A DNA stretch of 64,000 bases from Psammoneis japonica (taxonomy: Eukaryota): positions 149,939-213,938 of the forward strand of contig QPGO01000038.1 of the NCBI GenBank assembly GCA_008632985.1. The letters are read 5' to 3'. Of the stretch, positions 1 to 64,000 are shown one piece after another; within the stretch, counting starts at the first letter, position 1, and each line of letters opens with the position of its first letter. Both the position numbers and the translations under genes were made by a program. The notes under the pieces are model-generated. The model did no database searches. It was not told the DNA's origin and saw only the letters and a list, made by a program, of their open reading frames with translations.

Positions 1-437
1 CAGCGCATGTGTGTGAGGTGATTGTGAGATGTTTGCCAGATGTGCACAAAATGTGTGAGATCTGTTTTTGAGGTGTGCACAAGGTGCGCATGAGATGTGC
101 TCATGATGTGTGTGAGATGTTTTTGAGATGTGTGTGAAGTGGTGCATGTGAGGGGTTTACAAGATGTGCACAAGATGCACACAAAAAAGTTTGAAAAATG
201 TGTGCAAGGTGTGCAAGAGGTTTTTGCAAAATGTGCGCAAGGTGTGTGCGTTGGCACTTGTGAGATGTGTGCAATGTGTGTGTGAGGTGTTTGTGAGATG
301 TTTGTGAGATGACATGTGAAACACTCAAAAGATGTGTGAGATGTGTGCAAGGTGCTTGTGAGACATGTGCAAGGCATTGGCCAGAGGTGTGTGTGCAATG
401 TTTGAAAGATGTGTGCAGAACATTTGGGAGACATGCG

Positions 438-1760
438 GGAGCTTTCTGCCAGACATGTGCAAAAGTGTTTGTGAGATGTGCATCTGGTGTGCAAGGCACA
501 TGTGTGAAGTGCTTTTTCAAGAGCCCTGTGCAAAAGAGCTGTGACACAAACTCCCGTTGGAGCATTTTGTGGTCACTGTGCTGAGCTTTCATCTGCTTTC
601 TCATCCAATGCATGCCCAACCACTGATTTGCAGGTGCACTCTCCATTGTAAACTCTGGCACTCATTTCCATCTCAACAACATTTGATGGCATGGCATGTG
701 TTTTCACAAAATTCTTTTGGCTGTTTTTCATTCTCAGACAACAGCCAAGGACCAAAGAATGCATGTGAAGCTGACAACAACTCCAGCAAGCATGTGGACA
801 TTGACTGCAAGCAAGGTTTTCTGTGTCTTGCACCCCAGCTTCCTTTGCTCAGTGTCAGAGGTCACTCTGGGACAGGCACAGAGCTGAGATGGAGAGAGAT
901 GGGTGTTTGACCTCCTCTGTTCTCCAGCTTCAAAAGTGCCCAACTCCCCTGGGAGAGCAGCTTCTCACACAGCAATGGCGCTTGCATGCATCAGCCCTTT
1001 TCTTGGATTTTCTGGCATTCCTTTTGCAGCTGCAAGCATGTGTTGCTTTGACTTCCACTTCTGCCATGCCAGCAAGGGATCGCCCCAAATGTGCTCAATG
1101 CACAAGATTGAGCATGCCTTTCCAAATGCTCTTGTTGCACAACTCGTTCATCAAACAAAAAGTGCGCCACATCACAGGCTTCACACTTGCACACTCCCTG
1201 TGCACCCAAAACAGGATGGGACAATTGTCTGCCAGATCACCTTTGCAGATGAAAATGGCAGGCCCTTTCCATGATCTGACCTTCAAAAAATCAGCAAAGC
1301 CTTTGTTGGGTTGACCCAAGAACTCCTGATGTGCTTGAAACATGCTCTCATCACCGTCAATTTTCTCCAACACAAAAGAAGCTGCCAAGAGCATGGCACA
1401 GCATTTTGTTTGTCTTTCAACACAGGTCCAGCCAAGGAGGGCATGCTGTGTGCCAGCGTGCCATGGTGTGCTGAGCTGGACAAACTGCAGCGCTTCTGGA
1501 GCATGACGGAGGCAGTCTTGGGACCCATGCCAGCAGGGAGTGTGGAGCAATTTTTTGGAATTTTGCACGCAGAAATGTGCGCGCAAAACACACGATGGAT
1601 GACAAAAACAATTGTGTCACAGATCAGCACTGTGAGCTCCCACCTGGGGCTGGAGCGCATCATTTCCACGTGTGATCTTCAAAAAAATTGTTCCAGACTC
1701 ACTGTTTTGCAAAACCCCAGATGTTTTGTTTGCAGCAAAATTGCAAGACCATCAATGCTC
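438..1760. repeat. Macrosatellite complex block A (other copies ~5704-7020, ~19066-20385, truncated ~24253-24509)
   Basis: Near-identical copies visible by eye, and the ORF track repeats the same peptides (e.g. NSFGCFSFSDNSQGPKNACEAD). Confidence 0.9.
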
Positions 1761-3989
1761 CAGGTGTGCAAGATGTGTGCACAAGATGCAAGCAAGATGT
1801 GTGTCAAATGCATGTGAGGTGCTTGGGTGAGATGTGTGCAAAATGTTTGAAAGAAGCGCGTGGGATGTGCGCAAGATGCACACAAACAAAATGTGCATGA
1901 CACACAAGACACACGCAAGGTGTTTGTGAGATGTTTGCAAAACATTTGTGAAGAAGTGTGTGTGAGGTGTTTTGCCAGGTGTGTGCACTGAGCATGTCAA
2001 ATGTTTGAAAGACCATGCTGTGTGTGAGATGTGTGTGAAGTGTTTGAAAGATGTGCGTGAGATGTGCACGGGTGTTTGCAAAATGTGGTGATTGCAAGAT
2101 CATGTGTGCAAAACATTTGAAAGATGTGTGCAAAGCACTCAAGAGATGTGCATGAGATGTGTGTGTGAGGTGTTGGCAAGATGCTCACAATTGTGCAAGG
2201 TGGGTGCAGGGTGTTTGCAAGACATGTGTGAGTGCAAGACATGTGTGCAAGATGTGTGTGCAAGATGTGTGTGCAAGACGTGTCTGCAAGACGTGTGTGC
2301 AAGATGTGTGTGAAGTGCATGCAAAATGCGCAAGGCATCAGCAAGATGTTTGAGAGATGTGTGCAAAATGTTTGGACAATGTGTGTGTGAGATGTGCACA
2401 AGGCATTTGCAAAAAATTTGCATGAGATGTGTGTGTAAAATGTGTCCCAAGATGAGTGCAAGGTGTTTGCAAAATGTGTGCAAGGTGTTTGTGAGATGTT
2501 TGCAAGCAGGTGTGTGTGGCACGTGCACAAAACATTTGAGTGATGTGTGCAAAGTGTTTGCAAAATGTGTGTGAGATGTGTGTGGTGTGCAAGAGATGTG
2601 TGTGCCATGGGTGTGTGCCAGACCTGTGCAAGGCATTTGTGTGACAGGTGCAAAGCATGTGGGAGCTGCACAGGAGCTGTGCTCCAGACATGTGCAGGGC
2701 ATTTGTGAGATGTGTGCATGATTTGCAAGACAGCACATGCAAGATGTTTGCAAATTTTTCGTGAGATGTGTGCATGGTGTGTGTGATCTTTTTATGATGT
2801 GTTTGTGAGATGTGTGCAAGATGTGTGCAAGGTTCTTGCAAGATTTGGTGTTTGCAAGGTGTGCACAAAATGTTTGAAAGATGTGCGCGAGACATGCGCA
2901 TGATGCGAGTGAGGAGCTGGCAAGGTGTGTCTGTGTGACGCCAGCAAAATGTGTGCAAGCTGTGCACAAGCACATTGTGTGTGAGGTGTTTGTGAGATGT
3001 GTGCAAGATGTGTTTGTGAAATGTGTGGGAGATGTGTGCAAAATGTTTGGATGATGTGCACGAGATGCGCGTGAGATGTGTGCAAGGCATTTGCAAAATG
3101 TGCGCGACACGTGCACAAAATGTTTGAAAGATGTGCGCGGCATGCACAAAAGACGTGAGCAACACATGTGCAAGGTGTGCACAGCATGTGTGCCAGACCT
3201 GTGTGGGGCATTTGTGTTGTGTGTGTGAGGCACAGCAGAGATGTGCAGGAGCTGCACACCTGAAATGTGCATGGTGTGCAAGACATGTGTGTGCAAAACA
3301 TTGAAAGATGCACGCAAGGTGTGCCAGATGTGTTCAATGCATGTGTGTGGGGTGTTTGTGAGATGTGCACAGCATGTGCATGATTTGTTTGTGAGATGTT
3401 TTCCAGGTGTGTGTGTGAAATGTGTGCAGAGCATGTGTGGTCAGTGTGCAAGATGTGTGCAACATGCACACCAGATGTGTGCAAGGTGTGTGCAAGATGT
3501 GTGTGAAGTGGTGTGCGTGAGGTGTTTGCAAGATGTGCGTGAAATGTTTGAAAGGTTCGTGAGAGGCAATTGAAAGATGCGTGCACAAAGTGCATGTGAT
3601 GTGTTTGCACAATGTGCACAAGGTGTGTGCAGGACATTTGTGAGATGTGCGCACAATGTGTGTGCAAGGTGTTTGACAGATGTTTGTGAGATGTGCAAAA
3701 CATTTGAAAGATGTGTGCACAAGATGTGCGTGGGATGTGTGTGAGATGTGTGCAAAGTGTTTGTGAGGTGTTTGCAGTGCATGTGCAAGATGTGCACAAA
3801 TGTTTGAAACATGTGCACAAGATGTGTGTGGGGTGTTTGCAAGATGTGCGTGAGATGTTGGCCAACATTGTGTGAGGTGTGTGTGTTTGAGATGTGTGCA
3901 AAATGTGTGTGTCACATTTGCAAGATGTGTCAAGATGTGCACAAAACATTTGAAAGATGTGCGCAACATGTGTGCAAGGTGTGTGCGAG

Positions 3990-4830
3990 ATGTTTGAAGC
4001 ACAGCAGGAGTTTGGTCAACCCAACAAAGATTTTGCTCACTCAGAAGATTTGACCCCCACTGTCTCCATCTGCAAATGTCATTCAGCAGAGATCCATCTC
4101 ATCCTGTCTTGGGTGCACAGGGCAAGTCATGTGAGAAAAGCTTTTGGAAGGATGATGCGCTCAATCCCGCACATTGAGCATGTTTGGAGATCCATTGCGG
4201 GCATGTGAAAGAAGCAGAGGACAAAGCAACACATGCCCACAGCTGCAAAGAAAGACCAGAAGATCCAGGAAGAAAGGGCTTCATGCACAAGTGCCGCAGC
4301 TGTGTGAGAAGCTGCTCCTGTGGGAGCTGGGCATTTTTTGGTGCTGATGGAACAGAGAAGGTCAAGCACCCATCTCTCCTCCCAACCTTGGCTCTGCACC
4401 CACCCCAGAATGACCTCTGATGCTGAGCAAAGGAGGTCAAGGTGCAAGACATGGGGAAACCCACAGAGTCGGCAGCCCCCCATGTGCTCAGTTTTGTGCC
4501 ACTCTTTGGCCCTTGGCTGTTGTCTGAGAATGAAAAAAGGCAAAAGACTCTCATGGTGCAAGCATGTTGTGCCAACAAATTTTGTTGAGATGCTGATGAG
4601 TGCCGGGGTTCACACCAGAGAGTGCATCTGCAAATGTGGGGTTGGACACACTTTGCATGAGAAAGCTCCTGGAAAGCTGAGCACAAGCGCAATGACTGCA
4701 AAATGTGCCAACAAAGTTTGTGCCACAACTCTTTTGCAGGTGGCTCTTGCTTTGACAAATCACCTCACTCGTGCTCCATGCACACCAGACACACATTTCA
4801 CAAACACCTTGCACACGTCTGAGGCATTTG
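3990..4830. repeat. Macrosatellite complex block B, a diverged inverted paralog of block A (other copies ~16907-17750, ~22528-23368)
   Basis: B (+) aligns to the reverse complement of A ~440-1345, e.g. ggctgttgtctgagaatgaaaaa, gctgtgtgagaagctgctc, caaagcaacacatgc, ggtcaacccaacaaag. Confidence 0.9.
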
Positions 4831-7800
4831 AGACATGCAGGAGCTGTGTGGCTGACTTGTGTGGCGTGTTTGCAAGATGTGTGTGCAAGCAGTTTGCAGG
4901 GCACACATGTGCACAATGTTTGAAAGATGCACACGAGGTGCATGTGAGGTGCGCAAGATGTGCGCATGTGGCAAGAAGCACGTGTGTGAGGTGTTTGCCA
5001 GACATGTGTAAAATGTGTGTCATGTGTTTGCAAGACATGTGTGCAAGCTGTGTGCAAAACATTTGAAATGTTGCGTGCAAGAAGCGCCACAAATGTGTGC
5101 GAGGTGTTTGCAAAATGTGTGTGCAAGGTGTGTGCAAGGCATTTGTGAGATGTGTGCAATGTGTGTGCAAGGTGATTGCAAGATGTGTGCAGTGCATGTG
5201 TGTGAGGTGTTTGTGAGATGTTTGCCAGATGTGCGCAAAATGTGTGTGATCTGTTTTTGAGGTGTGCACAAGGTGCACACAAGATGTGCTCATGATGCAT
5301 GTGAGATGTTTTTGAGATGTGTGTGAAGTGGTGCATGTGAGGGGTTTACAAGATGTGCACAAGATGCACACAAAAAAGTTTGAAAGATGTGTGCAAGGTG
5401 CACAAGAGGTTTTTTCAAAATGTGCGCAAGGTGTGTGCGTTGGCACTTGTGAGATGTGTGCAATGTGTGTGTGTGAGGTGTTTGTGAGATGTTTGCGAGA
5501 TGACATGTGAGACACTCAAAAGATGTGTTGATGGTGTGCACAGCACATTTGGGAGGTGCAAGATGTGTGAAAAATGTTTGAAAAATGTGTGTGTGCATGT
5601 GTGAGATGTGTGCAAGGTGCTTTTGAGACATGTGCAAGGCATTGGCCAGAGGTGTGTGTGCAATGTTTGAAAGATGTGTGCAGAACATTTGGGAAACATG
5701 CGGGAGCTTTCTGCCAGACATGTGCAAAAGTGTTTGTGAGTTGCGCATCTGGTGTGCAAGGCACATGTGCGAAGTGCTTTTTCAAGAGCCCTGTGCAAAA
5801 GAGCTGTGACACAAACTCCCATTGGAGCATTTTGTGGTCATTGTGCTGAGCTTTCATCTGCTTTCTCATCCAATGCATGCCCAACCACTGGTTTGCAGAT
5901 GCACTCTCCATTGTGAACTCTGGCACTCATTTCCATCTCAACAACATTTGGTGGCATGGCATGTTTGCACAAAATTCTTTTGGCTGTTTTTCATTCTCAG
6001 ACAACAGCCAAGGACCAAAGAATGCATGTGAAGCTGACAACAACTCCAGCAAGCATGTGGACATTGACTGCAAGCAAGGTTTTCTGTGTCTTGCACCCCA
6101 GCTTCCTTTGCTCAGTGTCAGAGGTCACTCTGGGACAGGTGCAGAGCTGAGATGGAGAGACATGGGTGTTTGACCTCCTCTGTTCTCCAGCTTCAAAAGT
6201 GCCCAACTCCCCTGGGAGCAGCTTCTCACACAGCAATGGCGCTTGCATGCATCAGCCCTTTTCTTGGATTTTCTGGCATTCCTTTTGCAGCTGCAAGCAT
6301 GTGTTGCTTTGACTTCCACTTCTGCCATGCCAGCAAGGGATCCCCCCAAATGTGCTCAATGCACAAGATTGAGCATGCCTTTCCAAATGCTCTTGTTGCA
6401 CAACTCATTCATCAAACAAAAAGTGCGCCACAACACAGGCTTCACACTTGCACACTCCCTGTGCACCCAAAACAGGATGAGACAATTGTCTGCCAGATCA
6501 CCTTTGCAGATGAAAATGGCAGGCCCTTTCCATGATCTGTCCTTCAAAAAATCAGCAAAGCCTTTGTTGGGTTGACCCAAGAACTCCTGATGTGCTTGAA
6601 ACATGCTCTCATCATCGTCAATTTTCTCAACACAAAAGAAGCTGCCAAGAGCATGGCACAGCATTTTGTTTGTCTTTCAACACAGGTCCAGCCAAGGAGG
6701 GCATGCCATGCACCAGTGTGCCATGGTGTGCTGAGCTGGACAAATTGCAGCACTTCTGGAGCATGACGGAGGCAGTCTTGGGACCCATGCCAGCAGGGAG
6801 TGTGGAGCAATTTTTTGGAATTTTGCGCGCAGAAATGTGCGTGCAAAACACACGATGGATGACAAAAACAATTGGTCACAGATCAGCACTGTGAGCTCCC
6901 ACCTGGGGCTGGAGTGCATCATTTCCATGTGTGATCTTCCAAAAAATTGTTCCAGACTCACTGTTTTGCAAACCCCAGATGTTTTGTTTGCAGCAAAATT
7001 GCAAGACCATCAATGCTCCAGGTGTGCAAGGTGTGTGCAAGATGTGTGCACAAGATGCAAGCAAGATGTGTGTCAAATGCATGTGAGGTGCTTGGGTGAG
7101 ATGTGTGCAAAATGTTTGAAAGATGTGTGCGGGATGTGCGCAAGATGCACACAAACAAAATGTGCATGACACACAAGACATGCACAAGGTGTTTGTGAGA
7201 TGTTTGCAAAACGTTTGTGAAGAAGTGTGTGTGAGGTGTTTTGCCAGGTGTGTGCACTGAGCATGTCAAATGTTTGAAAGACCATGCTGTGTGTGAGATG
7301 TGTGTGAAGTGTTTGAAAGATGTGCGTGAGATGTGCACAGGTGTTTGCAAAATGTGGTGATTGCAAGATCATGTGTGCAAAACATTTGAAAGATGTGCAC
7401 AAAGCACTCAAGAGATGTGCATGAGATGTGTGTGTGAGGTGTTGGCAGATGCTCACAATTGTGCAAGGTGAGTGCAGGGTGTTTGCAAGACATGTGTGCA
7501 AGATGTGTGTGAAGTGCGCGCAAAATGCGCAAGGCATCAGCAAGATGTTTGAGAGATGTGTGCAAAATGTTTGGACAATGTGTGTGTGTGAGATGTGCAC
7601 AAGGCATTTGCAAAATTTGCATGAGATGTGTGTGTGAAATGTGTCCCAAGATGAGTGCAAGGTGTTTGCAAAATGTGTGCAAGGTGTTTGTGAGATGTTT
7701 GCAAGCAGGTGTGTGTGTCACGTGCACAAAACATTTGAGTGATGTGTGCAAAGTGTTTGCAAAATGTGTGTGAGATGTGTGTGGTGTGCAAGAGATGTGT

Positions 7801-8336
7801 GTGCCATGGGTGTGTGCCAGACCTGCACAAGGCATTTGTGTGGCAGGTGCAAAGCATGTGGGAGCTGCGCAGGAGCTGTGCTCCAGACACACAGGAAACA
7901 AGAATCCACGGAATCACACGGAATGTGTGCGCGACTCTGTCACGAAAGGCCTCAAAACCGACTCTGTCACAAAAGGCCTCAAAACGGAACATGAATGACA
8001 TGGTGCAAAATGAAAAAAGCCTCATCAAAATCCGCATCACATTCCAACGTGTGCACTCATTCCACACCCAAGACGCAATTTGCACATTCCGTTTGCCATT
8101 TCGTTTGTCAGAAAGAGGCCACTCATTTTAAATTCCATTTGCTGTTCCTTTTGCTGCACTCCGTTTGTGGATTCCTTTCACTCAACCAATGACACGGAAT
8201 GCAACAGCTTCACTTTCCGTGTTGTGGTCGGAATGTGGCATGTCATCTCTAGAGCTTGTGATGTGGAATGCTTTGCGGAGTCAAGCGAAACTCCAAAACG
8301 GGATTGTTGTGCTGCTGCACTTCCATGCACAGCGAG

Positions 8337-8522
8337 TGACAGAATGCCAAAGGTCAATGATGACAGAGGCATGAAAGCTCCCCAAGCACTGGGACTGTGA
8401 CAACATGAGCACCAGCAGATGAGAAAGTGAGAGGCAGATCTCAGAGAGATCTGCTCGTCTGTCTAAATGGTTCGGTCATCATCCATGTGCAGTCTGTTCA
8501 TTGTGCGATGGGCAGACTGACA
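8337..8522 (-). repeat. 3' LTR of the Copia element (186 bp)
   Basis: tgacaga...ctgaca; aligns end to end with 13969-14155; followed on + by ccctcccct (PPT complement). Confidence 0.95.
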
Positions 8523-8689
8523 CCCTCCCCTGATCTGCAATGTCTCAAAAACAGAAGACAGTGCAGATCAAAACAAGAACAGGGATGATGTGAACAGAGC
8601 GACCAGAAAGAGGACACCAAATGTGTCCAAGCCCAATGTGCATCAAATGACGGGGCAACATGCAGCAGGGAGGCCACCCAGGAAAAATG

Positions 8690-11274
8690 TCAACGGCAGT
8701 GTCCCATCATGCGTCGAGCATGGCAAGCATGGAGCACCCACCCAAGAGCCTTGGTGAGGTCATCACTGGGGTTGATGATGCCAGGGATGTGTCCAGTGAC
8801 AATCTTGCCTGCTTCCTTCCATTCTTGAATCGTGAAGAACTGAGTCTCAATGTGGTGTGAACGCTTGGTTGGAATCGAATGATTGATGATCTTGATGGCC
8901 AATTTGTTGTCAACATGCAAAGGGGTTGGCTTCATTTGGGAACAACCAAGGTCATGCAGCACATGGCGAAGGCAAAGAACATGCTTGGTGGTGGCACCAG
9001 CAGCACAGAATTCTGCTTCTGTAGAACTCGCAGCTGTCACCGACTGCGTCTTGCAACAAAAGGAGACAGCAGCACCAGCTGACATGCAAGCATGTCCCAT
9101 CGTGGAATGTCGATTGCGAAGATCATTTCCGTGTGCAGCATCAAGGAAGGCAACAAGTTGATGGTCATGCTCAGGAGCAGGGAATGATGGGAGAGACGGG
9201 TCGGGACTCAAGCGTTCATGCGGACAGGCAGGGAGGCTCGGGTCACGTTTAGATTTCTTGCAGTTCAATTCCCAATGTTTGATGCGTCGGAGACACTTGC
9301 ATGCATCCTTGAGTGCATTGCAGTGCACCGCTGCAGGACAAGTGGAGAACTTGGAAAGGGCAGTGATGGCACAGCCAATGTCAAGTCGACAGACAACACA
9401 TGCATGCAATGGCTCACCAAGGAGGGCACGGCATCCAAACCCAGCAGCTTGTTGTAGCTCCGCATGTTCCAGTGTGCCTTCAGCAGACCAATGGCAGTGT
9501 AAAGATCGCGAACAGAATCCACCAGAATTGGAGTCGCCTTAAAATCATCAAGCAGTTCTTCATCACTTGGTGTGGACCAACCATGTGAGAGGCAAACACG
9601 GTCGATGCAATTGTGGATGGCGACACCAATCAAGTCATCATGCTGATGGATGTCCACACCATTGAATTCCTCCAGGAGGCCAAGGCACTTGAAAGGTGGA
9701 GCAGTTTCTGAGTCCAATTGAAGGGCTTTGCCAATCCTGTCATAGATTGTCTTGGCAATGGACTCTTCGGGGCAAGCAATGGCGAAGTCATCGACCTGGC
9801 AAAGGAGCAAAATTTTGTGTCCTTCAAATGCAGCAGAGCAGACACATTTGTCATGAGTGGTGTTCCGAAACAAAAGATTCACATCAGATGAGATGCCATC
9901 AATGTGATTCTCCCAGAGCATGCCGGCTTCTGGGTGTCCTTGAAGAGCATGTTGCACAGGGAGGACCACACTCATGTCCAACTCCTTTCCAAATCGAGAC
10001 TTGTGCCAAGTCGCATGTGCATCATCAATGGCAACGTGTGCAGGATGTGACAGGCGGGGAGAGTGGGCACAGGCATCTCGGGCATCACCGCCATGTGCCG
10101 GACAACCCATTGTAGCTGCCAGGGCAAACAACATCCGTTGGACAGGTTGCTCAACACAGGAGGAGCATGTTGAATGGAGACGATGGAGAACAGATGCAGC
10201 ATGAGGGGAGCCATCGCAACACTGATGAGAGTGCCACGTGCCGTCATGTTTGAGGTCATGTTGCCAGTGTGGTCTCAGTGCAACTGCATCCTTTGGACGT
10301 TTGACAGGAGCACCAAACATGCCCAACTCATGAAACTGGTCAAGTTGTTTAAATTCGCCCGCACGCCACTCAGGCCAAGCACCCAATTGCTTGAGGCAAT
10401 GGCGAGTGAAAGTGCCCAAGGCTTGTTCCTCTGGGGCAATTGCACGGGAGGAGATTGCACGGATGTTGACGACACCATTGTCGCAGTCAACACACACAGG
10501 TGGCAGGACGTCATCATCGTCAACAGCTTCAAAATCAGTGTCGGGATGGCGCACCGCAGCAATGGCACGTGTGTCGGCCTGTGCAAGTTCTGGGACATGT
10601 TCATTGTCAGGGTCCGGGGCAGGGGAGAAGATGTTGTGCTCCATCAGAGCATGTTGGAGAGCTTGAGAGTCCAAGCGACGTTCTGGCATGACTTCAATTT
10701 CAAAATGTGTCTTGCCAGACTCATGCAACTGCTGGAAACACTTGACAGCATCGTCACGGGTAAAAACTGGTTGATGATCAATCGATGCGATGTGCGCGCC
10801 TTTGATCTTGCTGCGGGTCACCTTCAAGTTCGAGAAGAGATGAGCAGTGGGGGAACCATGTTGAATGTCCGAGACAAAAACACATTGGTGCAGATCATCC
10901 ACAGCTGAAGAGAAGCCATGAGTGGGATCCGTGAATGGTCCTTTCATGATGCGTGTGATGGTCTTGGCAAAAGGGTTGCCATGGAAGTGGAGTTCATCCA
11001 CAGCAGTCTCTTCAGTGTCAGCAGGGAGGGCATCACCAGCCTGAGTGCATTGCAAATGAACAACATTCGGGGGAATAGAGTCGTGGGGTAAATCATTCAT
11101 CCCCTCATCACATCTGATGTGCTTGGCCAGCTCAACACGCGATGTCTTGGTGTCGCACCACAAAATGTTCTTGGTGGCATCCGGAAGGCATCCCAAGAAA
11201 ATCCCTTTGCGGGAGACGGTCCGGAATTTCGCTGGACGGTGATTCGCCCCATTGAAAATCTGGAGACTGGACAA
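8690..11274 (-). pseudogene. pol: Copia pol remnant: integrase C-terminal (SH3-like) region, PDZ-like insert, reverse transcriptase, RNase H; frameshift near 9400-9490
   Basis: SRKGIFLG, ALQGHPEAG, LLCQVDDF (RT catalytic), DAAHGND, SSTEAEF, PLHVDN, NPSDDLTKALG (Copia RNase H). Confidence 0.93.
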
Positions 11275-13830
11275 AAGTGCCAGGCAGAGAATCAGATGGT
11301 CCTTGATGAGGTGGCAACAAACCTTGTGGTCCTTGAAATTCAGAGGCTTGCATGGCCACTTCGCACTTCAAGAATTGACAAAAACGTGCATGGAAGCCCT
11401 CGATGTGTGGGTTGTCATTCAAGACAGGACACTCATGGAACAAGTGTTCTTCAGAACAAACAAGGCATGGTTTCTTGGAGGCCTCTGTGGGGGTGACCTT
11501 GAGTTTGTGTGCCGAAGTGGAGCAAACATGATGAAGAAGATGATCTTCATCTGCAGAAGGTACATCAAGGTCATTCAATTCAGCACAGAGGGAGTCAAAG
11601 GTGTCCTCGGGGGAGTGATCAACATCGGCAGCGTCTGGCAGCTCGTCCGCATCCTCTGCAATGGGAGGGACATCCGGGACAGTCAAGGAATTGACATCGG
11701 CAGTTGTGTGATGTGTGCCCCCTGGGTGTTGATCCCATGCACGGCATGGATTGCAAGGAGTTGTGCGAGTTGCAAGAGATGGACCATCCGACTGATGAAG
11801 GAAGTCAGAAAGGGTCTCAACAATCTGTGCATCCACGCACTTCTTGAGCACAGCAGGGGACTTCCTTTCATCTCCAGCAGTGCAGGACAAGAACTTGGAG
11901 CACCCAGTGTTCTTGACAAAAACAGTCATCTCTCGAGAGTCATCCAACGTAGAGTCCGCATTGAAGACATGAGCACGCAGCTGCAGAAAATCCTTGAAAC
12001 GCAAGTGACAGTCCGTCAAGGATAGATTGCCTTGAACAGGGCAGGAATCTGCCAACCCAGCAGCCTTGTGATCAAAAGCTGGGTGGTTCTCGTGGACAAT
12101 TTGCTTGAGAGCATTGCAGCCATTGCCACAGCATGAGGCAACAATCCGATGACACTTGCCGTTCTTGGGGAACATGTCCAACTTGGAAAGGATCTTGTGA
12201 AGGGAACTCTGTGCTTCTTTGCAATGAACACACATTCATTGGGGTGAGTCATTGTCTTTGCCGTTGCCAATCTCAAAACCCTTCTCACCACCGTGGTCCT
12301 TGGCGAAGCACCACAAAGGATGCATGTGGTGTCCCGAGTCAAAGGAGTGATGTTGAAAATTTTGGTGCCATGCACACATCCCAGCAGGAGAATTGTCATG
12401 GCAGATCGGAGGTTCTCTGAACAGCATCTTCTGGTCAGGGGGCGAGCTCATGACAAACAGGGTGCCATCATTGAGAATGATGCGGTCAGATGCATCAACA
12501 CAGTGGCAGAATCCATGGTCATGAGGGACTGGAGAGCTCTTCAGGGTGACGGCACCACTGTCTTTGCAGTCGCAGCATGTGCGAACATCAGGAGGCAGGG
12601 TGTTGGGGCTGAAGAGACATTTGGATGCTGTGGAAGTTGCAGGAGTTCCAGAGGTCTTGCCACAGAGGCAGCAGAAGGCGGAGCGTGGCTTGACACAAAC
12701 TTGTTGAGGGGGTGATTGAGGATGGATCTACGTGCTGCGGTCTAATTTAAAACAGCTCGCATTTCCCGCACTTCACCGTGTCATTTTGACCTGCCTCGGA
12801 ACACCCCCGAACACTTGTGCGTTCGTCAAACCCTCACAGGGGCTGTTAGATGGCTGTGGGAGCTGCACATTTGGTGCTTCAAATGCCACTTGTCGACCTG
12901 TGCCCTGTTGTCAGGTCAAAAAAACCGCTGATTTTCGTTAAAATCGGGCTTCTCATGGGAGACCAGCGATGACTTTCCGGGAAATGCCGACAAGTGGCAT
13001 TTGACTGGCTGCGGACATGTCTACAGTCGTCAAGGTAAAAGTCGCGCATGGCCACACCTGTCGTTTGAGCATTCTAGGGTGTCTGGAGAACGGACAATGT
13101 TCGACCGATCGCTGAAATTTTTTTTGCGAATGCGCGCGCATTTGCTGCGATGCATCCGGGTCATTTTTGTAAAAATTGTGAGCTCCCAAAAAACAGACCA
13201 CAGCACGTAGATCCATCCTTGAGTCATTCACACCAATTGTTGCAGGTCCGGAACTGGTCGCAGATGATGGTGCAGGCTGTGGGTTCTGCGGGCAGGGCAT
13301 GAGGGAGAACTCCTTCCAATCCTCACAGCCCCACATCATGTTGGGGTCAATGTCAATGTGGTGTGCAGAGATGACAATGCATTGATTTGATCGTGGCTCC
13401 AGAGATTGGTCTTGATGATCGACAAGAGAGATGCGGGCATCATGCGGATTGCATGAGGCCTGGCAGAGTCAATGATGCGGAGTGCAGCTTCACCCACAAT
13501 CATCTTGATGGGCTGCATGTCCACAGGATGAACCGCGCAAGGTGGGAACGCTGTGTTGACGAGGTGATCTTGAAATGTGTCAACAAAATCTTTCTTCGGT
13601 TGAGCATGTTCTGGATCATCAAAGAACGGGTCCAGACCAAACATTGAATCCGCACACATCTTGTTCAAGGTGGTGTGGAAATGAGGTGTCGTTGCATGTT
13701 CTTGAAATTCACAACAGATCTCTGCAATGGACGTCGGAGCGGCCTTTGTGAGGTCAGGAGACACCATGGTTTCACTTGGTGAGGGCATTTTTGGTCATGT
13801 GCACGCAGAAATCTGGTGTGTTTCTACGAT
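11250..13830 (-). pseudogene. gag: Copia gag remnant, frameshifted and interrupted by a MITE
   Basis: Zinc knuckle CLVCSEEHLFHEC (Cx2Cx3Hx4C) in ORF 11132..12235; lies between the 5' LTR and pol; ends near a GATTTTC (PDFQ) stretch. The 5' limit is approximate. Confidence 0.75.
12720..13218. mobile_element. MITE / non-autonomous TIR element (499 bp) nested in Copia gag
   Basis: 24-bp TIR ggatggatctacgtgctg(c/t)ggtct; 4-bp TSD TTGA (12716-12719, 13219-13222); retains TpA and CpG, unlike its flanks. Confidence 0.9.
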
Positions 13831-13968
13831 CGTGAAAAATGCAGGGAAAGCAAGAAAAAATTTGTTGTTGGAACAGACGATGAGGCTTGCTCGGTTGGCT
13901 CACAAAACAAATGAATTGAGATGGAAAGCTTGGCACAGAGTTCTGTGGCACAGTGCAAGGCCACAACC

Positions 13969-14155
13969 TGACAGAGTGCCGAAGGTCAACAATGACAGAG
14001 GTGTGAAAGACTCCCTGAGCACCAGGACTGTGATGACACGAGTGCCAGCAGATGAGAAAGTGAGAGGCAGATCTCAGAGAGATCTGCTCATCTGTCCAAG
14101 TGGTCCGGTCATCATCCGCGTGCAGTCTGTTCATCGTGCGACAGGCAGACTGACA
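13969..14155 (-). repeat. 5' LTR of the Copia element (187 bp)
   Basis: Aligns with 8337-8522. The adjacent minus-strand GGTTGTGG resembles the GGTTATGG half-tRNA-iMet primer-binding site of copia-type elements, with TA->TG. Confidence 0.95.
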
Positions 14156-17100
14156 GCAAGAACTCCTGCTCCACCCACGCTGGTGCTCTGCCTGCATTTG
14201 CACGACCGGTCACTTTGCTGCACCACTCAGCCGAATCTCAGAACAATGCATTCCTTCTTTTGATTGTCTTGGGTGCCCAATGGATGACAAGGGGCACTTC
14301 AACCTTTCCCAAACATGAGCAACATGCGACAAAGTCAAAAGTGAGCAACGCGTTCAATGTGACAGAAAAAGCAAAATGAAGCTTGCGCTTGCGGGCCGTT
14401 GATGGATGCAGCTGTCCAGACGTCTCTTTTGCCAAAAACTAGAGTGGTCGATGATGCGGTGCCACTCTCTCAGCAGCAGAGCAGCCGCACTTGGAACCAG
14501 AACCCTCTGGACTCTGGAAACAAACCCCAACAGCAAAAAGAGAGAAGAAAATGTGAGTGCAAGTGACCTTTGAAGTTCTGCACAATCACATCATAACTTG
14601 CCATCGTGTGTGCTGCAATTGTCACAAATCATGACACTCACTCATCCCATTGTTCTTCCCATTGTTTGCCGTTGTTGCTTCAGATGCACTTTGCCACACT
14701 GGTGTGTTGCGTTTTATGAGAGGAACGAGAAGAAGTGCGAGAAAATGTGGCTGCAATGCGAGCCCTCTCCTCTGGCATAAATCGTTGCACCTTCTACAGA
14801 GCAATCAAAGTCACAGCAGAATTCAATGATGTCTTTCCACGTGCTGTTAAACAAATGGCCATTGAATGTTTTCTTCTTTGTTTTTGATGCAATTGCTTCA
14901 CTTGCATGATTTGAATTGTTTGTTTTTAAAGTCCTCAATTTGTCAACAACATGTTGCAACATCAAAACAATGACAAAATGTGTGATCATTTTAGGATTCT
15001 CATTCCAATGACAATTGAACATAAAAACGTCATTGCTGCACCATCTTCTTTGCTGCACAACGAGTTAAAACAAAAACAAAGACATGCATGTCCTGCATGA
15101 CATTTTCCACGATCGAAGATGACAACAACATGCAGCCATGACGACAATGCGCGGTCTTACAGCATTGCAGCATCAAACATCTCACCATCATTCTTGATGC
15201 TGTGGTCGCTTGAATCATCACAGATGGACAAACAGAGAGCACCAAACAATGGAGTGGTGACGTTGGCCAATGTGGACAAAGTTCGTTGCAATTTTTCGCC
15301 TCAACACATGCTCTGTGCATGTTGTTAAAAACAAAATCCGTTCACCTCAGTCTGTGCACGGAATGAAGCAGTCGTTCCAGTTTCAAGTTCATGTTCTTCA
15401 CAAAAACGGAGTGCACTTGTCTTGGTGGTCAGAACGGAGTGTGACCATTGCACTCCGATTGCTGACACTTCCATCTTGAATGTGAGGGCATGTTCCTTAG
15501 AAAAGTCCAAAACAGAGCACGAAAAAAGGCCTTGTTTTTTGTGGAACAAACAAACGGAATGAGGAGAAAAAGCACACATTCCGTGTGATTCCATGGGTTC
15601 TTGTTTCCTGTGCATGTGCAGGGCATTTTTGTGAGATGTGTGCATGATTTGCAAGACAGTGCATGCAAGATGTTTGCAAATTTTTTGTGAGATGTGTGCA
15701 TGGTGTGTGTGATCTTTTTGTGACATGTGTGTGAGATGTGTGCAAGGTTCTTGCAAGATTTGGTGTTTGCAAGGTGCACACAAAATGTTTGAAAGATGTG
15801 CGCGAGACATGCGCATGACGTGAGTGAGGAGCTGGCAAGGTGTGTCTGTGTGACGCCAGCAAAATGTGTGCAAGCTGTGCACAAGCACATTGTGTGTGAG
15901 GTGTTTGTGAGATGTGTGCAAGATGTGTTTGTGAAATGTGTGGGAGATGTGTGCAAAATGTTTGGATGATGTGCACGAGATGCGCGTGAGATGTGTGCAA
16001 GGCATTTGCAAAATGTGTGCGACACGTGCACAAAATGTTTGAAAGATGTGCGCGGCACGCACAAAAGACGTGAGCAACACATGTGCAAGGTGTGCACAGC
16101 ATGTGTGCCAGACCTGTGTGGGGCATTTGGGTTGTGTGTGTGAGGCACAGCAGAGATGTGCAGGAGCTGCGCACCTGAAATGTGCATGGCATGCAAGACA
16201 TGTGTGTGCAAAACATTGAAAGATGCACGCAAGGTGTGCCAGATGTGTTCAATGCATGTGTGTGGGGTGTTTGTGAGATGTGCACAGCATGTGCATGATT
16301 TGTTTGCGAGATGTTTGCCAGGTGTGTGTGTGAAATGTGTGCAGAGCATGTGTGGTCAGCGTGCAAGATGTGTGCAACATGCGCGCCAGATGTGTGCAAG
16401 ATGTGTGCAAGATGTGTGTGAAGTGGTGTGTGTGAGGTGTTTGCAAGATGTGCATGAAATGTTTGAAAGGTTCGTGAGAGGCAATTGAAAGATGCGCGCA
16501 CAAAGTGCACGCGATGTGTTTGCACAATGTGCACAAGGTGTGTGCAGGACATTTGTGAGATGTGCACAATGTGTGTGCAAGGTGTTTGACAGATGTTTGT
16601 GAGATGTGCAAAACGTTTGAAATGTGTGTGCACAAGATGTGCATGGGATGTGTGTGAGATGCTGTGTGCAAAGTGTTTGTGAGTTGTTTGCAGCGCATGT
16701 GCAAGATGTGCGCAAATGTTTGAAACATGTGCACAAGATGTGTGTGGGGTGTTTGTAAGATGTGCGTGAGATGTTGGCCAACATTGTGTGAGGTGTGTGT
16801 GTTTGAGATGTGTGCAAAATGTGTGTGCCACATTTGCAAGATGTGTCAAGATGTGCACAAAACATTTGAAAGATGTGCGCAACATGTGTGCAAGGTGTGT
16901 GCAAGATGTTTGAAGCACAGCAGGAGTTTGGTCAACCCAACAAAGATTTTGCTCACTCAGAAGATTTGTCCCCCACTGTCTCCATCTGCAAATGTCATTC
17001 AGCAGAGATCCATCTCATCCTGTCTTGGGTGCACAGGGCAAGTCATGTGAGAAAAGCTTTTGGAAGGATGGCGCGCTCAATCCCGCACATTGAGCATGTT

Positions 17101-18321
17101 TGGAGATCCATTGCGGGCATGTGAAAGAAGCAGAGGACAAAGCAACACATGCCCACAGCTGCAAAGAAAGACCAGAAGATCCAGGAAGAAAGGGCTTCAT
17201 GCACAAGTGCCGCAGCTGTGTGAGAAGCTGCTCCTGTGGGAGCTGGGCATTTTTTGGTGCTGATGGAACAGAGAAGGTCAAGCACCCATCTCTCCTCCCA
17301 ACCTTGGTTCTGCACCCACCCCAGAATGACCTCTGATGCTGAGCAAAGGAGGTCAAGGTGCAAGACATGGGGAAACCCACAGAGTCGGCAGCCCCCCATG
17401 TGCTCAGCTTTGTGCCACTCTTTGGCCCTTGGCTGTTGTCTGAGAATGAAAAAAGGCAAAAGACTCTCATGGTGCAAGCATGTTGTGCCATCAAATTTTG
17501 TTGAGATGCTGATGAGTGCCGGGGTTCACACCAGAGAGTGCATCTGCAAATGTGGGGTTGGACACACGTTGCATGAGAAAGCTCCTGGAAAGCTGAGCAC
17601 AAGCGCAATGACTGCAAAATGTGCCAACAAAGTTTGTGCCACAACTCTTTTGCAGGTGGCTCTTGCTTTGACAAATCACCTCACTCATGCTCCATGCACA
17701 CCAGACACACATTTCACAAACACCTTGCACACATCTGAGGCATTTGAGACATGCAGAAGCTGTGTGGCTGACTTGTGTGGCGTGTTTGCAAGATGTGTGT
17801 GCAAGCAGTTTGCAGGGCACACATGTGCACAATGTTTGAAAGATGCACACGAGGTGCGTGTGAGGTGCGCAAGATGTGTGCATGTGCCAAGAAGCGCGTG
17901 TGCAAAAAGCACGTGTGTGAGGTGTTTGTGAGATGTTTGCCAGATGTGTGTAAAATGTGTGTCATGTGTTTGCAAGACATGTGTGCAAGCTTTGTGCAAA
18001 ATGTTTGGCAGATGGGTGCAAAACATTTGAAATGTTGCGTGCAAGAAGTGCCACAAATGTGTGCAAGGTGTTTGCAAAATGTGTGTGCAAGGTGTGTGCA
18101 AGGCATTTGTGAGATGTGTGCAATGTGTGTGCAAGGTGATTGCAAGATGTGTGCAGTGCACGTGTGAGGTGTTTTTGAGATGTTTGCCAGATGTGCGCAA
18201 AATGTGTGTGATCTGTTTTTGAGGTGTGCACAAGGTGCACACAAGATGTGCTCATGATGTGTGTGAGATGTTTTTGAGATGTGTGTGAAGTGGTGCATGT
18301 GAGGGGTTTGCAAGATGTGCA

Positions 18322-18718
18322 GACGTGTTCCAGCTCTAGGTGGGACCTCGTACTACTGAACTGTGACAAAATTATTTTTTATCATCCGTCGTATGTTTCG
18401 CACGTACATTTCTACGTGTTCTATTATAAAAAATTGTTCCACACTGCCTGTTTTGCGAAGCCAAAGGCTTTCTGTTATCTGCACTTATGTCAATAAAAAT
18501 GCGCTGGGTATATTCTTTAATGTCTAAAGAATATACCCGGGCATACTGTAAAGAATGTACTTAAAGTGTGGAGGAGGAGATACGTTCGCAAAATTTGCCT
18601 CTTTTTCTGTTGGCGATCATTCATACATCCATTGCTTAATAATTTTACTACGGAGCTCGCACGTAGAATTCTACGGGCCCAATGTCACAAAAAGTCCCAC
18701 CTAGGACTGGAACCCGTC
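18322..18718. mobile_element. Young AT-rich MITE (~400 bp) inserted into the macrosatellite
   Basis: Imperfect TIR gacgtgttccagctctaggtgggac / gacgggttccagtcctaggtgggac. Absent from the equivalent site (aagatgtgcacaag) in other units. Flanked by TGCA on both sides; the site is palindromic, so a TSD of 0, 2 or 4 bp fits equally. Rich in TpA and CpG. Confidence 0.92.
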
Positions 18719-21700
18719 TGCACAAGATGCACACAAAAAAGTTTGAAAGATGTGTGCAAGGTGCACAAGAGGTTTTTGCAAAATGTGCGCAAGGTGTGTG
18801 CGTTGGCACTTGTGAGATGTGTGCAATGTGTGTGTGTGAGGTGTTTGTGAGATGTTTGCGAGATGACATGTGAGACACTCAAAAGATGTGTTGATGGTGT
18901 GCGCAGCACATTTGGGAGGTGCAAGATGTGTGAAAAATGTTTGAAAAATGTGTGTGTGCATGTGTGAGATGTGTGCAAGGTGCTTTTGAGACATGTGCAA
19001 GGCATTGGCCAGAGGTGTGCGTGCAATGTTTGAAAGATGTGTGCAGAACATTTGGGAAACATGCGGGAGCTTTCTGCCAGACATGTGCAAAAGTGTTTGT
19101 GAGCTGCGCATCTGGTGCACAAGGCACATGTGTGAAGTGCTTTTTCAAGAGCCCTGTGCAAAAGAGCTGTGACACAAACTCCCGTTGGAGCATTTTGTGG
19201 TCATTGTGCTGAGCTTTCATCTGCTTTCTCATCCAATGCATGCCCAACCACTGATTTGCAGATGCACTCTCCATTGTGAACTTTGATGCTCACTTCCATC
19301 TCAACAACATTTGGTGGCATGGCATGTTTGCACAAAATTCTTTTGGCTGTTTTTCATTCTCAGACAACAGCCAAGGACCAAAGAATGCATGTGAAGCTGA
19401 CAACAACTCCAGCAAGCATGTGGACATTGACTGCAAGCAAGGTTTTCTGTGTCTTGCACCCCAGCTTCCTTTGCTCAGTGTCAGAGGTCACTCTGGGACA
19501 GGTGCAGAGCTGAGATGGAGAGACATGGGTGTTTGACCTCCTCTGTTCTCCAGCTTCAAAAGTGCCCAACTCCCCTGGGAGCAGCTTCTCACACAGCAAT
19601 GGCGCTTGCATGCATCAGCCCTTTTCTTGGATTTTCTGGCATTCCTTTTGCAGCTGAAAGCATGTGTTGCTTTGACTTCCACTTCTGCCATGCCAGCAAG
19701 GGATCCCCCCAAATGTGCTCAATGCACAAGATTGAGCATGCCTTTCCAAATGCTCTTGTTGCACAACTCATTCATCAAACAAAAAGTGCACCACATCACA
19801 GGCTTTACACTTGCACACTCCCTGTGCACCCAAAACAGGATGAGACAATTGTCTGCCAGATCACCTTTGCAGATGAAAATGGCAGGCCCTTTCCATGATC
19901 TGTCCTTCAAAAAATCAGCAAAGCCTTTGTTGGGTTGACCCAAGAACTCCTGATGTGCTTGAAACATGCTCTCATCATCGTCAATTTTCTCCAACACAAA
20001 AGAAGCTGCCAAGAGCATGGCACAGCATTTTGTTTGTCTTTCAACACAGGTCCAGCCAAGGAGGGCATGCTGTGCACCAGTGTGCCATGGTGTGCTGAGC
20101 TGGACAAATTGCAGCACTTCTGGAGCGTGACGGAGGCAGTCTTGGGACCCATGCCAGCAGGGAGTGTGGAGCAATTTTTTGGAATTTTGCACGCAGAAAT
20201 GTGCGCGCAAAACACACGATGGATGACAAAAACAATTGAGTCACAGATCAGCACTGTGAGCTCCCACCTGGGGCTGGAGTGCATCATTTCCATGTGTGAT
20301 CTTCCAAAAAATTGTTCCAGACTCACTGTTTTGCAAAACCCCAGATGTTTTGTTTGCAGCAAAATTGCAAGACCATCAATGCTCCAGGTGTGCAAGGTGT
20401 GTGCAAGATGTGTGCACAGGATGCAAGCAAGATGTGTGTCAAATGCGTGTGAGGTGCTTGGGTGAGATGCACGCAAAATGTTTGAAAGATGCGTGCGGGA
20501 TGTGCGCAAGATGCGCACAGACAAAATGTGCATGACACACAAGACATGCACAAGGTGTTTGTGAGATGTTTGCAAAACGTTTGTGAAGAAGTGTGTGTGA
20601 GGTGTTTTGCCAGGTGTGTGCACTGAGCATGTCAAATGTTTGAAAGACCATGCTGTGTGTGAGATGTGTGTGAAGTGTTTGAAAGATGTGCGTGAGATGT
20701 GCACGGGTGTTTGCAAAATGTGGTGATTGCAAGATCATGTGTGCAAAACATTTGAAAGATGTGTGCAAAGCACTCAAGAGATGTGCATGAGATGTGTGTG
20801 TGAGGTGTTGGCAGATGCTCACAATTGTGCAAGGTGGGTGCAGGGTGTTTGCAAGACATGTGTGAGTGCAAGACGTGTGTGCAAGATGTGTGTGAAGTGC
20901 GCGCACAATGCGCAAGGCATCAGCAAGATGTTTGAGAGATGTGTGCAAAATGTTTGGACAATGTGTGTGTGAGATGTGCACAAGGCATTTGCAAAATTTA
21001 CGTGAGATGTGTGTGTGTGAAATGTGTCCCAAGATGAGTGCAAGGTGTTTGCAAAATGTTTGCAAGGTGTTTGTGAGATGTTTGCAAGCAGGTGTGTGTG
21101 GCACGTGCACAAAACATTTGAGTGATGTGTGCAAAGTGTTTGCAAAATGTGTGTGAGATGTGTGTGGTGTGCAAGAGATGTGTGTGCCATGGGTGTGTGC
21201 CAGACCTGTGCAAGGCATTTGTGTGGCAGGTGCAAAACATGTGGGAGCTGTGCAGGAGCTGTGCTCCAGACATGTGCAGGGCATTTGTGAGATGTGTGCA
21301 TGATTTGCAAGACAGTGCATGCAAGATGTTTGCAAATTTTTTGTGAGATGTGTGCACGGTGTGTGTGATCTTTTTATGATGTGTTTGTGAGATGTGTGAA
21401 AGGTTCTTGCGAGATTTGGTGTTTGCAAGGTGTGCACAAAATGTTTGAAAGATGTGCGCGAGACATTCGCATGACGTGAGTGAGGAGCTGGCAAGGTGTG
21501 TCTGTGTGACACCAGCAAAATGTGTGCAAGCTGTGCACAAGCACATTGTGTGTGAGGTGTTTGTGAGATGTGTGCAAGATGTGTTTGTGAAATGTGTGGG
21601 AGATGTGTGCAAAATGTTTGGATGATGTGCACGAGATGCGCGTGAGATGTGTGCAAGGCATTTGCAAAATGTGCGCGACACGTGCACAAAATGTTTGAAA

Positions 21701-24700
21701 GATGTGCGCGGCATGCACAAAAGACGTGAGCAACACATGTGCAAGGTGTGCACAGCATGTGTGCCAGACCTGTGTGGGGCATTTGTGTTGTGTGTGTGAG
21801 GCACAGCAGAGATGTGCAGGAGCTGCGCACCTGAAATGTGCATGGTGTGCAAGACATGTGTGTGCAAAACATTGAAAGATGCACGCAAGGTGTGCCAGAT
21901 GTGTTCAATGCATGTGTGTGGGGTGTTTGTGAGATGTGCACAGCATGTGCATGATTTGTTTGTGAGATGTTTTCCTGGTGTGTGTGTGAAATGTGTGCAG
22001 AGCATGTGTGGTCAGTGTGCAAGATGTGTGCAACATGCACACCAGATGTGTGCAAGGTGTGTGCAAGATGTGTGTGAAGTGGTGTGCGTGAGGTGTTTGC
22101 AAGATGTGCATGAAATGTTTGAAAGGTTCGTGAGAGGCAATTGAAAGATGCGTGCACAAAGTGCATGTGATGTGTTTGCACAATGTGCACAAGGTGTGTG
22201 CAGGACATTTGTGAGATGTGCACACAATGTGTGTGCAAGGTGTTTGACAGATGTTTGTGAGATGTGCGTGGGATGTGTGTGAGATGTGTGCAAAGTGTTT
22301 GTGAGGTGTTTGCAGTGCATGTGCAAGATGTGCACAAATGTTTGAAACATGTGCACAAGATGTGTGTGGGGTGTTTGTGAGATGTGCGTGAGATGTTGGC
22401 CAACATTGTGTGAGGTGTGTGTGTTTGAGATGTGTGCAAAATGTGTGTGTCACATTTGCAAGATGTGTCAAGATGTGCACAAAACATTTGAAAGATGTGT
22501 GCAACATGTGTGCAAGGTGTGTGCGAGATGTTTCAAGCACAGCAGGAGTTTGGTCAACCCAACAAAGATTTTGCTCACTCAGAGATTTGACCCCCACTGT
22601 CTCCATCTGCAAATGTCATTCAGCAGAGATCCATCTCATCCTGTCTTGGGTGCACAGGGCAAGTCATGTGAGAAAAGCTTTTGGAAGGATGATGCGCTCA
22701 ATCCCGCACATTGAGCATGTTTGGAGATCCATTGCGGGCATGTGAAAGAAGTGGAGGACGACAAAGCAACACATGCCCACAGCTGCAAAGAAAGACCAGA
22801 AGATCCAGGAAGAAAGGGCTTCATGCACAAGTGCCGCAGCTGTGTGAGAAGCTGCTCCTGCGGGAGCTGGGCATTTTTGGTGCTGCTTGAACAGAGAAGG
22901 TCAAGCACCCATCTCTCCTCCCAACCTTGGCTCTGCACCCACCCCAGAACGACCTCTGATGATGAGCAAAGGAGGTCAAGGTGCAAGACATGGGGAACCA
23001 CAGTCGGCAGCCCCCCATGTGCTCAGCTTTGTGCCACTCTTTGGCCCTTGGCTGTTGTCTGAGAATGAAAAAAGGCAAAAGACTCTCATGGTGCAAGCAT
23101 GTTGTGCCATCAAATTTTGTTGAGATGCTGATGAGTGCCGGGTTTACACTGGAGAGTGCATCTGCAAATGTGGGGTTGGACAAACTTTGCATGAGAAAGC
23201 TCCTGGAAAGCTGAGCACAAGCACAATGACCACAAAATGTGTCAACAAAGTTTGTGCCACAACTCTTTTGCAGGTGGCTCTTGCTTTGACAAATCACCTC
23301 ACTCGTGCTCCACACACACCAGACACACATTTCACAAACACCTTGCACACATCTGAGGCATTTGAAACATGCAGAAGCTGTGTGGCTGACTTGTGTGGTG
23401 TGTTTGCAAGATGTGTGTGCAAGCAGTTTGCAGGGCACACATGTGCACAATGTTTGAAAGATGCACACGAGGTGCATGTGAGGTGTGCAAGATGTGTGCA
23501 TGTGCCAAGAAGCGCGTGTGTGAGGTGTTTGCGAGATGTTTGCCAGATGTGTGTAAAACGTGTGTCATGTGTTTGCAAGACATGTGGCAAGCTTTGTGCA
23601 AAATGTTTGACAGATGGGTGCAAAACATTTGAAATGTTGCGTGCAAGAAGCACCACAAATGTTGCGAGGTGTTTGCAAATGTGTGTGCAAGGCATTTGTG
23701 AGATGTGCACAATGTGTGTGCAAGGTGATTACAAGATGTGTGCAGTGCATGTGTGTGAGGTGTTTGTGAGACATTTGCCAGATGTGCGCAAAATGTGTGT
23801 GATCTGTTTTTGAGGTGTGCACAAGGCACGCACAAGATGTGCTCATGATGTGTGTGAGATGTTTTTGAGATGTGTGTGAAGTGGGGCATGTGAGGGGTTT
23901 ACAAGATGTGCACAAGATGCGCACAAAAAATTTGAAAGATGTGTGCAAGGTGTGCAAGAGGTTTTTGCAAAATGTGCACAAGGTGTGCGCGTTGGCACTT
24001 GTGAGATGTGTGCAATGTGTGTGTGAGGTGTTTGTGAGCTGTTTGCGAGATGACATGTGAAACACTCAAAAGATGTGTTGATGATGTGCGCAGCACATTT
24101 GTGAGATGCAAGATGTGTGAAAAATGTTTGAAAAATGTGTGTGTGCATGTGTGAGATGTGTGCAAGGTGCTTGTGAGACATGTGCAAGGCATTGGCCAGA
24201 GGTGTGTGTGCAATGTTTGAAAGATGTGCGCAGAACATTTGGGAAACATGCGGGAGCTTTCTGCCAGACATGTGCAAAAAAGTGTTTGTGAGTTGTGCAT
24301 CTGGTGTGCAAGGCACATGTGTGAAGTGCTTTTTCATGAGCCCTGTGCAAAAGAGCTGTGGCACAAACTTCATTGGAGCATTTTGTGGTCATTGTGCTGA
24401 GCTTTCATCTGCTTTCTCATCCAATGCATGCCCAACCACTGATTTGCAGATGCACTCTCCATTGTGAACCCTGGCACTCATTTCCATCTCAACAACATTT
24501 GATGGCATGAACGTGGGTCAGGTGGCCAAAGAATGCTGCGAGCCCAAAGAAAAAGACAGACACCAAAAAACAGATGCCATTTGTGCCTCCATCGGTGCAC
24601 TGAGCACGGCAGGTGGCACATCTCATGGGTGGATGGTGGCTGCATCAAAGTGATACACACAGGGATGAGTTATTATTGTCGTTGCCATCGTCTGTTGCCA

Positions 24701-25070
24701 CAGCAGACATTAGACACATTACTCTGTTAGACACGTCGTAAGGGAGTTGTTGTTGGGGGCCGCGACACGCCGACGGTGCCAGGTGCCGCCCTAAATTCCA
24801 TCTCCCTTGGGCTTGCGTGCTTTCCTGCTTGAGCTCTCGTGCATTCGCATGTCCGTCAGCCGTCGTCTATGTGACTGACTCACTCGCGCACTTCGAACTT
24901 ATCGTTCGTGTGACGATGATGCGTAGTAAGAGAAGAAACAAAGGGCAATCCTGCTGAGTGGTGCGTTGATGGTTGGTGGATGTTATTCTGATACAACTGT
25001 CAAAAGCCAGAACGAAAAGATTGGATTCTGATGCACTTGTACTCGCAACATAAACTTGTTACTCCTCCTG

Positions 25071-26372
25071 ATGATGTCTCCGAGATTTGCTGCTTCGAAA
25101 GCGCGAAAGCTTTCGTGCTTCCTAATGGTTCTGAGTATCACGAGCAGTTCAATAGTGACTGGTTTTCAATCGCCAAGGCCACCGAGAGGGACAATATCCA
25201 TCGATTCTAATCCTACACAAGTAGAAGAAGCGGTTGATCCTGGTAAAAAAGCTCGTGCCATGATTGAGATGGGCAGCATGTCCGCGATTGGCTTGGCCGT
25301 GGTTGGAACGGTCCTTTTTGATTTGGCACTGACCGATGCTTCGTCAGAGACTGTTGTTGAAACCGTTACCCAAAATGTTTTTGATGCGGCCTTTCCGCAG
25401 TCTGCAACAGATGTTGTCGCCTCTACAATTGCCGAGGGTGCGGGAGGTATTATTGGTGCTGCAGCCACCGGCGTTGTAACATTCTTGGTTGATTTTAGAA
25501 TGAAAGTGTTGGGCGTTACTGAGGAGCTTGGCAAAACCAAAAACTACAGCTTATCATATGCGGCAGAAGCACTGGCGAACATTGACTACTTCTTAACAAG
25601 AGCAGCGATCCTTCCTATTCTGCTTAGCGTTGGCATGGCTCCGCTTTCGGCAACAATTGTGAGCACTATCATCGCGGTTGTCCCATACGAGTTTATAAAG
25701 TACCAGGCGAGATATAAATTGTTCCGTCAGAGAGAAGAAGAAATGCTCAACAAGCTGCTTTTAGAACAGAGGAGCAAGGAAGACAGTGACGACCTTGCTC
25801 CTTTAACTTCCGGCGCATTGGACAGTACTATCGTTCCAGATGATCAGAGCTTGAAGCAAGTACTGACGGGACCAACAATTGACATCCCAGAGATTACTAC
25901 TGATATTATCAAGTGGCTCGAGTACAATGTGTTAAAGACGGAGTACAGCGGACAGCTCGATATTATGGGAATGCCTCTGAATCGTGGTTTGGAAAATGCC
26001 ATGTTTGGCTTTCTGGCCGCCTTGTCCTCACAGCTCTACCTGGACGCGTTGTATCAGAATACAAACCTCGGTCCTGAGCGTCAATCAGAGGAAGCACGGA
26101 ATCGTACACTCTTGGACTACTTGGCTGTGTATTCCACTAGATGCTTCAGCACGGCCGCGCTCTTTGGGGTCTACGACGCGGCAAAACAGCCAATAGGAAA
26201 CATTATGAATGAGTTTATGAGCGGAGCATTTATTGGTTGTCTTGGGAGCACTGAGTATCGGGCTTGCGTGGACAACTACTATTTCTGGAGTAGTCCACTG
26301 GATGAGCTGTTCCCAGATGTCGACATGGACGGGGTAATGACTGCACTTTCAAGTATGGCGATCAGCCTCTAG
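25071..26372 (+). CDS. Membrane protein with N-terminal targeting peptide; divergent mitochondrial-carrier-like features
   Basis: Single open frame of ~433 aa from the ATG at 25071; several hydrophobic helices; PYEFIK fits Px[DE]xx[KR]; IKWLEYNVLK and ALFGVYDAAK resemble carrier even-helix motifs. Family assignment is tentative. Confidence 0.7.
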   Translation: MMSPRFAASKARKLSCFLMVLSITSSSIVTGFQSPRPPRGTISIDSNPTQVEEAVDPGKKARAMIEMGSMSAIGLAVVGTVLFDLALTDASSETVVETVTQNVFDAAFPQSATDVVASTIAEGAGGIIGAAATGVVTFLVDFRMKVLGVTEELGKTKNYSLSYAAEALANIDYFLTRAAILPILLSVGMAPLSATIVSTIIAVVPYEFIKYQARYKLFRQREEEMLNKLLLEQRSKEDSDDLAPLTSGALDSTIVPDDQSLKQVLTGPTIDIPEITTDIIKWLEYNVLKTEYSGQLDIMGMPLNRGLENAMFGFLAALSSQLYLDALYQNTNLGPERQSEEARNRTLLDYLAVYSTRCFSTAALFGVYDAAKQPIGNIMNEFMSGAFIGCLGSTEYRACVDNYYFWSSPLDELFPDVDMDGVMTALSSMAISL

Positions 26373-26619
26373 TGCGAGACTATCGCCACGGTCGAGTTGG
26401 TACGTTGAACGGTTCGTGCATACTAGCACCGGCGTCCTTGGAGTGAATTCCTTATCTCTCTCCGTCTGTGTTCTAGGACGTGTAGTCGGGGCTGCGAAAA
26501 ATCTTGCTTTGAAAAATGGTACGTCTAGTGATGAAAAAGATTGCATTTGTCGTTTGGGTTGCATATCTAATAACTCTATTATATCATCCAAGCACTAACG
26601 GAACTCGATCTGTGCAAAA

Positions 26620-27350
26620 AAGTATCTAACCTTCGTTGCTCCCGCGCTGTGCTTCAAGGATGAGTAGGTGAGGATAAATCAGGATTCGCGCAACGTTGAA
26701 TGGACACTATTGAGAAGAGAACATGGTCCTGATTCGGCCACCAAAGCGGTGCCAAAGTTGTGGGAAGATGCGCAAACTAAGGGTCCGAGAATGGGCGGCA
26801 CCAATGGCTTCACCCACCTTCCTTCAAGTAAACCACAGATGTTTTTTTCGATCGAACTGGTCCATCCTGTTGTTTGTTGACGTCTGAATGGAATATCTAT
26901 TCGTGTTGCATCCTTTTCGTGTTCACGTGTGTTCGCAGCTGTGCAAAGTCTTGTTTCGAGTACTTCGTTCTCTACCTCAATGATTGTAGTATCGTAAGCA
27001 CCAACACAACTCGATATGTGCAGCAAGAGGTTCGTCGCTCATTGCACCCGCTCTGTGTTTCAAGGATGAGTATGTAAGAAAAGTATCTGGAATCACGAAA
27101 CGTCGAATATCAATAGCTGGACACTATTGAGGAGTTTTCTACACGACAGAGATTCGCCCCTCAAGTGGCGCCAAAGGTGTCGGAAGAGGGGCAAACTGGC
27201 GGCATTAGTTCGCTTTCTTTCAAGGCATAACTGCAGAGGTGTTGCGGCAGTCGTCGCTATTCTAGAGCAGGTCAATCCTGTTGGTAGGTGACACGGAGTC
27301 TGACTGGAGTAACTACTAGTATTCGATTTGCATCCTTTTCGCTTTCACAA
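26620..27350. repeat. Diverged ~410-bp tandem duplication, intergenic
   Basis: ttcaaggatgagta, tggacactattgag and ttgcatccttttcg each occur twice about 405-420 bp apart. Confidence 0.75.
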
Positions 27351-28049
27351 GCTAACTTACACAATCCGACGACGTAATATATGTGAGAGTACGAAACAAA
27401 CTATTTCTATACCGCTAGACGGTTAACCCCGGTCCTACTAATAATTACTCTAGACGCCACGGAATACGTACCACATTGAAGCCGCTATCCTTTGTGGTCC
27501 GAATCTGTTTTGTCGTTTTCTACAGTGTATTTCTAATTCTCCGCGTCCGACATTTAAAGTAAGGGGTTGGTCCATTGATCTCCACGGGTCTTGAGCAGAT
27601 ACAAACTGAGTCTTTATGTCGTTGAAATCCCAATCATGCCTGGTACACATTTTGTTCCAAAGAACGTAAGTCGCGGGGCGGGAGCCGCTGTTACTTGAAC
27701 CTTAGTATTTCAACAAAGACAGACTGTCGTATCGTTTCAAGTCGGGCGATCGAACCGGTTAAAGGGTGTATTTCTACGATGTGAAGTGAAACCAAAAAGG
27801 AAGGTCAGTAAACAAGTCTCGAATGAAAATGGAAAGGAAACACGAAATTGACTTACATTGGGGGTGCATACGAATGTAACGAAACACAAAGAATGCACCC
27901 CATGGTATTTTGAATTGCACAAGAAACTAGTGCAATGTTGGCGAGTCTTTGATGCGAAAACACGCTTGTTGATACCCGGAATTGAAATCCAGAAATGCCC
28001 CCATGCATTCTCGACTCTTCCACAGGTACAAAACAAGCATCTAATGAGC

Positions 28050-30064
28050 CTAGCGGCGACTCATGATCCTTGCGGATCTACGCATGACTCGCCCAGTATT
28101 AGACGAAACAAAGACACTGCCAGTGGCTTGACGGAGCCTAGGTGAGCGTCTCAATGGGATAGGACGGACTTGTATCTTCTTGTTTCTCGCAACTGCAGGA
28201 ACAACATCCTCCTCCACCACTGGATTGTCGTCAGCAGCCATATCCAGGACGTCCAACGCATCGTCTGGCTCCTCGGCTGCAGCTCCAAGAACGACTTCCT
28301 CTTCGTCGTACGCAGCAATTGCAGGATCGTTCATGGCGTCAGCAGCTGGAATGATTGCATCTCCACCAATTGTGGCATCTTCCATGTCCACTGCAGGATC
28401 ATCCAAGGCTTCAGCCACAGGTTCCTCTACTACAGCAATAGGAACGCCCACCTCCGCATCATCTGGCGCGTCGTCGACAGTCACAGCAGGCTCGTTCAAG
28501 GCTTCCCGAGGCTCTTCAACAATATCAGGAACTACTTCCTCCACAGCGTTTAGATTGTTGTCCGTCGCCTCAGCCGGTTCCATGTCCAAAATATCCGAGG
28601 CATCGTCAGCAATGGTGTTATTGTCCGTAGCCTCAGCGGGTCCAATGGCCGCTGGAGTCCGTACCCAGCCATGCCAGTGATCACACCAAGGATCAGAGTC
28701 CCAGTGATGAATACTTTCTTCTTGACCCGCATCAAATTCAAGCATCGCCACAGCCAACTGCTCATCATTCAACACGGGTATCACACGGGTGTAACGTGCG
28801 CGTCGAAGGACGCGTTTGGCAGACACACGGGTTGGGACTGGAGGAATGTCACCAACGTGAAAGTCTTGAGTCATCATTCGGTTGGGTTTCCATCTTACAT
28901 GCTTTTCTACAGGAACAGCTAGAGCCTCCTCCACCACTGGATTGTCGTCAGCAGCCATATCCAGGACGTCCAACGCATCGTCTGGCTCCTCGGCTGCAGC
29001 TCCAAGAACGACTTCCTCTTCGTCGTACGCAGCAATTGCAGGATCGTTCATGGCGTCAGCAGCTGGAATGATTGCCTCTCCACCAATTGTGGCATCTTCC
29101 ATGTCCACTGCAGGATCATCCAAGGCTTCAGCCACAGGTTCCTCTACTACAGCAATAGGAACGCCCACCTCCGCATCATCTGGCGCGTCGTCGACAGTCA
29201 CAGCAGGCTCGTTCAAGGCTTCCCGAGGCTCTTCAACAATATCAGGAACTACTTCCTCCACAGCATTTAGATTGTTGTCCGTCGCCTCAGCCGGTTCCAT
29301 GTCCAAAATATCCGAGGCATCGTCAGCAATGGTGTTATTGTCCGTAGCCTCAGCGGGTCCAATGGCCGCTGGAGTCCGCACCCAGCCACGCCAGTGATCA
29401 TACCTTGGATCCGTATGATACTCACGAATGTATCGGTCTTGTTTCCGGTCAAACCCAACCAGCGCGGCAGCCAATCTCTGATCATCCAATACGGGTATCG
29501 TACGGGTGTAGCGAGGGATTCGGAGAATTCTTGGAGCAGTCACGCCGGTAGAATGGGAGGAGTGTCACCATCGTAAACGTCTCGAAGCAACATTCGGTCC
29601 GGTCTCCATCTAACCCGACCGCTACCAAATAGTTTGCATTTCAAGAGCAGCAGCCATGGGGATATAAACTGCAAGGGAACACAGATGGCATAATACACGG
29701 TCCATACAACCAATGCAACCGCAAGAAAAGCCGCAACCGCATCGCACGCTCGATCCCAAAGAAGAGTCGACAGGTCGTCAATTTCCATAATTCGGAGGTA
29801 CAAGAAATTGACATGAACAACAATCAACTTCAACAAGCGACACAAGAGTATCACAGCATATAAAGCGAGGAGAGCTGTACAGACTCCTACAATGAAGGAC
29901 GCCAGTTCTTCAATCATGCAGCGGATCCCGTCCATTGCAACGCTCGAGAATATCCAAAGTTCCCAAAGAAAACCGCTGACGATTCGGCCGTGGTTCTGCT
30001 TACCGTGAAATACGCGTAGCAGGAGGTTCATAAAGAGAATGAGTAGTGCAATATATGCAATCAT
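28050..30064 (-). CDS. Hypothetical protein: N-terminal TM helices, then an internally duplicated D/E/A-rich acidic region and a basic C-terminal RRSPRL...RRSARI tail; apparent frameshift at ~29545
   Basis: ORFs 29540..30064 and 28050..29543 overlap. The end of the first (RVRWRPDRMLLRDVYDGDTPP) plus the start of the second (PRILRIPRYTRTIPVL) together match the continuous internal repeat HVRWKPNRMMTQDFHVGDIPP...RVLRRARYTRVIPVL. Confidence 0.7.
28208..29617. repeat. 717-bp in-frame (239-codon) tandem duplication inside the acidic protein gene
   Basis: ~28208-28685 is nearly identical to ~28925-29402 (offset 717); the rest of the unit is clearly more diverged. Confidence 0.92.
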
Positions 30065-32109
30065 AATGGGGGTGATAGTATCAATAAAGATAGATTGGTA
30101 ATAACAGAGTTTGTTTCAATGCAAGCAAAACTTGAAATTGTGTGGTGAGCGTGACGGTCGCTCGTTGTTGCGTCTGGCCCATTCGTGAATGCGTAGAAAC
30201 TGTACCGGAGTAGCCCGTAGAAAAGCAGACAGTCAGTCACGATTTTCAAGTTTTGACGGGATGTTGCGGCACGTTTGCATTCGGTTCCTCGTAGGCTCTA
30301 GTAGGTAGAAACAATCAGAGGCCGAGACTGACATTGGTTTTCATTCGTAATGAATATTATCTACTTATCGCTATTCTGTAATGCTCCGGAACAAGATATC
30401 GTACTTGACGTGGGAGCAACAAGGAACAAGACGCGCCGCGAGGAAAAGCACTGAAAACAACCTTGGAGACGCCACCAATGATGACTCGTATCCACTTTCA
30501 GTCAACCTGGAATCGAGAATTGCCCCCAAGTGCGTACCTAATGGAGCTCCCGTCAGATGATCCACCTCGATCTCGAATGGTAAAAATTACAAGGTGGCGT
30601 AGTAGATCTTCATTGTGATGGCACTCAGCAATTCTCCGATAGAGCCCGTTACAATTGAAACTGCCTCCTCTCACTAGAACTCGCGAGTGAAAAGGGACGT
30701 TGAACAGTTTCGTCAAGATGCAGACTGCCTTGAGTAACAACCTCATGAGCCACAAAGCATAGTACTAGCTGCAGAATTGGTCTTGTGCAATGTCAGACAA
30801 ACATCAAACCTTGCTACGAAGAAATAGCCGCCCATTGCGACAATGCTTTTCGTATTCTAGTAGACTTCCCGACTGAAATCATTTTCTTCGGAGCGGTTGG
30901 AGGTGACATAGATTGTGTGAGCTTCGCACACATTCCAGTTATTGTCATCGTGAGTCCTTTTATCCGAAAATCTTGGAAGCATTCCCATTTGTACCAAGGC
31001 TGGTGCTAGCTGGTAATAGCTAGCAATACGAATCATTTGGAAAGAAGATACCGTCAAAAGACTCGCTCCGAGCGGGTTGAAGAATATAGCTGCCGCTTGC
31101 TTTCTTATGAGAGTTGGCGTCCTCTGTACGGTTCAGCTCTGTGGCTGCATCATGTCAAGGACCTGCACATTCAAAAGACACCCTCGTGGCTACTGTACTA
31201 CGTCAAACATAAAGCAAGCCATTCATAATCAACGCTCATGATTTCATTGCTCGCACTTTTTGCCAGATCAGAAAAGGCTTCAGTCAATCTATCCTGATAA
31301 TAGCGCGTTCACTGGATTCTTTAATCAGAATCGACTCCGCAACTTTCAGCTTTCAGCAATATTATCGCCTTCGACTACCAAACGCAGGTCAACGCCCCCC
31401 GGGACTCTTCTGAGCCGAGTTTGGCTCCCTTGCGGTCCGGAAGCTGACCATTTTCCCTTGAGTTTTGGCCAATGCACGGTAAGTATCTGGGAGGCGGTCG
31501 AAACATGATACTTAGTGAGACTCGGTTGAACTTTCTTCCAAGCTTTGACTGGAGCAGACAATCCGTTTTGATCTTCGGCAGCAAGCTTGACAGATTGATT
31601 CAGATAAAGTGCCAAGCTAGTCGTTTTCACATTATCGTCTTGAAACTTGAAACGAGGAATCAGAGACAAATTTCTTGGGGTCAACGTCTTTGGCAGTTTC
31701 TGTTGGAAACAGCATTTCAGGCGACTTTGTCTTACAGCCGAATTTGTCACTCGAATTTCATTTTGAGAGGAGAACCCACTCGTTGGTAATGAGAGATATA
31801 AGGATATGGACGACGAGTCCGAGAGCAATGATTTTCTTTTCGGTCATGATTCTGCGTTGCATTCGCCGTTTGGAGTTTGAATGAGTTGTTAAAGTGCTGT
31901 TGCCCCTTCTCATGCCTCCATCGTGCAAATCGTCGTTCGACTGAGTAAGAGCACCAGGTCTGAGCTTTCTAGCTCGCGTTACGTCCGTATTGGTTGGAGA
32001 AAACAGTCCTCTCTCTAGTAGCTAGACCTCTGGCGAATTCATGACGAGGCGCGAGATATTGCTCAAGGTTCCGAAAGTTGTATTATCATTTAGTGAAACA
32101 TGAGATCCT

Positions 32110-35100
32110 TCAAACGTCCTCGGGATCGTTGTTGGCAGCCACGGCAGAAGGGGCATGATCCGGATGAGTCCGGCCTTGTTTCTTCGCCGCCGCCATTTCC
32201 TTACTTGCAATCTCGAGGTGAATCTGAGTTTGCGTAGGGTAAAATGTATTTGAGAAGAACTTTCCGGTCACGTCAAAAGCGATCCCGGCCACAGGGACAA
32301 AGATGATAAGCATCCACGTCATTGTTCTGGTATGCAAAACGTGATACGCGACATCGACGAATGAGGAAAACGCCACATTCGTTGAAGTCCTTCCAAGCAG
32401 CTGTGTGGAGAAAGTAGGCGAACCAATGAGATTGATCGGAGAGCAACGTCGCGAAACGCAAAGGAAGATAATAATGACCGTACCGAGTAGATGTAGAGGA
32501 AGAAGAGATAAAAGAACAGAGATAGCCACGTAACACCAATCCATGTATATGCCAGCCTATCGAAGAAACCCTCGTTCTTATTCCTGCACCACCACGCGGG
32601 AAACCGTCCGTGAATGAGTGACCTGGACTCGTACAATACCTGCGCAACAAAATGAAAGAACAACGGAAACACAATGAGATCGAAATAGGCGAAACAATCT
32701 GTCTAGTCTGGGATTTTCGCGTACCTTGTAGGCAAGGAGAATGATAAGATTCGTAAACACGACAGTGCCAACGCTCTTCAGATCGCCGCCCTCTCCATTT
32801 CCTGGAATGTCCTTGTCCTCGTTCGACATGAGACCTTCAAACGCAGACGTCATTCCACCACCGCCGCTTTGAGGTGGCATGCTCAGAAAGTAGAGCGTAC
32901 AAATGTGAATCAGAGTAAGCAGCAACCAACGGAATATCGTGCGCAGTGTAATAAGCTCGTTGTTGCGTCCAGCAGCGTACACCTCAGGATGCTTCCTGAC
33001 GTAATCTTTCTCTAAGCATCGGTCAAATATTCCAAGGATTAGAATCGGAGCTCCGGCAACAAAGTTCAGAGTCGCGATAACCCACTCGTCGAAAAGCGGA
33101 GTGCCACTGAAAAGAGTCCGAGAACTGTACACAATAATGCATCCAGCCATCAAAGCATTCTTATAAAAAGAGAAAAGAACGACGGTGCTCATCCGGAAAA
33201 AGTTCCATCGCCCATGGATAAGGAGTAGCTCTTCGAGATACCGGAATTGGGCAATCGCGAAATCAGACGCATTTACAGCCTGCTTGCCTTCAAGACCAGA
33301 CACTCCCACGCCCACGTGGGCTTCTTGGATCATACCGACATCGTTGGCTCCATCGCCAATGGCCAAGGTAATGGGCTCGGGCGAAACATTATGTCGCACA
33401 AGCTTGACAACGAGGGCCTTCTGCTTCGGACTCACACGACAGGCAATTACGGCATTGCAGCTGCTTGCAACACAAAAGAGTATCTCCTCCAACAGGGGAT
33501 CCCCGAGCAAATGTAATAATGCGGCTCCTTCAATCACAAGAGCTCTTGGTCTGCTAGAATCGGCAAGGCCCTTCTCCTCTGATTTCACACTTTCTCCGCC
33601 TCCGTGGTGCACACCGGATTCTTTCTCTTCCCGTATCGCTATCAGCCTTGCCCTTTTGACGTGCTTGACAAGTCTGCCGTGTCGCACATCGCTGTCGACC
33701 GCAAACATGCGCTCCAGTAAAGTCCGTCTTTTCCTGTCGAAGTCACTAGTTTCATCAGTTTTCTCCGACGGAAAGAAGCTCTGCAGAGAAAGGACGTCCT
33801 CATCGACTAGACTCATTTCCCCGCTTCCCAATTCTTGACTGGTTACACTAGCAAGTGACAAGGTACGCTTATCAGTACCACTTAGTCGGCCGTGTGTCCG
33901 CTGCAAGTCCAGCATTGCTCTCGCCGAAGAGGCACGATTGAACACGCCGGGTAGGTCATCAGAGGCGAGAGACAGCTCATCCACATCCTCATCATCTCCG
34001 ACTTCCGACGCTTACTAGAGCGACGCGCCATCCCCTCAGGAGAATTCAAATAATCCTGAATAATCTTGTCAGCAAGTTCCCGAACAGCTTTTCGGCGAAG
34101 AGTTGGATTCATATCTTCCTTATCCTCAAGCTTCTCCTCCTTAATTTTTTCCAGTCTAGCTGCTTTACTCTCTTTTCCCAAGAAGGGAGAGCAAAACAAC
34201 GTGCAAATCTTGCGTACAGCACGCTTCACTTGTCGCCGCCACAGGCGAAAAGCAAACAGTCGGTCAGCCCAGGAGCGAAGGGCTTGGTTTTGTTGAATCA
34301 CAGACTTTTGGTATTCTTTGAGGCGTCCCATTTTTACAAGACGAATGAATTCCATCGCCATTTGAGTCTTGACATTATCCGCGGGTCCATCCGCAACTTC
34401 TGTGACATGCATCTTTTCAGTGAGCACATGAGTCGAGTAACCAATCTCAATGGCAGTTTCCCTCTTATCGCCAGTGAGAACCCATAATTTGATCCCTGCT
34501 TTCTCAAGTGTAGAGATGGTATCTGGTACGCCCCGTTGTAGCTTGTCCTCAATAGCTGTAGCGCCTACAATATGCAGATCTCGTTCAATTTCAAGAGCAG
34601 CAGCCACGAGCTTTTCGTCGCGATTCTTGATAGACGTGGCTGCGGCCGTGTAAGTTGCCAGCCACTTCTCGCATTCCTCCTCGGAGAGAATCCTCATTCC
34701 AAGTACAAGCGTCCGCAAACCCTCACGCGCAAAATCTCCTAAATGAGACTGAATCCCAAGGATGGTCGACATGAGCCAATCATCCTCAGCATCAGAAGAC
34801 TGGTCAATGGAATGGAAGGACCTGTCTTCCTTGACTGTAGAAGGCCTGTTGGATGTCGGATCTAGAGCTTTTTGAAGGCGGTCAACGGGGGTTTCATCAC
34901 CCGTCATGAGGATAGTTGAAGCTTCCGGGCAGATCTCTGGGTCCAACATAGAGGAATCCGCACCCTTACAGAGAAGCATAGGGATAGATCCAAGCTCTGG
35001 AGGAGATCTCACGACTATAGACATTCTCTTTCGATCAGAATCAAACTTGTTGACGGCGAGGACATTCCATGTTTCGAGACGAGCTTCGCCTGGTTCTCTT

Positions 35101-38100
35101 GTAGGCAACACGTTGTGACTCGAATCGTACACCCCTTCTTCCGCCGGCTGGAGCTCCGCAGTTCTTGCGGCCAAGCCATTGGGGCTGATGCTACCATCCT
35201 TAAGCCCTTTTGTAATACTTTCGTCTTCAAAAAGAGACGGAGAAGCTACGGCGAGCTTAACACCACTTGAATCGCGGCCGACCACTTGAAAGCCGAAGTT
35301 GCGACTAGCCGATGATACCAACGCACCCTCATCAGGGCTCTCGGCTTGATATTGAAACCCAGCAGGAGCACCATCAGGTCCGTCTTCTTCGATATGACCA
35401 TACAGGGTATCTTCATTCTTCACGTCCGAGCTTGTGTTGACTGCATGTTCGCTTCCGTTGTTTCCGTTTTCGTCATCGATTTCCACATGATAGTCTTCAG
35501 CTACCTTCTCCAACGGAGTACCACCTGGTGTGCTTAGCTCGCTGACAGTCCGCTTTCGGTGGAATATGTTGCCAACTGTCTTTGTGATAGCACCAGACCA
35601 TCCCGATGACTGGGACGTGACAGATTTTTCGCCTTCTTCGATGTTTTCTGTGAATTCTTTCTCCACAACCACAGTATGACAAAGGGCCATGACACGAAGG
35701 AACATTTCGGCGTTGAAAGTGAGCTTATCGCCCGAAGAAAGGGAAGGCATATCATCTTTACCAATCTGTCCAGATTCACCCAAACCCTCCAGGCCATCAC
35801 TAGGTTTCCGTCTTTGTGTCGACTCATCAGCATCGATACGGCCTACCAAAAGCTGACGCAATGGGTGAAAGGGGGTCTGCTCTTCCTCTTCCTCCTCTTG
35901 TGTCCCGTGAGGCTTGAACTTCTCGACTGGAGCCCCGAAAATCATTCCATCCACTGAACAACGCTTAAACCGCATCACATTCTGTGTCAACGTTCCTGTC
36001 TTGTCGCTGAATATGTACTGCACTTGCCCGAGATCCGTCACATTGGTACTTCTCGCAACAGCTCGGGTATCGGTCTTCTCGTGATACATATCTTGGTCCA
36101 GATTAACGAGAAAGATCATACAAAATGTCACCAGTTCGACCGTCACGTAGAGACTCAATGGGATGAAATTACTCAATAGTGTCACGTAAAGGAAGAATAG
36201 TTGCGCGTAGTTTGGAGTAGTGTCGTCCCATTTCGGGGGAGTATTGCCAAATGTTTCGACTGGAAGGTAAGGCCACGGTTCTGATGTATCGGTATTGAAT
36301 CCAAGGTACCTGGAAACAAGCGCGACATCGTGTAAGAAAAACGAAGTCAATCATCGTAGGACACAACCAGAGAAAAGCTCGACTTACCAAAGATCAATTA
36401 CAGTGTTATTATTGGCAGCAGTCGCAAAGCCTGCCAAGCATCCAATGCATACAATCATGACAATCAAAATCAGCTTCACGGTCAAGTTCATGAGTTTGTC
36501 GAGTTTTGAGAATTTGGATGGCGTTTCAAATGAGTTCTGCACCAGCTTGGTATCCGTCCCCGTAAAGACAGCCAAACCAATGACCCATTCAGTATTTCTC
36601 AGCAAAGCTCCGCGCAACAATACATTCTCAGCATTGAGAGGAATATCAATGCTTGGACCCTCCGGACGGACGGGAGGCAAAGTAAGTTTACCGCTATAGG
36701 TGTTGACCGAAGCATTGGGAGGCTCGGATGTCAGCGTGCCAACATAATGTTTAGGACCACCCTCGTCCCTGGACCAAATTCACGGGCCGAACGACGACGT
36801 TCTATCTTCCCTCAATATTCTTAAATATGTCTTTCACACTCATTCGCGACGTTGGTTGCTCGTCGTCATCCGAATCCGAGTCGAGCGCTTCTACAGGATT
36901 GGCTGGATTCTCCACCGCAGGAACACCGTTGGATACGCCAAATGAGAGAACCGTACTATGCGCTTGGTAGCTTGTTCAAGACTTTCCACGCGTACGTGTT
37001 TGTTGTTGTTGCTGTTTGACATCATGGCCGAGTTTGTATTATTGTCGCCGCCGTCGTTTGAAGGCGATGATACACTATCCTGTCGCGCCTTTCTCAGGAC
37101 GGCACTGGGCAAGTGAGGGCTGGTCCGGAGCTTGAGATTCGTTTCGCCGTCAATAGAACTAGTCTCCACGTAGGCGTTTCCATTATCCGACGACGACGCC
37201 AGCAGAATCAAATCAGCCGGGATCATGTCCCGGTTCCGCACCAATACTAAATGTCCAGAACGAATGTTTCGTCGCATTACCGATTCAAACGCCACTGGGA
37301 TAGTTGTGGCATTCTGTCCTTTCGGTGGTTTCGCGTGATTGCTTTTTTCAAAATACTGCTGCTTGAGTCCTACATCGACATCGGTTCCAGCCAGCACCGT
37401 CTCGTCACGCATGCCTTCTTCTCCTTCCATGTCAATAGCTCTCCTCAACACGACGCAGCGATAGTCATTGGTCTCTCTGTCTGATTTGTGACGCTGAACA
37501 TCAGCATATCCTTCTTGCAAGAGAGAAATGGTCAACACAAGAGCTAGAGGCCCCCAAGTCGTCCACGGAGAAATTGCCGAGTCAAAGGCGTCCGTGTAGT
37601 AACCCACAGCCATGATACCTCCAATAATTAGAAAGTACAAGTTGGCAATACGGCGGAATTGTTCGCGAATGGCCTAGAAAACAGAGAAATAGCAAGACAA
37701 CGAGTAGGTTAGACCTGATATTCAAGTTTAGGAGTAGACACTGGTAATCGGTGGATCGTGATTAGACGCTTGTGCTAACATCGCATTGCCGCGACAAAAT
37801 CAAAAAATACCGCAGTTCTGTTTCGGTCGCCACAACGAATTACGCAACACAGTATTATCGTTACCCATTCGAGTATCCTTCATATGAATGGGACACAGTC
37901 GCAAATCATCGTCTCGTGTTGCATATGCACTGTCCTTGGCGAATCTGTCGCAAACATGCTCGCCGTACAAGTCTACGTGCATTTCTGTACTTACCACCGG
38001 CAAAAAGGTCAACATGGTGTACTTTGACGTCGATATGGAATTGTCGCATCGTTCAAAATCAGGCAGACCCGTCACGACAATGCGATCTGCCGTCTCGACT

Positions 38101-38120
38101 TCTTTTTTTCGAAAGCCCAT
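32110..38120 (-). CDS. Phospholipid-transporting P4-type ATPase (flippase), multi-exon, with apparent frameshifts
   Basis: DNSISTSKYT, ETSSIDGETNLK, FIPLSLYV, FSDKTGTLT, AESPDEGALV, FDSDRKRMS, GATAIEDKLQ, WVLTGDK, CRVSPKQK, GDGANDVGMIQ. GT-AG introns at ~37674-37994, ~36310-36386 and ~32640-32724. Frame breaks near 36750-36930 and ~33990. Confidence 0.95.
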
Positions 38121-38459
38121 GGTTCACAGCTGCTGCCAAGCTGGAACAAGCAGCGTGGACAATGTTGTGGTGTGTTTCTGTGTGTTTTGTTTTTGTGCGC
38201 CTCGCTCCAAGAAGCAAGAATTGTGCGAGCACGTTGAATTCTACATGTTGCAGTACATTGTCGCGGAAAGATCGCGCGAGAACAACCGGGAAGCAAATGG
38301 CGCGCGCATTTTCTGCAAGCCCGGCGCATGATCGCCAAAGTGACCCGGAAACTGAAGCACGACGTCACGTCCCGCGCGGGAAACAAAAACACGCGAGAGC
38401 AAAAATAACACGACACACAAACACGACCCTCAGCATAATTATTTTTTGTTGTTGCAACA
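38121..38459. promoter_or_regulatory. Short divergent (probably bidirectional) promoter region between the P4-ATPase and the downstream + strand gene
   Basis: Head-to-head starts ~340 bp apart; the region is CpG-rich (cgcgcg, cgacgtcacgt). Positional inference only. Confidence 0.45.
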
Positions 38460-39590
38460 ATGATGCAAGAATCGAGTCCTTATGCGTACTCGACCGACAT
38501 TGAAGAGGCCAATAAGCGTCATGATGTGACACAAGAAGCCTTAAAGGTCATGGGTGACTTGATAGATGGAGCATCACGTGGACTGGAGGAGTTGGAAGAC
38601 AATCACATGCTTGGAAGTGCGATTGTAAGAAAATGCCAAGAACTAGCAGATGTGATTGGAGACTTGTCGAAACAAATGCAGAATAAAGACGAACAAAGAG
38701 CATTGGCACAAGCTTGTTTAAAAGATGGTGTCCTGATGGAGCACGGCGGCGAAGAAGAATTGACCGAGACAGACATGATGAATGCCTTATCGGGTGCAGC
38801 ATCTCTGCTTGAAGATGTCGAGGCTGCTCTAAGGAGTGTGGGACAAGACGAGGCGGATGAAATTGCGGATGCAGCATTGATTGCCTCGAGGCTCTTTATT
38901 TCATTATTGCAGTCGTCATATCATACATTGCTGGCTCCTCCTCCACCGCTGCAAGAGTCCGATCGTATTGAAATGCTCGATGACGAAGACGAAGCGAAAA
39001 CCGAGTACACATCTCGATCTACAACCCGTAGTGCTGATCCAAGGTTCAAGAGTAATCGCGTTCGAGCCTTATGGCCGCCGTTGGGCCCAGCCGTAGCGTC
39101 GGTGTTACAATGGAGCAAGGACGCGGCCTTGCAGCAGCCCATCATGGCCGTAGCTTTGGGCCTTACAATGTGGCCTGCTGCGATTGTCACCGCCTTTGTC
39201 GGCACGCCCATTCTAATTACGGATGGACTGATTCAACATGTCTACGACAATGCCCAGGATGGCCCATTGGTTCAGACGCTTGAATATGGGGCTACCCAAG
39301 TTGTACAAAGCGCCAAGGTAGCTTTGTTGTGCACCGGACTAGTGTTTCGTCAGGCGAATCGAGTAGCCAAACGGCAGTTGGATCGACACGGAGGCGTGGA
39401 GAATGTTACCAAGGAGGCTTTTGGATTTTGTATTGATCGAGTCACGCATCCTGTTGACACCGTATGTCAAAGTGTACAAGGAATCTCGTGGGGCTTTGGT
39501 GTCGTGCGAGACGCGGCCTTGTATGTCCACCAACTGGCATCGCAAGAAATGGAAAAGGAAATGGACAAGACCTGTCAGACCTTGCAATAA
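38460..39590 (+). CDS. Hypothetical protein (helical N-terminus, hydrophobic hairpin at about aa 225-255)
   Basis: 376-aa uninterrupted ORF with normal amino-acid composition; aataaa overlaps the stop. Confidence 0.8.
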   Translation: MMQESSPYAYSTDIEEANKRHDVTQEALKVMGDLIDGASRGLEELEDNHMLGSAIVRKCQELADVIGDLSKQMQNKDEQRALAQACLKDGVLMEHGGEEELTETDMMNALSGAASLLEDVEAALRSVGQDEADEIADAALIASRLFISLLQSSYHTLLAPPPPLQESDRIEMLDDEDEAKTEYTSRSTTRSADPRFKSNRVRALWPPLGPAVASVLQWSKDAALQQPIMAVALGLTMWPAAIVTAFVGTPILITDGLIQHVYDNAQDGPLVQTLEYGATQVVQSAKVALLCTGLVFRQANRVAKRQLDRHGGVENVTKEAFGFCIDRVTHPVDTVCQSVQGISWGFGVVRDAALYVHQLASQEMEKEMDKTCQTLQ

Positions 39591-39699
39591 AAGTAATAAG
39601 CTACACAAATCAACCATATATATGTACTGTTCATTCTTTCTTACTCCAAGTCACAAGCATCAGATGCTTGCTTGCTTGCAGTAGCATCTAGAAACTCAA

Positions 39700-42600
39700 G
39701 ACGACAACCTGTGGCCACTGCTGTAGATCAGAATAATCAACAGGCATTTTGATTTGGAGGCCTTTGTTCTGCCGCAGCAACTCCTAGGTGAAAAGCCGCA
39801 ATGAGAGGTTTTTCCTTCATTCATGCTACGAAGCCAACAGTCAAAAGGAACACCAAACAATGGCGTGCAGAAGCTCAACACTGAACACAAGCCAGTCTGA
39901 GTCCTTTTGGTGCCAGGAGAGTTCGTGTCAAGATCTGCAACATCACAATGTCCCAATTGCAGCACCATGTGTCCATTCAACACCAGCTGAATCACTTTGG
40001 GCAGTGGTGGATGGGCAGAGCCACTGGTTTGTGGCATGACCCACTGCACAGAACTTCTTGTCACCTCATTGATGTGCCCTTTCAGCAAGTTTGCAAGCCG
40101 GCAATTTCCATTGTCAACAAACAATGTTCCCAACCTTTTTGGAGAAACCCACACACCAAATTGTGCCACACAATGCACATCTCTGGCTCAACTGGGTTTG
40201 CACACAAGTTTGTGGCTGGGCAGCACACCTTCTCACCAGCCTGGACAGACTTTGAGTTGTCATCAGTGAATTTCAACAATGAGGATGTGTTTCACCCCAG
40301 GTGAGAAAAGTTTTGACAGCGTGCAAGGTTTTCTGTGCATTTCCATGTTTGCCATGCACATTTGGCACCAAAGTCATTTACAAAAAATCAAGCTCCAGAA
40401 AAAAGATGTGACTTTTGTTCATGTCTGACATTGCAGATCAAGTGCCAAAAAGGGCATGCCATGCCACCACCACAAACTTGACAAATCTCAAGCCAATGGT
40501 CATCACAATGGGATGAGAAGACAAGGACACCAGCCAAGACAGGCCACACATCTCTTTCACTTTCCCTCCCTGATGGCTCAGTGGGTTTTTACAAAGTGCA
40601 CATCTCTGCCATCTTGATGACAACCAGCTGCAAACAACAACACATGCCTTGATGATGTGTTGGCGTGTCTTTTGTGGCATGCATCATCTGCAATTTGAGC
40701 TGTTGTGAATGACGATGGCAAGTGGCACCATGAACTCAACAAATCATGGCACCTGCAAAAGAGCAACCCAGCACTCAGGTTTGAGGATGTGTGGGGATCA
40801 ACAAGCCCATGGATGAGCACAACAGGTCTGCTGATGTTGCAAAGCAGAGCAACGGTGCTGGTGGTCTCTCTTGCACTTCACACCAAGGTGGAATTTTGAG
40901 ATCTTGTCTGTGTTTGCCACTGGTCCTGCTTCTGCCACTCCAGTCAAGAACTGGGGTTGCTCATCAACCACAAAAATTTGATGCTGCTCTTTCAAAGCTC
41001 TTGCACAGCTCACTCCAGGAGGCTCCCACACAGGTTGACTAATTGGCAGATCTTTGTTGAAAGGTGGCCAGCCATGCATGGACATGCGCGCTGCACCAGC
41101 AGCAGCTCTCACTGCTTTTCTTAAAAAAACAGAGTCAGAGGAGCACTTTCATGAAGAGTGCTGGGGGCATTTGCTGAAAAAACAGTCAGACACGACAATG
41201 GAAGAAAACAAAAACAGTGGCTGAAAAGCACCACAGCAAAAGCAGCCATGTGCAGTGTCTCACAATTTTCTTGTGAAAAAATCTGCCTCCCAGGGATTGT
41301 TCTTTTGTCACCCCTCACACCCTCAAAGCAATGAAAATGATGGCCAGCACTTTTCAAAGCAAACAACCTGAGCAAAACAGTGACAAGAAAATTGGGAAGA
41401 GCCTTTTGGGCTTGCTTGCACAAGCTGCAGGGTGACAGAAAGAGAGGGTGGGCACAAATGCCCCACACCTCCGCACGCACTTTTCACCTGGGATGAAAAT
41501 GCATCCAAGTCAGTTGCTGGCTAAAAGTTGCAAAAAAAAAACATGTGGGTCAGCAGCTGATTCTGAACAATCAGCAGCCAATGTCCCAGCTGCAAAAGTT
41601 TGAGCACATGCAGAGTGCAGCTCAGACAAAACACAGCAGGTTTGACTTCTTGCTGCTCTTCATGCTCCTTCTCTTCTTTTTCTTTGCAGTTGTCACTGCC
41701 TGCATGCAATGCTCCAAAGACAGGGCTTTTTGTGTGCACTTCTTTTGCTCTCTAAAAAGTGCTGCAAGGACAAACTTTTTTGCTTCAGACTCAGAGTCTG
41801 GAGCTCTGTGCCTTTCTTTCAGGCAAAAGAATTTTGTTGTCCTTTGTCAAATGTGCCAAAAAGAACAGATCTCTGTGCTCAGCCAACTGTGTTCCAAGTC
41901 TCTTCTGTGTTTTGTAAATTGAGCATGTGTTGCCAAGCCTGGCTTTGAAACTCTCAAATGCAAGCAGTGCCACCTTCTGCACAAAACGCAGCTGCCAATG
42001 GGGCGGCATCATTCACCACACATTGTGTCCCTGCAGCTCCTGCAGTTCAGGCACTTCAAGATCAGCTTTGCTTTGCCAACCAAAAAGGATTTTGAGAGCC
42101 AAAAACAAGTGCATCTGGGCCATTTGGCACATCCATCTGTGAGGTCCCAGACAACCAGGAACACTTTGTGCGACATTTTTTTCCAGGTGGGTGTTGGTTG
42201 TGGTGGCATCTTGTTTAGAAGAATCTGAGAGAGACGCACAACACATGTTTTGACAATGTTCTGTCAACCATGTCATCTAAAACCCCAGCTTCAACCAACA
42301 TTGTTTGGTTGTTTCCACAATGACCACCCCAAATTTGGCTGTCAAATCTCTGATGCAAGTCACTCTGAGCAGTCCACAGATCATGTCAACAGGCCATTCT
42401 CCAATGACTCGAACACTTTGTGTGACACATTTCCATGCAACAATTCTTGCCCAGAATGACCACATGCAGCAGGTGGCAGTGCAGCCATTTTCAGCAAGGG
42501 ATGCAATTGTCCTTCATGAAGATGCTGGTTGATTTGTGAAACCTTGTCAACAGCACTCTTCATTTGACAATTGTGTGCTTTGAGTTTTCAGGATTTGCTT

Positions 42601-44290
42601 TGCAAATGGGGTGTGCTTCCATGAACACACCACATTTGGAACAAAGCTTTGCTGACGTGTGTGTTGTTTGAATGAGATCTGTGGTGCACCAGGGCTGTCA
42701 CTCCTTTGGAGTCAAGTGAGAGGGGCAAGTTTTGCATTTGCTTGCTCAGAGTGCAGCTTGGGATGAAGAGATGACAGAACTCAGGACTGAAAGACTCCAA
42801 TTGACAGAGTTCAATTTTTTTGTTCAAGTCTGCAATTTCAGACTCACTCTCATCAGGGGCAAAAGGGTCCTCATCTGCACCCCCAGCTTTTGCAGTTGAG
42901 CTTCAAGCTCCTTCAAATGACATGTTTCAACCTTGTCAGGTGCATCTTGTGAAAACTGTGCACTGACGCAAACACAATGCTGTGCTTGTTGTGAGGATCT
43001 TTGTGATTTTTTTCACAAGCATGAGAACCAAACTCAAATGGTTCATTGGTGCACAAGCTTTGACAGCAGGATCCAGGTGTTTTTGCATCTTTTGTTTCTG
43101 CTGGATCCAGCTCCTGACTTGTGTCACTGTTTCTTTCAACAACATTGCATCTGGCTGTTTTGAAATGATGCACACACTCTTCATTGTGTGAAGAGCTCAC
43201 GCCAAAAAAAGTGGCAGAAATGTGCTCCAGTCCCAGGTGACGCACAAAACGACATTCTCTTTTGAGCACAATGTGTGCAAACTTTGTTTGTCAAGGCTGT
43301 TTGTTGAAAATGCTTGTGCATTCTGGCTCCCACATTTGATGAGAGTGCAGACATTAAATTGATTTTTTTTGTCGGTGTTCAAGTCTTCATGGAACATGCA
43401 TCACAAAATTTTCTCATGCAGAAACAATGCTGGCTGTGTGTCAGCACTTGTTTTGCAGAGAATTTGGTGTGAGAGCAGGCCACCACCACACAAAATGTGC
43501 ACAGAAACATTTTGTGTTGACCTTTTCAAACAGTGACAGCACATGGACATTCAAAAAATTTGGCAAAAACATCAAAATTTTGACAAATCTCTGTGCTTTT
43601 GGGTGGCGAAAGCTTGTTTGCAAGTCAGAGGCCACACAAAAATTGTGCAAAGAATGTTGGTTTTATGCATGTTTTTGGCTCATGTGTGGCTGGAATGCAT
43701 TGGCACTGTGACTCCCATTTTTGGACAAGAAAAATGGGTGAGCTGACTTTGCACATGATTTTTTTTGTGACGCCGCTTCAAAGATCGGCTGATTTGTCAA
43801 TCTGTGTGGAACACTTGAGTGAACAAGAAAACAACAACACTCTAAAATTTTGGCATCAAAGTTCTCAACACTCTTGCCTTCTTTGTTGTGATGGCAGTTG
43901 GTGCAAGAATGGGCGAGTCAACGGCGACGGCAGAGACATGAGAAACAAACAGAGCGAGAGCACATCTTTGTTGTGTGGAGCTCGATTTTTTTACACAGAT
44001 TTGGTGAAAAACATTGTGTGTTGTGCCAAAGTTGTCACACAGTACCTCACACTCAGAGTGTGGCAGCACTGCCTTCAGACTTGGGCTTTCGGAGTCGCAA
44101 CACTGGCCTCGTGTTGTTGTGTTTTTAGCGGTCGACTCGCTTTTCGCTAAAAAAATTCTCTCTTGCGGCCGCTGTCTCGCGCGTTTCATGCGCGTTTTCT
44201 GCGATCTTATCCTGCATGCAATCTTTGAATAGATCTGCGATCTGCGATGTGAAGAACACTTGGTGAGTTGCCACAAGTGGTGTCGCAACG
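39700..44290 (-). mobile_element. Degenerate TpA-depleted TE relic, probably a DNA transposon
   Basis: Composition switches abruptly to TpA-poor. Minus-strand fragments at ~42000-42250 read SLSDSSKQDATTT...VWDLTDGCAK...GAAGH, resembling the xDGCAxQY...GHGK core seen in some DNA-transposon transposases. Ends are approximate. Confidence 0.6.
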
Positions 44291-44419
44291 CTCACTGAAG
44301 TCTCTTTTCATTGCAGAAGGCTAGGGCCCTAATCAATTAATCAAGCACGCTCAATGCGTTCCAGCTACTCTAGAGAGCAAACTCATTGAAGTACCGTAAC
44401 TGGGAAACAGGCTCTCACT

Positions 44420-47400
44420 ATGAGTTCAGCGACATCGACATCGAGCCCAGTCGCTTCAAAGAAGAAAGCAGAAGAAGCGTTGAATTCGAAAGAAAAGAAC
44501 ACTGGACAGAATGATCATGGCGAAGCAATTCCCCTTCTTCGCGCCTTGGACCAAAGGGTGCGCAGCCTCGAGGCACAGATAGCGGCGGCTGAAAGCAAAC
44601 CAAACGAAAGCAAGGACAGCAAGGATCTACCCCAATACACTGAAAGCAAACCAAACGAAAGCAAGGACAACAAGGCTCTACTCCCCGAAGACACTTTTAG
44701 CGCTTTTGTCTACGTGAGAGCTTGGAGCCCTTTCTTTCTTATCGCCGTATTTACTTCCATTGTCCAGTTTGCCACCCTATCGTTCCTGACAGTCGATCTA
44801 TTCAATTCAGAGGAAAGCACCGAAGATAACCCTCTTGGAATTCCTGCTGGTGTCGAATGGCCCGTGACAGCGAGTCAGGCTCTGGCTCTAATCATCGCAG
44901 TAGCGAGCCAGACTGATGTTTTGTGGTCCTTGAATCTTCTCTTCAATGGATATCCCAAAGATCTAGACAAGATGGTAGATCAAGACATCTTGAAGGATAC
45001 CGCCCGGCTTAAATTCAGATGGTTCTTCTCCTTGCATTTCCGTTTAATTGAAGGTTGCTTTGGTCTCGTCGTTACCTTTTTTCTGGTGGTTAGATCGGAA
45101 ACTGTAAGGGACGTCTTACTCAACTTTACCGCGGTTGAGTTTGTTGCCAACATTGATAATGGCGTGTTTCTGTTGGCCAAGTGGGGCTACTTTGGATCCA
45201 AGGTTATGAATGTTGCCGAGGAGGACATTGTGAGCGACAATACCTTTGAAGTGGTGCATGGTGACAATGTTGAGGAGGCTGTCACACCGAACTGTACCCA
45301 TCGGCATTGGCGTAATTCAGGAATTCTCCTTGCGATTCTACTCATAACCCTTGGGTTTTGGATCTGGATTGTTGGGAAGCAGACGTCAGGAGCATATGTT
45401 GCAGATATGATCTTTGTCCAGTTAGGAGACGAATTCGATCCTGCTTTGGGAACCTTCAGCGGAGTATATTATCACCGAGGAACCAAGGACGGCCGCGTAC
45501 GGTACGTTGAACACTCGTGGGGAAAGGCCTCTTTTCGTTATTGCAAGGCCGCGACTGCATGGACCTTTTCCTACGGGCGAAGCGAAAACGAGTGCAACTG
45601 GCACGTAAGAAGCGCAGAAACGAAGACCTTTGACCTGTTTTCCACAGATCCTTTCGGATGGGAAACCGGCCGTGATGGATTTGAAATTCCGCTTGATCAC
45701 TTCGTTTTGTCGACGTACGAAGAAAGTGACTGCACGAACGGGCTGTTCTGCGAGCTCAACGAGCCATGTGAGTCTGTCTTGGTTGATAAGAGGCACGGGG
45801 GCTTTCCAGACACTCGCGATTGGCCTGGTCAGTTTCAGGTGCTGCCTGATTTGCGGGTGTACGACCGCCCAGTCTACTACAATGAATCCGGTGCAGCGCG
45901 TTTTGACGTCATAATATTCACTGGGAGGCGCTGGATTCTGACTTCTATTGCAAACCTGACGACCCGAGATGAACTTGCGGACTCTTTAGATGGCTTTCAC
46001 GCGCACTCTGAGAAATACCCATTCGTAGCTTCATTCGTTAGCGGGCCGGTAGATATCGACACACCGAGACACTCTTCGTCTCCCGACAACCTTGAATGGT
46101 TTCGCAGCAAAGGCATCGCTAATAGCGTGGAGCATGACGATAGTGGTGCTGTCCAGACTTGGTTGTTGTGCAATAGATGCAGTGACTCCGATATGTGTCT
46201 CAATTTCGGTATCTGTTCTGATGACAAGTGCGTCTGCGATGCTGGATCTCATGGCGTAGCATGTGAGATCCCGCCTGTTGGCAATGGTCTATGTAATCTG
46301 CAGTTTAACACTGCCAGTTATGCATTCGATGATGGAGACTGCTGTGAGTCCACATGCATCAACAGTGAAGAATTTACGTGCGGCAGAGATGCGACCGGTT
46401 ATGGTTCCTTTGAGAACTACTTCTGCAAAAATATTTCTTCATATATGATGCGTGGCGGCTCGATGGTGTCATTGGCGAAGAAAGCAATGGGAAATGTGAA
46501 GGCTTCATGGATACATCGGTGGCGCTCTCAGCAACAGGTAAGACCTTGGCTATTGGCTATCCAGAATTGGGCGTCGTGAGGATTTATGACAAGCGTGGCT
46601 CTCAATGGCAGCAGCGTGGATCAGACCTGCAAGGAAGTGGCATTTCTTCGTTCGGATCCATGCTTGCAATGTCAGAAGGTACGCCAGGTGCCGTTGACAA
46701 CCCAATGAAAAAAGTAACGCATTATCTTGCTGTTGGTTCTGAGCAAAACGTGCGGATGTACAAGTGTGGTAGCAAGGGCTGCGACTTGGATAGGAGAGAT
46801 AGACCTGTCAACACATCGCAAATCGCATCCACACCGATTGCGATGTCAGGTGACGGTCGCTTCCTGGCCGTAAAAGAGAGTGAAGGGGTTTTGCGCATCT
46901 ATGAGCGACGCAAAAGTGTGTGGGAGGCTCGAGATCCACCTACATCTAATCCGGCCTTTCAGGGGGCAGACTACCTTGCATTTGCTTCCAAAGGTGCTAA
47001 TGAAACGTTTCTGGCTGTTGGGACGACGATTAACACAGACGCGATCGGTCTTAGCACCCAGCTTTTCAAACTAGCTCTTGGTGACATGGAAGTACGTCTG
47101 TCCCCTGTTGGTCCGTCTGTGGAATCGAACATCCAAAAAGAATGGAAGAAGTCCATAGCCCTTTCGGACGACGGGTCGGTGCTTGCGCTTTTGTCTTATT
47201 TCAACGCTAGCAAAACCGAGTGCAAGGTGTTTCAAGCTGCGAACGACCCAGAAAAAGGGTGGCATGAAAGGCCGGTTCCATTACTATTTGGTTTAGCATA
47301 CCATCACGGTCTATCTGGCGATGGATCAGTCCTTGTTGTCGAAAGTTTGAACCCACATCCTCGTGGAATTCGGTCATTCAAATGGAACGGAACCGCGTAT

Positions 47401-49044
47401 GGTGATTACTTATCATTCATCCCAAAGGATCGACTTACAAGAGCACTTGCTCTCTCCGCAGACGGGAAAACACTGGCTTTCAAAGATTGCAGTTCGAACA
47501 AAGTATCAATTTACAGGGCTCCATCGCCTTCCTGCTCAAGTGAAAGTAAAAGTCTTCGTCTTTCCTTCACGACAGGTGACTCATCGGAAAGAATGAAATG
47601 GTCTATCGTCACAGCTTCTGGAGAAGAACTGCTTTCTGGAGGTCCTTACATTGTCGACCAGGAGATCGACGAGGCAAGCACCGGTGATTCGTTCGTCTAT
47701 GAAACTTGTGTCTCCGAAGCAAAATGCAAAGAGCTCTAGATTATGGCCTCCAATGAAAGTGTCACTGCTTCGATGGGACGATTTGCAGTATATTTCGATG
47801 GGAAAAACGTCACCGATGAGGCTGAAGATGGAGAAAGCGGCGAATCCTGCTTAGTGAAAGTCTTATGGAACTACAGTGACCACGGTGACGGATATTATCG
47901 ACACGAAGACCAAGCACTATCACAAAGTACTTCTAACGTCGGCGGCACTTCCAATAAAGTTGCCATCCACGATGGCATACTAGCGGTAATGGCCTCGACG
48001 GGATTGTTTGTGTACTCGAGGAACGCATCATCTGGGCTATGGGATCAAGAGGCGGGGCTACCGCGGCTGCATCAATCACATTTTTTTCTAGGAGGCATTG
48101 CCATCCACAATGACACTGTTGCTGCCGCTGGCAAGCGCCATTGGTCGTCGAAAAACGACACTGTTATTGTGATCTCAAAGAATGCAACAAGTCAGGCATG
48201 GGAAAGCCAATCATATATTGTGAGCTCTGAATCTACTAATGCCGGTTTAGATGATACGTCGGGTGCCGTTGCCATATTTGGAAACACCATAGTTTTTGGC
48301 ATATCCCGGCCGATTCCCGACGATGTGCGGTACTGGGAGGGCGAGACAGCTGGTCACGCGCTAGTCTTTGAGAAAAATGAAGTGGGAGTGAACAATTGGA
48401 ACGAAACAGCCAGGTTTACTTCCTCCGTTGGGACAGCTGGAGATTTGTTTGGTGCGTCAGTGGCCATTTACAACAACACCATAGTCATCGGATCCAGTGG
48501 GATCAGTGCAGCTGGATCGTTATCGGGAAGGGCTCATGTGTTTGATAGAAACGATGTCGGCGTCTGGAATGAAACGGCCGTGTTGTCGGTCTTTAATGCA
48601 TTTGGGTATGATTCCTTTGGGACTGCTGTTTCTATTGATGGTAACTTCATTGTAGTCGGCGCAAGCCAACGTAACAGTGAGAGCAGTTTTCTTCAAGGGG
48701 CTGCGTTCGTCTATAGCAGGAATCCGAGCAGTGGCGCCTGGAACGAAGAAGCAGTTCTCATGGCATCGGATGGGTCGTCCTATGACTATTTTGGATCCTC
48801 GGTTGCCATTGTTGGCGATACTATAGTTGTAGGCGCTCCTGGAGATGACGACAATGGCAAAGATTCAGGTTCGGCATATTTGTTTACAAGGAATGTTACT
48901 ACTGGCGAGTGGGCCGAAACTGCTAAATTGTCTGCGTCAAATGGCTCGTCTGATGACGGGTTCGGGACGGATGTTGCTCTCGACGATACCTGGATCATCA
49001 TTGCCTGTTCAGGGCGCTATGGTGTGTACGTCTTTCGTGTGTAG
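44420..49044 (+). CDS. Large multi-TM surface protein with EGF-like and LNR-like Cys motifs plus FG-GAP/beta-propeller repeats; broken by a frameshift (~46440) and an in-frame TAG (47737-47739)
   Basis: CVCDAGSHGVACE (EGF-like); GNGLCNLQFNT...DDGDCCESTC; repeated FG.SVAI....IVVGA (FG-GAP); ORFs 46507..47739 and 47743..49044 are in the same frame. May be a pseudogene or contain assembly errors. Confidence 0.8.
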
Positions 49045-49239
49045 TTCATGTATTGGTTATGCCAGAGTAGATCCAAAGCTACGGATTCAAGAGAGGTTAC
49101 TTCGCACAAAATCCACACAGATCCGAAGCAAAATACATGTTCAAGAGAATCTACTGTAGACAATGTTTAACTAGGTCAACTTTCATATGAATGAAGTGAA
49201 CTGTCTGGCCTCGTCCTTACTGACTTCATCCGATTGAAA

Positions 49240-50626
49240 CTACGCCAGTGTACAATACCGGTACATTTTACAGCGACAATGCATCCCGAATGGCATCCAG
49301 TCCACTATCACCACCTCCTTCGCTGCTGCTGTCTCCTCCTGCTTCGCTATTATCAGCTTTTGCTTCGTTTTCGTCTCGTGGCATGACGACATCCTTTTCA
49401 CGTCCATGATTGACACATTTTCCAAATCACCAAGGTTTTCCATAACATCACAGCGCAAACTTCCCAGTGACGGAGGATGAAAGCCAACCATGGTTTCGTC
49501 ATCCATCAGCATGGGTTCGAGTGCCAAGACGCTGGCTTCGACACGAAGCAACGTGTCATCATTGACCATCCACGCCAATCGGCAAAGGCCCGCTTCACCG
49601 CCCGTGACGACACGTGGACACTGCAACAAGATTCCACCCGGCAAACGCAAATTCCATACATTGGGTGAATCTCCAGTTGGCCGACCGTGCCATGCGTCCT
49701 ATTATTTGTAGAAAAAGAGAAAGCACCGGGAATCGCAAAAGAAAGTCAACAATCTACATTTCGCACAGAAACACCACCGCTTTCACTCCAGAACGACTTA
49801 CACTTTCTTCCATTTCGGCAATACTCCATCCACGATTTCCATTGCTCGGACCCCACGTCCAACTCGTGCCTCCCCATTTCTTATGCCACGCAAAGGGAGG
49901 AACACCACGGAAAAAGGTAGGTTTGTTTTTATTATCGGACTCCATGTCATTGGCTTCGGATTCCGGTGTGGGTGGACTAGGACGCAGTGCTTCTCGTGAC
50001 ACCATGGTTCGAAAGAGTTTGAGTCCCTGTGGCGGTACCGATCCCGGCTCGACTCCAGCTTCCCACACGGGTGCGTGTTGAAACACCACTCGGACTCGGC
50101 CGTCTCCGTGTTTGAGCACCAATTCGGTAGCCATGGCTCCTGATCGTAACAGCGTTGGACCGTTCACCATGGATATTGTCGCAAGACGACTTTTGTGGAG
50201 TTGTTGTGGTGAATACGTGGCTACCGGAAGTGTTTTTGTTTCGAACGAATCGAAACACGTTGCACAATCCGAGCGTTTGGCTCCCACGACGATAGTGTGT
50301 GTTTGCTTTATAGTGTCTTGTTCTTCGTCATAGTTCAAGTCAACACTGGCAATGGTTTCGTCCATGACATCTCCGATATAATCGTAGGTAGTCCAAATGC
50401 CTCTCCACGATCCTTTTGCGTGATGGCGTTTGAACAAATCCCACTGAATTTCGGAATCGTCTTGTTCGTCAAGAGTGCTAGAGGTACCGGTAGGCGACGA
50501 GAAACGACTTGATGAGCATTGCCTTTGGAAGTTTGATCTTTCATTATTTGCCGATGGAAACTTTGAGGAGAAGGCATTGGCAGATATAGCAAATGCGGCA
50601 CAAAGGAGTAACCGAACGACCGTCAT
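49240..50626 (-). CDS. Plastid-targeted DUF3598-like protein, 2 exons (intron ~49699-49801)
   Basis: Signal peptide ending ANAF (ASAFAP-like); QWDLFKRHHAKGSWRGIWTTY resembles the DUF3598 N-terminus; a gtaagt...ag intron joins ORF 49754..50734 to the frame of 49240..49650. The 3' end is uncertain. Confidence 0.72.
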
Positions 50627-52192
50627 GATGAAAGGTCGCCATTCGCCATTGATGTCGTTTGTGTTTTCGTGCGGTGGCGGGTCGATCTTTTTCAAGTTGA
50701 AGCTGACGTAGGCGCGAGATTCGCGCTTCCACATACAGTGCGATGAGGCGAATCATCCTGGAGCTCGGACCTCGAGCTATCGCAGAACGTCACCGCGGCA
50801 GCGGCGGTTTTTGCGTTTTCTACGGTTACCGTAAAGCGTACGTAGGAATTGGTAATAATTTTGTAGGTACCAAATCCCACGAATGATCTACATACTAAAA
50901 CATTGGTATTAATCCTACGAAGGTTCACAAAAATGATAGTGATTGAGAAATTTAGCAACGGTCAACGACACACAAAATCTCCCGTTTTTTTTTCGCGCTC
51001 GTTTCGATCACAACTCGTTGTCTCGCACGATGTGTTGTTGTTCGCCAAGCAACGATTGCCGCGATCGCCCAGGATGGCTCGCCCTTCTTGCGGATAATAG
51101 AGAGCTAGCTCTTGTTTGGTGTTCCACAACTCATCATGCTTGTTGACGTGTTGTCTCCAGGTGGCGTAGGTGTTGCCAGTTAAGTCCAGAGGTCGGGGCA
51201 AATCGAATGCGTCTCTCCGGCCTTGAGTCCATGTCACTCTCGTGTCTTTGAGCGTAGGAAGTTGCCTGTTCGCTTGACCCGTCAGGTCACAGCTGTTGAA
51301 ACAGACAGCAGCGTTCGTCTGTGAAGCAGCAAAAGCTCGCCAAGCAGATCATGCCGTTGACGGAACGCGGGTTTGGGGTTCCGTCGTATCAGTGACATGA
51401 TACGGTAAGTCTTCACTCGTAGGGAGTGTTGATTTAGAACGCGGTTGACTCGCAAGTTTTCTTGTTGTCTCCGTAGTACGTCCCCCCTTTTACATTTTTT
51501 GGGTGATATTTTTCACTCGGAAGATACGTAAAAGCTTGAGCTCTATCTTTTGATGGAGCTCTTGAGGCAATGTTATCCTACGCGACCGATTTCTATCAAC
51601 TTTTGATATTGGCGTGTTTCAAATATTTGAAACACGCTTTGAAACTTTTCCAATAGAAGTAGAACTACTAAAAGTACAATGTAGCAATCTTTATTGGCGT
51701 GTAAGTTATTCCGTACGTACGTCAATAGACTGCGATGACGGTCGTAGCGCTTGCGATGTCGTTGCATACTACCTTGCCTAGGGCCCACGCTGGGGTATTC
51801 GTTATGTATTCCTTAAGGCTTGTGATGATATGTGCTGGACTATTTCGGCACTGGATTGTTTATACGACTTTACATTGATGTCGCTTCGGCCATGTCGGGT
51901 GTGTCGCTCTTTGGGCAAACAGCTGCATCACTCAGTACGACAGAAATTATAAAGTGGCATTTTGAAAGGCCGGCTGTGAACAAAAAAAATACTGAAGTTA
52001 GGGACTATTCTCGGTGTACACATTGTTGTCTGAAGAACAAGACGTGCCTACTGCTTTCCATTCATTCGCTATTGCGCAAGGATACCCTCGCTTTGATTTT
52101 CGACACGCAAGAGTAGTTTCTAGTGATGCAATCTTTGTCAGCGTAATGGGCTGACCTTGCTGATGCCGGCGTAAACCTCAGGTTTAATTATT

Positions 52193-54047
52193 CTAGCTTC
52201 TACTGACACTGGGACTCCTACTGTGGCGTTACCTTTTCCTCTTGTGCTTCTTGTCGTGACGGTGCTCCTTTCGTGCGTCAGCCTCTCGATCATGGTGGTG
52301 TCTGCGCCGTCTGTGACGATCGTCGCCTCCACCATCACGGTGTCTGTGTCGATGACGATCTCTACCACGTTTCTTGTGATGTTGCTTCCTCCTACGTTTT
52401 GGGCTACGGCTCCGATCACTCTCACTGCTGCGACTAGCCGGGTGAGCGTCTGTCGAAGGAACGGGAACGGCTTCTTCGCATTAAGCGATCCTCTTCGTCA
52501 CGTCTATGTTGTCGATTGTAGTGGTCGTCACCATTATTGTGTCGCCTGTGCAAATGCGGTGAGCCGTCTCTTTGATAATCATCGTAGTATCGATTTCTAC
52601 GTGATGCCGGCCTGTCGCGTCCGTGTTCATGTACGATGACGACGATCTTTTGCGTCTCCCGGTGGCGGTCCACGAACTTCTCTGCCTCCATTGCGATGAT
52701 CATAACGATGCTGTGGTGGGCGTAGCTGCTGATGACCCGCATGGCTATTATGCCGCCTTTGATCACTGTCACCTTGCTGTCGACTCCGTTGAGGAGGCTT
52801 TTATTGGTCCTCCCGGTGCTCTCATTCGGTGCCCATACTTGTTCCACACTTTTGCTACACTCTCTGAAAAGTCCACCTTGATACGCCGGTCATCAATAAG
52901 CGCATTGTTCGTTTTAAAGTATGATACCTCCACACACTTTTGCTTGTAGGCTAACTCGACAAAGGCATACTGGAGAGACGCGCCGGTTTCGTTGTCTCGA
53001 ATAGTTTCAGCCTTGACGTCTGGATCAAAGCGTGAAAAATAAGTTCCAAGTCCTCATCATCCGTCACTGGATTCAATTTGCAAACAAACAAAACATTCTC
53101 GGGAGCCTTGATGTCTATAAAGCAAAACACAGTGCAGCTAAGAGAACAAGAAGCAAAAACACACACAAGTCGAACGCTTGCATAAGTGCAAACTCACCGG
53201 CAGATGGCAAGCCCCCCAACATTTCCAAAACGACGGCACGCGATTTGTCTTCTCGTTATGAATCTCTTCTTCTCGTTGTCTAGCCTTTTCGTGAGTTTCG
53301 TCTTCCTCCTCCGCTTCGTCCACTTCATTTGCTTGAATGCGGTGCTCTACAACTTCTTCTGGAGGACGAATGTACTATTCAGGACACGCCGTCACTTTAT
53401 CATCTTCCATTACAACACCACGATGCTTAAGCAAGTCATCCATTCCGGGAGGATCATCAAATGCATCATGAATCACTAATGCACGCACAATACGTATATC
53501 CGCAAACGAACGTCAATCGGTGTCGCAATACAAATATGCCGCTTGAAGCTTGTCCAGTACACCTTCTTCATCCTCAGCTACCGTTTCCAACGACAAGAAT
53601 TGCTGTTGCTTTTGTTCGGTACTGTTCGATGATTCCACCATGAGCCCATCCAGTGCTTGCAGAGGCCCCCGTTCCAACGTGATTATATAAACTGAGATCC
53701 AATGATATCCGGTATCAAGTTCATTTCAGTCGCGACGACCCGTCCTCGCTGCTGCAATTCCTCCTTGCTCAAAAAGTGTCCTTTTGTTTTCAGAAATCGT
53801 TTTTGACTCTCTTAATACTCGTAGTGTTTGTCGTAGCGACAATCAGTCCATATATGCAGTCGCCTCCATTGCCATTGCACAGGGGTCTCCGCATTGACTC
53901 TGTCGTTGAGGCAAAATGTTGTAAATCAGCGTGTGGTGTAGTAGCGAGCCTTGGCTAATTTCAAAACATTCCGAGCGAGCGCTAGACTCCCTCGATATCC
54001 AAGTCAATCATGACATCTCCAATTGTAGTTTTCAGCAATAGCGACAT
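52193..54047 (-). CDS. PPIL4: Cyclophilin-RRM protein, PPIL4/CYP59-like, with R/D/S-rich tail; many apparent frameshifts (pseudogene or indel errors)
   Basis: [16 protein letters not shown] start; [24 protein letters not shown] (RRM); [27 protein letters not shown]-rich C-terminus; probable intron ~53117-53197. Confidence 0.85.
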
Positions 54048-54299
54048 ACTTTTGGGAATAAGCAATGGTTCTTCTGTTGTGTTGTTGGTGCGTTGTCTGC
54101 TTTTACTATTTTTTTTTACGGTCGGACGAAAGCACAAGCAGCTAGAAACGATTGCATCCAATCGATTTTTACGCTTGCGATTTGCGATGTAGCTGCATGC
54201 TTTGATGCTGCCATTTCTGTTTTTGTACCGCACCGCTCTCTTTTTTTTCAGATGGGGTTCACGCTGGGGTGTTCGTTACGGCATGCCACAACGCTTGTC

Positions 54300-57200
54300 A
54301 TCGATGAGTGCTGGGCCAGTTTGGTGCTGATCGCCTGCATGTTGTTGTGGATTTCTTGTTGAGAGTTGTTCACTTCTTGTTGCCAAAGAGGTCAGAGGTT
54401 CAAGTGTTCTGCCGAAATGGTGGAGCACCCGCAGAAGAACGCCGACAACAAAGTCTCCATGGGGGTTTGTCTGAGCCATCTCAATTCTAAAGCAGCCAGC
54501 TGCAATGCCCTCTCCAGCAGAAAAAAAACAAAAGATTCGAACATCGTGAATTTTGTTTCTCGGGCGGCGCCAAGCTCCATTCATCCTCTTTCTGAGGTGA
54601 ACAACCACCTGGCCATGTGATGCTGAATGCTTTTTTCAGCTGAAGAACTCTCTAACTTGTCTTTGAAGTTGGCATCAAGCATGTTGATCAATGCACGCAT
54701 CAGGGTGGAGCAGATGTTGTGAGACGAATCGAGCTGTCGCAATCCTTTCTCCCGCTTTTCCCCTTTCACAGCAACAGCTTTCTCTTGATCCTCTCGATCA
54801 ATGCACGCATCAGGGTGGAGCAGAGGTTGTGAGATGAATCAAATTGTTGCAATCCTTCCTCCTGCTTTTCCCCTTCCACAGCAACAGCTTCCTCTTGATC
54901 CTCTCGATCAGTCTCGCCCACAGCACAATTCCACCACTGTCCCATCACTGAATGATGACAAACAGTTCTGCAGGAGATGTGTCAGCTGTCAGCAACTGTG
55001 CTTTCCAAAGATGCCAAGTCTGCTCCCTCCTTCTTGAAACTGTCTCCTGCAACACAGATGATTGTGGCCTCTTCCTCCGACCGTCGCCCTGTTCACACTT
55101 GCCGTCTGTGTGCTCACCTCATGTTTCATCTGTCGAGGGTTCACCCAGTGGTTCCATGGGGCCAATGCTTGTGCATCACCTGTCACAATCAAGGTTTCTC
55201 AAATGCTGGCACTCTCTGCCTTTGCCATTTTTTTAGGCTGGCACTCATCCTTGGTCTACAAATGCATGCGCAGCCATCAGTTCTTTCATGCTCTTGACAA
55301 AATTGTGCTGTCACAAGCAGTTGCAATGCATGATGCATGCAACAGCATGACAATTCGATGGATTTTGCATCTCCCACATTGATCATCACTGACCATGGCA
55401 ATCACCTTTTGGGCACACTGGGTCATCCTGTGTTGGCGCACTGGTGTTGGCAATGTCATGCCACTGGACCATCCAACAGATGCTCAAAGTGGAGCGTCAT
55501 TTTGGGAGGCTGCCTCTGTTGACCCATCTGCAGTCTTGCACACACCAAATGCAACACGGGACAATTTGGCTTGTGGCATTTTGGGAGTTTGACTTGTGCA
55601 TCATGGACAATTTGGGCAACTGGCAACCATTCAATTCATGCATTGCCAAGCTGGTCATGGCAATCTCCCACCTCTTGGACATGCTGGGCCATCCCGTGTT
55701 GGCGCACATGCCTGCCGGGGTGGAACACTCCGACAGATGCTTGCAGCAAATGTCATTTTGGGGGCCTGTCTCCAGTGGTGCCTTTGGAGTCTTGCGCACA
55801 CCAAGCACATTGCGGAATGACTCGGCTTGCAGCATTTGGGTTTGATGTGTGCTCATGGACGATTTGGGCAGCTGGAGTTGTCTCGCACCTGTTCACACCG
55901 GCACATTGCCAAGCTGGTTTTGGCAATCTCCCATCTTTTGGATGTGCTGGGTGACAGGGTGGGATCCTCTTGCAAACACTTCAGTGAATGAAATTTTGGG
56001 GACCTGGCTCTGTTGGAGTCTCTGGAGTCTTGCACACTCCAAACACAATGTGGGATGATTCAGTTTTGTGGCATTTTGGGTTTGACATTTACATCTTGGA
56101 CGATTTGGACAGCTGGCATCTCCGGCCTGTTCACACATTGCCAGATGAATTGTGCACGGAATGGCAGCCATTTGGAAAGCTTGTGATTGGCCATGTTTGG
56201 AAGGATCACCATCTAGCATGAAACCAGAACAACACACAGACCAGATGATCATCATCATGTCTTGCAATGCCAAACCGGGTCCAGTGCAAAAAGAAACCGG
56301 GTCTTGTGCAGAGCAAATCCACCACAATGGCAGAAAGACAGCAAGTTCAGAAAGTGCTCTGAAAACTCAGCAATTGCAAGAGTTTGTCATGATTGAGTTT
56401 CAAGAAAGACCGTTCTTACACTCTTCTTGACCAAATGCATTGCACCCCGCTGTTGGGATCACTGGGGATGGTGTGTGTGTGACACAAGGGCTCTTGAGTG
56501 GAGCTTTGATGAAGGGCTCAATCCCAACCCCTCTGAACCTTGTGACTCAGCAAGTGCTTTCAAACAAGATGCCAAAGAAATCCAATGCATGAAGAGCAGA
56601 AGTCAAACTTTGCATTGATGGTCTTGGTGACAATCTGCATCGAGAGCAGAATTTTCACTGCGAAGTGCAAAAAAGAATTGTTCACCGAGATGGCAACTCC
56701 AAACCATCCAGGTTTGACTTGATCCTCCTTTGTCCATCTGACTGGAAAGTTCTGTGGTGAGCAATCGCAGTCATGCCAAAGCTGGATGTGGCCATTCCAC
56801 CAATGGATGCAGAGAAATCTCAATTTGTGAGCTGCAAACCACTGCCAACCGTTCTTCACCCTTCTCATCAAGAGACCAGAGCAATGTCATTTTGACAATT
56901 TTGATTTAATTCAACCCATCTTGTGAGCCTCACACTCATTGTTTAAACTGTGGTCAGGTCAATGGGGCTGACTCTTGTTCAAAGCAAGCGGCTGCACAAC
57001 AAGTGATGTGGCGGAGCATCCAAGAAACTGCCAATCTTGCAGACTCACGAATGTCTGGTGTCACGCAACATGCTTTCAACCATGAATTTTGTTTTGAATC
57101 ATTGGCATCTTTCAACATCTTTGACACCCAAATGTCACCCAGTGACAGCAGAAACTTTGGCGTCTCAATGTGGAGAGCAGGTCCAAAGTGTTGTCCAAAC

Positions 57201-60200
57201 AAAGGCAGTGGATGCCATTGGCTTGACGTGTCTTGCTTCAAGACCCAATGACCTCTTGCTGAACCCATTCCAAGGAGGACTTTCCTTGGCAATCTGCACA
57301 TGCTCCTTGACAAGAACATCATCCTGCAGCTCCGGCTGTTCCAACAAATCAAGCCAAACAAGGCGGGCTTGATTGATCTGGGAAATGCCATGCCCACAAC
57401 AACAGTGGCATCCATTTCAGAACAGTCCTGCTCTGGTGTCGACCACGAGTCAAGTGAAAAGAATGAACACAGCAAGACCAAAAAGCTCTGGTGGCTGCCC
57501 ACCCCACTGAAGCAAGCACTGGCTGAACCACAGACCCCCGCAGTGTGGCAGATGGGGTCTGGTGCTCACACAAGCCACACAAAATGTGACAGTAAAAAAA
57601 CCATTTTTTCCCACTGTTTTCCTCTGGTTTCAAATGCTTTGCCATTTTTCCATTGATGCACACACAAACTGCCACAACAAAATCACCAGTGATTGGTGTT
57701 GGAACAATGACGGTGCCATGGGTGAAGGAGAAGTGCAATGAACCCCACCTGAGGAGTGTTGAAACCCATCTGTTGAAGCTGGAGAGTCAGCTCCAGTGCA
57801 GAGATGGATCAAGCACTTCAATTTTGCTTCATCATTTTCAAGAAACATGGCAAACAATGCTTTTGATGTTCCTTCCCTTGCTCTCCAAGTTGCACCCAAG
57901 GGTGTTCTGTGCCACAACAAAGGGGTTTGAGCACAAACATTGCCGCTGAAGCCAGCCATTTCTTCTGTTGACGTTGAGTCTTTGTCCTCCTTGACAGGAG
58001 AGACATCATGTGGGTCTCATGTGCACCAACAAATGGTCACACACGTCATCTGGCATTTTTTCCAAGAACTGAATCAGCAGAGATGCCACCATGTTGATTT
58101 GCTTGCATTCCAAGGGGGCAGAAACTTTGACTGAGCAATGTCAATGGTGGCAGAGCAGCTGGATGTGAGAGATGGGAACAATTGTTTGCTCCATGGAATC
58201 ATCCCAGCACACTCTCATGACAACAAACTGCAACCAGAGTTGAGGCACACTTGCCCTTTTGACATGCCACAACTTGAGCAGCAAAATGTGTGGGGTCACA
58301 GCATTCACACAGCCTGCAGCCTCTCTGCATGGTGATGTGCCCAACCCTTCACTGGAACTTTGCTGGAGCTCCATCAAAGTCACCTTTTGCAAACAGCACT
58401 TTGCCAATGACTGAGTGTCAAAGCAACATTTCATCACCAGAGTTGGTGTGAACAGCAGGACACTTGCTCACATTGTCCAATTCTGGGTGCCATCCACCAC
58501 TGTCAAAGCAATGAGAAGTGAAAGAAGGAATGCTGCTGGTGAGCAGTCTGGCGCAAGCACCGCTGGTGCCTTGTGGGCCAGGACATGATGTGTGATGTGT
58601 CATCATTGATCACGTCGGCATGTTGATTTTGAATTTTGCAGTGAAGGGATGGACAGGAAATCTTGCAGCAGTTTGGAGCTCGCAGTGCTGACTCATTGTT
58701 TTTTGAAATGCAGCTGACGTCACAGGGGTTTGCATCACTTTCTTCTTGCACACAAAGTGCGACAGTGAAAAAGCCATTTGTTTTCCTGCCACCACATTTT
58801 CCTCTGATTTCAAACTTGCCATTTGCTTGCCCTTTCCAAAAAATCTGATCACTTTGATCAAAGGCTGTTTCAGCACTCTCCCAGACCAAATGCATTGTGG
58901 CCCACTGTTGGGAGCACTGAGGATGGTGTGCATGACACAAGGGCTCTTTTGAGTGGAGCTTTGACAAAGGGCACCATCCCCACCTCCTCTGAATGTTGTG
59001 ACATCACGAGTGCTTTCCAAAAATGACACCGAGGAAATCCAACACATGAAGAACAGAAAAGTCAAACTTCACATCAATTGTCTTGGTGCAGAATCTGCAT
59101 CGAGAACAGAATTTTCACCTGCAAAGTGCCAAAAGAATTGTTCATTGAGATGGCAACTCCAAACCAGCCAGATGCAGCAGCACAATGGAAAGCTTGACTT
59201 GCTCTCCTCCTTTGTCAGTCTGACTGGGAATTTCTGTGGTGAGCAATCACAGTCATGCCAAAGCCAGATGCTGCCATTCCACCAACGGATGTGGAGAGAA
59301 ATCTCAATTTGTGAGCTGCAAATCATTGCCAACTGTTGTCCATCCTTCTCTTCATGAGACCAGAGCATTGCCATTTTGAGAATTGGGATTTTATCTCACC
59401 CATCTTGCAAGCCTCCCACTCATTCCTTTTACCGTGGTCAGGTCAACGGGGATGTCACTTGTTCGAAGCAAGTGTTTGCATGAGTGATGTGGTGAAACAT
59501 CCAAGAAACCATCAATCTTGCTGACTCATGAAAGCCTGGTGTCACACAACATTCTTTCAATCATGATTCTTGTTTCAAGTGTCTTTCAGCATCTTTGATG
59601 CACAAATGGCTGCTTGAGCATTTCAACATGGAGAGTGGGTCCAATGCATTGTCCAAAGCCATGCGATGGATGCACCACATGTCTCCAACACACCCGATCA
59701 ACCTCTTGCTGAACCCCCATTCCAAGGAGGACTTTTCTTTGCCAAAGCAGCCCAAATGTTCCTTGACAAGAGTGTTGTTCTTCAGCTTGGGCTGTTTCAA
59801 CAAATCAAGCCAAAAACAAGATGGGCTTGATTGATTTGGGAAATGCCATGCCCACAACAATGGTGGACTCCATTTCAGAACAGCCCTGCTCAACTGTCAA
59901 CCACAAGTCAAGTGAAAAGAGCAGCCATGCAATGACTCCCATTGCACATGCATTGATCTTTTTGTAGAGTCATTCCACATCCTCACATCTGTTTGGATTC
60001 AACATGCACCACATTTTGATTGCGTTGCATCACAAGCGATCTGAATGGCTTCACAAACTGAAATGTGATTTCTGGCATTGCCTCCAACCATGAGTGCCGT
60101 GTCAACATTGGCCACTGTCTCTTGCATTCTCTCTTCTGGAGCTCTGTGTTTCTCATGCAGACCCATTGCAGTTGTTTGAATTCATTGTTCTGGCGTGGCT

Positions 60201-60840
60201 TTGGCATCAAAGAATCGCTCCTCTTGGTCAGGCGCAGTTGATGATGGCAATTTGGGTGGAACAAATTGCAGCACATTGCTCAGCTTAGAATGAACCTTGG
60301 CCACCATGCAACTCCATTCAACAGCACAGCGGAGAGTGTTTGCCAGCAACACTGTTGCAGTTCTTTGAACCATCATTGTCGCAAGTCGCAAACACCTGCG
60401 GCCTCGCAAACCGTTCTTGACGTTTCAACTTTGTAAAACTCAATCTGCTGGGGCCACAAGCCTTGCACGCTGAATGCCTCAGTGTTGCAGACAAATCAAT
60501 GGGTGCAAATGAGGAATTGCAAACAACAATCGAAACAGGCATCAACGATCTCTGCAGGGTGCAGCAGTGGGTCGGGGGTGTCGGGTGTGATGCTGCAGAA
60601 ATGGAACAAAAGACAGTGGGAGCTCGGCGCTCAAAGATTCATCATCATTTCTTGAAGCAACAATTCACCAGAATGAGGACCATGCACTGGGTGTCCTCTT
60701 TTGCAGCACCAACAAATCTGCACAAAGCTCTGTCATTTGTCAATCAAAGGAGAAGCCGAGCGGCTGCATCATCATGGTGGAAGTTGAAAGTTTGCTGTGT
60801 CCAGCCAGTTTTTTGCACCACGCCGGTGTCGATGGAGACA
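54300..60840. mobile_element. Degenerate TpA-depleted repeat/TE-derived domain with internal duplications; family not recognised
   Basis: Same TpA-poor, CA/TG-rich composition as 1-24660. Internal repeats: 110 bp x2 (54686-54910), ~245 bp x3 (55390-56170), ~1 kb x2 (56430-57470 vs 58885-59920). Confidence 0.55.
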
Positions 60841-60841
60841 A

Positions 60842-61006
60842 TTTGAGGAGAAGGCATTGGCCGATGCAGTAAATGCGGCGCAAAGGAGAAACCGAACGAC
60901 CGTCATGGTGAAAGTTTGATGTGCGCGTCGTTTGTGTTTTGTGCGGCGGCGGGCGGCGCGGCGCTTGTTGCGATCTGTGACTCAAGTTGAAGCTGACGTA
61001 GGCGCG
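60842..61006 (-). pseudogene. Duplicated 5' fragment (upstream region + signal-peptide codons) of the DUF3598-like gene
   Basis: Aligns to 50562-50716: tttgaggagaaggcattgg...aaatgcggc.caaaggag.aaccgaacgaccgtcatg...tcaagttgaagctgacgtaggcgcg. Confidence 0.85.
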
Positions 61007-61269
61007 CAAGGTCCGCGCAATACCATTACGTAGAATCCTACGCATGCCAATACCGGAAGGGCAGGACGCGGTCCATCCAGACGCATGTAAGATAGACGCG
61101 CATCTGTCCATCCGTCCGTCCGTCCGTCCTTCTCGCACCAATGGCACAACAGCACATAGAATGAATCCATCCTCTTTCGAGCTTTTTTTTGTCGCCGACA
61201 ATGTCGTCGCACTTGCGTAATATCGCCGTGTTTTTTTGTCTGTGATGCTCTTGCTATCATCTTTGAACA

Positions 61270-62496
61270 ATGGCAGGTACTGCAGGAGGAGCAAGCCACG
61301 TTTCTGAGAAATACCGCTATGATTCCAGACGATGCAAATTTACAGCAATCATCATCTTGGCAGTTGCATCCTTGCATTCGTTCAGGGCAATGCTTACGGC
61401 ACCGGCAGAAACTTATTTTCAAGCAGCAACAACAACAGCCAGCAAGAATAGCACGAATAATAAACCCGTTGCAGTCATTCACATCGGTCCACGCAAGACG
61501 GGCTCCACAACGATTCAAACGCTTTTGTGCGACGACGAGGAAACTGCAAGATGCCTCAAGGAGGATTCGTTTGTATACGTGGGAAAATACAAGAACAGAC
61601 CTCCTCGAAAATATGTTCTCGAATGCTTTACAAGAGGAATCGACTGCGAAGAAAACAAGGACGAGTGGATGAACTTTAGCGGAGCTCTTGAGAAACTTTC
61701 TCTGCTGAATACCAACATTATTTATTCAGAAGAAGCGCTCATGCGCATCTCAGACTATGGACTATTGCTTCTGCAACAAGCTCTTGTTGGATTTAGAGTT
61801 AGAGTCATTGTTGCGTATCGCAGGTACAATGAATGGGTGCTTTCGGAACACAATCAGAAGGCTCGGGATATGATCAACCAGACAAATTTCAAACAGACGA
61901 TAGCTCCGTTTCCTTCTTGGCTCAGAAAGCAGCTTGGCAGATCCCCAGATAAAACATTCATGCCGATATCGAGAGAGCGTGTCAAGGATTGGAAACGTTT
62001 CTTTCCCGATATCGAAATCTTCAATATACATGACCAACGTACACCCATGATGGAACGGTTCATTTGCAACCACATGATGCCAGAAGCCCAAGCGACTTGT
62101 GCGGCTGCAAAAGCCGGATTGCTTTCCTCTGGTTTTGGCACAAAGTACAACTTATCCAACAAGACTGTCGACGCCATTTTGATGTATCCGGCAGCCATTG
62201 CGGCGAACTTTACGCATGACCAAGCATTGACACTTGCTGCCGCAGTCAACAATAGTAACATGACCAGTAGTCTTCCGCTCTTGTGCCCAACCAAGGATGC
62301 TTTGGAAGAAATACTAAACATTTCTCTCCAACGGGAACGAGATCTTGTGCCTGCTTTCTTTGCTTTTGAAAAGGGCGAGAATGACATTCGAGAGACTTTT
62401 GCCAAGGATGTCAAGGAGAAAAAGTATTGCAATGTCAATATTCAAGAGTTTTTGAAAAGCCATGCACACGACATTCTGCACCATGATCAGTTGTAA
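61270..62496 (+). CDS. Sulfotransferase-like (P-loop fold) type II membrane protein
   Basis: N-terminal TM anchor; VIHIGPRKTGSTTIQ (5'-PSB-like loop); RVIVAYRRYNEWVLSEHNQ (3'-PB-like); 408 aa intact. Confidence 0.8.
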   Translation: MAGTAGGASHVSEKYRYDSRRCKFTAIIILAVASLHSFRAMLTAPAETYFQAATTTASKNSTNNKPVAVIHIGPRKTGSTTIQTLLCDDEETARCLKEDSFVYVGKYKNRPPRKYVLECFTRGIDCEENKDEWMNFSGALEKLSLLNTNIIYSEEALMRISDYGLLLLQQALVGFRVRVIVAYRRYNEWVLSEHNQKARDMINQTNFKQTIAPFPSWLRKQLGRSPDKTFMPISRERVKDWKRFFPDIEIFNIHDQRTPMMERFICNHMMPEAQATCAAAKAGLLSSGFGTKYNLSNKTVDAILMYPAAIAANFTHDQALTLAAAVNNSNMTSSLPLLCPTKDALEEILNISLQRERDLVPAFFAFEKGENDIRETFAKDVKEKKYCNVNIQEFLKSHAHDILHHDQL

Positions 62497-62598
62497 GATC
62501 TTGCAGGTAGCCATATGTGACAATAATTGTTTTGCGCTGATGCCGCTTACGAAACAAGAGGAGGCTACTTCAATGGTGTGTAGTTTTCTCACGAGAAC

Positions 62599-63140
62599 GT
62601 TGCGCGGGTTGGAGCTACAGGAAGTAGGGCCAACACTCGGCTCAACTTTCACTCTAGTTTTGCTTTGAACTTGGATAAACTTCGCTTGTATCACCTTGCC
62701 ATATTATTTTTTTGTTACTAGTGTTAGCAAATTGATAAACACTCTGTGGTATTCGTAACATCTAAATCGAGAAACCGTAGCTGCGAACTTCAACTAGAGT
62801 ACATTCGCTAGTTAGCTATTCGTCAGATCTTGCTGGTATGTGGCGATTGGTTCGCACTGTCGCTAATGAAACTCAGAGGAGACTTCGTTATCGCTGCGGT
62901 GTTTCCCTCGAGAAAGTTGTGCGGGTTGGAGCCACGGAAGTACCGGTAGGGCCAACGCACAACTCAACTTTCACTCTAGAGTTTTGCTTTGAACTTATTG
63001 GATAAACTTCGCTTGTATCACATTATCCTTTTGTTACTAAAGGTATAACGAGTTCATAAACACTCTGTGGTATTCGTATCATCTTAATCGAGAAACCGTA
63101 GCTAAACACTACAACTCCAGTGCATTCGCTAGATAGCATT
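62599..63140. repeat. ~320-bp-period intergenic tandem duplication between convergent genes
   Basis: gcgggttggagc...tagggccaac...ctcaactttcactctag...ggataaacttcgcttgtatcac...aaacactctgtggtattcgta...aatcgagaaaccgtagct occurs twice. Confidence 0.85.
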
Positions 63141-63237
63141 CGTATCAAGGCAGAAGTAGTGCTAGTTAGTATGGATATTCGTATCAAGGTAGCAGTAAGG
63201 TAGCATGATTGCCACACGCTTTGACATTTGTTGAATG

Positions 63238-64000
63238 TTAATCTTTGAGCATCCACCGCCAATCGCAAAAGCCATTATCCTTTCTTGCCCACTTTGTGAA
63301 CAAGCCCTCTACTTCGTGCTTGTTGTACACATTGTTCAATGGACTCTTGTGTTTCCGTACATTTATACCATAGACTCGCATTTCTTCCAGAATGAGATCC
63401 TCTTGCGGCTCAATTTCCCATGCTCGCAAAAATATCTTCCAATCTGCTAAACTCTTGTCGAATTCCAAGGTGTTTTCTTTTGCATACTCAAATGCCTCGA
63501 GGCTTTCAAGCGCAAGCTGAGGAAAGTGTCTTATTTCGTAAGGTTTCGCTCCATCACGAACTCTAACGATTACCTCTGGATCTGTCAAGCTTTTCTCGCA
63601 TCCCCACTGATCCATTAGAGTTTCCATTTGTACTGAATAATTTGAAATGTTGAACTGTCCAAGGACACGGAGGTGTGGATACTTGCGTCGACCAAAACAA
63701 AGATGTGACCGAGTTCCGTTTTCAAACACAGACACATGACCTTGCCAATCATGGAAACAATCCTTAATGCCACAAATTGTCTTTTCGAGAAGATTTCGAC
63801 GATAGACGTGGACAAAACGCGTATTCAATTCTTGCAAGCCCGCAACCACACCGGGAACGTTGTGTTTGGGTAGCAGCTTTACAATCATGGCGCGAGATAT
63901 ATTATTCCGAGAAATCGTTTCAAAAGTTGCATGAACCATCTCTATGCCTGCCTGTTGTGGTTCCATAATCGCCAGCGTATAATTGTAGTTTGGGTTTCGG
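63238..64000 (-). CDS. Sulfotransferase-like protein (Stf0-type motif), 5'-truncated by the window edge
   Basis: The frame stays open to position 64000; FVHVYRRNLLEKTIC resembles the R-x-N-x-L 3'-PB motif of Stf0-like sulfotransferases. Confidence 0.55.
   Translation of the reverse strand, partial: RNPNYNYTLAIMEPQQAGIEMVHATFETISRNNISRAMIVKLLPKHNVPGVVAGLQELNTRFVHVYRRNLLEKTICGIKDCFHDWQGHVSVFENGTRSHLCFGRRKYPHLRVLGQFNISNYSVQMETLMDQWGCEKSLTDPEVIVRVRDGAKPYEIRHFPQLALESLEAFEYAKENTLEFDKSLADWKIFLRAWEIEPQEDLILEEMRVYGINVRKHKSPLNNVYNKHEVEGLFTKWARKDNGFCDWRWMLKD

Follow-up and report, generated by a model that had tools for sequence, protein, structure and literature searches.

TpA-poor, sharply bounded domains in repeat-rich and intergenic DNA of a diatom are consistent with in-place TpA-directed hypermutation

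Hypermutation restricted to TpA has been described for integrated viral DNA in the chlorarachniophyte B. natans (Mettrop et al., bioRxiv 10.64898/2026.01.13.699255). According to the available text of that preprint, two silent viral inserts gained 231 de novo mutations, of which 230 were A>G/T>C changes, and these all lay at TpA. Activity was seen in 11 of 15 lines, a hypermutable NCLDV region retained 3.3% TpA (Rho 0.45), and an ADAT2-like deaminase was proposed; the words diatom, stramenopile and satellite do not occur in the same text. This is the closest known case to the DNA described here, and a DNA-editing genome defence of this type has been reported only that once, in an unrelated alga. 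The likeness lies in the exclusive A>G/T>C change at TpA, yielding TpG or CpA, for which an adenine deaminase is favoured there as well. In a 64-kb window of the diatom Psammoneis japonica (the whole stretch of DNA analysed, 64,000 nucleotides), it takes the form of four sharply bounded low-TpA segments, set against a genic TpA observed/expected ratio (o/e) of 0.62. The host there is a rhizarian, whereas ours is a diatom (Stramenopila), a placement that the proteins encoded in the genic segments support, and the targets there are single-copy giant-virus and virophage inserts, whereas here they are a macro-satellite, a terminal inverted repeat (TIR) element, a Copia element and intergenic blocks. 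Furthermore, depletion here is near saturation (o/e 0.01–0.08), and we describe two further features, a secondary preference for T-A-pyrimidine and a decay of CpG that shares the domains yet can be separated from the TpA loss. The mutations in B. natans were followed in lines, whereas the window is known from static sequence.

Repeat-induced point mutation (RIP) of ascomycete fungi is similar in that, in the manner of a genome defence, it ruins mobile or repeated sequences in place by transition hypermutation, leaving a dinucleotide footprint and sharp-edged compositional domains. However, RIP converts CpA to TpA (C>T), so that TpA is enriched and stop codons are created, whereas here TpA is converted to CpA or TpG and erased, and TAA and TAG are removed. 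RIP is also triggered by duplication, which is not the behaviour seen here (see below). In the available text of PMC9998398, diatom DNMT4 is described as a relative of fungal RID with no known function.

The window is laid out as follows, with the strand given where one was assigned.

1–7880: macro-satellite with a ≈5.19-kb unit (unit A and the start of unit B), from self-BLAST and composition; TpA o/e 0.01, CpG o/e 0.23
7881–15621: 7.7-kb insertion breaking the satellite (Copia/TIR block), from its inverted arms and the gap in satellite homology; 41 TA, TpA o/e 0.08, CpG o/e 0.54
8337–8522, minus strand: Copia 3' LTR, from comparison of the LTR pair
8699–11238, minus strand: Copia reverse transcriptase/RNase H coding remnant, from RVT_2 and polyprotein homology
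13969–14155, minus strand: Copia 5' LTR, from comparison of the LTR pair
15622–18319: macro-satellite (remainder of unit B, start of unit C), from self-BLAST and composition; TpA o/e 0.01
18320–18711: MITE of 392 bp within the satellite, from the HMM, self-BLAST and composition
18712–24653: macro-satellite (unit C and part of unit D), closing domain 1, whose right border is at 24654; TpA o/e 0.02
24654–39827: genic segment of normal composition, the internal control, from the HMM and gene content
32578–36350, minus strand: P4-ATPase gene within that segment
39828–43991: low-TpA domain 2, intergenic; 12 TA, TpA o/e 0.04, CpG o/e 0.16
43992–54277: genic segment of normal composition with an EGF-like ORF, an FG-GAP repeat protein and a DUF3598 ORF
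54278–60998: low-TpA domain 3; 16 TA, TpA o/e 0.04, CpG o/e 0.33
60999–64000: segment of normal composition; the border lies within a fragment paralogous to 50549–50726

Low-TpA segments were called over the whole 64-kb window by a two-state HMM on TA positions. Four segments were found, adding up to 35,172 bases with 84 TA: 49 in 1–18336, seven in 18703–24653, 12 in 39828–43991 and 16 in 54278–60998. At the genic density used as reference (1,177 TA in 28,461 bp), ≈1,450 would be expected, a deficit that cannot be due to chance. Pooled TA o/e was 0.04 in low and 0.62 in normal DNA, and the corresponding values were 0.33 and 1.03 for CG, 1.98 and 1.20 for CA, and 1.94 and 1.12 for TG. The tetranucleotides TGCA (5.8 vs 1.3) and TGTG (7.3 vs 1.0) were strongly enriched in low DNA, while G+C was equal (0.45–0.48 in both). 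There were 38 TA-free runs of at least 300 bp, the longest being 2,782 bp. An earlier note, made from the letters of this DNA, had described three TpA-free blocks at ~1–24660, ~39700–44290 and ~54300–60840, with reduced but persisting CpG, a dominance of tg, ca and tgca, and normal genic DNA between them. The blocks are real, their coordinates were accurate to within about 300 bp, and the compositional description agrees with the values above. Its further idea was that TpA content might, from sequence alone, map chromatin under long-term silencing.

The switches between low and normal DNA, which that note had called abrupt, occur within 100 bp. At the right border of domain 1, there is no TA over 23900–24654 and normal density beyond. 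At the left border of domain 2, TAs remain dense as far as 39827, after which the next is found only at 40379. In domain 3, TA is dense until 54277 on the left, and on the right a lone TA at 60870 is followed by normal density from 60999. Intergenic DNA of the normal segments has a TpA o/e of 0.5–0.8. The domains are depleted, but not uniformly so as first supposed: domain 1 holds a 392-bp island of normal TpA (the MITE), and depletion of the Copia/TIR block is less complete than elsewhere.

Self-BLAST matched 1–2690 to 5190–7889 and 332–5958 to 18960–24509, defining the satellite. Satellite homology ends at 7889 and picks up again at 15613, and the intervening insertion is flanked by inverted 50-nt arms (7881–7930 and 15572–15621) that are 88% complementary. 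Domain 3 contains a 110-bp tandem repeat, ≈260-bp repeats and a duplication spaced by 2.46 kb (56419–57462 and 58874–59920, 77% identical). By class, the Copia and TIR elements are mobile, the satellite counts as a repeat but not as a mobile element, and none of the 40 ORFs in domains 2 and 3 gave a Pfam match. The suggestion that the signature is restricted to repeats thus fits domain 1 (macro-satellite, TIR element and Copia) and domain 3 (the duplication and tandem repeats), but not most of domain 2, for which a repeat or mobile-element identity was sought and not found; conversely, the MITE and a genic 709-bp duplicate (28193–29614) escape.

The few TAs that survive in the low segments are in unusual contexts. 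Only one of the 84 was RTAY, compared to 358 of 1,174 (≈30%) in normal DNA, and every low domain other than Copia had no RTAY survivor at all. In contrast, YTAR made up 33 of the 84, compared to 182 of 1,174 in normal DNA (Fisher P = 5e-7). The residual TAs were biased in the same way in every low domain, and both the depletion and the residual-context rule are common to four unrelated sequence classes. A secondary preference for 5'-T-A-pyrimidine is evident in these contexts.

The Copia element reveals the direction of change. Its coding remnant scores only 30 bits against the RVT_2 profile, and is 52–56% identical to diatom-type Copia polyproteins. Of 25 columns with a conserved Tyr, 13 are now TGY, eight CAY, two TTT and two TAY, i.e., 21 have been converted to TGY or CAY. 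Pooled over the 10 best homologues, 295 positions with Tyr in the homologue were occupied by Cys (44%), His (32%), Phe (12%) or Tyr (7%), while Trp was retained at 98% of 101 positions. All 10 conserved Trp columns are still TGG in the window's Copia, four of 20 conserved Val columns are now GCA, and 11 of 38 conserved Arg columns have gone from CGY to CAY or TGY. The two LTRs are 87% identical and differ by 24 transitions and no transversions; seven of their eight adjacent double differences are TG vs CA. On these comparisons, the direction of change was TA to TG/CA, and the TpA change acted after Copia integration. The replacement of Tyr codons (TAY) by Cys and His codons supports the view that the signature was imposed on the DNA rather than inherited from the elements, as the earlier note had thought likely; the transition-only LTR divergence and the shared context bias lead to the same view. 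Moreover, conversion destroys the Copia protein, so low TpA was not selected for element function.

TpA conversion is also present in other environmental diatom-type Copia copies, judging from 80 related loci in metagenomes, which displayed graded, TpA-only conversion with the same T-A-pyrimidine preference as the window, and from two database proteins (P0118 and P0079), in which TpA-only conversion was seen too. This makes an artefact of one assembly unlikely. The TG+CA fraction ranged from 11% in locus L043 and 21% in L019 (background divergence 1.9%) to 86% in L022. Polarised against the majority state among 11 relatives, L022 had undergone T>C at 21 of 69 TpA sites and A>G at 46 of 78 (rates of 0.30 and 0.59), compared to 0.03–0.11 in other contexts, so that 67 of its 218 changes were located at TpA. 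CpG changes were not elevated (5/66 and 7/66). C>T outside CpG was at background level (26/448); this, together with the erasure rather than enrichment of TpA, led us to reject fungal RIP. The outcomes in L022 were 49 TG and 28 CA, and three control copies had changed at 1–6% of TpA. Among 943 majority-TA sites in 15 loci, only two had ended as CG, implying that a single hit finishes a site. Conversion per candidate A in T-A-X was 0.37 for X = C (153/411), 0.30 for T (114/377), 0.17 for G (65/372) and 0.16 for A (30/193). Strict TpA specificity and sharp domain limits are both apparent in these data and those of the window, and in locus L077 the low-TpA portion starts at the boundary of a truncated Copia. 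Runs tests showed no strand-coherent conversion tracts in 10 of 11 loci. With conversions scattered in this way, nothing indicates a processive or burst-like event, and the data are explained just as well by a steady rate that is raised locally. Many Copia copies are unconverted at similar background divergence (e.g., L054, compared to the converted L053 and L074), so that targeting is copy-specific or host-specific.

In the satellite, TG/CA pairs accounted for 19/22, 6/8, 6/8, 11/12 and 9/10 of the adjacent double differences between pairs of units, while CG/TG and CG/CA were the commonest differences among units. New TAs across units numbered six, against 19.1 expected (P = 5e-4), which hints indirectly at ongoing removal. 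From the counts, we estimate that a CpG-only model predicts ≈14 of the 25 mixed TG/CA columns; changes cannot be polarised from three units, and an ancestral TA state is not demonstrated in the satellite, which is composed of short motifs rich in TG and CA. The MITE, with terminal inverted repeats of ≈27 bp, has 33 TA (TpA o/e 0.95, CpG o/e 1.07). Either the process spares some DNA within the domains or it has been inactive since the MITE inserted. The genic tandem duplicate (28193–28898 and 28907–29614; 709 bp aligned, 88.6% identical) differs by 38 transitions and 39 transversions, and none of its 24 adjacent doubles is TG/CA. Its TpA is normal, and a RIP-style duplication trigger was rejected on these grounds.

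We consider a host-imposed, in-situ, TpA-specific hypermutation to be highly probable. In the proposed process, the host would convert chromosomal TpA into TpG or CpA, through A-to-G changes on either strand, selectively in repeated, mobile and non-genic DNA of this diatom, and would continue until this DNA is nearly TpA-free. A TadA/ADAT2-like adenine deaminase that works on DNA and is brought to silenced chromatin may be the agent: it would turn an A after a 5' T into hypoxanthine, which would be replicated as G, each hit removing its own target. The effect would presumably be inactivation, with Tyr codons turned into Cys and His codons and all TA-containing signals lost. Engineered adenine base editors are DNA-acting TadA forms, and bacterial TadA natively targets U-A-C, which matches the order found here (T-A-C > T-A-T > T-A-R). 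To our knowledge, no natural enzyme of the TadA/ADAT2 family acts as a defence editor of chromosomal repeat DNA. The target A of TadA and ADAT2–ADAT3 has a 5' U or T, as does the target here, and DNA-acting ADAT2 forms, amphioxus BjADAT2 and trypanosome TbADAT2, are cited in the available text of the B. natans preprint (10.64898/2026.01.13.699255). Taken as a whole, host TpA editing by a DNA-acting adenine deaminase is the best explanation, and we hold it to be reasonably likely; for adenine deamination as the underlying chemistry, we regard the chances as about even.

Thymine-directed chemistry would have sequence outcomes identical to those of A deamination. A TET/JBP-type oxidase or other thymine-modifying activity might act in situ on T before A in silenced DNA, generating a product of the 5-hydroxymethyl- or 5-formyl-uracil type that mispairs with G and leads to T-to-C; by strand symmetry, T>C at R-T-A formally equals A>G at T-A-Y. 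A 5-methylpyrimidine oxidase might in principle act on 5mC and T alike, and the low-TpA domains lose CpG as well. However, one enzyme for both is unnecessary, as L022 and P0079 lose TpA without extra CpG loss, and T before G is spared, as seen in the intact TGG codons. A thymine oxidase that is specific for TpA and strongly mutagenic towards T>C is not known to us, and we think thymine modification rather improbable. Polynucleotide adenine deaminases, by comparison, have a natural U-A context according to the available text of 10.64898/2026.01.13.699255. An untargeted, genome-wide TpA>TpG/CpA pressure in this lineage, efficiently repaired where chromatin is transcribed or active but not in heterochromatin, would let repeats drift passively to a TA-free state. 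The genic TpA o/e, already ≈0.62, and the deficit of new TAs in the satellite would fit such a pressure, as would the graded and scattered metagenome conversions, which a steady rate would produce, but it is difficult to reconcile with intergenic DNA of normal segments, the MITE, borders resolved to within 100 bp, or the contrast between L054 and the converted L053 and L074. Regulation is also argued for by the restriction of the B. natans process to some lines, as given in the available text. Such pressure is an unlikely explanation.

A modified base in repeats, misread so that TA was reported as TG or CA, has in its favour that only one sample among the public runs listed contains the window's DNA. 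A contig of run X1 covers 38000–43251 with one substitution and one indel, which is consistent with the assembly but does not support it independently, since this run possibly comes from the source sample itself. The same conversion and context rule occur in contigs that other groups assembled from different samples and, as conversion, in P0118 and P0079, the embedded MITE reads as normal, and homologous sites are fixed as TG in one copy and CA in another, which a context-driven miscall would not produce; we find a sequencing or assembly artefact very improbable. Equally improbable is that the composition was inherited or selected, i.e., that the elements were always TA-poor or that TA was avoided because of a TA-targeting transposon or nuclease. 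The TG/CA-rich motifs of the satellite, whose ancestral TA cannot be reconstructed, would accord with this, but relatives of the window's Copia have normal Tyr codons and a TpA o/e of 0.6–0.8, the Copia protein was destroyed, and four unrelated classes share one depletion and context rule. ADARs prefer a 3' G, whereas the 3' preference here is for pyrimidine. ADAR-like A-to-I hyperediting of retrotransposon RNA, followed by reverse transcription and integration, would nonetheless match the 5' U/T neighbour, a known ADAR preference according to the available text of 10.64898/2026.01.13.699255, and among the targets here a retrotransposon is the best documented. We rejected it as extremely unlikely: the sense strand carries CA as well as TG (CAY in 8 of 25 Tyr columns; 28 CA and 49 TG in L022), and such T>C changes are impossible from the copied RNA strand, the two LTRs diverged from each other after integration, and domains 2 and 3, like the satellite and the flanks of the TIR element, carry the same depletion and context bias with no RNA intermediate.

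TpA editing by a host deaminase, which we prefer, would be accompanied in the same domains by a parallel and slower decay of CpG to TpG/CpA, as is typical of methylated cytosine. CpG o/e ranged from 0.16 to 0.54 across the low parts, and the CpG>TpG/CpA transitions and CpG depletion resemble 5mC decay. The earlier note had treated the losses of TpA and CpG as a single signature, which the metagenome copies contradict, and the two are separable on the evidence of L022 and P0079. The CpG decay is a secondary component that leaves the TpA loss unexplained: decay of 5mC is incapable of removing TpA, and the loss of TpA is far more complete than that of CpG.

TpA is almost absent from four segments of the window, delimited by a two-state HMM:

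1-18336, low-TpA segment (domain 1)
18703-24653, low-TpA segment (domain 1)
39828-43991, low-TpA segment (domain 2)
54278-60998, low-TpA segment (domain 3)

These segments contain 84 TAs in 35,172 bp, compared to 1,177 in the 28,461 bp of normal segments; at the genic TA density, ≈1,450 would be expected in them. The pooled observed/expected ratios (o/e) in low and normal segments were 0.04 and 0.62 for TA, 0.33 and 1.03 for CG, 1.98 and 1.20 for CA, and 1.94 and 1.12 for TG, at equal G+C content. In 1-kb windows, TpA o/e was 0.00-0.11 across 1-18000, 19001-24000, 40001-44000 and 55001-61000, and 0.34-0.78 where the windows between the low blocks were fully genic. There are 38 TA-free runs of at least 300 bp, the longest being 2,782 bp. 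In the low domains, TGCA and TGTG occur at 5.8-fold and 7.3-fold over expectation, respectively, and TATA does not occur. TA density flips in <100 bp at 24654, 39827/8, 54277/8 and 60999. Thus, the three sharply bordered low-TpA domains described in the earlier note, with CpG reduced but present and TG, CA and TGCA enriched, were all recovered. Domain 1, which the note gave as a single domain, is depleted over most of its length, but 392 bp at 18320-18711 form an island whose composition is normal, and the depletion is less complete in the Copia-bearing block than in other low DNA. Domain 1 contains the following features:

1-7880 and 15622-24509, macro-satellite with a unit of ≈5.19 kb, three full units ≈97% alike and a partial fourth
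7881-15621, block inside the satellite, flanked by 50-nt inverted arms and containing a Copia element
8337-8522 and 13969-14155, Copia LTRs
11238-8699, minus strand, Copia RT/RNase H remnant
18320-18711, MITE of 392 bp with TIRs of ≈27 bp that start CAGACG.GTTCCAG, at the break of two satellite alignments

The satellite units are made of degenerate 11/22/33-bp TG/CA-rich sub-repeats, with a strong G>C skew on the plus strand (maximum 0.47). The region 11238-13969, where gag, protease and integrase would be expected, could not be matched to the N-terminal 590 residues of Copia relatives at E < 1e-3; within it lies an inverted pair of 46 nt (12719-12764 with 13174-13219), and it may represent a nested insertion or a replacement. 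The MITE, which makes up the normal island, has a TpA o/e of 0.95 and a CpG o/e of 1.07, with 11 of its 33 TAs in the four-base context RTAY, and has no second copy within the 64-kb window. Either it is younger than the last activity of the depleting process, or it was not recognised.

Domain 3 contains a 110-bp tandem repeat, repeats of roughly 260 bp and a duplication with a spacing of 2.46 kb and 77% identity; comparison of the duplicates by tblastx gave no outstanding reading frame. Pfam comparison of 40 stop-to-stop ORFs from domains 2 and 3 gave no credible family. The proposed restriction of the signature to repeats is partly supported: it holds for the satellite, TIR block and Copia of domain 1 and for domain 3, but not in the same way for domain 2, which has neither a Pfam match nor a detectable internal repeat. 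In contigs from public run X1, the summed word depth is ≈4,700 over the ≈270 bp at 43073-43339, compared to ≈60 in adjoining DNA, and ≈260-370 over 43340-44140, which points to a short repeat of very high copy number at this domain's right edge. (The three public runs listed are all from one sample, and none of them is an RNA run.) Contigs from run X2 cover the flanking genes and leave 39869-44140 uncovered, an observation from which we conclude nothing about expression. TpA loss keeps to delimited domains that are non-genic and rich in repeats.

The direction of the change could be read from the codons of the Copia remnant, whose best relatives are diatom-type Copia polyproteins with 52-55% identity. 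At 295 pooled positions where the ten best relatives have Tyr, the window has Cys in 44%, His in 32%, Phe in 12% and Tyr in only 7%, while 98% of 101 Trp positions are unchanged; Arg positions have become His in 13% and Cys in 8%. A column counted as conserved if 70% or more of 21 homologues agreed. The 25 conserved Tyr columns are now TGY (13), CAY (8), TTT (2) and TAY (2). Since Tyr is encoded by TAY only, Cys and His at these columns correspond to TA>TG and TA>CA changes. The conserved Trp columns are TGG in 10 of 10 cases, showing that neither a T preceding G nor a G following T is affected; conserved Val columns are GCA in 4 of 20.

The two LTRs of an element are identical when it integrates. 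Those of the window's Copia now differ at 24 positions, all transitions, and seven of eight adjacent double differences are TG versus CA. Judging from shared and half-decayed CpGs, about two of these seven could have had a CpG origin; the others require an ancestral TA that was struck on opposite strands. The Tyr columns, together with this divergence after integration by transitions only, support the interpretation that the signature was imposed by the host rather than inherited from the elements. Between satellite units, transitions outnumber transversions by 4-5:1, and TG/CA makes up 51 of the 60 adjacent doubles. Distances between the units are nearly even (pairwise identity 0.968-0.979), and the patterns fit either CpG decay or TpG>CpG gain; the intact Trp columns of the Copia argue against T>C at TpG. 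Across three satellite units, six new TAs (G>A at TpG or C>T at CpA) were seen compared to 19.1 expected from the rates of other contexts (P = 5e-4, with a reference of 12 events), a deficit that is only suggestive of continuing TpA removal. At the border of domain 3, a fragment has TGCA where the paralogous gene at 50.5 kb has TATA. A duplication in the genic DNA served as an internal control:

28193-29614, tandem duplication of 709 bp, 88.6% identical, inside a 497-codon ORF (28050-29543, minus strand) without a Pfam match

Its copies differ by 38 transitions and 39 transversions, none of the 24 adjacent doubles is TG/CA, and its composition is ordinary.

The same conversion was found in metagenome relatives of this Copia. 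Scanning of metagenome contigs with the RT-region alignment yielded 80 Copia loci with TpA o/e from 0.11 to 0.83. Trp is kept throughout, and the conserved Tyr codons range from almost fully converted to intact:

Conserved Tyr codons in selected metagenome Copia loci
L022: TAY 1, TGY 11, CAY 4
L013: TAY 5, TGY 15, CAY 3
L077: TAY 6, TGY 9, CAY 8
L035: TAY 14, TGY 0, CAY 0
L055: TAY 19, TGY 0, CAY 0

L022 is ≈82% identical to many unconverted family members, and its changes were polarised against the majority of 11 of these. At TpA, 21 of 69 T had become C and 46 of 78 A had become G, while in every context outside TpA the changed fraction was 0.03-0.11 (CpG changes, 5/66 and 7/66). Three control copies had 1-6% change at TpA. 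In a set of 15 loci, conversion of majority-TA sites rose from 11% in L043 and 21% in L019, with a background divergence of 1.9%, to 86% in L022, and only 2 of 943 such sites are now CG. In L077, the low-TpA part begins at the start of the truncated Copia. The converted loci belong to two accession series, and other series had none; the signature is thus independent of this assembly, sequencing platform aside. L013 has a near-identical counterpart, L014, in a separate record; both strongly favour TGY over CAY (15:3) at conserved Tyr codons. The partly converted L040, L044 and L053 share long stretches with a common pattern of kept TA, TG and CA, reflecting either duplication of partly converted copies or sampling of variants of one locus. 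Two database proteins carry the pattern as well: P0118 lacks Tyr altogether, and in P0079 the conserved Tyr columns hold Cys (9), His (2) and Tyr (2), with Arg unchanged. Public protein sets thus include converted Copia copies as long "proteins", such as P0079 with 1,582 aa, 1.0% Tyr and 4.1% Cys.

Each TA offers two candidate adenines, one per strand, and in the metagenome loci conversion depended on the base 3' of the A: 0.37 for C (153/411), 0.30 for T (114/377), 0.17 for G (65/372) and 0.16 for A (30/193). With such a T-A-Y preference, YTAR, in which both adenines are in a poor context, should survive and RTAY should vanish. Only 1 of the 84 TAs surviving in the low domains is RTAY, compared to 358 of 1,174 in normal DNA, whereas YTAR accounts for 33 of 84 and 182 of 1,174, respectively (Fisher P = 5e-7). 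The satellite and domains 2 and 3 have no RTAY left, which indicates that the same process acted there, even though the ancestors of these sequences are not reconstructable. In 10 of 11 loci, runs of kept versus converted sites and of TG versus CA did not depart from shuffles (L022, P = 0.38 and 0.10); L024 alone gave P = 0.007, unremarkable among 11. Conversions in these loci are scattered, with no indication of bursts or processive single-strand tracts. The TpA loss is an in situ, TpA-specific transition process that can strike either strand, limits itself site by site and prefers T-A-Y. CpG o/e varied between domains from 0.16 to 0.54, and L022 and P0079 showed no extra CpG loss; CpG decay is therefore a second, slower process. 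Such decay is expected where diatom transposons carry cytosine methylation (PMC9998398).

An APOBEC-type C>T process was rejected, as C>T outside CpG was at background in the L022 comparison. Biased gene conversion, which would not be dinucleotide-specific, was likewise set aside, as was ADAR-type editing, since T>C on the sense strand is common and non-retro repeats are also affected. Fungal RIP runs in the opposite sense, as a mirror image of this process, and its defining features are lacking here: C>T outside CpG is at background, and the genic tandem duplicate has an ordinary substitution spectrum. The bacterial TadA-type site is UAC. The chemistry inferred is deamination of adenine in DNA to hypoxanthine by a TadA/ADAT2-type enzyme, which would be recruited by small RNAs or by chromatin that is silent. 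Modification of thymine at TpA, a less likely reading, would leave the same outcome in the sequence. In a preprint on Bigelowiella natans (Mettrop et al., bioRxiv 10.64898/2026.01.13.699255), the natural target of TadA/ADAT2-type enzymes is given as adenine preceded by U, DNA activity is cited for amphioxus and trypanosome ADAT2, and an ADAT2-like candidate is proposed. With regard to adenine deamination, we propose tentatively, and with less than even confidence, that diatoms, and perhaps a wider part of SAR including Bigelowiella, have a chromatin-guided DNA adenine-deaminase defence that edits 5'-T-A-Y until TpA is exhausted. The targets of such an "inverse RIP" would be silenced repeats, satellites and invading elements.

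This 2026 preprint is the one directly comparable report that was found. Its mutation-accumulation lines had 231 mutations in two inserts, a silent one of 186 kb from a giant virus and one from a virophage; 230 of them were A>G/T>C, each of these at TpA, at a rate of ≈6e-7 per site per generation, and four of the 15 lines did not show the process, leaving 11 in which it was active. In that genome, 124 clusters consist of windows that are poor in TpA, rich in CpA+TpG and enriched in RT and DDE domains (10.64898/2026.01.13.699255). Its text mentions neither diatoms nor stramenopiles nor satellites. The window shares the defining signature and regional confinement reported there, but differs in its diatom host lineage, its satellite and transposon targets, its saturation and the added context rule. 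In literature outside subscription journals, neither TpA loss nor A>G hypermutation turned up for repeats of diatoms; the "hypermutation" of the SPLASH paper concerns antibodies. The present case belongs to this very recently described kind of TpA hypermutation, which it extends to diatoms and for which it provides a testable fingerprint.

If this is correct, TpA-specific DNA hypermutation, so far a single observation in a rhizarian alga, also occurs in diatoms, another major lineage and one that combines ecological dominance with genetic tractability. The window represents the end state, with TA-free kilobases that include satellites, and provides a testable enzymatic fingerprint: T-A-pyrimidine, one hit per site, independent of CpG methylation decay. 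TpA density would then be a sequence-only record of DNA treated as non-self, and a natural eukaryotic enzyme deaminating adenine in chromosomal DNA would be implied, of direct interest for genome-defence biology and base-editing technology. Any genome or metagenome could be surveyed for the process through TpA o/e tracks and through counts of Tyr-to-Cys/His changes in the proteins of transposons. Once TpA is erased, every Tyr turns into Cys or His, any TA-containing signal is lost, and TAA and TAG become impossible, leading to long spurious ORFs such as the 682-codon ORF at 20439-22487 in the satellite. The satellite is rich in overlapping ORFs, 200-680 codons long, which a gene caller might annotate as genes, a warning for annotation, where TA-free DNA gives rise to spurious ORFs and database "proteins".

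The genic DNA between the domains includes a P4-type phospholipid flippase:

32578-36350, minus strand, P4-ATPase in two overlapping ORFs, 32578-33984 and 33882-36350

Among its 120 best longer homologues, the named ones are all from diatoms, with identities of ≤57%, which places the host among the diatoms, at some distance from any relative named in that database. The overlap of the two ORFs suggests an intron or a frame change near 33.9 kb.

Follow-up and report, generated by a model that had tools for sequence, protein, structure and literature searches.

The two long terminal repeats (LTRs) of a decayed retrotransposon in the 64-kb window, the whole stretch of DNA analyzed here, differ almost exclusively at CA, TG, CG and TA dinucleotides. 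They were probably altered independently after insertion by two context-specific transition processes acting on silenced repeats, one at CpG and one at TpA. The first would convert CpG to TpG or CpA, the ordinary decay expected of 5-methylcytosine, and the second would convert TpA to CpA or TpG, i.e. cause an A:T to G:C transition at TpA. Both would end in CA or TG, and a CG or TA site hit on one strand in the first LTR and on the complementary strand in the second would be left as a CA/TG pair. The LTRs and the target-site duplication (TSD) record CpG decay. The process from TA to CA/TG was demonstrated for the element's coding region, the host transposon and a MITE family, and probably contributed to the swapped sites of the LTRs as well.

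The element, on the minus strand of a diatom nuclear genome, is an old, defective Ty1/copia-type LTR retrotransposon inserted in a DNA transposon, which itself lies within a 5-kb macrosatellite. The features are as follows:

7890..8331, no strand: left arm of the DNA transposon that received the insertion; its terminal inverted repeat (41 bp) occupies 7890-7930; TA observed/expected ratio (o/e) 0.06
8332..8336, no strand: left copy of the TSD, GCGAG; four of five letters as in 14156-14160
8337..8522, minus strand: LTR-A, the 3' LTR, 186 nt, with TG..CA ends
8523..8531, minus strand: polypurine tract, in minus-strand reading AGGGGAGGG, a run of 9 purines directly beside the 3' LTR, assigned by position alone
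8699..9484, minus strand: RNase H-like C-terminal part of pol, from tblastn with homologs and a column test
9565..11244, minus strand: integrase C-terminal (SH3-like) part and reverse transcriptase (RVT_2), from homolog comparison
11245..13949, minus strand: 5' half, the expected place of gag, protease and integrase core; TA-poor like the rest of the element
13950..13968, minus strand: expected position of the primer-binding site beside the 5' LTR; no such site recognised by reading
13969..14155, minus strand: LTR-B, the 5' LTR, 187 nt, with TG..CA ends
14156..14160, no strand: right copy of the TSD, GCAAG; its sole mismatch to the left copy is CG versus CA
14161..15612, no strand: right arm of this DNA transposon; TA o/e 0.12; its terminal inverted repeat occupies 15572-15612

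Two direct LTRs with TG...CA ends and a short TSD are features of Ty1/copia elements. A total of 1,720 relatives were found, the best with 50% identity (E 2.9e-167), and these carry their domains in the copia order of gag_pre-integrase, SH3_retrovirus and RVT_2. In the window the segment aligning to the SH3-like integrase end likewise lies upstream of the reverse transcriptase, which matched the RVT_2 profile with an E value of 4.3e-7 and 30.2 bits, slightly below the Pfam cut-off of 31.6. The RNase H-like part and the reverse transcriptase are in different frames, with a frameshift near 9485-9565. No similarity to gag, protease or the integrase catalytic core was detected in 11100-13968 by tblastn with nine full-length relatives at E values up to 0.05, and a profile of the relatives' N-terminal parts showed none in the same segment (best E about 0.3, none below 0.26). 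This copy is defective or rearranged. It resembles the CoDi elements, Ty1/copia-like retrotransposons of diatoms (Maumus et al. 2009, available portion of PMC2806351), in its short LTRs with TG/CA ends, its 5-bp target duplication and its diatom host, and also in pol relatives that carry gag_pre-integrase, the SH3-like integrase domain and RVT_2 in copia order. It differs in its unrecognisable 5' half and in the state of its LTRs, as CoDi LTR pairs are 94-100% identical according to the same portion of that paper, whereas the LTRs of this dead element share 86.6% identity.

In a global alignment LTR-A and LTR-B differ in 25 columns, which comprise 24 transitions, no transversions and one single-base indel (an additional A at 14010). 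Seven reciprocal CA/TG pairs occur at LTR-A positions 8358-9, 8370-1, 8383-4, 8390-1, 8401-2, 8410-1 and 8509-10. Six sites show CG in one LTR and CA or TG in the other (three CA/CG, three TG/CG), a single site shows TA versus CA (8464-5 and 14097-8), and the remaining three transitions are 8344 A/G, 8467 A/G and 8472 T/C. These numbers are exactly those of the preliminary description, where they had been counted by hand, so that the formal pairwise alignment bears out the manual one. Altogether 21 of the 24 changed positions lie in pyrimidine-purine (YR) steps. Shared by both LTRs are 15 TG, 15 CA and 2 CG steps and not one TA; LTR-A contains 21 CA, 21 TG, 3 CG and 1 TA, and LTR-B 20 CA, 19 TG, 7 CG and no TA. 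The argument made earlier, that a reciprocal CA/TG pair implies a self-complementary ancestor (CG or TA) converted on opposite strands after insertion, is sound.

Such a pattern is not expected by chance. When 24 random transitions were placed on LTR-A in 20,000 simulations, a mean of 0.68 reciprocal pairs and a maximum of 6 were obtained, and seven or more appeared in none of the 20,000 trials. The number of changed positions within YR-to-YR pairs averaged 11.9 and reached at most 20, compared to 21 in the real LTR pair. Two control repeat pairs in normal zones of the window (28193/28907 and 62541/62858) contain no reciprocal CA/TG pairs, and their transitions and transversions are near parity (39:38 and 26:21, respectively). 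No further copies of the LTR were found within the 64-kb window, and an exact search of metagenome contigs with the LTR core gave 0 matches.

The TSD had been described as differing in the same manner as the LTRs, and its mismatch, GCGAG versus GCAAG, is indeed a CpG change. Contigs of empty-site paralogs connect 8325/8326 directly to 14153/14159. At the TSD the empty sites of the paralogs have GTGAG and GCAAG, and CG is still present in one copy; judged from these sequences, the ancestral dinucleotide at the mismatched site was CG. The matching 5-bp copies argue for a single insertion event. It is far from probable that the LTRs come from two recombined elements or that the changes were made before integration on RNA or cDNA by A-to-I editing of the ADAR type, and we consider this the least likely of the explanations weighed here. 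The family does include many diverged copies (2,723 contigs). However, the TSD copies, which match except for one CpG change, argue against recombination between elements, and changes made before integration would appear in both LTRs alike and cannot account for differences between them. ADARs prefer a 5' U, which the preference for a 5' T observed here resembles, but editing of this type leaves A to G changes on the transcribed strand that are fixed before integration. Here both strands are affected, and so are a satellite, a DNA transposon and MITE fragments, none of which is a retroelement. The process thus presumably acts on DNA after insertion and not on RNA.

The coding part of the element was compared with its homologs at 194 conserved columns (53 homolog segments) and a further 114 (43 homolog segments). 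None of the 16 conserved tyrosine codons of the reverse transcriptase and RNase H regions is kept, and 14 of them have become histidine (CAY) or cysteine (TGY). In the RNase H-like part all eight were lost, to five cysteines, two histidines and one phenylalanine; in the integrase C-terminal/reverse transcriptase part all eight were lost as well, to four histidines, three cysteines and one leucine. Other residues in conserved columns are mostly kept (75-100%). In total, 21 single-step changes are from TA to CA or TG, including all three Thr to Ala changes, one Lys to Glu and one Ile to Val, each with a 5' T, and 15 single-step codon changes are from CG to CA or TG. On the sense strand 13 changes from TA to TG stand against 8 from TA to CA, which indicates that both strands were affected. 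Of 22 arginine CGN codons, 10 were converted and 12 kept (p about 0.45). The same losses of tyrosine to histidine or cysteine were found in related copia elements with low TA o/e (0.23-0.47) on metagenome contigs of other projects. At eight conserved tyrosine positions, one such relative (L064) has three Tyr, three His and one Cys, and another (L027) has two Tyr, one His and four Cys. A further relative, P0142, is also Tyr-poor. For the metagenome relatives, the loci of at least 4,500 nt yielded a single repeat pair (L003), with five differences, none of them related to TA; this pair may be an assembly end overlap.

Erosion of TA and CG is confined to repeat blocks and affects both strands. 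The sharp borders of the depleted blocks coincide with the ends of the repeats. TA o/e is 0.011-0.117 and CG o/e 0.15-0.83 in the repeat zones, compared to 0.60-0.63 and 1.0-1.07, respectively, in the normal, genic zones, and CA/TG o/e in the repeats is about 1.5-3. For CpG, the element has an o/e of 0.52 and older repeats have 0.15-0.35. With regard to context, TAA and TTA are partly spared and all other TA contexts are affected; ATAC, ATAT and GTAC were wiped out. Read-derived contigs, 2,723 in number, were aligned to the window. In a non-random selection of 40 from the 1,644 rows with differences, which does not extend to the seven swapped LTR sites, 10 have TA in other copies where the window has CA (five) or TG (five), and eight show CG changed to CA or TG; some of the TA-bearing contigs are empty-site paralogs and hence other loci. 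TA is retained by other copies at 8109, 8124 and 8294 in the left arm of the host transposon and at 14266, 14310, 14336, 14391 and 14456 in its right arm. A young 398-bp MITE (18321-18718) within a TA-free block contains 33 TA (TA o/e 0.95, CG o/e 1.1). In old fragments of this MITE in three satellite units, nine TA sites are now CA (four) or TG (five), and none was kept.

It is very unlikely that these differences are an artefact of base-calling or assembly, in which modified bases of the repeats (5-methylcytosine at CpG, modified A or T at TpA) would have been misread and given rise to apparent transitions. In favor of this explanation, the letter of the window is absent from all aligned contigs at many of the listed rows, so that sequencing run X1 does not bear out this copy at every letter, and the run contains just 0.48 of the sampled words of the window. 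However, the TA-bearing contigs include the empty-site paralogs, which are other loci, and 390 of the 2,723 aligned contigs are at least 99% alike. The intact MITE within a TA-free block also speaks against miscalling. At the nine MITE-derived sites the three satellite copies agree with one another in their CA or TG, whereas the two LTRs differ: the agreement is not expected from random miscalls, and the disagreement is not expected from context-determined miscalls. A mixture of plus- and minus-strand miscalls should moreover yield some TA and CG consensus calls. The metagenome contigs from other projects show the same replacement of tyrosine, and the element has also accumulated frameshifts, transversions and an unrecognisable 5' half.

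A more serious alternative, although still an unlikely one, is that CpG decay is solely responsible for the LTR differences. All seven swapped sites would then have been CG, the LTR would have been CpG-rich and TA-poor at insertion, and the pair would be silent on TpA. The LTR taken alone gives a good maximum-likelihood fit to CpG decay, with about 21 initial CpG (N = 21, o/e about 1.9) and p = 0.76. CG remains in one LTR at six sites and in both at two, and TA is found at just one; the TSD site was CG as well. Three paralogous LTR fragments among the listed read-derived rows carry only CA or TG at the covered sites. Another repeat pair in zone 3, with 21 reciprocal sites, 20 with CG in one copy and one with CG in both, is fully accounted for without any process other than CpG decay, given an ordinary CpG density of about 6%. 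In the three satellite copies, CG-witnessed patterns occupy 67 columns and TA-witnessed patterns 9. Parallel CpG decay confounds this three-copy parsimony, and the units were duplicated at a time when TA had already been lost; little can hence be learned from it on TA.

Several points nevertheless disagree with CpG decay as the only process. It needs those 21 or so CpG within 186 nt and an ancestral LTR with about one TA, where about 7-11 are expected; an o/e of 1 would put 11.1 CG and 11.5 TA in the LTR. Its decay fraction of 0.76 compares to 0.45 at the arginine codons of the same element (P about 0.008), and the coding part has lost every conserved tyrosine codon since the element last worked. 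At the rate of the arginine codons, CpG decay predicts about 1-2.5 reciprocal LTR sites, but seven were seen. A joint test of the LTR and the arginine codons gave a likelihood ratio of 5.75 and about 5.7 extra reciprocal sites, with a one-sided P of 0.008 that presumes equal CpG decay rates in LTRs and coding region. Thus the seven swapped sites most likely go back to a mixture of both dinucleotides, about 1-3 of them to CG and the others to TA.

Two processes, at CpG and at TpA, have to be compared with the mutation systems described for other repeats. Methylation of transposable elements has been reported from diatoms (Hoguin et al. 2023, available text of PMC9998398). Decay of CpG in methylated transposons resembles the present case, as it turns CG into TG or CA on either strand and is confined to repeats; here CG alternates with TG or CA between copies and CpG is depleted in repeats only. 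However, CpG decay cannot remove TA, and in these repeats TA was lost more completely than CG, with 0 of 16 tyrosine codons versus 12 of 22 arginine CGN codons kept. Repeat-induced point mutation (RIP) of ascomycete fungi changes C to T mainly at CpA and is carried out by RID/DIM-2. The likeness lies in the restriction to transitions, the involvement of both strands, the sharp-edged repeat blocks beside untouched genes and the sparing of a short young insert. The two run in opposite directions: RIP turns CpA and TpG into TpA, so that TpA is enriched and CpA/TpG depleted, whereas here TpA is destroyed and CpA/TpG is made (TA o/e 0.01-0.12, CA/TG o/e 1.5-3). Cytosine deamination underlies CpG decay as well as RIP, and each of them lowers G+C. 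To our knowledge, a repeat-confined process from A:T to G:C that nearly erases TpA is absent from known repeat-mutation systems, and no description of TpA-directed repeat mutation was found in the open-access literature searched.

The only known route that we can name from cytosine methylation to a change of TA into CA/TG is very short patch repair. This system serves to repair deaminated 5-methylcytosine, but its conversion of T:G to C:G also erodes legitimate T before A, and CCAG/CTGG replace CTAG; the scarcity of CTAG in E. coli and Salmonella has been associated with it (Bhagwat and McClelland 1992, cited after the available text of PMC5337935). However, the system is bacterial and bound to CTWGG-like motifs, whereas here all TA contexts are affected except, in part, TAA/TTA. 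In addition, CpG decay occurs at the same places, and efficient T:G repair should prevent it. Biased gene conversion, which lacks a dinucleotide context, was rejected as a cause. Dinoflagellates carry 5-hydroxymethyluracil at TpA; an explanation of this type was dropped, as the genes here are diatom-like.

The TpA process could reflect an enzyme-like change aimed at silenced chromatin, either adenine deamination at TpA or thymine oxidation, but this assignment is doubtful, and biased T:G mismatch repair would be an alternative chemistry. Somewhat better placed, although still tentative, is the broader proposal of a repeat-directed hypermutation that would be the mirror image of fungal RIP, acting in diatoms, or at any rate in this lineage and in some benthic relatives known from metagenomes, through a DNA adenine deaminase or a heterochromatin-aimed thymine-modifying enzyme. 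It would drive every TpA of silenced repeats to CpA/TpG on both strands, next to CpG decay, and the partial sparing of TAA/TTA would reflect an enzyme-like preference for neighbouring bases. We know of neither enzyme as a genome defence. If true, this would suggest that a major algal group possesses a DNA-modifying or repair activity that has yet to be described. It would also provide a testable phenotype for diatom DNMT4/RID-like genes or other enzymes; DNMT4 of diatoms is a relative of RID for which no function is known, according to the available text of PMC9998398.

The two processes also affect the dating of insertions. The LTRs have a K2P divergence of 0.149 when all sites are counted, and of 0.033 when the comparison is limited to the 94 positions that do not belong to YR steps. 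This confirms that standard LTR dating would overestimate the age of the element, about 4.5-fold by this measure, with a bias that depends on the number of CG and TA sites initially present in the LTR. LTR-divergence dating of diatom genomes has been performed with one constant rate (bioRxiv 10.1101/2025.10.24.684338, available text). A process that erases TpA would, if true, further deprive transposon genes of every tyrosine codon and of two stop codons out of three. As TGA is the sole remaining stop, TA-free repeats contain very long false open reading frames in all six frames, by which gene callers can be misled.

The window is bimodal in dinucleotide composition. CA and TG occur at 1.5-3 times expectation in the repeat zones, whose edges are sharp and match the repeat ends.

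Observed/expected (o/e) ratios of TA and CG by zone
Genic zones: TA 0.60-0.63, CG 1.0-1.07
Satellite: TA 0.011-0.017, CG 0.23-0.35
LTR element: TA 0.075, CG 0.52
Arms of the host transposon: TA 0.06 and 0.12, CG 0.83 and 0.58
Repeat block 39.8-44.0 kb: TA 0.039, CG 0.15
Repeat block 54.3-60.9 kb: TA 0.034, CG 0.29

The TA- and CG-poor block at 39830-43990 was searched for internal repeats of at least 60 nt, and none was found. The LTR element lies in a DNA transposon, which is itself inserted in copy 2 of a macrosatellite that fills 1-24.5 kb.

Nested repeats
1-7889, 15613-18320, 18719-24509: macrosatellite, unit about 5.2-5.6 kb, three copies
7890-7930 and 15572-15612: ends (41 bp, inverted, 95% alike) of the 1.9-kb DNA transposon around the LTR element
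8337-8522: 3' LTR (LTR-A)
13969-14155: 5' LTR (LTR-B)
18321-18718: young MITE-like insertion, 398 bp, inside TA-free satellite; TGCA duplicated (4 bp), ends forming an imperfect inverted repeat of about 25 bp
1534-1654, 6794-6913, 20158-20278 (-): old fragments of the young MITE's family, about 78% identical to the young copy

The macrosatellite copies are 97-98% alike across ungapped columns (n=3) and consist largely of 11/33-bp TG/CA-rich subrepeats, with a strong GC skew in parts (up to 0.47). The LTR element is coded on the minus strand. Positions 9565-11244 are about 50% identical to the integrase C-terminal domain and RVT_2 reverse transcriptase (RT) of its relatives, and 8699-9484 matches their RNase H end in a different frame. 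A run of nine purines adjoins the 3' LTR, and no gag, protease or integrase core was found in the 5' 2.7 kb. The element is of the Ty1/copia type and dead, and its kind is known from diatoms under the name CoDi (PMC2806351). With TAA and TAG nearly absent, 30 stop-free stretches of at least 80 aa overlap the element (8300-14200, six frames, both strands), and these can trap gene callers.

A repeat search and global alignment delimited LTRs with TG...CA ends, flanked by GCGAG and GCAAG. The two differ in 25 columns, comprising 24 transitions, no transversions and one 1-base indel. Seven differences are reciprocal (CA in one LTR, TG in the other), three are CA against CG, three TG against CG and one TA against CA, and three transitions lie outside YR steps (CA, TG, CG and TA). 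The formal alignment reproduces exactly the counts of these classes in the preliminary description. When 24 random transitions were simulated on the LTR, at least seven reciprocal pairs arose in 0 of 20,000 trials (mean 0.68, maximum 6). Two control repeat pairs from zones of the window with normal composition had no reciprocal pairs and as many transversions as transitions. The flanking target-site duplication had been said to differ in the same way. Empty-site paralogs of the host transposon show GTGAG or GCAAG at the target, from which the differing site was ancestrally CG. These paralogs are contigs of sequencing run X1 that link 8325/8326 to 14153/14159 and represent the host transposon without the LTR element. 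At position 8472, LTR-B and the other copies have C, and the change from C to T therefore occurred in LTR-A.

Divergence between the LTRs
All sites: 24 of 186 differ, K2P 0.149
Within YR steps: 21 of 92 differ, K2P 0.305
Outside YR steps: 3 of 94 differ, K2P 0.033

The earlier claim that standard LTR dating overestimates the age of the element is thus borne out, since raw divergence gives an age about 4.5-fold too old (K2P 0.149 versus 0.033).

CpG decay in the LTRs is ordinary. The explanation that it alone made all LTR changes is strained. Taken by itself, the LTR pair can be fitted with about 21 starting CpG (o/e about 1.9; 11.1 expected at o/e 1), 76% of which decayed per copy. In the same element 12 Arg CGN codons survive and 10 were converted, which puts p at about 0.45, and at p 0.45-0.6 the two CG/CG and six CG/x sites predict 1.1-2.5 reciprocal sites. 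Seven or more would then arise with a probability of 0.0006 if p is 0.45 and of 0.03 if p is 0.6. A joint fit with an extra source of reciprocal sites gave LR 5.75 (one-sided P 0.008) and about 5.7 extra sites, with small numbers and CpG decay assumed equal in LTR and coding DNA. About 3.5-5.7 reciprocal sites are expected if some 7-11 TA sites were all converted, and one LTR site retains TA against CA. A mixture of CG- and TA-derived changes fits the LTR pair.

Four independent polarised comparisons, of proteins, run X1 copies, a MITE and metagenome loci, say that the change ran from TA to CA or TG. In the pol ORF, Tyr makes up 0.4% of residues versus about 3.5% in relatives, His 7.3% versus about 4% and Cys 4.0% versus about 1.8%. 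The RT was compared with 53 of 60 homolog segments; six aligned over less than 200 aa and were dropped, as was P0142, which is itself Tyr-poor. Across 194 conserved columns none of eight conserved Tyr is kept (four His CAY, three Cys TGY, one Leu), conserved Arg is kept in 7 of 15 (lost to four His, two Cys, one Trp and one Lys), and most other residues show 75-100% retention. RNase H (43 segments from 54 hits; 114 conserved columns) likewise keeps 0 of 8 conserved Tyr, with five Cys, two His and one Phe instead. The replaced columns, 38 in RT and 32 in RNase H, were read with their neighbours. A single step from TA to CA/TG explains 21 and from CG to CA/TG 15; seven are other transitions, 14 are explained by transversion only, 12 need two or more steps and one is ambiguous. 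The 21 include all three Thr to Ala, one Lys to Glu and one Ile to Val replacement, each an A to G change preceded by T, as well as one Leu TTA to Ser TCA and one Leu CTA to Pro CCA. On the sense strand TA became TG in 13 cases and CA in 8, which indicates that both strands were affected. An RT without any conserved Tyr could not have generated the present copy; thus the changes are younger than the last working ancestor.

Of the words sampled, a fraction of 0.48 is present in run X1; 2,723 contigs of the run match the stretch with at least 80% likeness. The following counts are from 40 of 1,644 differences. At ten of the 40, TA in other copies corresponds to CA or TG in the window:

8109, 8124, 8294, 14310, 14336: CA in the window
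9116, 12523, 14266, 14391, 14456: TG in the window

Eight have CG in other copies versus CA or TG in the window; four are CG kept by the window, 14 other transitions and two transversions. The remaining two form one double change at 13800-13801, with TG here versus CA in nearly all other copies (27-29 contigs); these two transitions within one copy suggest an intermediate CG or TA. The young MITE, whose empty site lies at about 5359 in satellite copy 1, has 33 TA (o/e 0.95) and a CG o/e of 1.1. Old fragments of its family are present in every satellite unit. At nine TA steps of the young copy they have CA (4) or TG (5), none keeping TA, with the same outcome across the three units; three of six CG steps are kept.

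Eighty related RT loci were taken from metagenome contigs by a pattern that accepted only Tyr or Phe at a given motif position, so the sample is biased against fully converted copies. Their TA o/e is mostly 0.55-0.83, and the first four loci tabulated are the lowest.

Residues at the eight conserved Tyr columns of metagenome loci
L064: TA o/e 0.23; 3 Y, 3 H, 1 C
L075: TA o/e 0.29; 2 Y, 2 H, 2 C
L062: TA o/e 0.33; 1 Y, 1 H, 2 C
L052: TA o/e 0.37; 2 Y, 2 H, 2 C
L027: TA o/e 0.47; 2 Y, 1 H, 4 C

The 56 loci of highest TA o/e, pooled, have 335 Y, 25 H and 16 C of 424. The five tabulated loci are partly TA-depleted with Tyr replaced by His or Cys, and the process is therefore not limited to the present genome.

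These comparisons show transitions on both strands, in repeats only, aimed at the two self-complementary YpR steps. Miscalled modified bases could imitate a loss of TA and CG, but such an artefact is very improbable. A TA-rich MITE is located within the depleted block, CA/TG outcomes are the same in three satellite copies yet differ between the two LTRs, and the empty-site paralogs, which are other loci, are among the TA-bearing contigs. Furthermore, metagenome contigs from other projects carry the same signature, and the element also shows ordinary decay (a frameshift, transversions and loss of the 5' genes).

The depleted zones (34.8 kb in total) retain 83 TA, of which 64 are in TAA/TTA contexts. 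Relative to normal zones, TTAA remains at 0.38, CTAA at 0.20 and GTAA at 0.18; counts in depleted versus normal zones are 0 versus 164 for ATAC, 0 versus 99 for ATAT and 1 versus 95 for GTAC. Of the CG contexts, GCGC escapes depletion (98 versus 77). The neighbour effect of TA loss looks enzyme-like, and remaining TAA could have originated anew from CAA. Candidate mechanisms would be adenine deamination at TpA or oxidation of thymine so that it pairs with G, as in the chemistry of 5-formyluracil. A third candidate would be a T:G-to-C:G repair bias like the one that removes CTAG in enterobacteria (PMC5337935), but it agrees poorly with CpG decay going on at the same time. Diatoms possess DNMT4 genes related to RID, the enzyme of repeat-induced point mutation in fungi, with a function given as not known (PMC9998398). 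That fungal process runs in the reverse direction, whereas the repeats here lose TpA and gain CA/TG. No description of a repeat mutation that destroys TpA and makes CA/TG was found in the open-access literature searched. We class TA loss as a form of context-specific hypermutation of silenced repeats; that it represents a new genome-defence chemistry is a tentative reading, which we regard as somewhat doubtful.

The two copies of another old direct repeat (56419-57462 and 58874-59920) share 77% likeness and differ by 81 transversions. Between them, 21 sites are reciprocal CA/TG, 20 are CG against CA/TG, one is a shared CG and none has TA. The normal zones contain the following genes and ORF:

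28193-29614: ORF with an internal duplication (two units of 706 bp, 88.6% alike)
32578-37673 (-): P4-type phospholipid flippase, few long exons
47740-49044 (+): FG-GAP repeat protein
49754-50752 (-): DUF3598 protein

The host is a diatom without a close relative among the protein hits, since the top named relatives of the P4-ATPase are from diatoms (Attheya, Fistulifera, Nitzschia, Epithemia and others), with identities of at most 57%.

Follow-up and report, generated by a model that had tools for sequence, protein, structure and literature searches.

Near-total loss of TpA by strand-symmetric A:T to G:C transitions in mobile and repeated DNA of the diatom Psammoneis japonica

The closest described system is the TpA-specific hypermutation of integrated viral DNA in the chlorarachniophyte Bigelowiella natans (Mettrop et al., 2026; bioRxiv 10.64898/2026.01.13.699255). 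According to the sections of this preprint drawn on here, Illumina sequencing of mutation-accumulation lines revealed 231 mutations in two viral regions; 230 were A>G or T>C, every one of these fell on a TpA, and the rate was ~6e-7 per site per generation. This de novo rate was about 1000-fold above background, in some lines only. The B. natans genome also contains 124 TpA-poor, CpA+TpG-rich clusters with enriched reverse transcriptase (RT) and DDE domains, and the preprint proposes both an ADAT2-like candidate enzyme and a role in genome defence (Mettrop et al., 2026).

RIP in Neurospora and other fungi resembles the process analysed here in its irreversible transitions in mobile or repeated DNA, sharp edges, dinucleotide footprint and dead transposon genes. 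However, RIP converts C:G to T:A mainly at CpA and creates TpA and stop codons, whereas the diatom process destroys TpA together with TAA and TAG. RIP is also triggered by duplication, strand-coordinated and subject to a length threshold. Deamination of 5-methylcytosine at CpG is similar in that each palindromic YpR site is hit once, on both strands equally, giving TG or CA gradually in silenced DNA, but it cannot alter TpA or Tyr codons and explains only Arg to His or Cys changes. TadA/ADAT deaminases and their DNA-acting relatives, amphioxus BjADAT2 and engineered adenine base editors, convert A to I next to a 5' U or T. To our knowledge, no other enzyme fold produces A->G at TA, and we know of no demonstrated natural editor acting TpA-wide on genomic DNA. 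In dinoflagellates, which are SAR algae, 5-hydroxymethyluracil (5hmU) takes the place of T, with a preference for TA and TC; this base is concentrated on repeats and has a silencing effect on transposons. It marks the T of TpA, but is a mark rather than a mutation, and the consulted parts of the source report no TpA erasure (PMC11572971).

Here we analysed a 64,000-nucleotide stretch of the P. japonica genome (contig QPGO01000038.1), hereafter the window. A heritable process at the DNA level has converted TpA to TpG or CpA, that is, an A:T->G:C transition on either strand, in DNA that is mobile, repeated or silenced, leaving adjacent host genes intact. The initial annotation of the region had proposed such a process and knew of no described system with this signature; the B. 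natans preprint reports the same one. Both cases comprise only TpA->TpG/CpA transitions, in foreign or silenced stretches next to host DNA that is normal, and both leave low TpA with high CpA+TpG as a long-term footprint enriched in RT and DDE sequences, with genome defence as the proposed role. They differ in host (a stramenopile here, a rhizarian there), in target (a Copia element, a terminal-inverted-repeat (TIR) element and a 5.2-kb tandem array versus a giant-virus or virophage insert), in degree (O/E 0.01-0.07, near total, versus a Rho of 0.45 in the B. natans NCLDV region) and in evidence, the diatom process being known from its footprint alone while de novo events were seen in B. natans (Mettrop et al., 2026).

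Our literature searches found TpA erasure in diatoms or in other repeats nowhere except in the B. natans preprint; it is not mentioned in the parts consulted of Maumus 2009 (PMC2806351) or in those of a preprint from 2025 on diatom transposons (10.1101/2025.10.24.684338). The present locus is the first diatom case of the B. natans-type signature, saturated and located on transposons and a tandem array. Natural A:T to G:C rewriting at one dinucleotide has thus far been the subject of one preprint on one alga. Diatoms carry out a large share of ocean photosynthesis, and the presence of this footprint, at saturation, in one of them and also in diatom-type Copia elements from the environment indicates that the process is probably widespread in the group.

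TpA erasure across the window

The window contains the following parts, with observed/expected ratios (O/E) for TpA and CpG.

1..7889: first part of a tandem array of a ~5.2-kb non-coding unit; 6 TpA, O/E 0.01; CpG O/E 0.23
7890..15612: 7.7-kb element with 41-bp terminal inverted repeats at 7890-7930 and 15572-15612 (inverted repeat 95%)
15613..18320: tandem array continued; 2 TpA, O/E 0.01 (self-BLAST and counts)
18321..18719: unmutated MITE-like insert of 399 bp, bounded by terminal inverted repeats of ~27 bp
18720..24509: last units of the array, which ends at 24509; 7 TpA, O/E 0.02
24700..39600: unaffected genic DNA, internal control; TpA O/E 0.61, CpG 1.02
39900..43950: TpA- and CpG-erased block; 12 TpA, O/E 0.04; CpG O/E 0.14
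44100..54300: unaffected genic DNA, second control; TpA O/E 0.60, CpG 1.07
54550..60700: internally repetitive block, TpA-erased; 14 TpA, O/E 0.03; CpG O/E 0.27

Dinucleotide counts gave 82 TpA in 34,253 bp of depleted DNA (four blocks: 1-24509 without the 399-bp insert, about 39900-43950 and about 54550-60700) versus 1164 in 28,203 bp of genic DNA, the first control including a minus-strand gene for a P4-type ATPase. TpA O/E was 0.01-0.12 per element in the depleted blocks and 0.60-0.61 in genic DNA. The loss was coupled to a gain of CpA+TpG, TG and CA having O/E values of 1.6-2.2 inside the blocks. The region originally flagged, 8690-11274 within a Copia element, holds 11 TpA (O/E 0.07; 4.3 per kb, where nearby genes have ~40; P(<=11 | 96 expected TpA) = 4e-28). 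The depletion there is real, and it reaches far past these coordinates.

The array copies are 90-97% identical to one another by self-BLAST, show a TpA O/E of 0.01-0.02 and share most of their states, with 20 doubles among 5343 matched sites. Comparison of the junctions with uninterrupted units placed the 7.7-kb TIR element inside one array unit, and this element itself holds the Copia; a sequencing-run contig joins 7889 to 15628, bridging the insertion site. Block boundaries are sharp, and erasure ends tens to ~150 bp from the element edges: the first TpA past the array end lies at 24654. The MITE-like insert has kept 33 TpA (O/E 0.94; CpG O/E 1.1), and TpA returns within 16 bp of its edge.

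CpG decay operates in the depleted blocks too, where CpG O/E goes down to 0.14-0.58, as against 1.02-1.07 in genic DNA. The arms of the TIR element combined a TpA O/E of 0.06 with a CpG O/E of 0.83 on the left, and 0.12 with 0.58 on the right. Neither was ApA O/E reduced nor G+C elevated in the depleted blocks. GC-biased gene conversion was rejected, because among W->S changes only TpA is affected and the G+C of the blocks is not raised.

Among the TpA that survive in the window, 46% are of the TAA type, compared with 20% in genes, and ATAT or ATAC does not occur. TAA and TAG triplets are almost gone from erased DNA, so that TGA is almost the sole stop and long spurious ORFs arise in all six frames, by which gene prediction would be misled. 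TA-containing signals are presumably destroyed in such DNA as well. In the ORF listing of 1..7889, no Pfam-recognisable ORF was seen. Pfam searches of 90 ORFs from the other erased blocks and the upstream part of the Copia returned no family above cut-off; an APOBEC4_like match (16 bits, E 0.011) was dismissed as sub-threshold and at chance level. Two erased blocks, 39900-43950 and 54550-60700, are without recognisable mobile-element genes.

Mutation of the Copia element and its relatives

The element that carries the flagged region was resolved into the following features, all on the minus strand.

8337-14155: Copia element; TpA O/E 0.07
8337..8525: LTR with TG...CA ends, the 3' LTR in element orientation
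8690..9538: RNase H-region ORF of pol; 282 aa; 0 Tyr, 20 Cys, 23 His
9265..11367: ORF of integrase C-terminus and RT; 700 aa; 3 Tyr, 28 Cys, 51 His
11132..13794: ORFs that, judging by position, are probably upstream coding remnants (gag/protease/integrase region); 0 Pfam families
13969..14158: 5' LTR

The TG..CA LTRs, a flanking 5-bp target duplication (GCGAG/GCAAG) and an RVT_2 match downstream of integrase, slightly under the cut-off (E 4.3e-7, 30.2 bits against 31.6), indicate a Ty1/Copia element. Its RT ORF has 50 database homologues with identity up to 53%, which carry PF13976, PF07727 and PF25597. The shortage of Tyr noted in the initial annotation was borne out by the counts above, the ORF lengths being 282 and 700 aa from stop to stop. 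The 50 homologues contain 0-5.6% Tyr, mostly 3-5%; at 3.8%, ~27 Tyr would be expected in 700 aa (P(<=3) = 1e-8). We aligned the RT ORF with 18 homologues and derived a consensus from 15, the Tyr-poor P0155, P0123 and P0152 being aligned but excluded. The 18 conserved-Tyr columns read C6, H5, Y2, F1, L3 and V1 in the window. Cys or His thus stands at 11 of the 18, as had been claimed, and several of these columns are Tyr in 15/15 homologues. The L and V readings fall near the frameshifted C-terminus of the ORF. In the RNase H-region ORF, the family consensus LLYAY.T.RPDIGYA corresponds to PLHACVVCRLDIGCA. The degenerate motifs quoted in the initial annotation are all present, except that the first reads LHACVVCRLDIGCA and not MHAC... 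as had been written. At 30 conserved-Arg columns, the RT ORF has R11, H7, C3, Q1, W1 and 7 others; the His and Cys among them reveal that CpG decay is present in the Copia as well. The polarity of mutation in the window is based on these homologues, none of them above 53% identity, together with a single LTR pair and the 40 variants listed from read contigs.

The two LTRs differ over ~186 bp by 7 TG<->CA doubles, 1 TA<->CA and 6 CG<->TG/CA differences, with only 3 other transitions and 0 transversions remaining. The 7 doubles against 3 other transitions demonstrate that the LTRs were mutated in place after insertion. As most LTR differences here are TpA- or CpG-derived, dating of transposons by LTR divergence would be badly inflated in such genomes. 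The independent mutation of the two LTRs of a single insertion already contradicts editing of transposon transcripts by an ADAT/ADAR-like, UA-preferring enzyme with fixation by reverse transcription. RNA adenosine deaminases usually prefer U at -1 (Mettrop et al., 2026), which would suit that reading, but the TIR element and the non-coding array are also affected, and the strands are hit equally (TG:CA 48:41 in a related locus described below). The variant in which the DNA is natively TpA-poor conflicts with the loss of conserved Tyr from the catalytic domain. We regard this pair of explanations as scarcely credible. Selection, or native avoidance of TpA, was likewise discarded, as conserved Tyr columns are lost and the LTR pair diverged in place.

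Contigs of the public run X1, possibly the sample behind the assembly of the window, include the version of the window plus copies still reading TA. As many as 2600 run contigs match the Copia stretch, which is multi-copy, and the variant places comprise 702 transitions versus 113 transversions. Among 40 listed variants out of 818, the window has CA or TG where other copies have TA in 11, and other copies read CG in 13. Runs X2 and X3 barely cover the stretch. We weighed whether a modified base at TpA had been read as G or C, the sequencing platform of the assembly and of run X1 not being on record. Separate metagenome assemblies nevertheless show the same erasure, the states are mostly common to the tandem units, and Illumina saw the de novo events in B. 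natans (Mettrop et al., 2026). Moreover, TG and CA follow one another in random order along each element, instead of one kind per strand of origin, so they do not stem from misreading a modified base. An artefact, which the initial annotation had named as a danger, is very improbable.

To characterise specificity, we drew 80 related Copia loci from metagenome assemblies, among which control copies may sit in other species. Their TpA O/E spanned 0.01-0.78, with 2 loci under 0.2 and 17 under 0.5, and TpA correlated inversely with TG/CA (Spearman -0.61). Substitutions in the strongly erased locus L055 were scored against 3 unanimous relatives, with L071 as control. A>G affected 72/151 TpA per strand (0.48) compared with 21/305 ApA, 34/408 CpA and 24/386 GpA (0.06-0.08), in agreement with the predicted enrichment at TpA; in L071 the value at TpA was only 3/52 per strand. 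L055 is older than the control (transversions 58/2368 vs 16/2004), and its A>G rate outside TpA is 2-4x that of L071. These counts largely refute an option of the initial annotation, that Pol-eta-type Y-family polymerase repair (WA->WG) is recruited to methylated DNA. The WA motif does cover A>G at TpA, but ApA mutates at background in L055, the blocks show no drop in ApA O/E, and CpG loss is uncoupled from TpA loss. We consider this repair route hardly plausible; otherwise, the reading of the initial annotation is supported.

The 98 ancestral TpA of L055 now read TG (48), CA (41), TA (1), CG (2) or other (6). TG or CA thus occupies 89 of 98 sites. Each TpA takes a single hit, its TG or CA product being no longer a target, and erasure attains more than 90% of TpA sites while other sites are only a few per cent diverged. 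L055 retains 41 of 59 ancestral CpG, a loss no higher than in the control, with a CpG O/E of 0.69 similar to its relatives. TpA erasure is therefore independent of CpG decay, it is faster, and it can proceed with little CpG loss. The claim of a second process besides CpG decay holds on these grounds and on the Tyr to Cys/His changes.

Strand-runs tests at unanimous sites gave z = -0.05 (L055) and +0.56 (L013), and a third test +1.04; a relaxed test of L049 (refs >= 2) indicated some clustering (z = -2.3). Patchiness tests detected no patches (z = 0.15 for L013, -1.03 for L049). Erasure is in place, post-insertion and strand-equal, without runs or patches. Hit fractions per strand depended on the 3' base: C 0.60, T 0.54, G 0.43 and A 0.31 in L055; C 0.59, T 0.61, G 0.20 and A 0.33 in L049; C 0.49, T 0.46, G 0.22 and A 0.15 in L013. 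The flank preference is TAY > TAG > TAA. A two-parameter model of the -2 and +1 bases was dropped, because it is not identifiable from outcome ratios at ~300 sites. L055 and L013 agree at 70 hits and disagree at 38; this partial sharing implies that the states are inherited, which further argues against an artefact. The B. natans preprint lacks the flank preference, the absence of strand runs and the CpG independence in its Results and Discussion, where neither 'trinucleotide' nor 'diatom' occurs (Mettrop et al., 2026).

Chemistry and recruitment

Very probably, the process is genuine and matches the type described in B. natans. The explanation that we find probable as a whole joins the TpA->TpG/CpA process to adenine deaminase chemistry and recruitment by a silent state. 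An enzyme would deaminate adenine to hypoxanthine at 5'-TA-3', and hypoxanthine would then pair with C, fixing A->G; the outcome in transposon genes is that Tyr codons become Cys or His. The candidate is a TadA/ADAT-type deaminase acting on DNA. Since ADAT2 is universal, its presence proves nothing. Taken separately, the deaminase chemistry is a tentative proposal on which we are almost evenly divided. Recruitment may depend on foreign DNA being in a silent-chromatin or small-RNA state rather than on copy number.

Alternatively, TpA in silenced DNA might decay with no deaminase involved, under a symmetric base modification that occasionally mispairs; the mark could be a modified adenine, or else a 5-hydroxymethyl- or 5-formyl-uracil produced by a TET/JBP dioxygenase. 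The statistics resemble those of CpG decay (one hit per palindromic site, strands equal, no runs or patches, gradual), elements of one data set are erased to all degrees from 0.01 to 0.78, and L055 and L013 share their hits in part. The missing strand runs fit symmetric-mark decay at least as well as an enzyme acting on a single strand, and the dinoflagellate 5hmU offers a precedent at TA and TC on silenced repeats (PMC11572971). On the other hand, our literature searches returned no such mark in diatoms. We know of no such TpA mark in this group, and 5hmU is generally read as T. The TC context would also be expected to decay, but no such signal stood out, and the process was on in only 11/15 B. 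natans lines, which a regulated enzyme fits better (Mettrop et al., 2026). We therefore judge decay driven by a mark to be unlikely.

A wider view, to which we lean less than to the deaminase itself, is that SAR algae share an ancient and widespread defence, distinct from cytosine methylation, in which genomic DNA is edited at TpA, and that in diatoms this editing is complete on every silenced element. The TAY > TAG > TAA preference, single hits and strand symmetry could then be the first biochemical fingerprint, either of an adenine deaminase that acts naturally on DNA or of a mutagenic TpA mark that is new. This distributive, strand-symmetric and CpG-independent fingerprint provides a yardstick for candidate enzymes, and a natural TpA-specific DNA adenine editor would, if true, be of interest to base-editing work.

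The silent-state recruitment that we favour competes with a truly RIP-like trigger, in which homology reveals duplicated DNA, perhaps during the sexual cycle, and an enzyme linked to a RID-like DNMT4 mutates it in bursts. The Copia and array targets are multi-copy, by the run contigs on the Copia stretch and the tandem repetition, the erasure edge lies at most about 150 bp from the repeat end, and the sparing of the 399-bp insert is reminiscent of the RIP length threshold. However, the chemistry is opposite, TpA being removed rather than created, and strand-coordinated runs are absent; we also know of no action of the C5-methyltransferase fold on A or T. Diatoms do possess a DNMT4 related to RID (PMC9998398), but the target in B. 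natans is single-copy (Mettrop et al., 2026). A RIP-like trigger is accordingly improbable. The word 'repeat-targeted' in the initial annotation goes beyond the evidence, given the untouched MITE-like insert within the array and the single-copy target of the one published case. As a minor observation on edges, TpA in the related locus L014 rose gradually, from ~4 to 9-11 per 250 bp, near the end of family homology.

Extent of TpA loss

The long open reading frames (ORFs) in the TpA-normal parts of the window are ordinary eukaryotic genes. A P4-type ATPase piece of 822 aa (33882-36350, minus strand) has best relatives at about 50% identity, the named ones being from the diatoms Cylindrotheca, Phaeodactylum, Fragilariopsis, Pseudo-nitzschia and Thalassiosira. 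The window is therefore nuclear DNA from a diatom to which no sequenced species in the protein collection is closely related.

The TpA loss described in the initial annotation for the ORFs of a Copia element was confirmed, and at the DNA level it is extreme and reaches beyond Copia. Bins of 500 bp contained 0-3 TpA over 1-24500 (except 18001-19000), 40001-44000 and 54501-60500, as opposed to 13-39 in most genic bins. In total, 82 TpA were found in 34,253 bp of depleted blocks versus 1164 in 28,203 bp of genic parts, with 607 versus 1679 CpG. The first block contains the following features:

1-7889 and 15613-24509: tandem array of a non-coding unit of ~5.2 kb, copies 90-97% identical
7890-15612: 7.7-kb element splitting one array unit, 41-bp terminal inverted repeats at 7890-7930 and 15572-15612
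8337-8525 and 13969-14158: LTRs of Copia, nested in the 7.7-kb element, coding strand minus, TG..CA ends
18321-18719: MITE-like insert of 399 bp inside the array, ~27-bp terminal inverted repeats

The observed/expected ratio (O/E) of TpA was 0.01-0.02 in the array, 0.07 in Copia, 0.06 and 0.12 in the arms of the outer element, and 0.94 in the MITE-like insert, which is TA-rich (33 TpA), CpG-normal and unmutated amid the fully erased array. The edges are sharp: TpA is back 16 bp inside the insert, and at the array end the next TpA lies 145 bp outside, with four CpG in that gap. The insert may be very young, or it may be exempt, for instance by being too short.

Copia is flanked by a 5-bp target duplication (GCGAG/GCAAG). 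For the outer element, comparison with uninterrupted array units suggested a 2-bp duplication, now CA; no recognisable transposase was found in it. On its plus strand the tandem unit is strongly skewed towards G over C (GC skew up to 0.47 at 2001-4000), and within it are degenerate sub-repeats with 65-73% identity, some inverted. Elsewhere, in TpA-normal DNA, a 504-aa acidic ORF (28050-29564, minus strand) is made up of a ~700-bp direct repeat in two copies with 88.6% identity, which means that a recent internal duplication has been left unerased there. A stretch of ~190 bp with 74.5% identity is common to a genic region (50549-50726) and the border (60827-61018) of the erased block at 54.5-60.7 kb.

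Action in place and specificity for TpA

The two LTRs of one insertion are identical at the time of insertion. Those of Copia (~186 bp) now differ by seven TG/CA doubles, one TA/CA, six CG facing TG or CA and three other transitions, with no transversions. TG facing CA arises from one palindromic step resolved twice, independently; the TpA change struck the DNA in place, after insertion. These doubles exclude both RNA editing before insertion and a composition natively poor in TpA. Most TG/CA states are common to the tandem units (20 doubles in 5343 matched sites), so erasure came before the units were last duplicated or homogenised.

Other copies in the same organism were found in the public sequencing run X1, which may be the assembly's own source, has no platform on record, and gives polarity and copy number, not independence. 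Of its 2600 contigs on 7800-15800, 407 showed a similarity of 99% or more, which marks the family as highly repeated. Differences amounted to 702 transitions versus 113 transversions. Among the 40 variant places listed of 818, 11 were TA in other copies and CA or TG in the window, 13 were CG in other copies, and four were the reverse CpG case.

The ORFs, Tyr counts and peptide motifs of the initial annotation were all found in the window. The reverse transcriptase (RT) ORF (700 aa) has three Tyr versus ~27 expected from homologues, and the RNase H ORF (282 aa) has none. We aligned the RT ORF with 18 homologues and took the consensus from 15, keeping three Tyr-poor ones aside. The 18 conserved-Tyr columns held Cys in six, His in five, Tyr in two and other residues in five, and the 30 conserved-Arg columns included seven His, three Cys, one Gln and one Trp. 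Two decays are therefore superimposed, TpA to TpG/CpA and CpG to TpG/CpA. Four database RT homologues (P0155, P0123, P0152 and P0165) have 0-1.9% Tyr with raised Cys/His; Tyr-poor transposon proteins could offer a cheap protein-level screen of public collections for TpA erasure.

Scanning metagenome contigs with the family alignment yielded 80 related Copia loci with TpA O/E of 0.01-0.78 (median 0.62; two below 0.2, 17 below 0.5). Over these loci, TpA O/E correlated with TG/CA at -0.61 (Spearman) and weakly with CpG (+0.24). The extreme locus, L055, retained four TpA in 5501 bp, with a CpG O/E of 0.69 similar to its relatives. We scored L055 at sites where three TpA-normal relatives, which may sit in other host species, agree. 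Per strand, A>G occurred at 72/151 TpA, 21/305 ApA, 34/408 CpA and 24/386 GpA, compared with 3/52 at TpA in the TpA-normal relative L071; L055 is also the older lineage (transversions 58/2368 vs 16/2004). As every TpA is counted once per strand, the rate of 0.48 means that almost each TpA was hit once. This TpA-specific A>G, together with the LTR doubles and the Tyr to Cys/His replacements, supports the TpA-erasing mutational process proposed initially. The Pol-eta candidate (WA to WG) offered with it did not hold, ApA being at background. GC-biased conversion is excluded, other W to S changes and overall G+C being unaffected. CpG decay is chemically incapable of the change, and TpA was lost with little CpG loss both in L055 (41/59 ancestral CpG kept) and in the left arm of the outer element (TpA O/E 0.06, CpG O/E 0.83).

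The 98 ancestral TpA of L055 became 48 TG, 41 CA, one TA, two CG and six others. Both outcomes were randomly mixed along elements (runs tests at unanimous sites, z = -0.05, +1.04 and +0.56; a relaxed test on locus L049 gave z = -2.3), and half-erased elements had hit and spared TpA without patches (z = 0.15 and -1.03). Had a modified base been misread, each strand of origin would show a single outcome instead of this inherited random mix, and the recurrence of the signature in separate assemblies likewise speaks against an artefact. At sites mutated in both L055 and L013 (83% identical), 70 agreed and 38 disagreed; about a third of the hits were thus inherited and the remainder were separate in origin. 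The process is therefore gradual, and elements continued to be copied when erasure was only partial.

The 3' neighbour of the mutated A has an effect that is similar in three elements, the hit fractions being 0.49-0.60 for C, 0.46-0.61 for T, 0.20-0.43 for G and 0.15-0.33 for A. Among the TpA survivors of the window, TAA made up 46% of strand contexts versus 20% in genes, and 0/82 were ATAT or ATAC. This agreement connects the process in the window with the one in the metagenome elements. In a few metagenome assemblies from microbial mats, Copia relatives (L055, L049, L013/L014) covered the whole range of TpA erasure; L013 and L014, 99.96% identical, represent one element assembled from two samples.

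Possible mechanism and related systems

We propose TpA-specific A:T to G:C editing of genomic DNA, aimed at silenced mobile or foreign DNA. The most probable chemistry would be deamination by a TadA/ADAT-type enzyme, which would convert adenine to hypoxanthine. On tRNA and RNA substrates, enzymes of this type have an established preference for a 5' U or T (bioRxiv 10.64898/2026.01.13.699255). A single hit leaves TG or CA, which is no longer a target; this accounts for saturation with almost no double hits (2/98). The main alternative is that TpA carries a symmetric, mutagenic mark decaying in the manner of 5mCpG; the hit statistics fit it at least as well as a deaminase. The data show specificity, action in place, symmetry, a gradual and distributive course, and confinement; we infer which enzyme acts, whether its substrate is single- or double-stranded, and what signal recruits it.

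In the literature on diatoms, TpA, RIP-like processes and adenine deamination, no report of TpA erasure was found besides one 2026 preprint on mutation-accumulation lines of Bigelowiella natans (bioRxiv 10.64898/2026.01.13.699255). Two integrated viral regions, a single-copy, silent 186-kb NCLDV insert and a 25-kb virophage insert, mutate at ~6e-7 per site per generation; 230/231 changes were A>G or T>C, all at TpA, and the signature was present in only 11/15 lines. In that genome, windows poor in TpA and rich in CpA+TpG form 124 clusters, with an enrichment of reverse-transcriptase and DDE domains, and the authors propose an ADAT2-like DNA adenine deaminase as candidate. A term search of the preprint found no mention of diatoms, flanking bases or strand runs. 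The kind of process is already known from that preprint; ours is the first diatom case, and its saturation is by far the highest. As to copy number, the MITE-like insert, which may be young, was spared, and the published B. natans target is single-copy. Diatoms have a RID-like DNMT4 of unknown function (PMC9998398), and dinoflagellate 5hmU prefers TA/TC, sits on repeats and silences transposons (PMC11572971).

Consequences for reading frames and dating

In erased DNA, TAA, TAG and their complements drop from 8-10 to 0.5-1.1 per kb, and TGA becomes commoner (27 instead of 18 per kb). With TGA as almost the sole stop left, long ORFs arise in all six frames of the erased blocks: 47 ORFs with a length of 80 aa or more overlap the 8 kb of 6000-14000. 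The erased blocks are thereby a trap for gene callers, which would predict false genes. LTR-based dating would be inflated, as 14/17 differences between the Copia LTRs are TpA- or CpG-derived. ORFs of up to 433 aa lie inside the non-coding tandem array.
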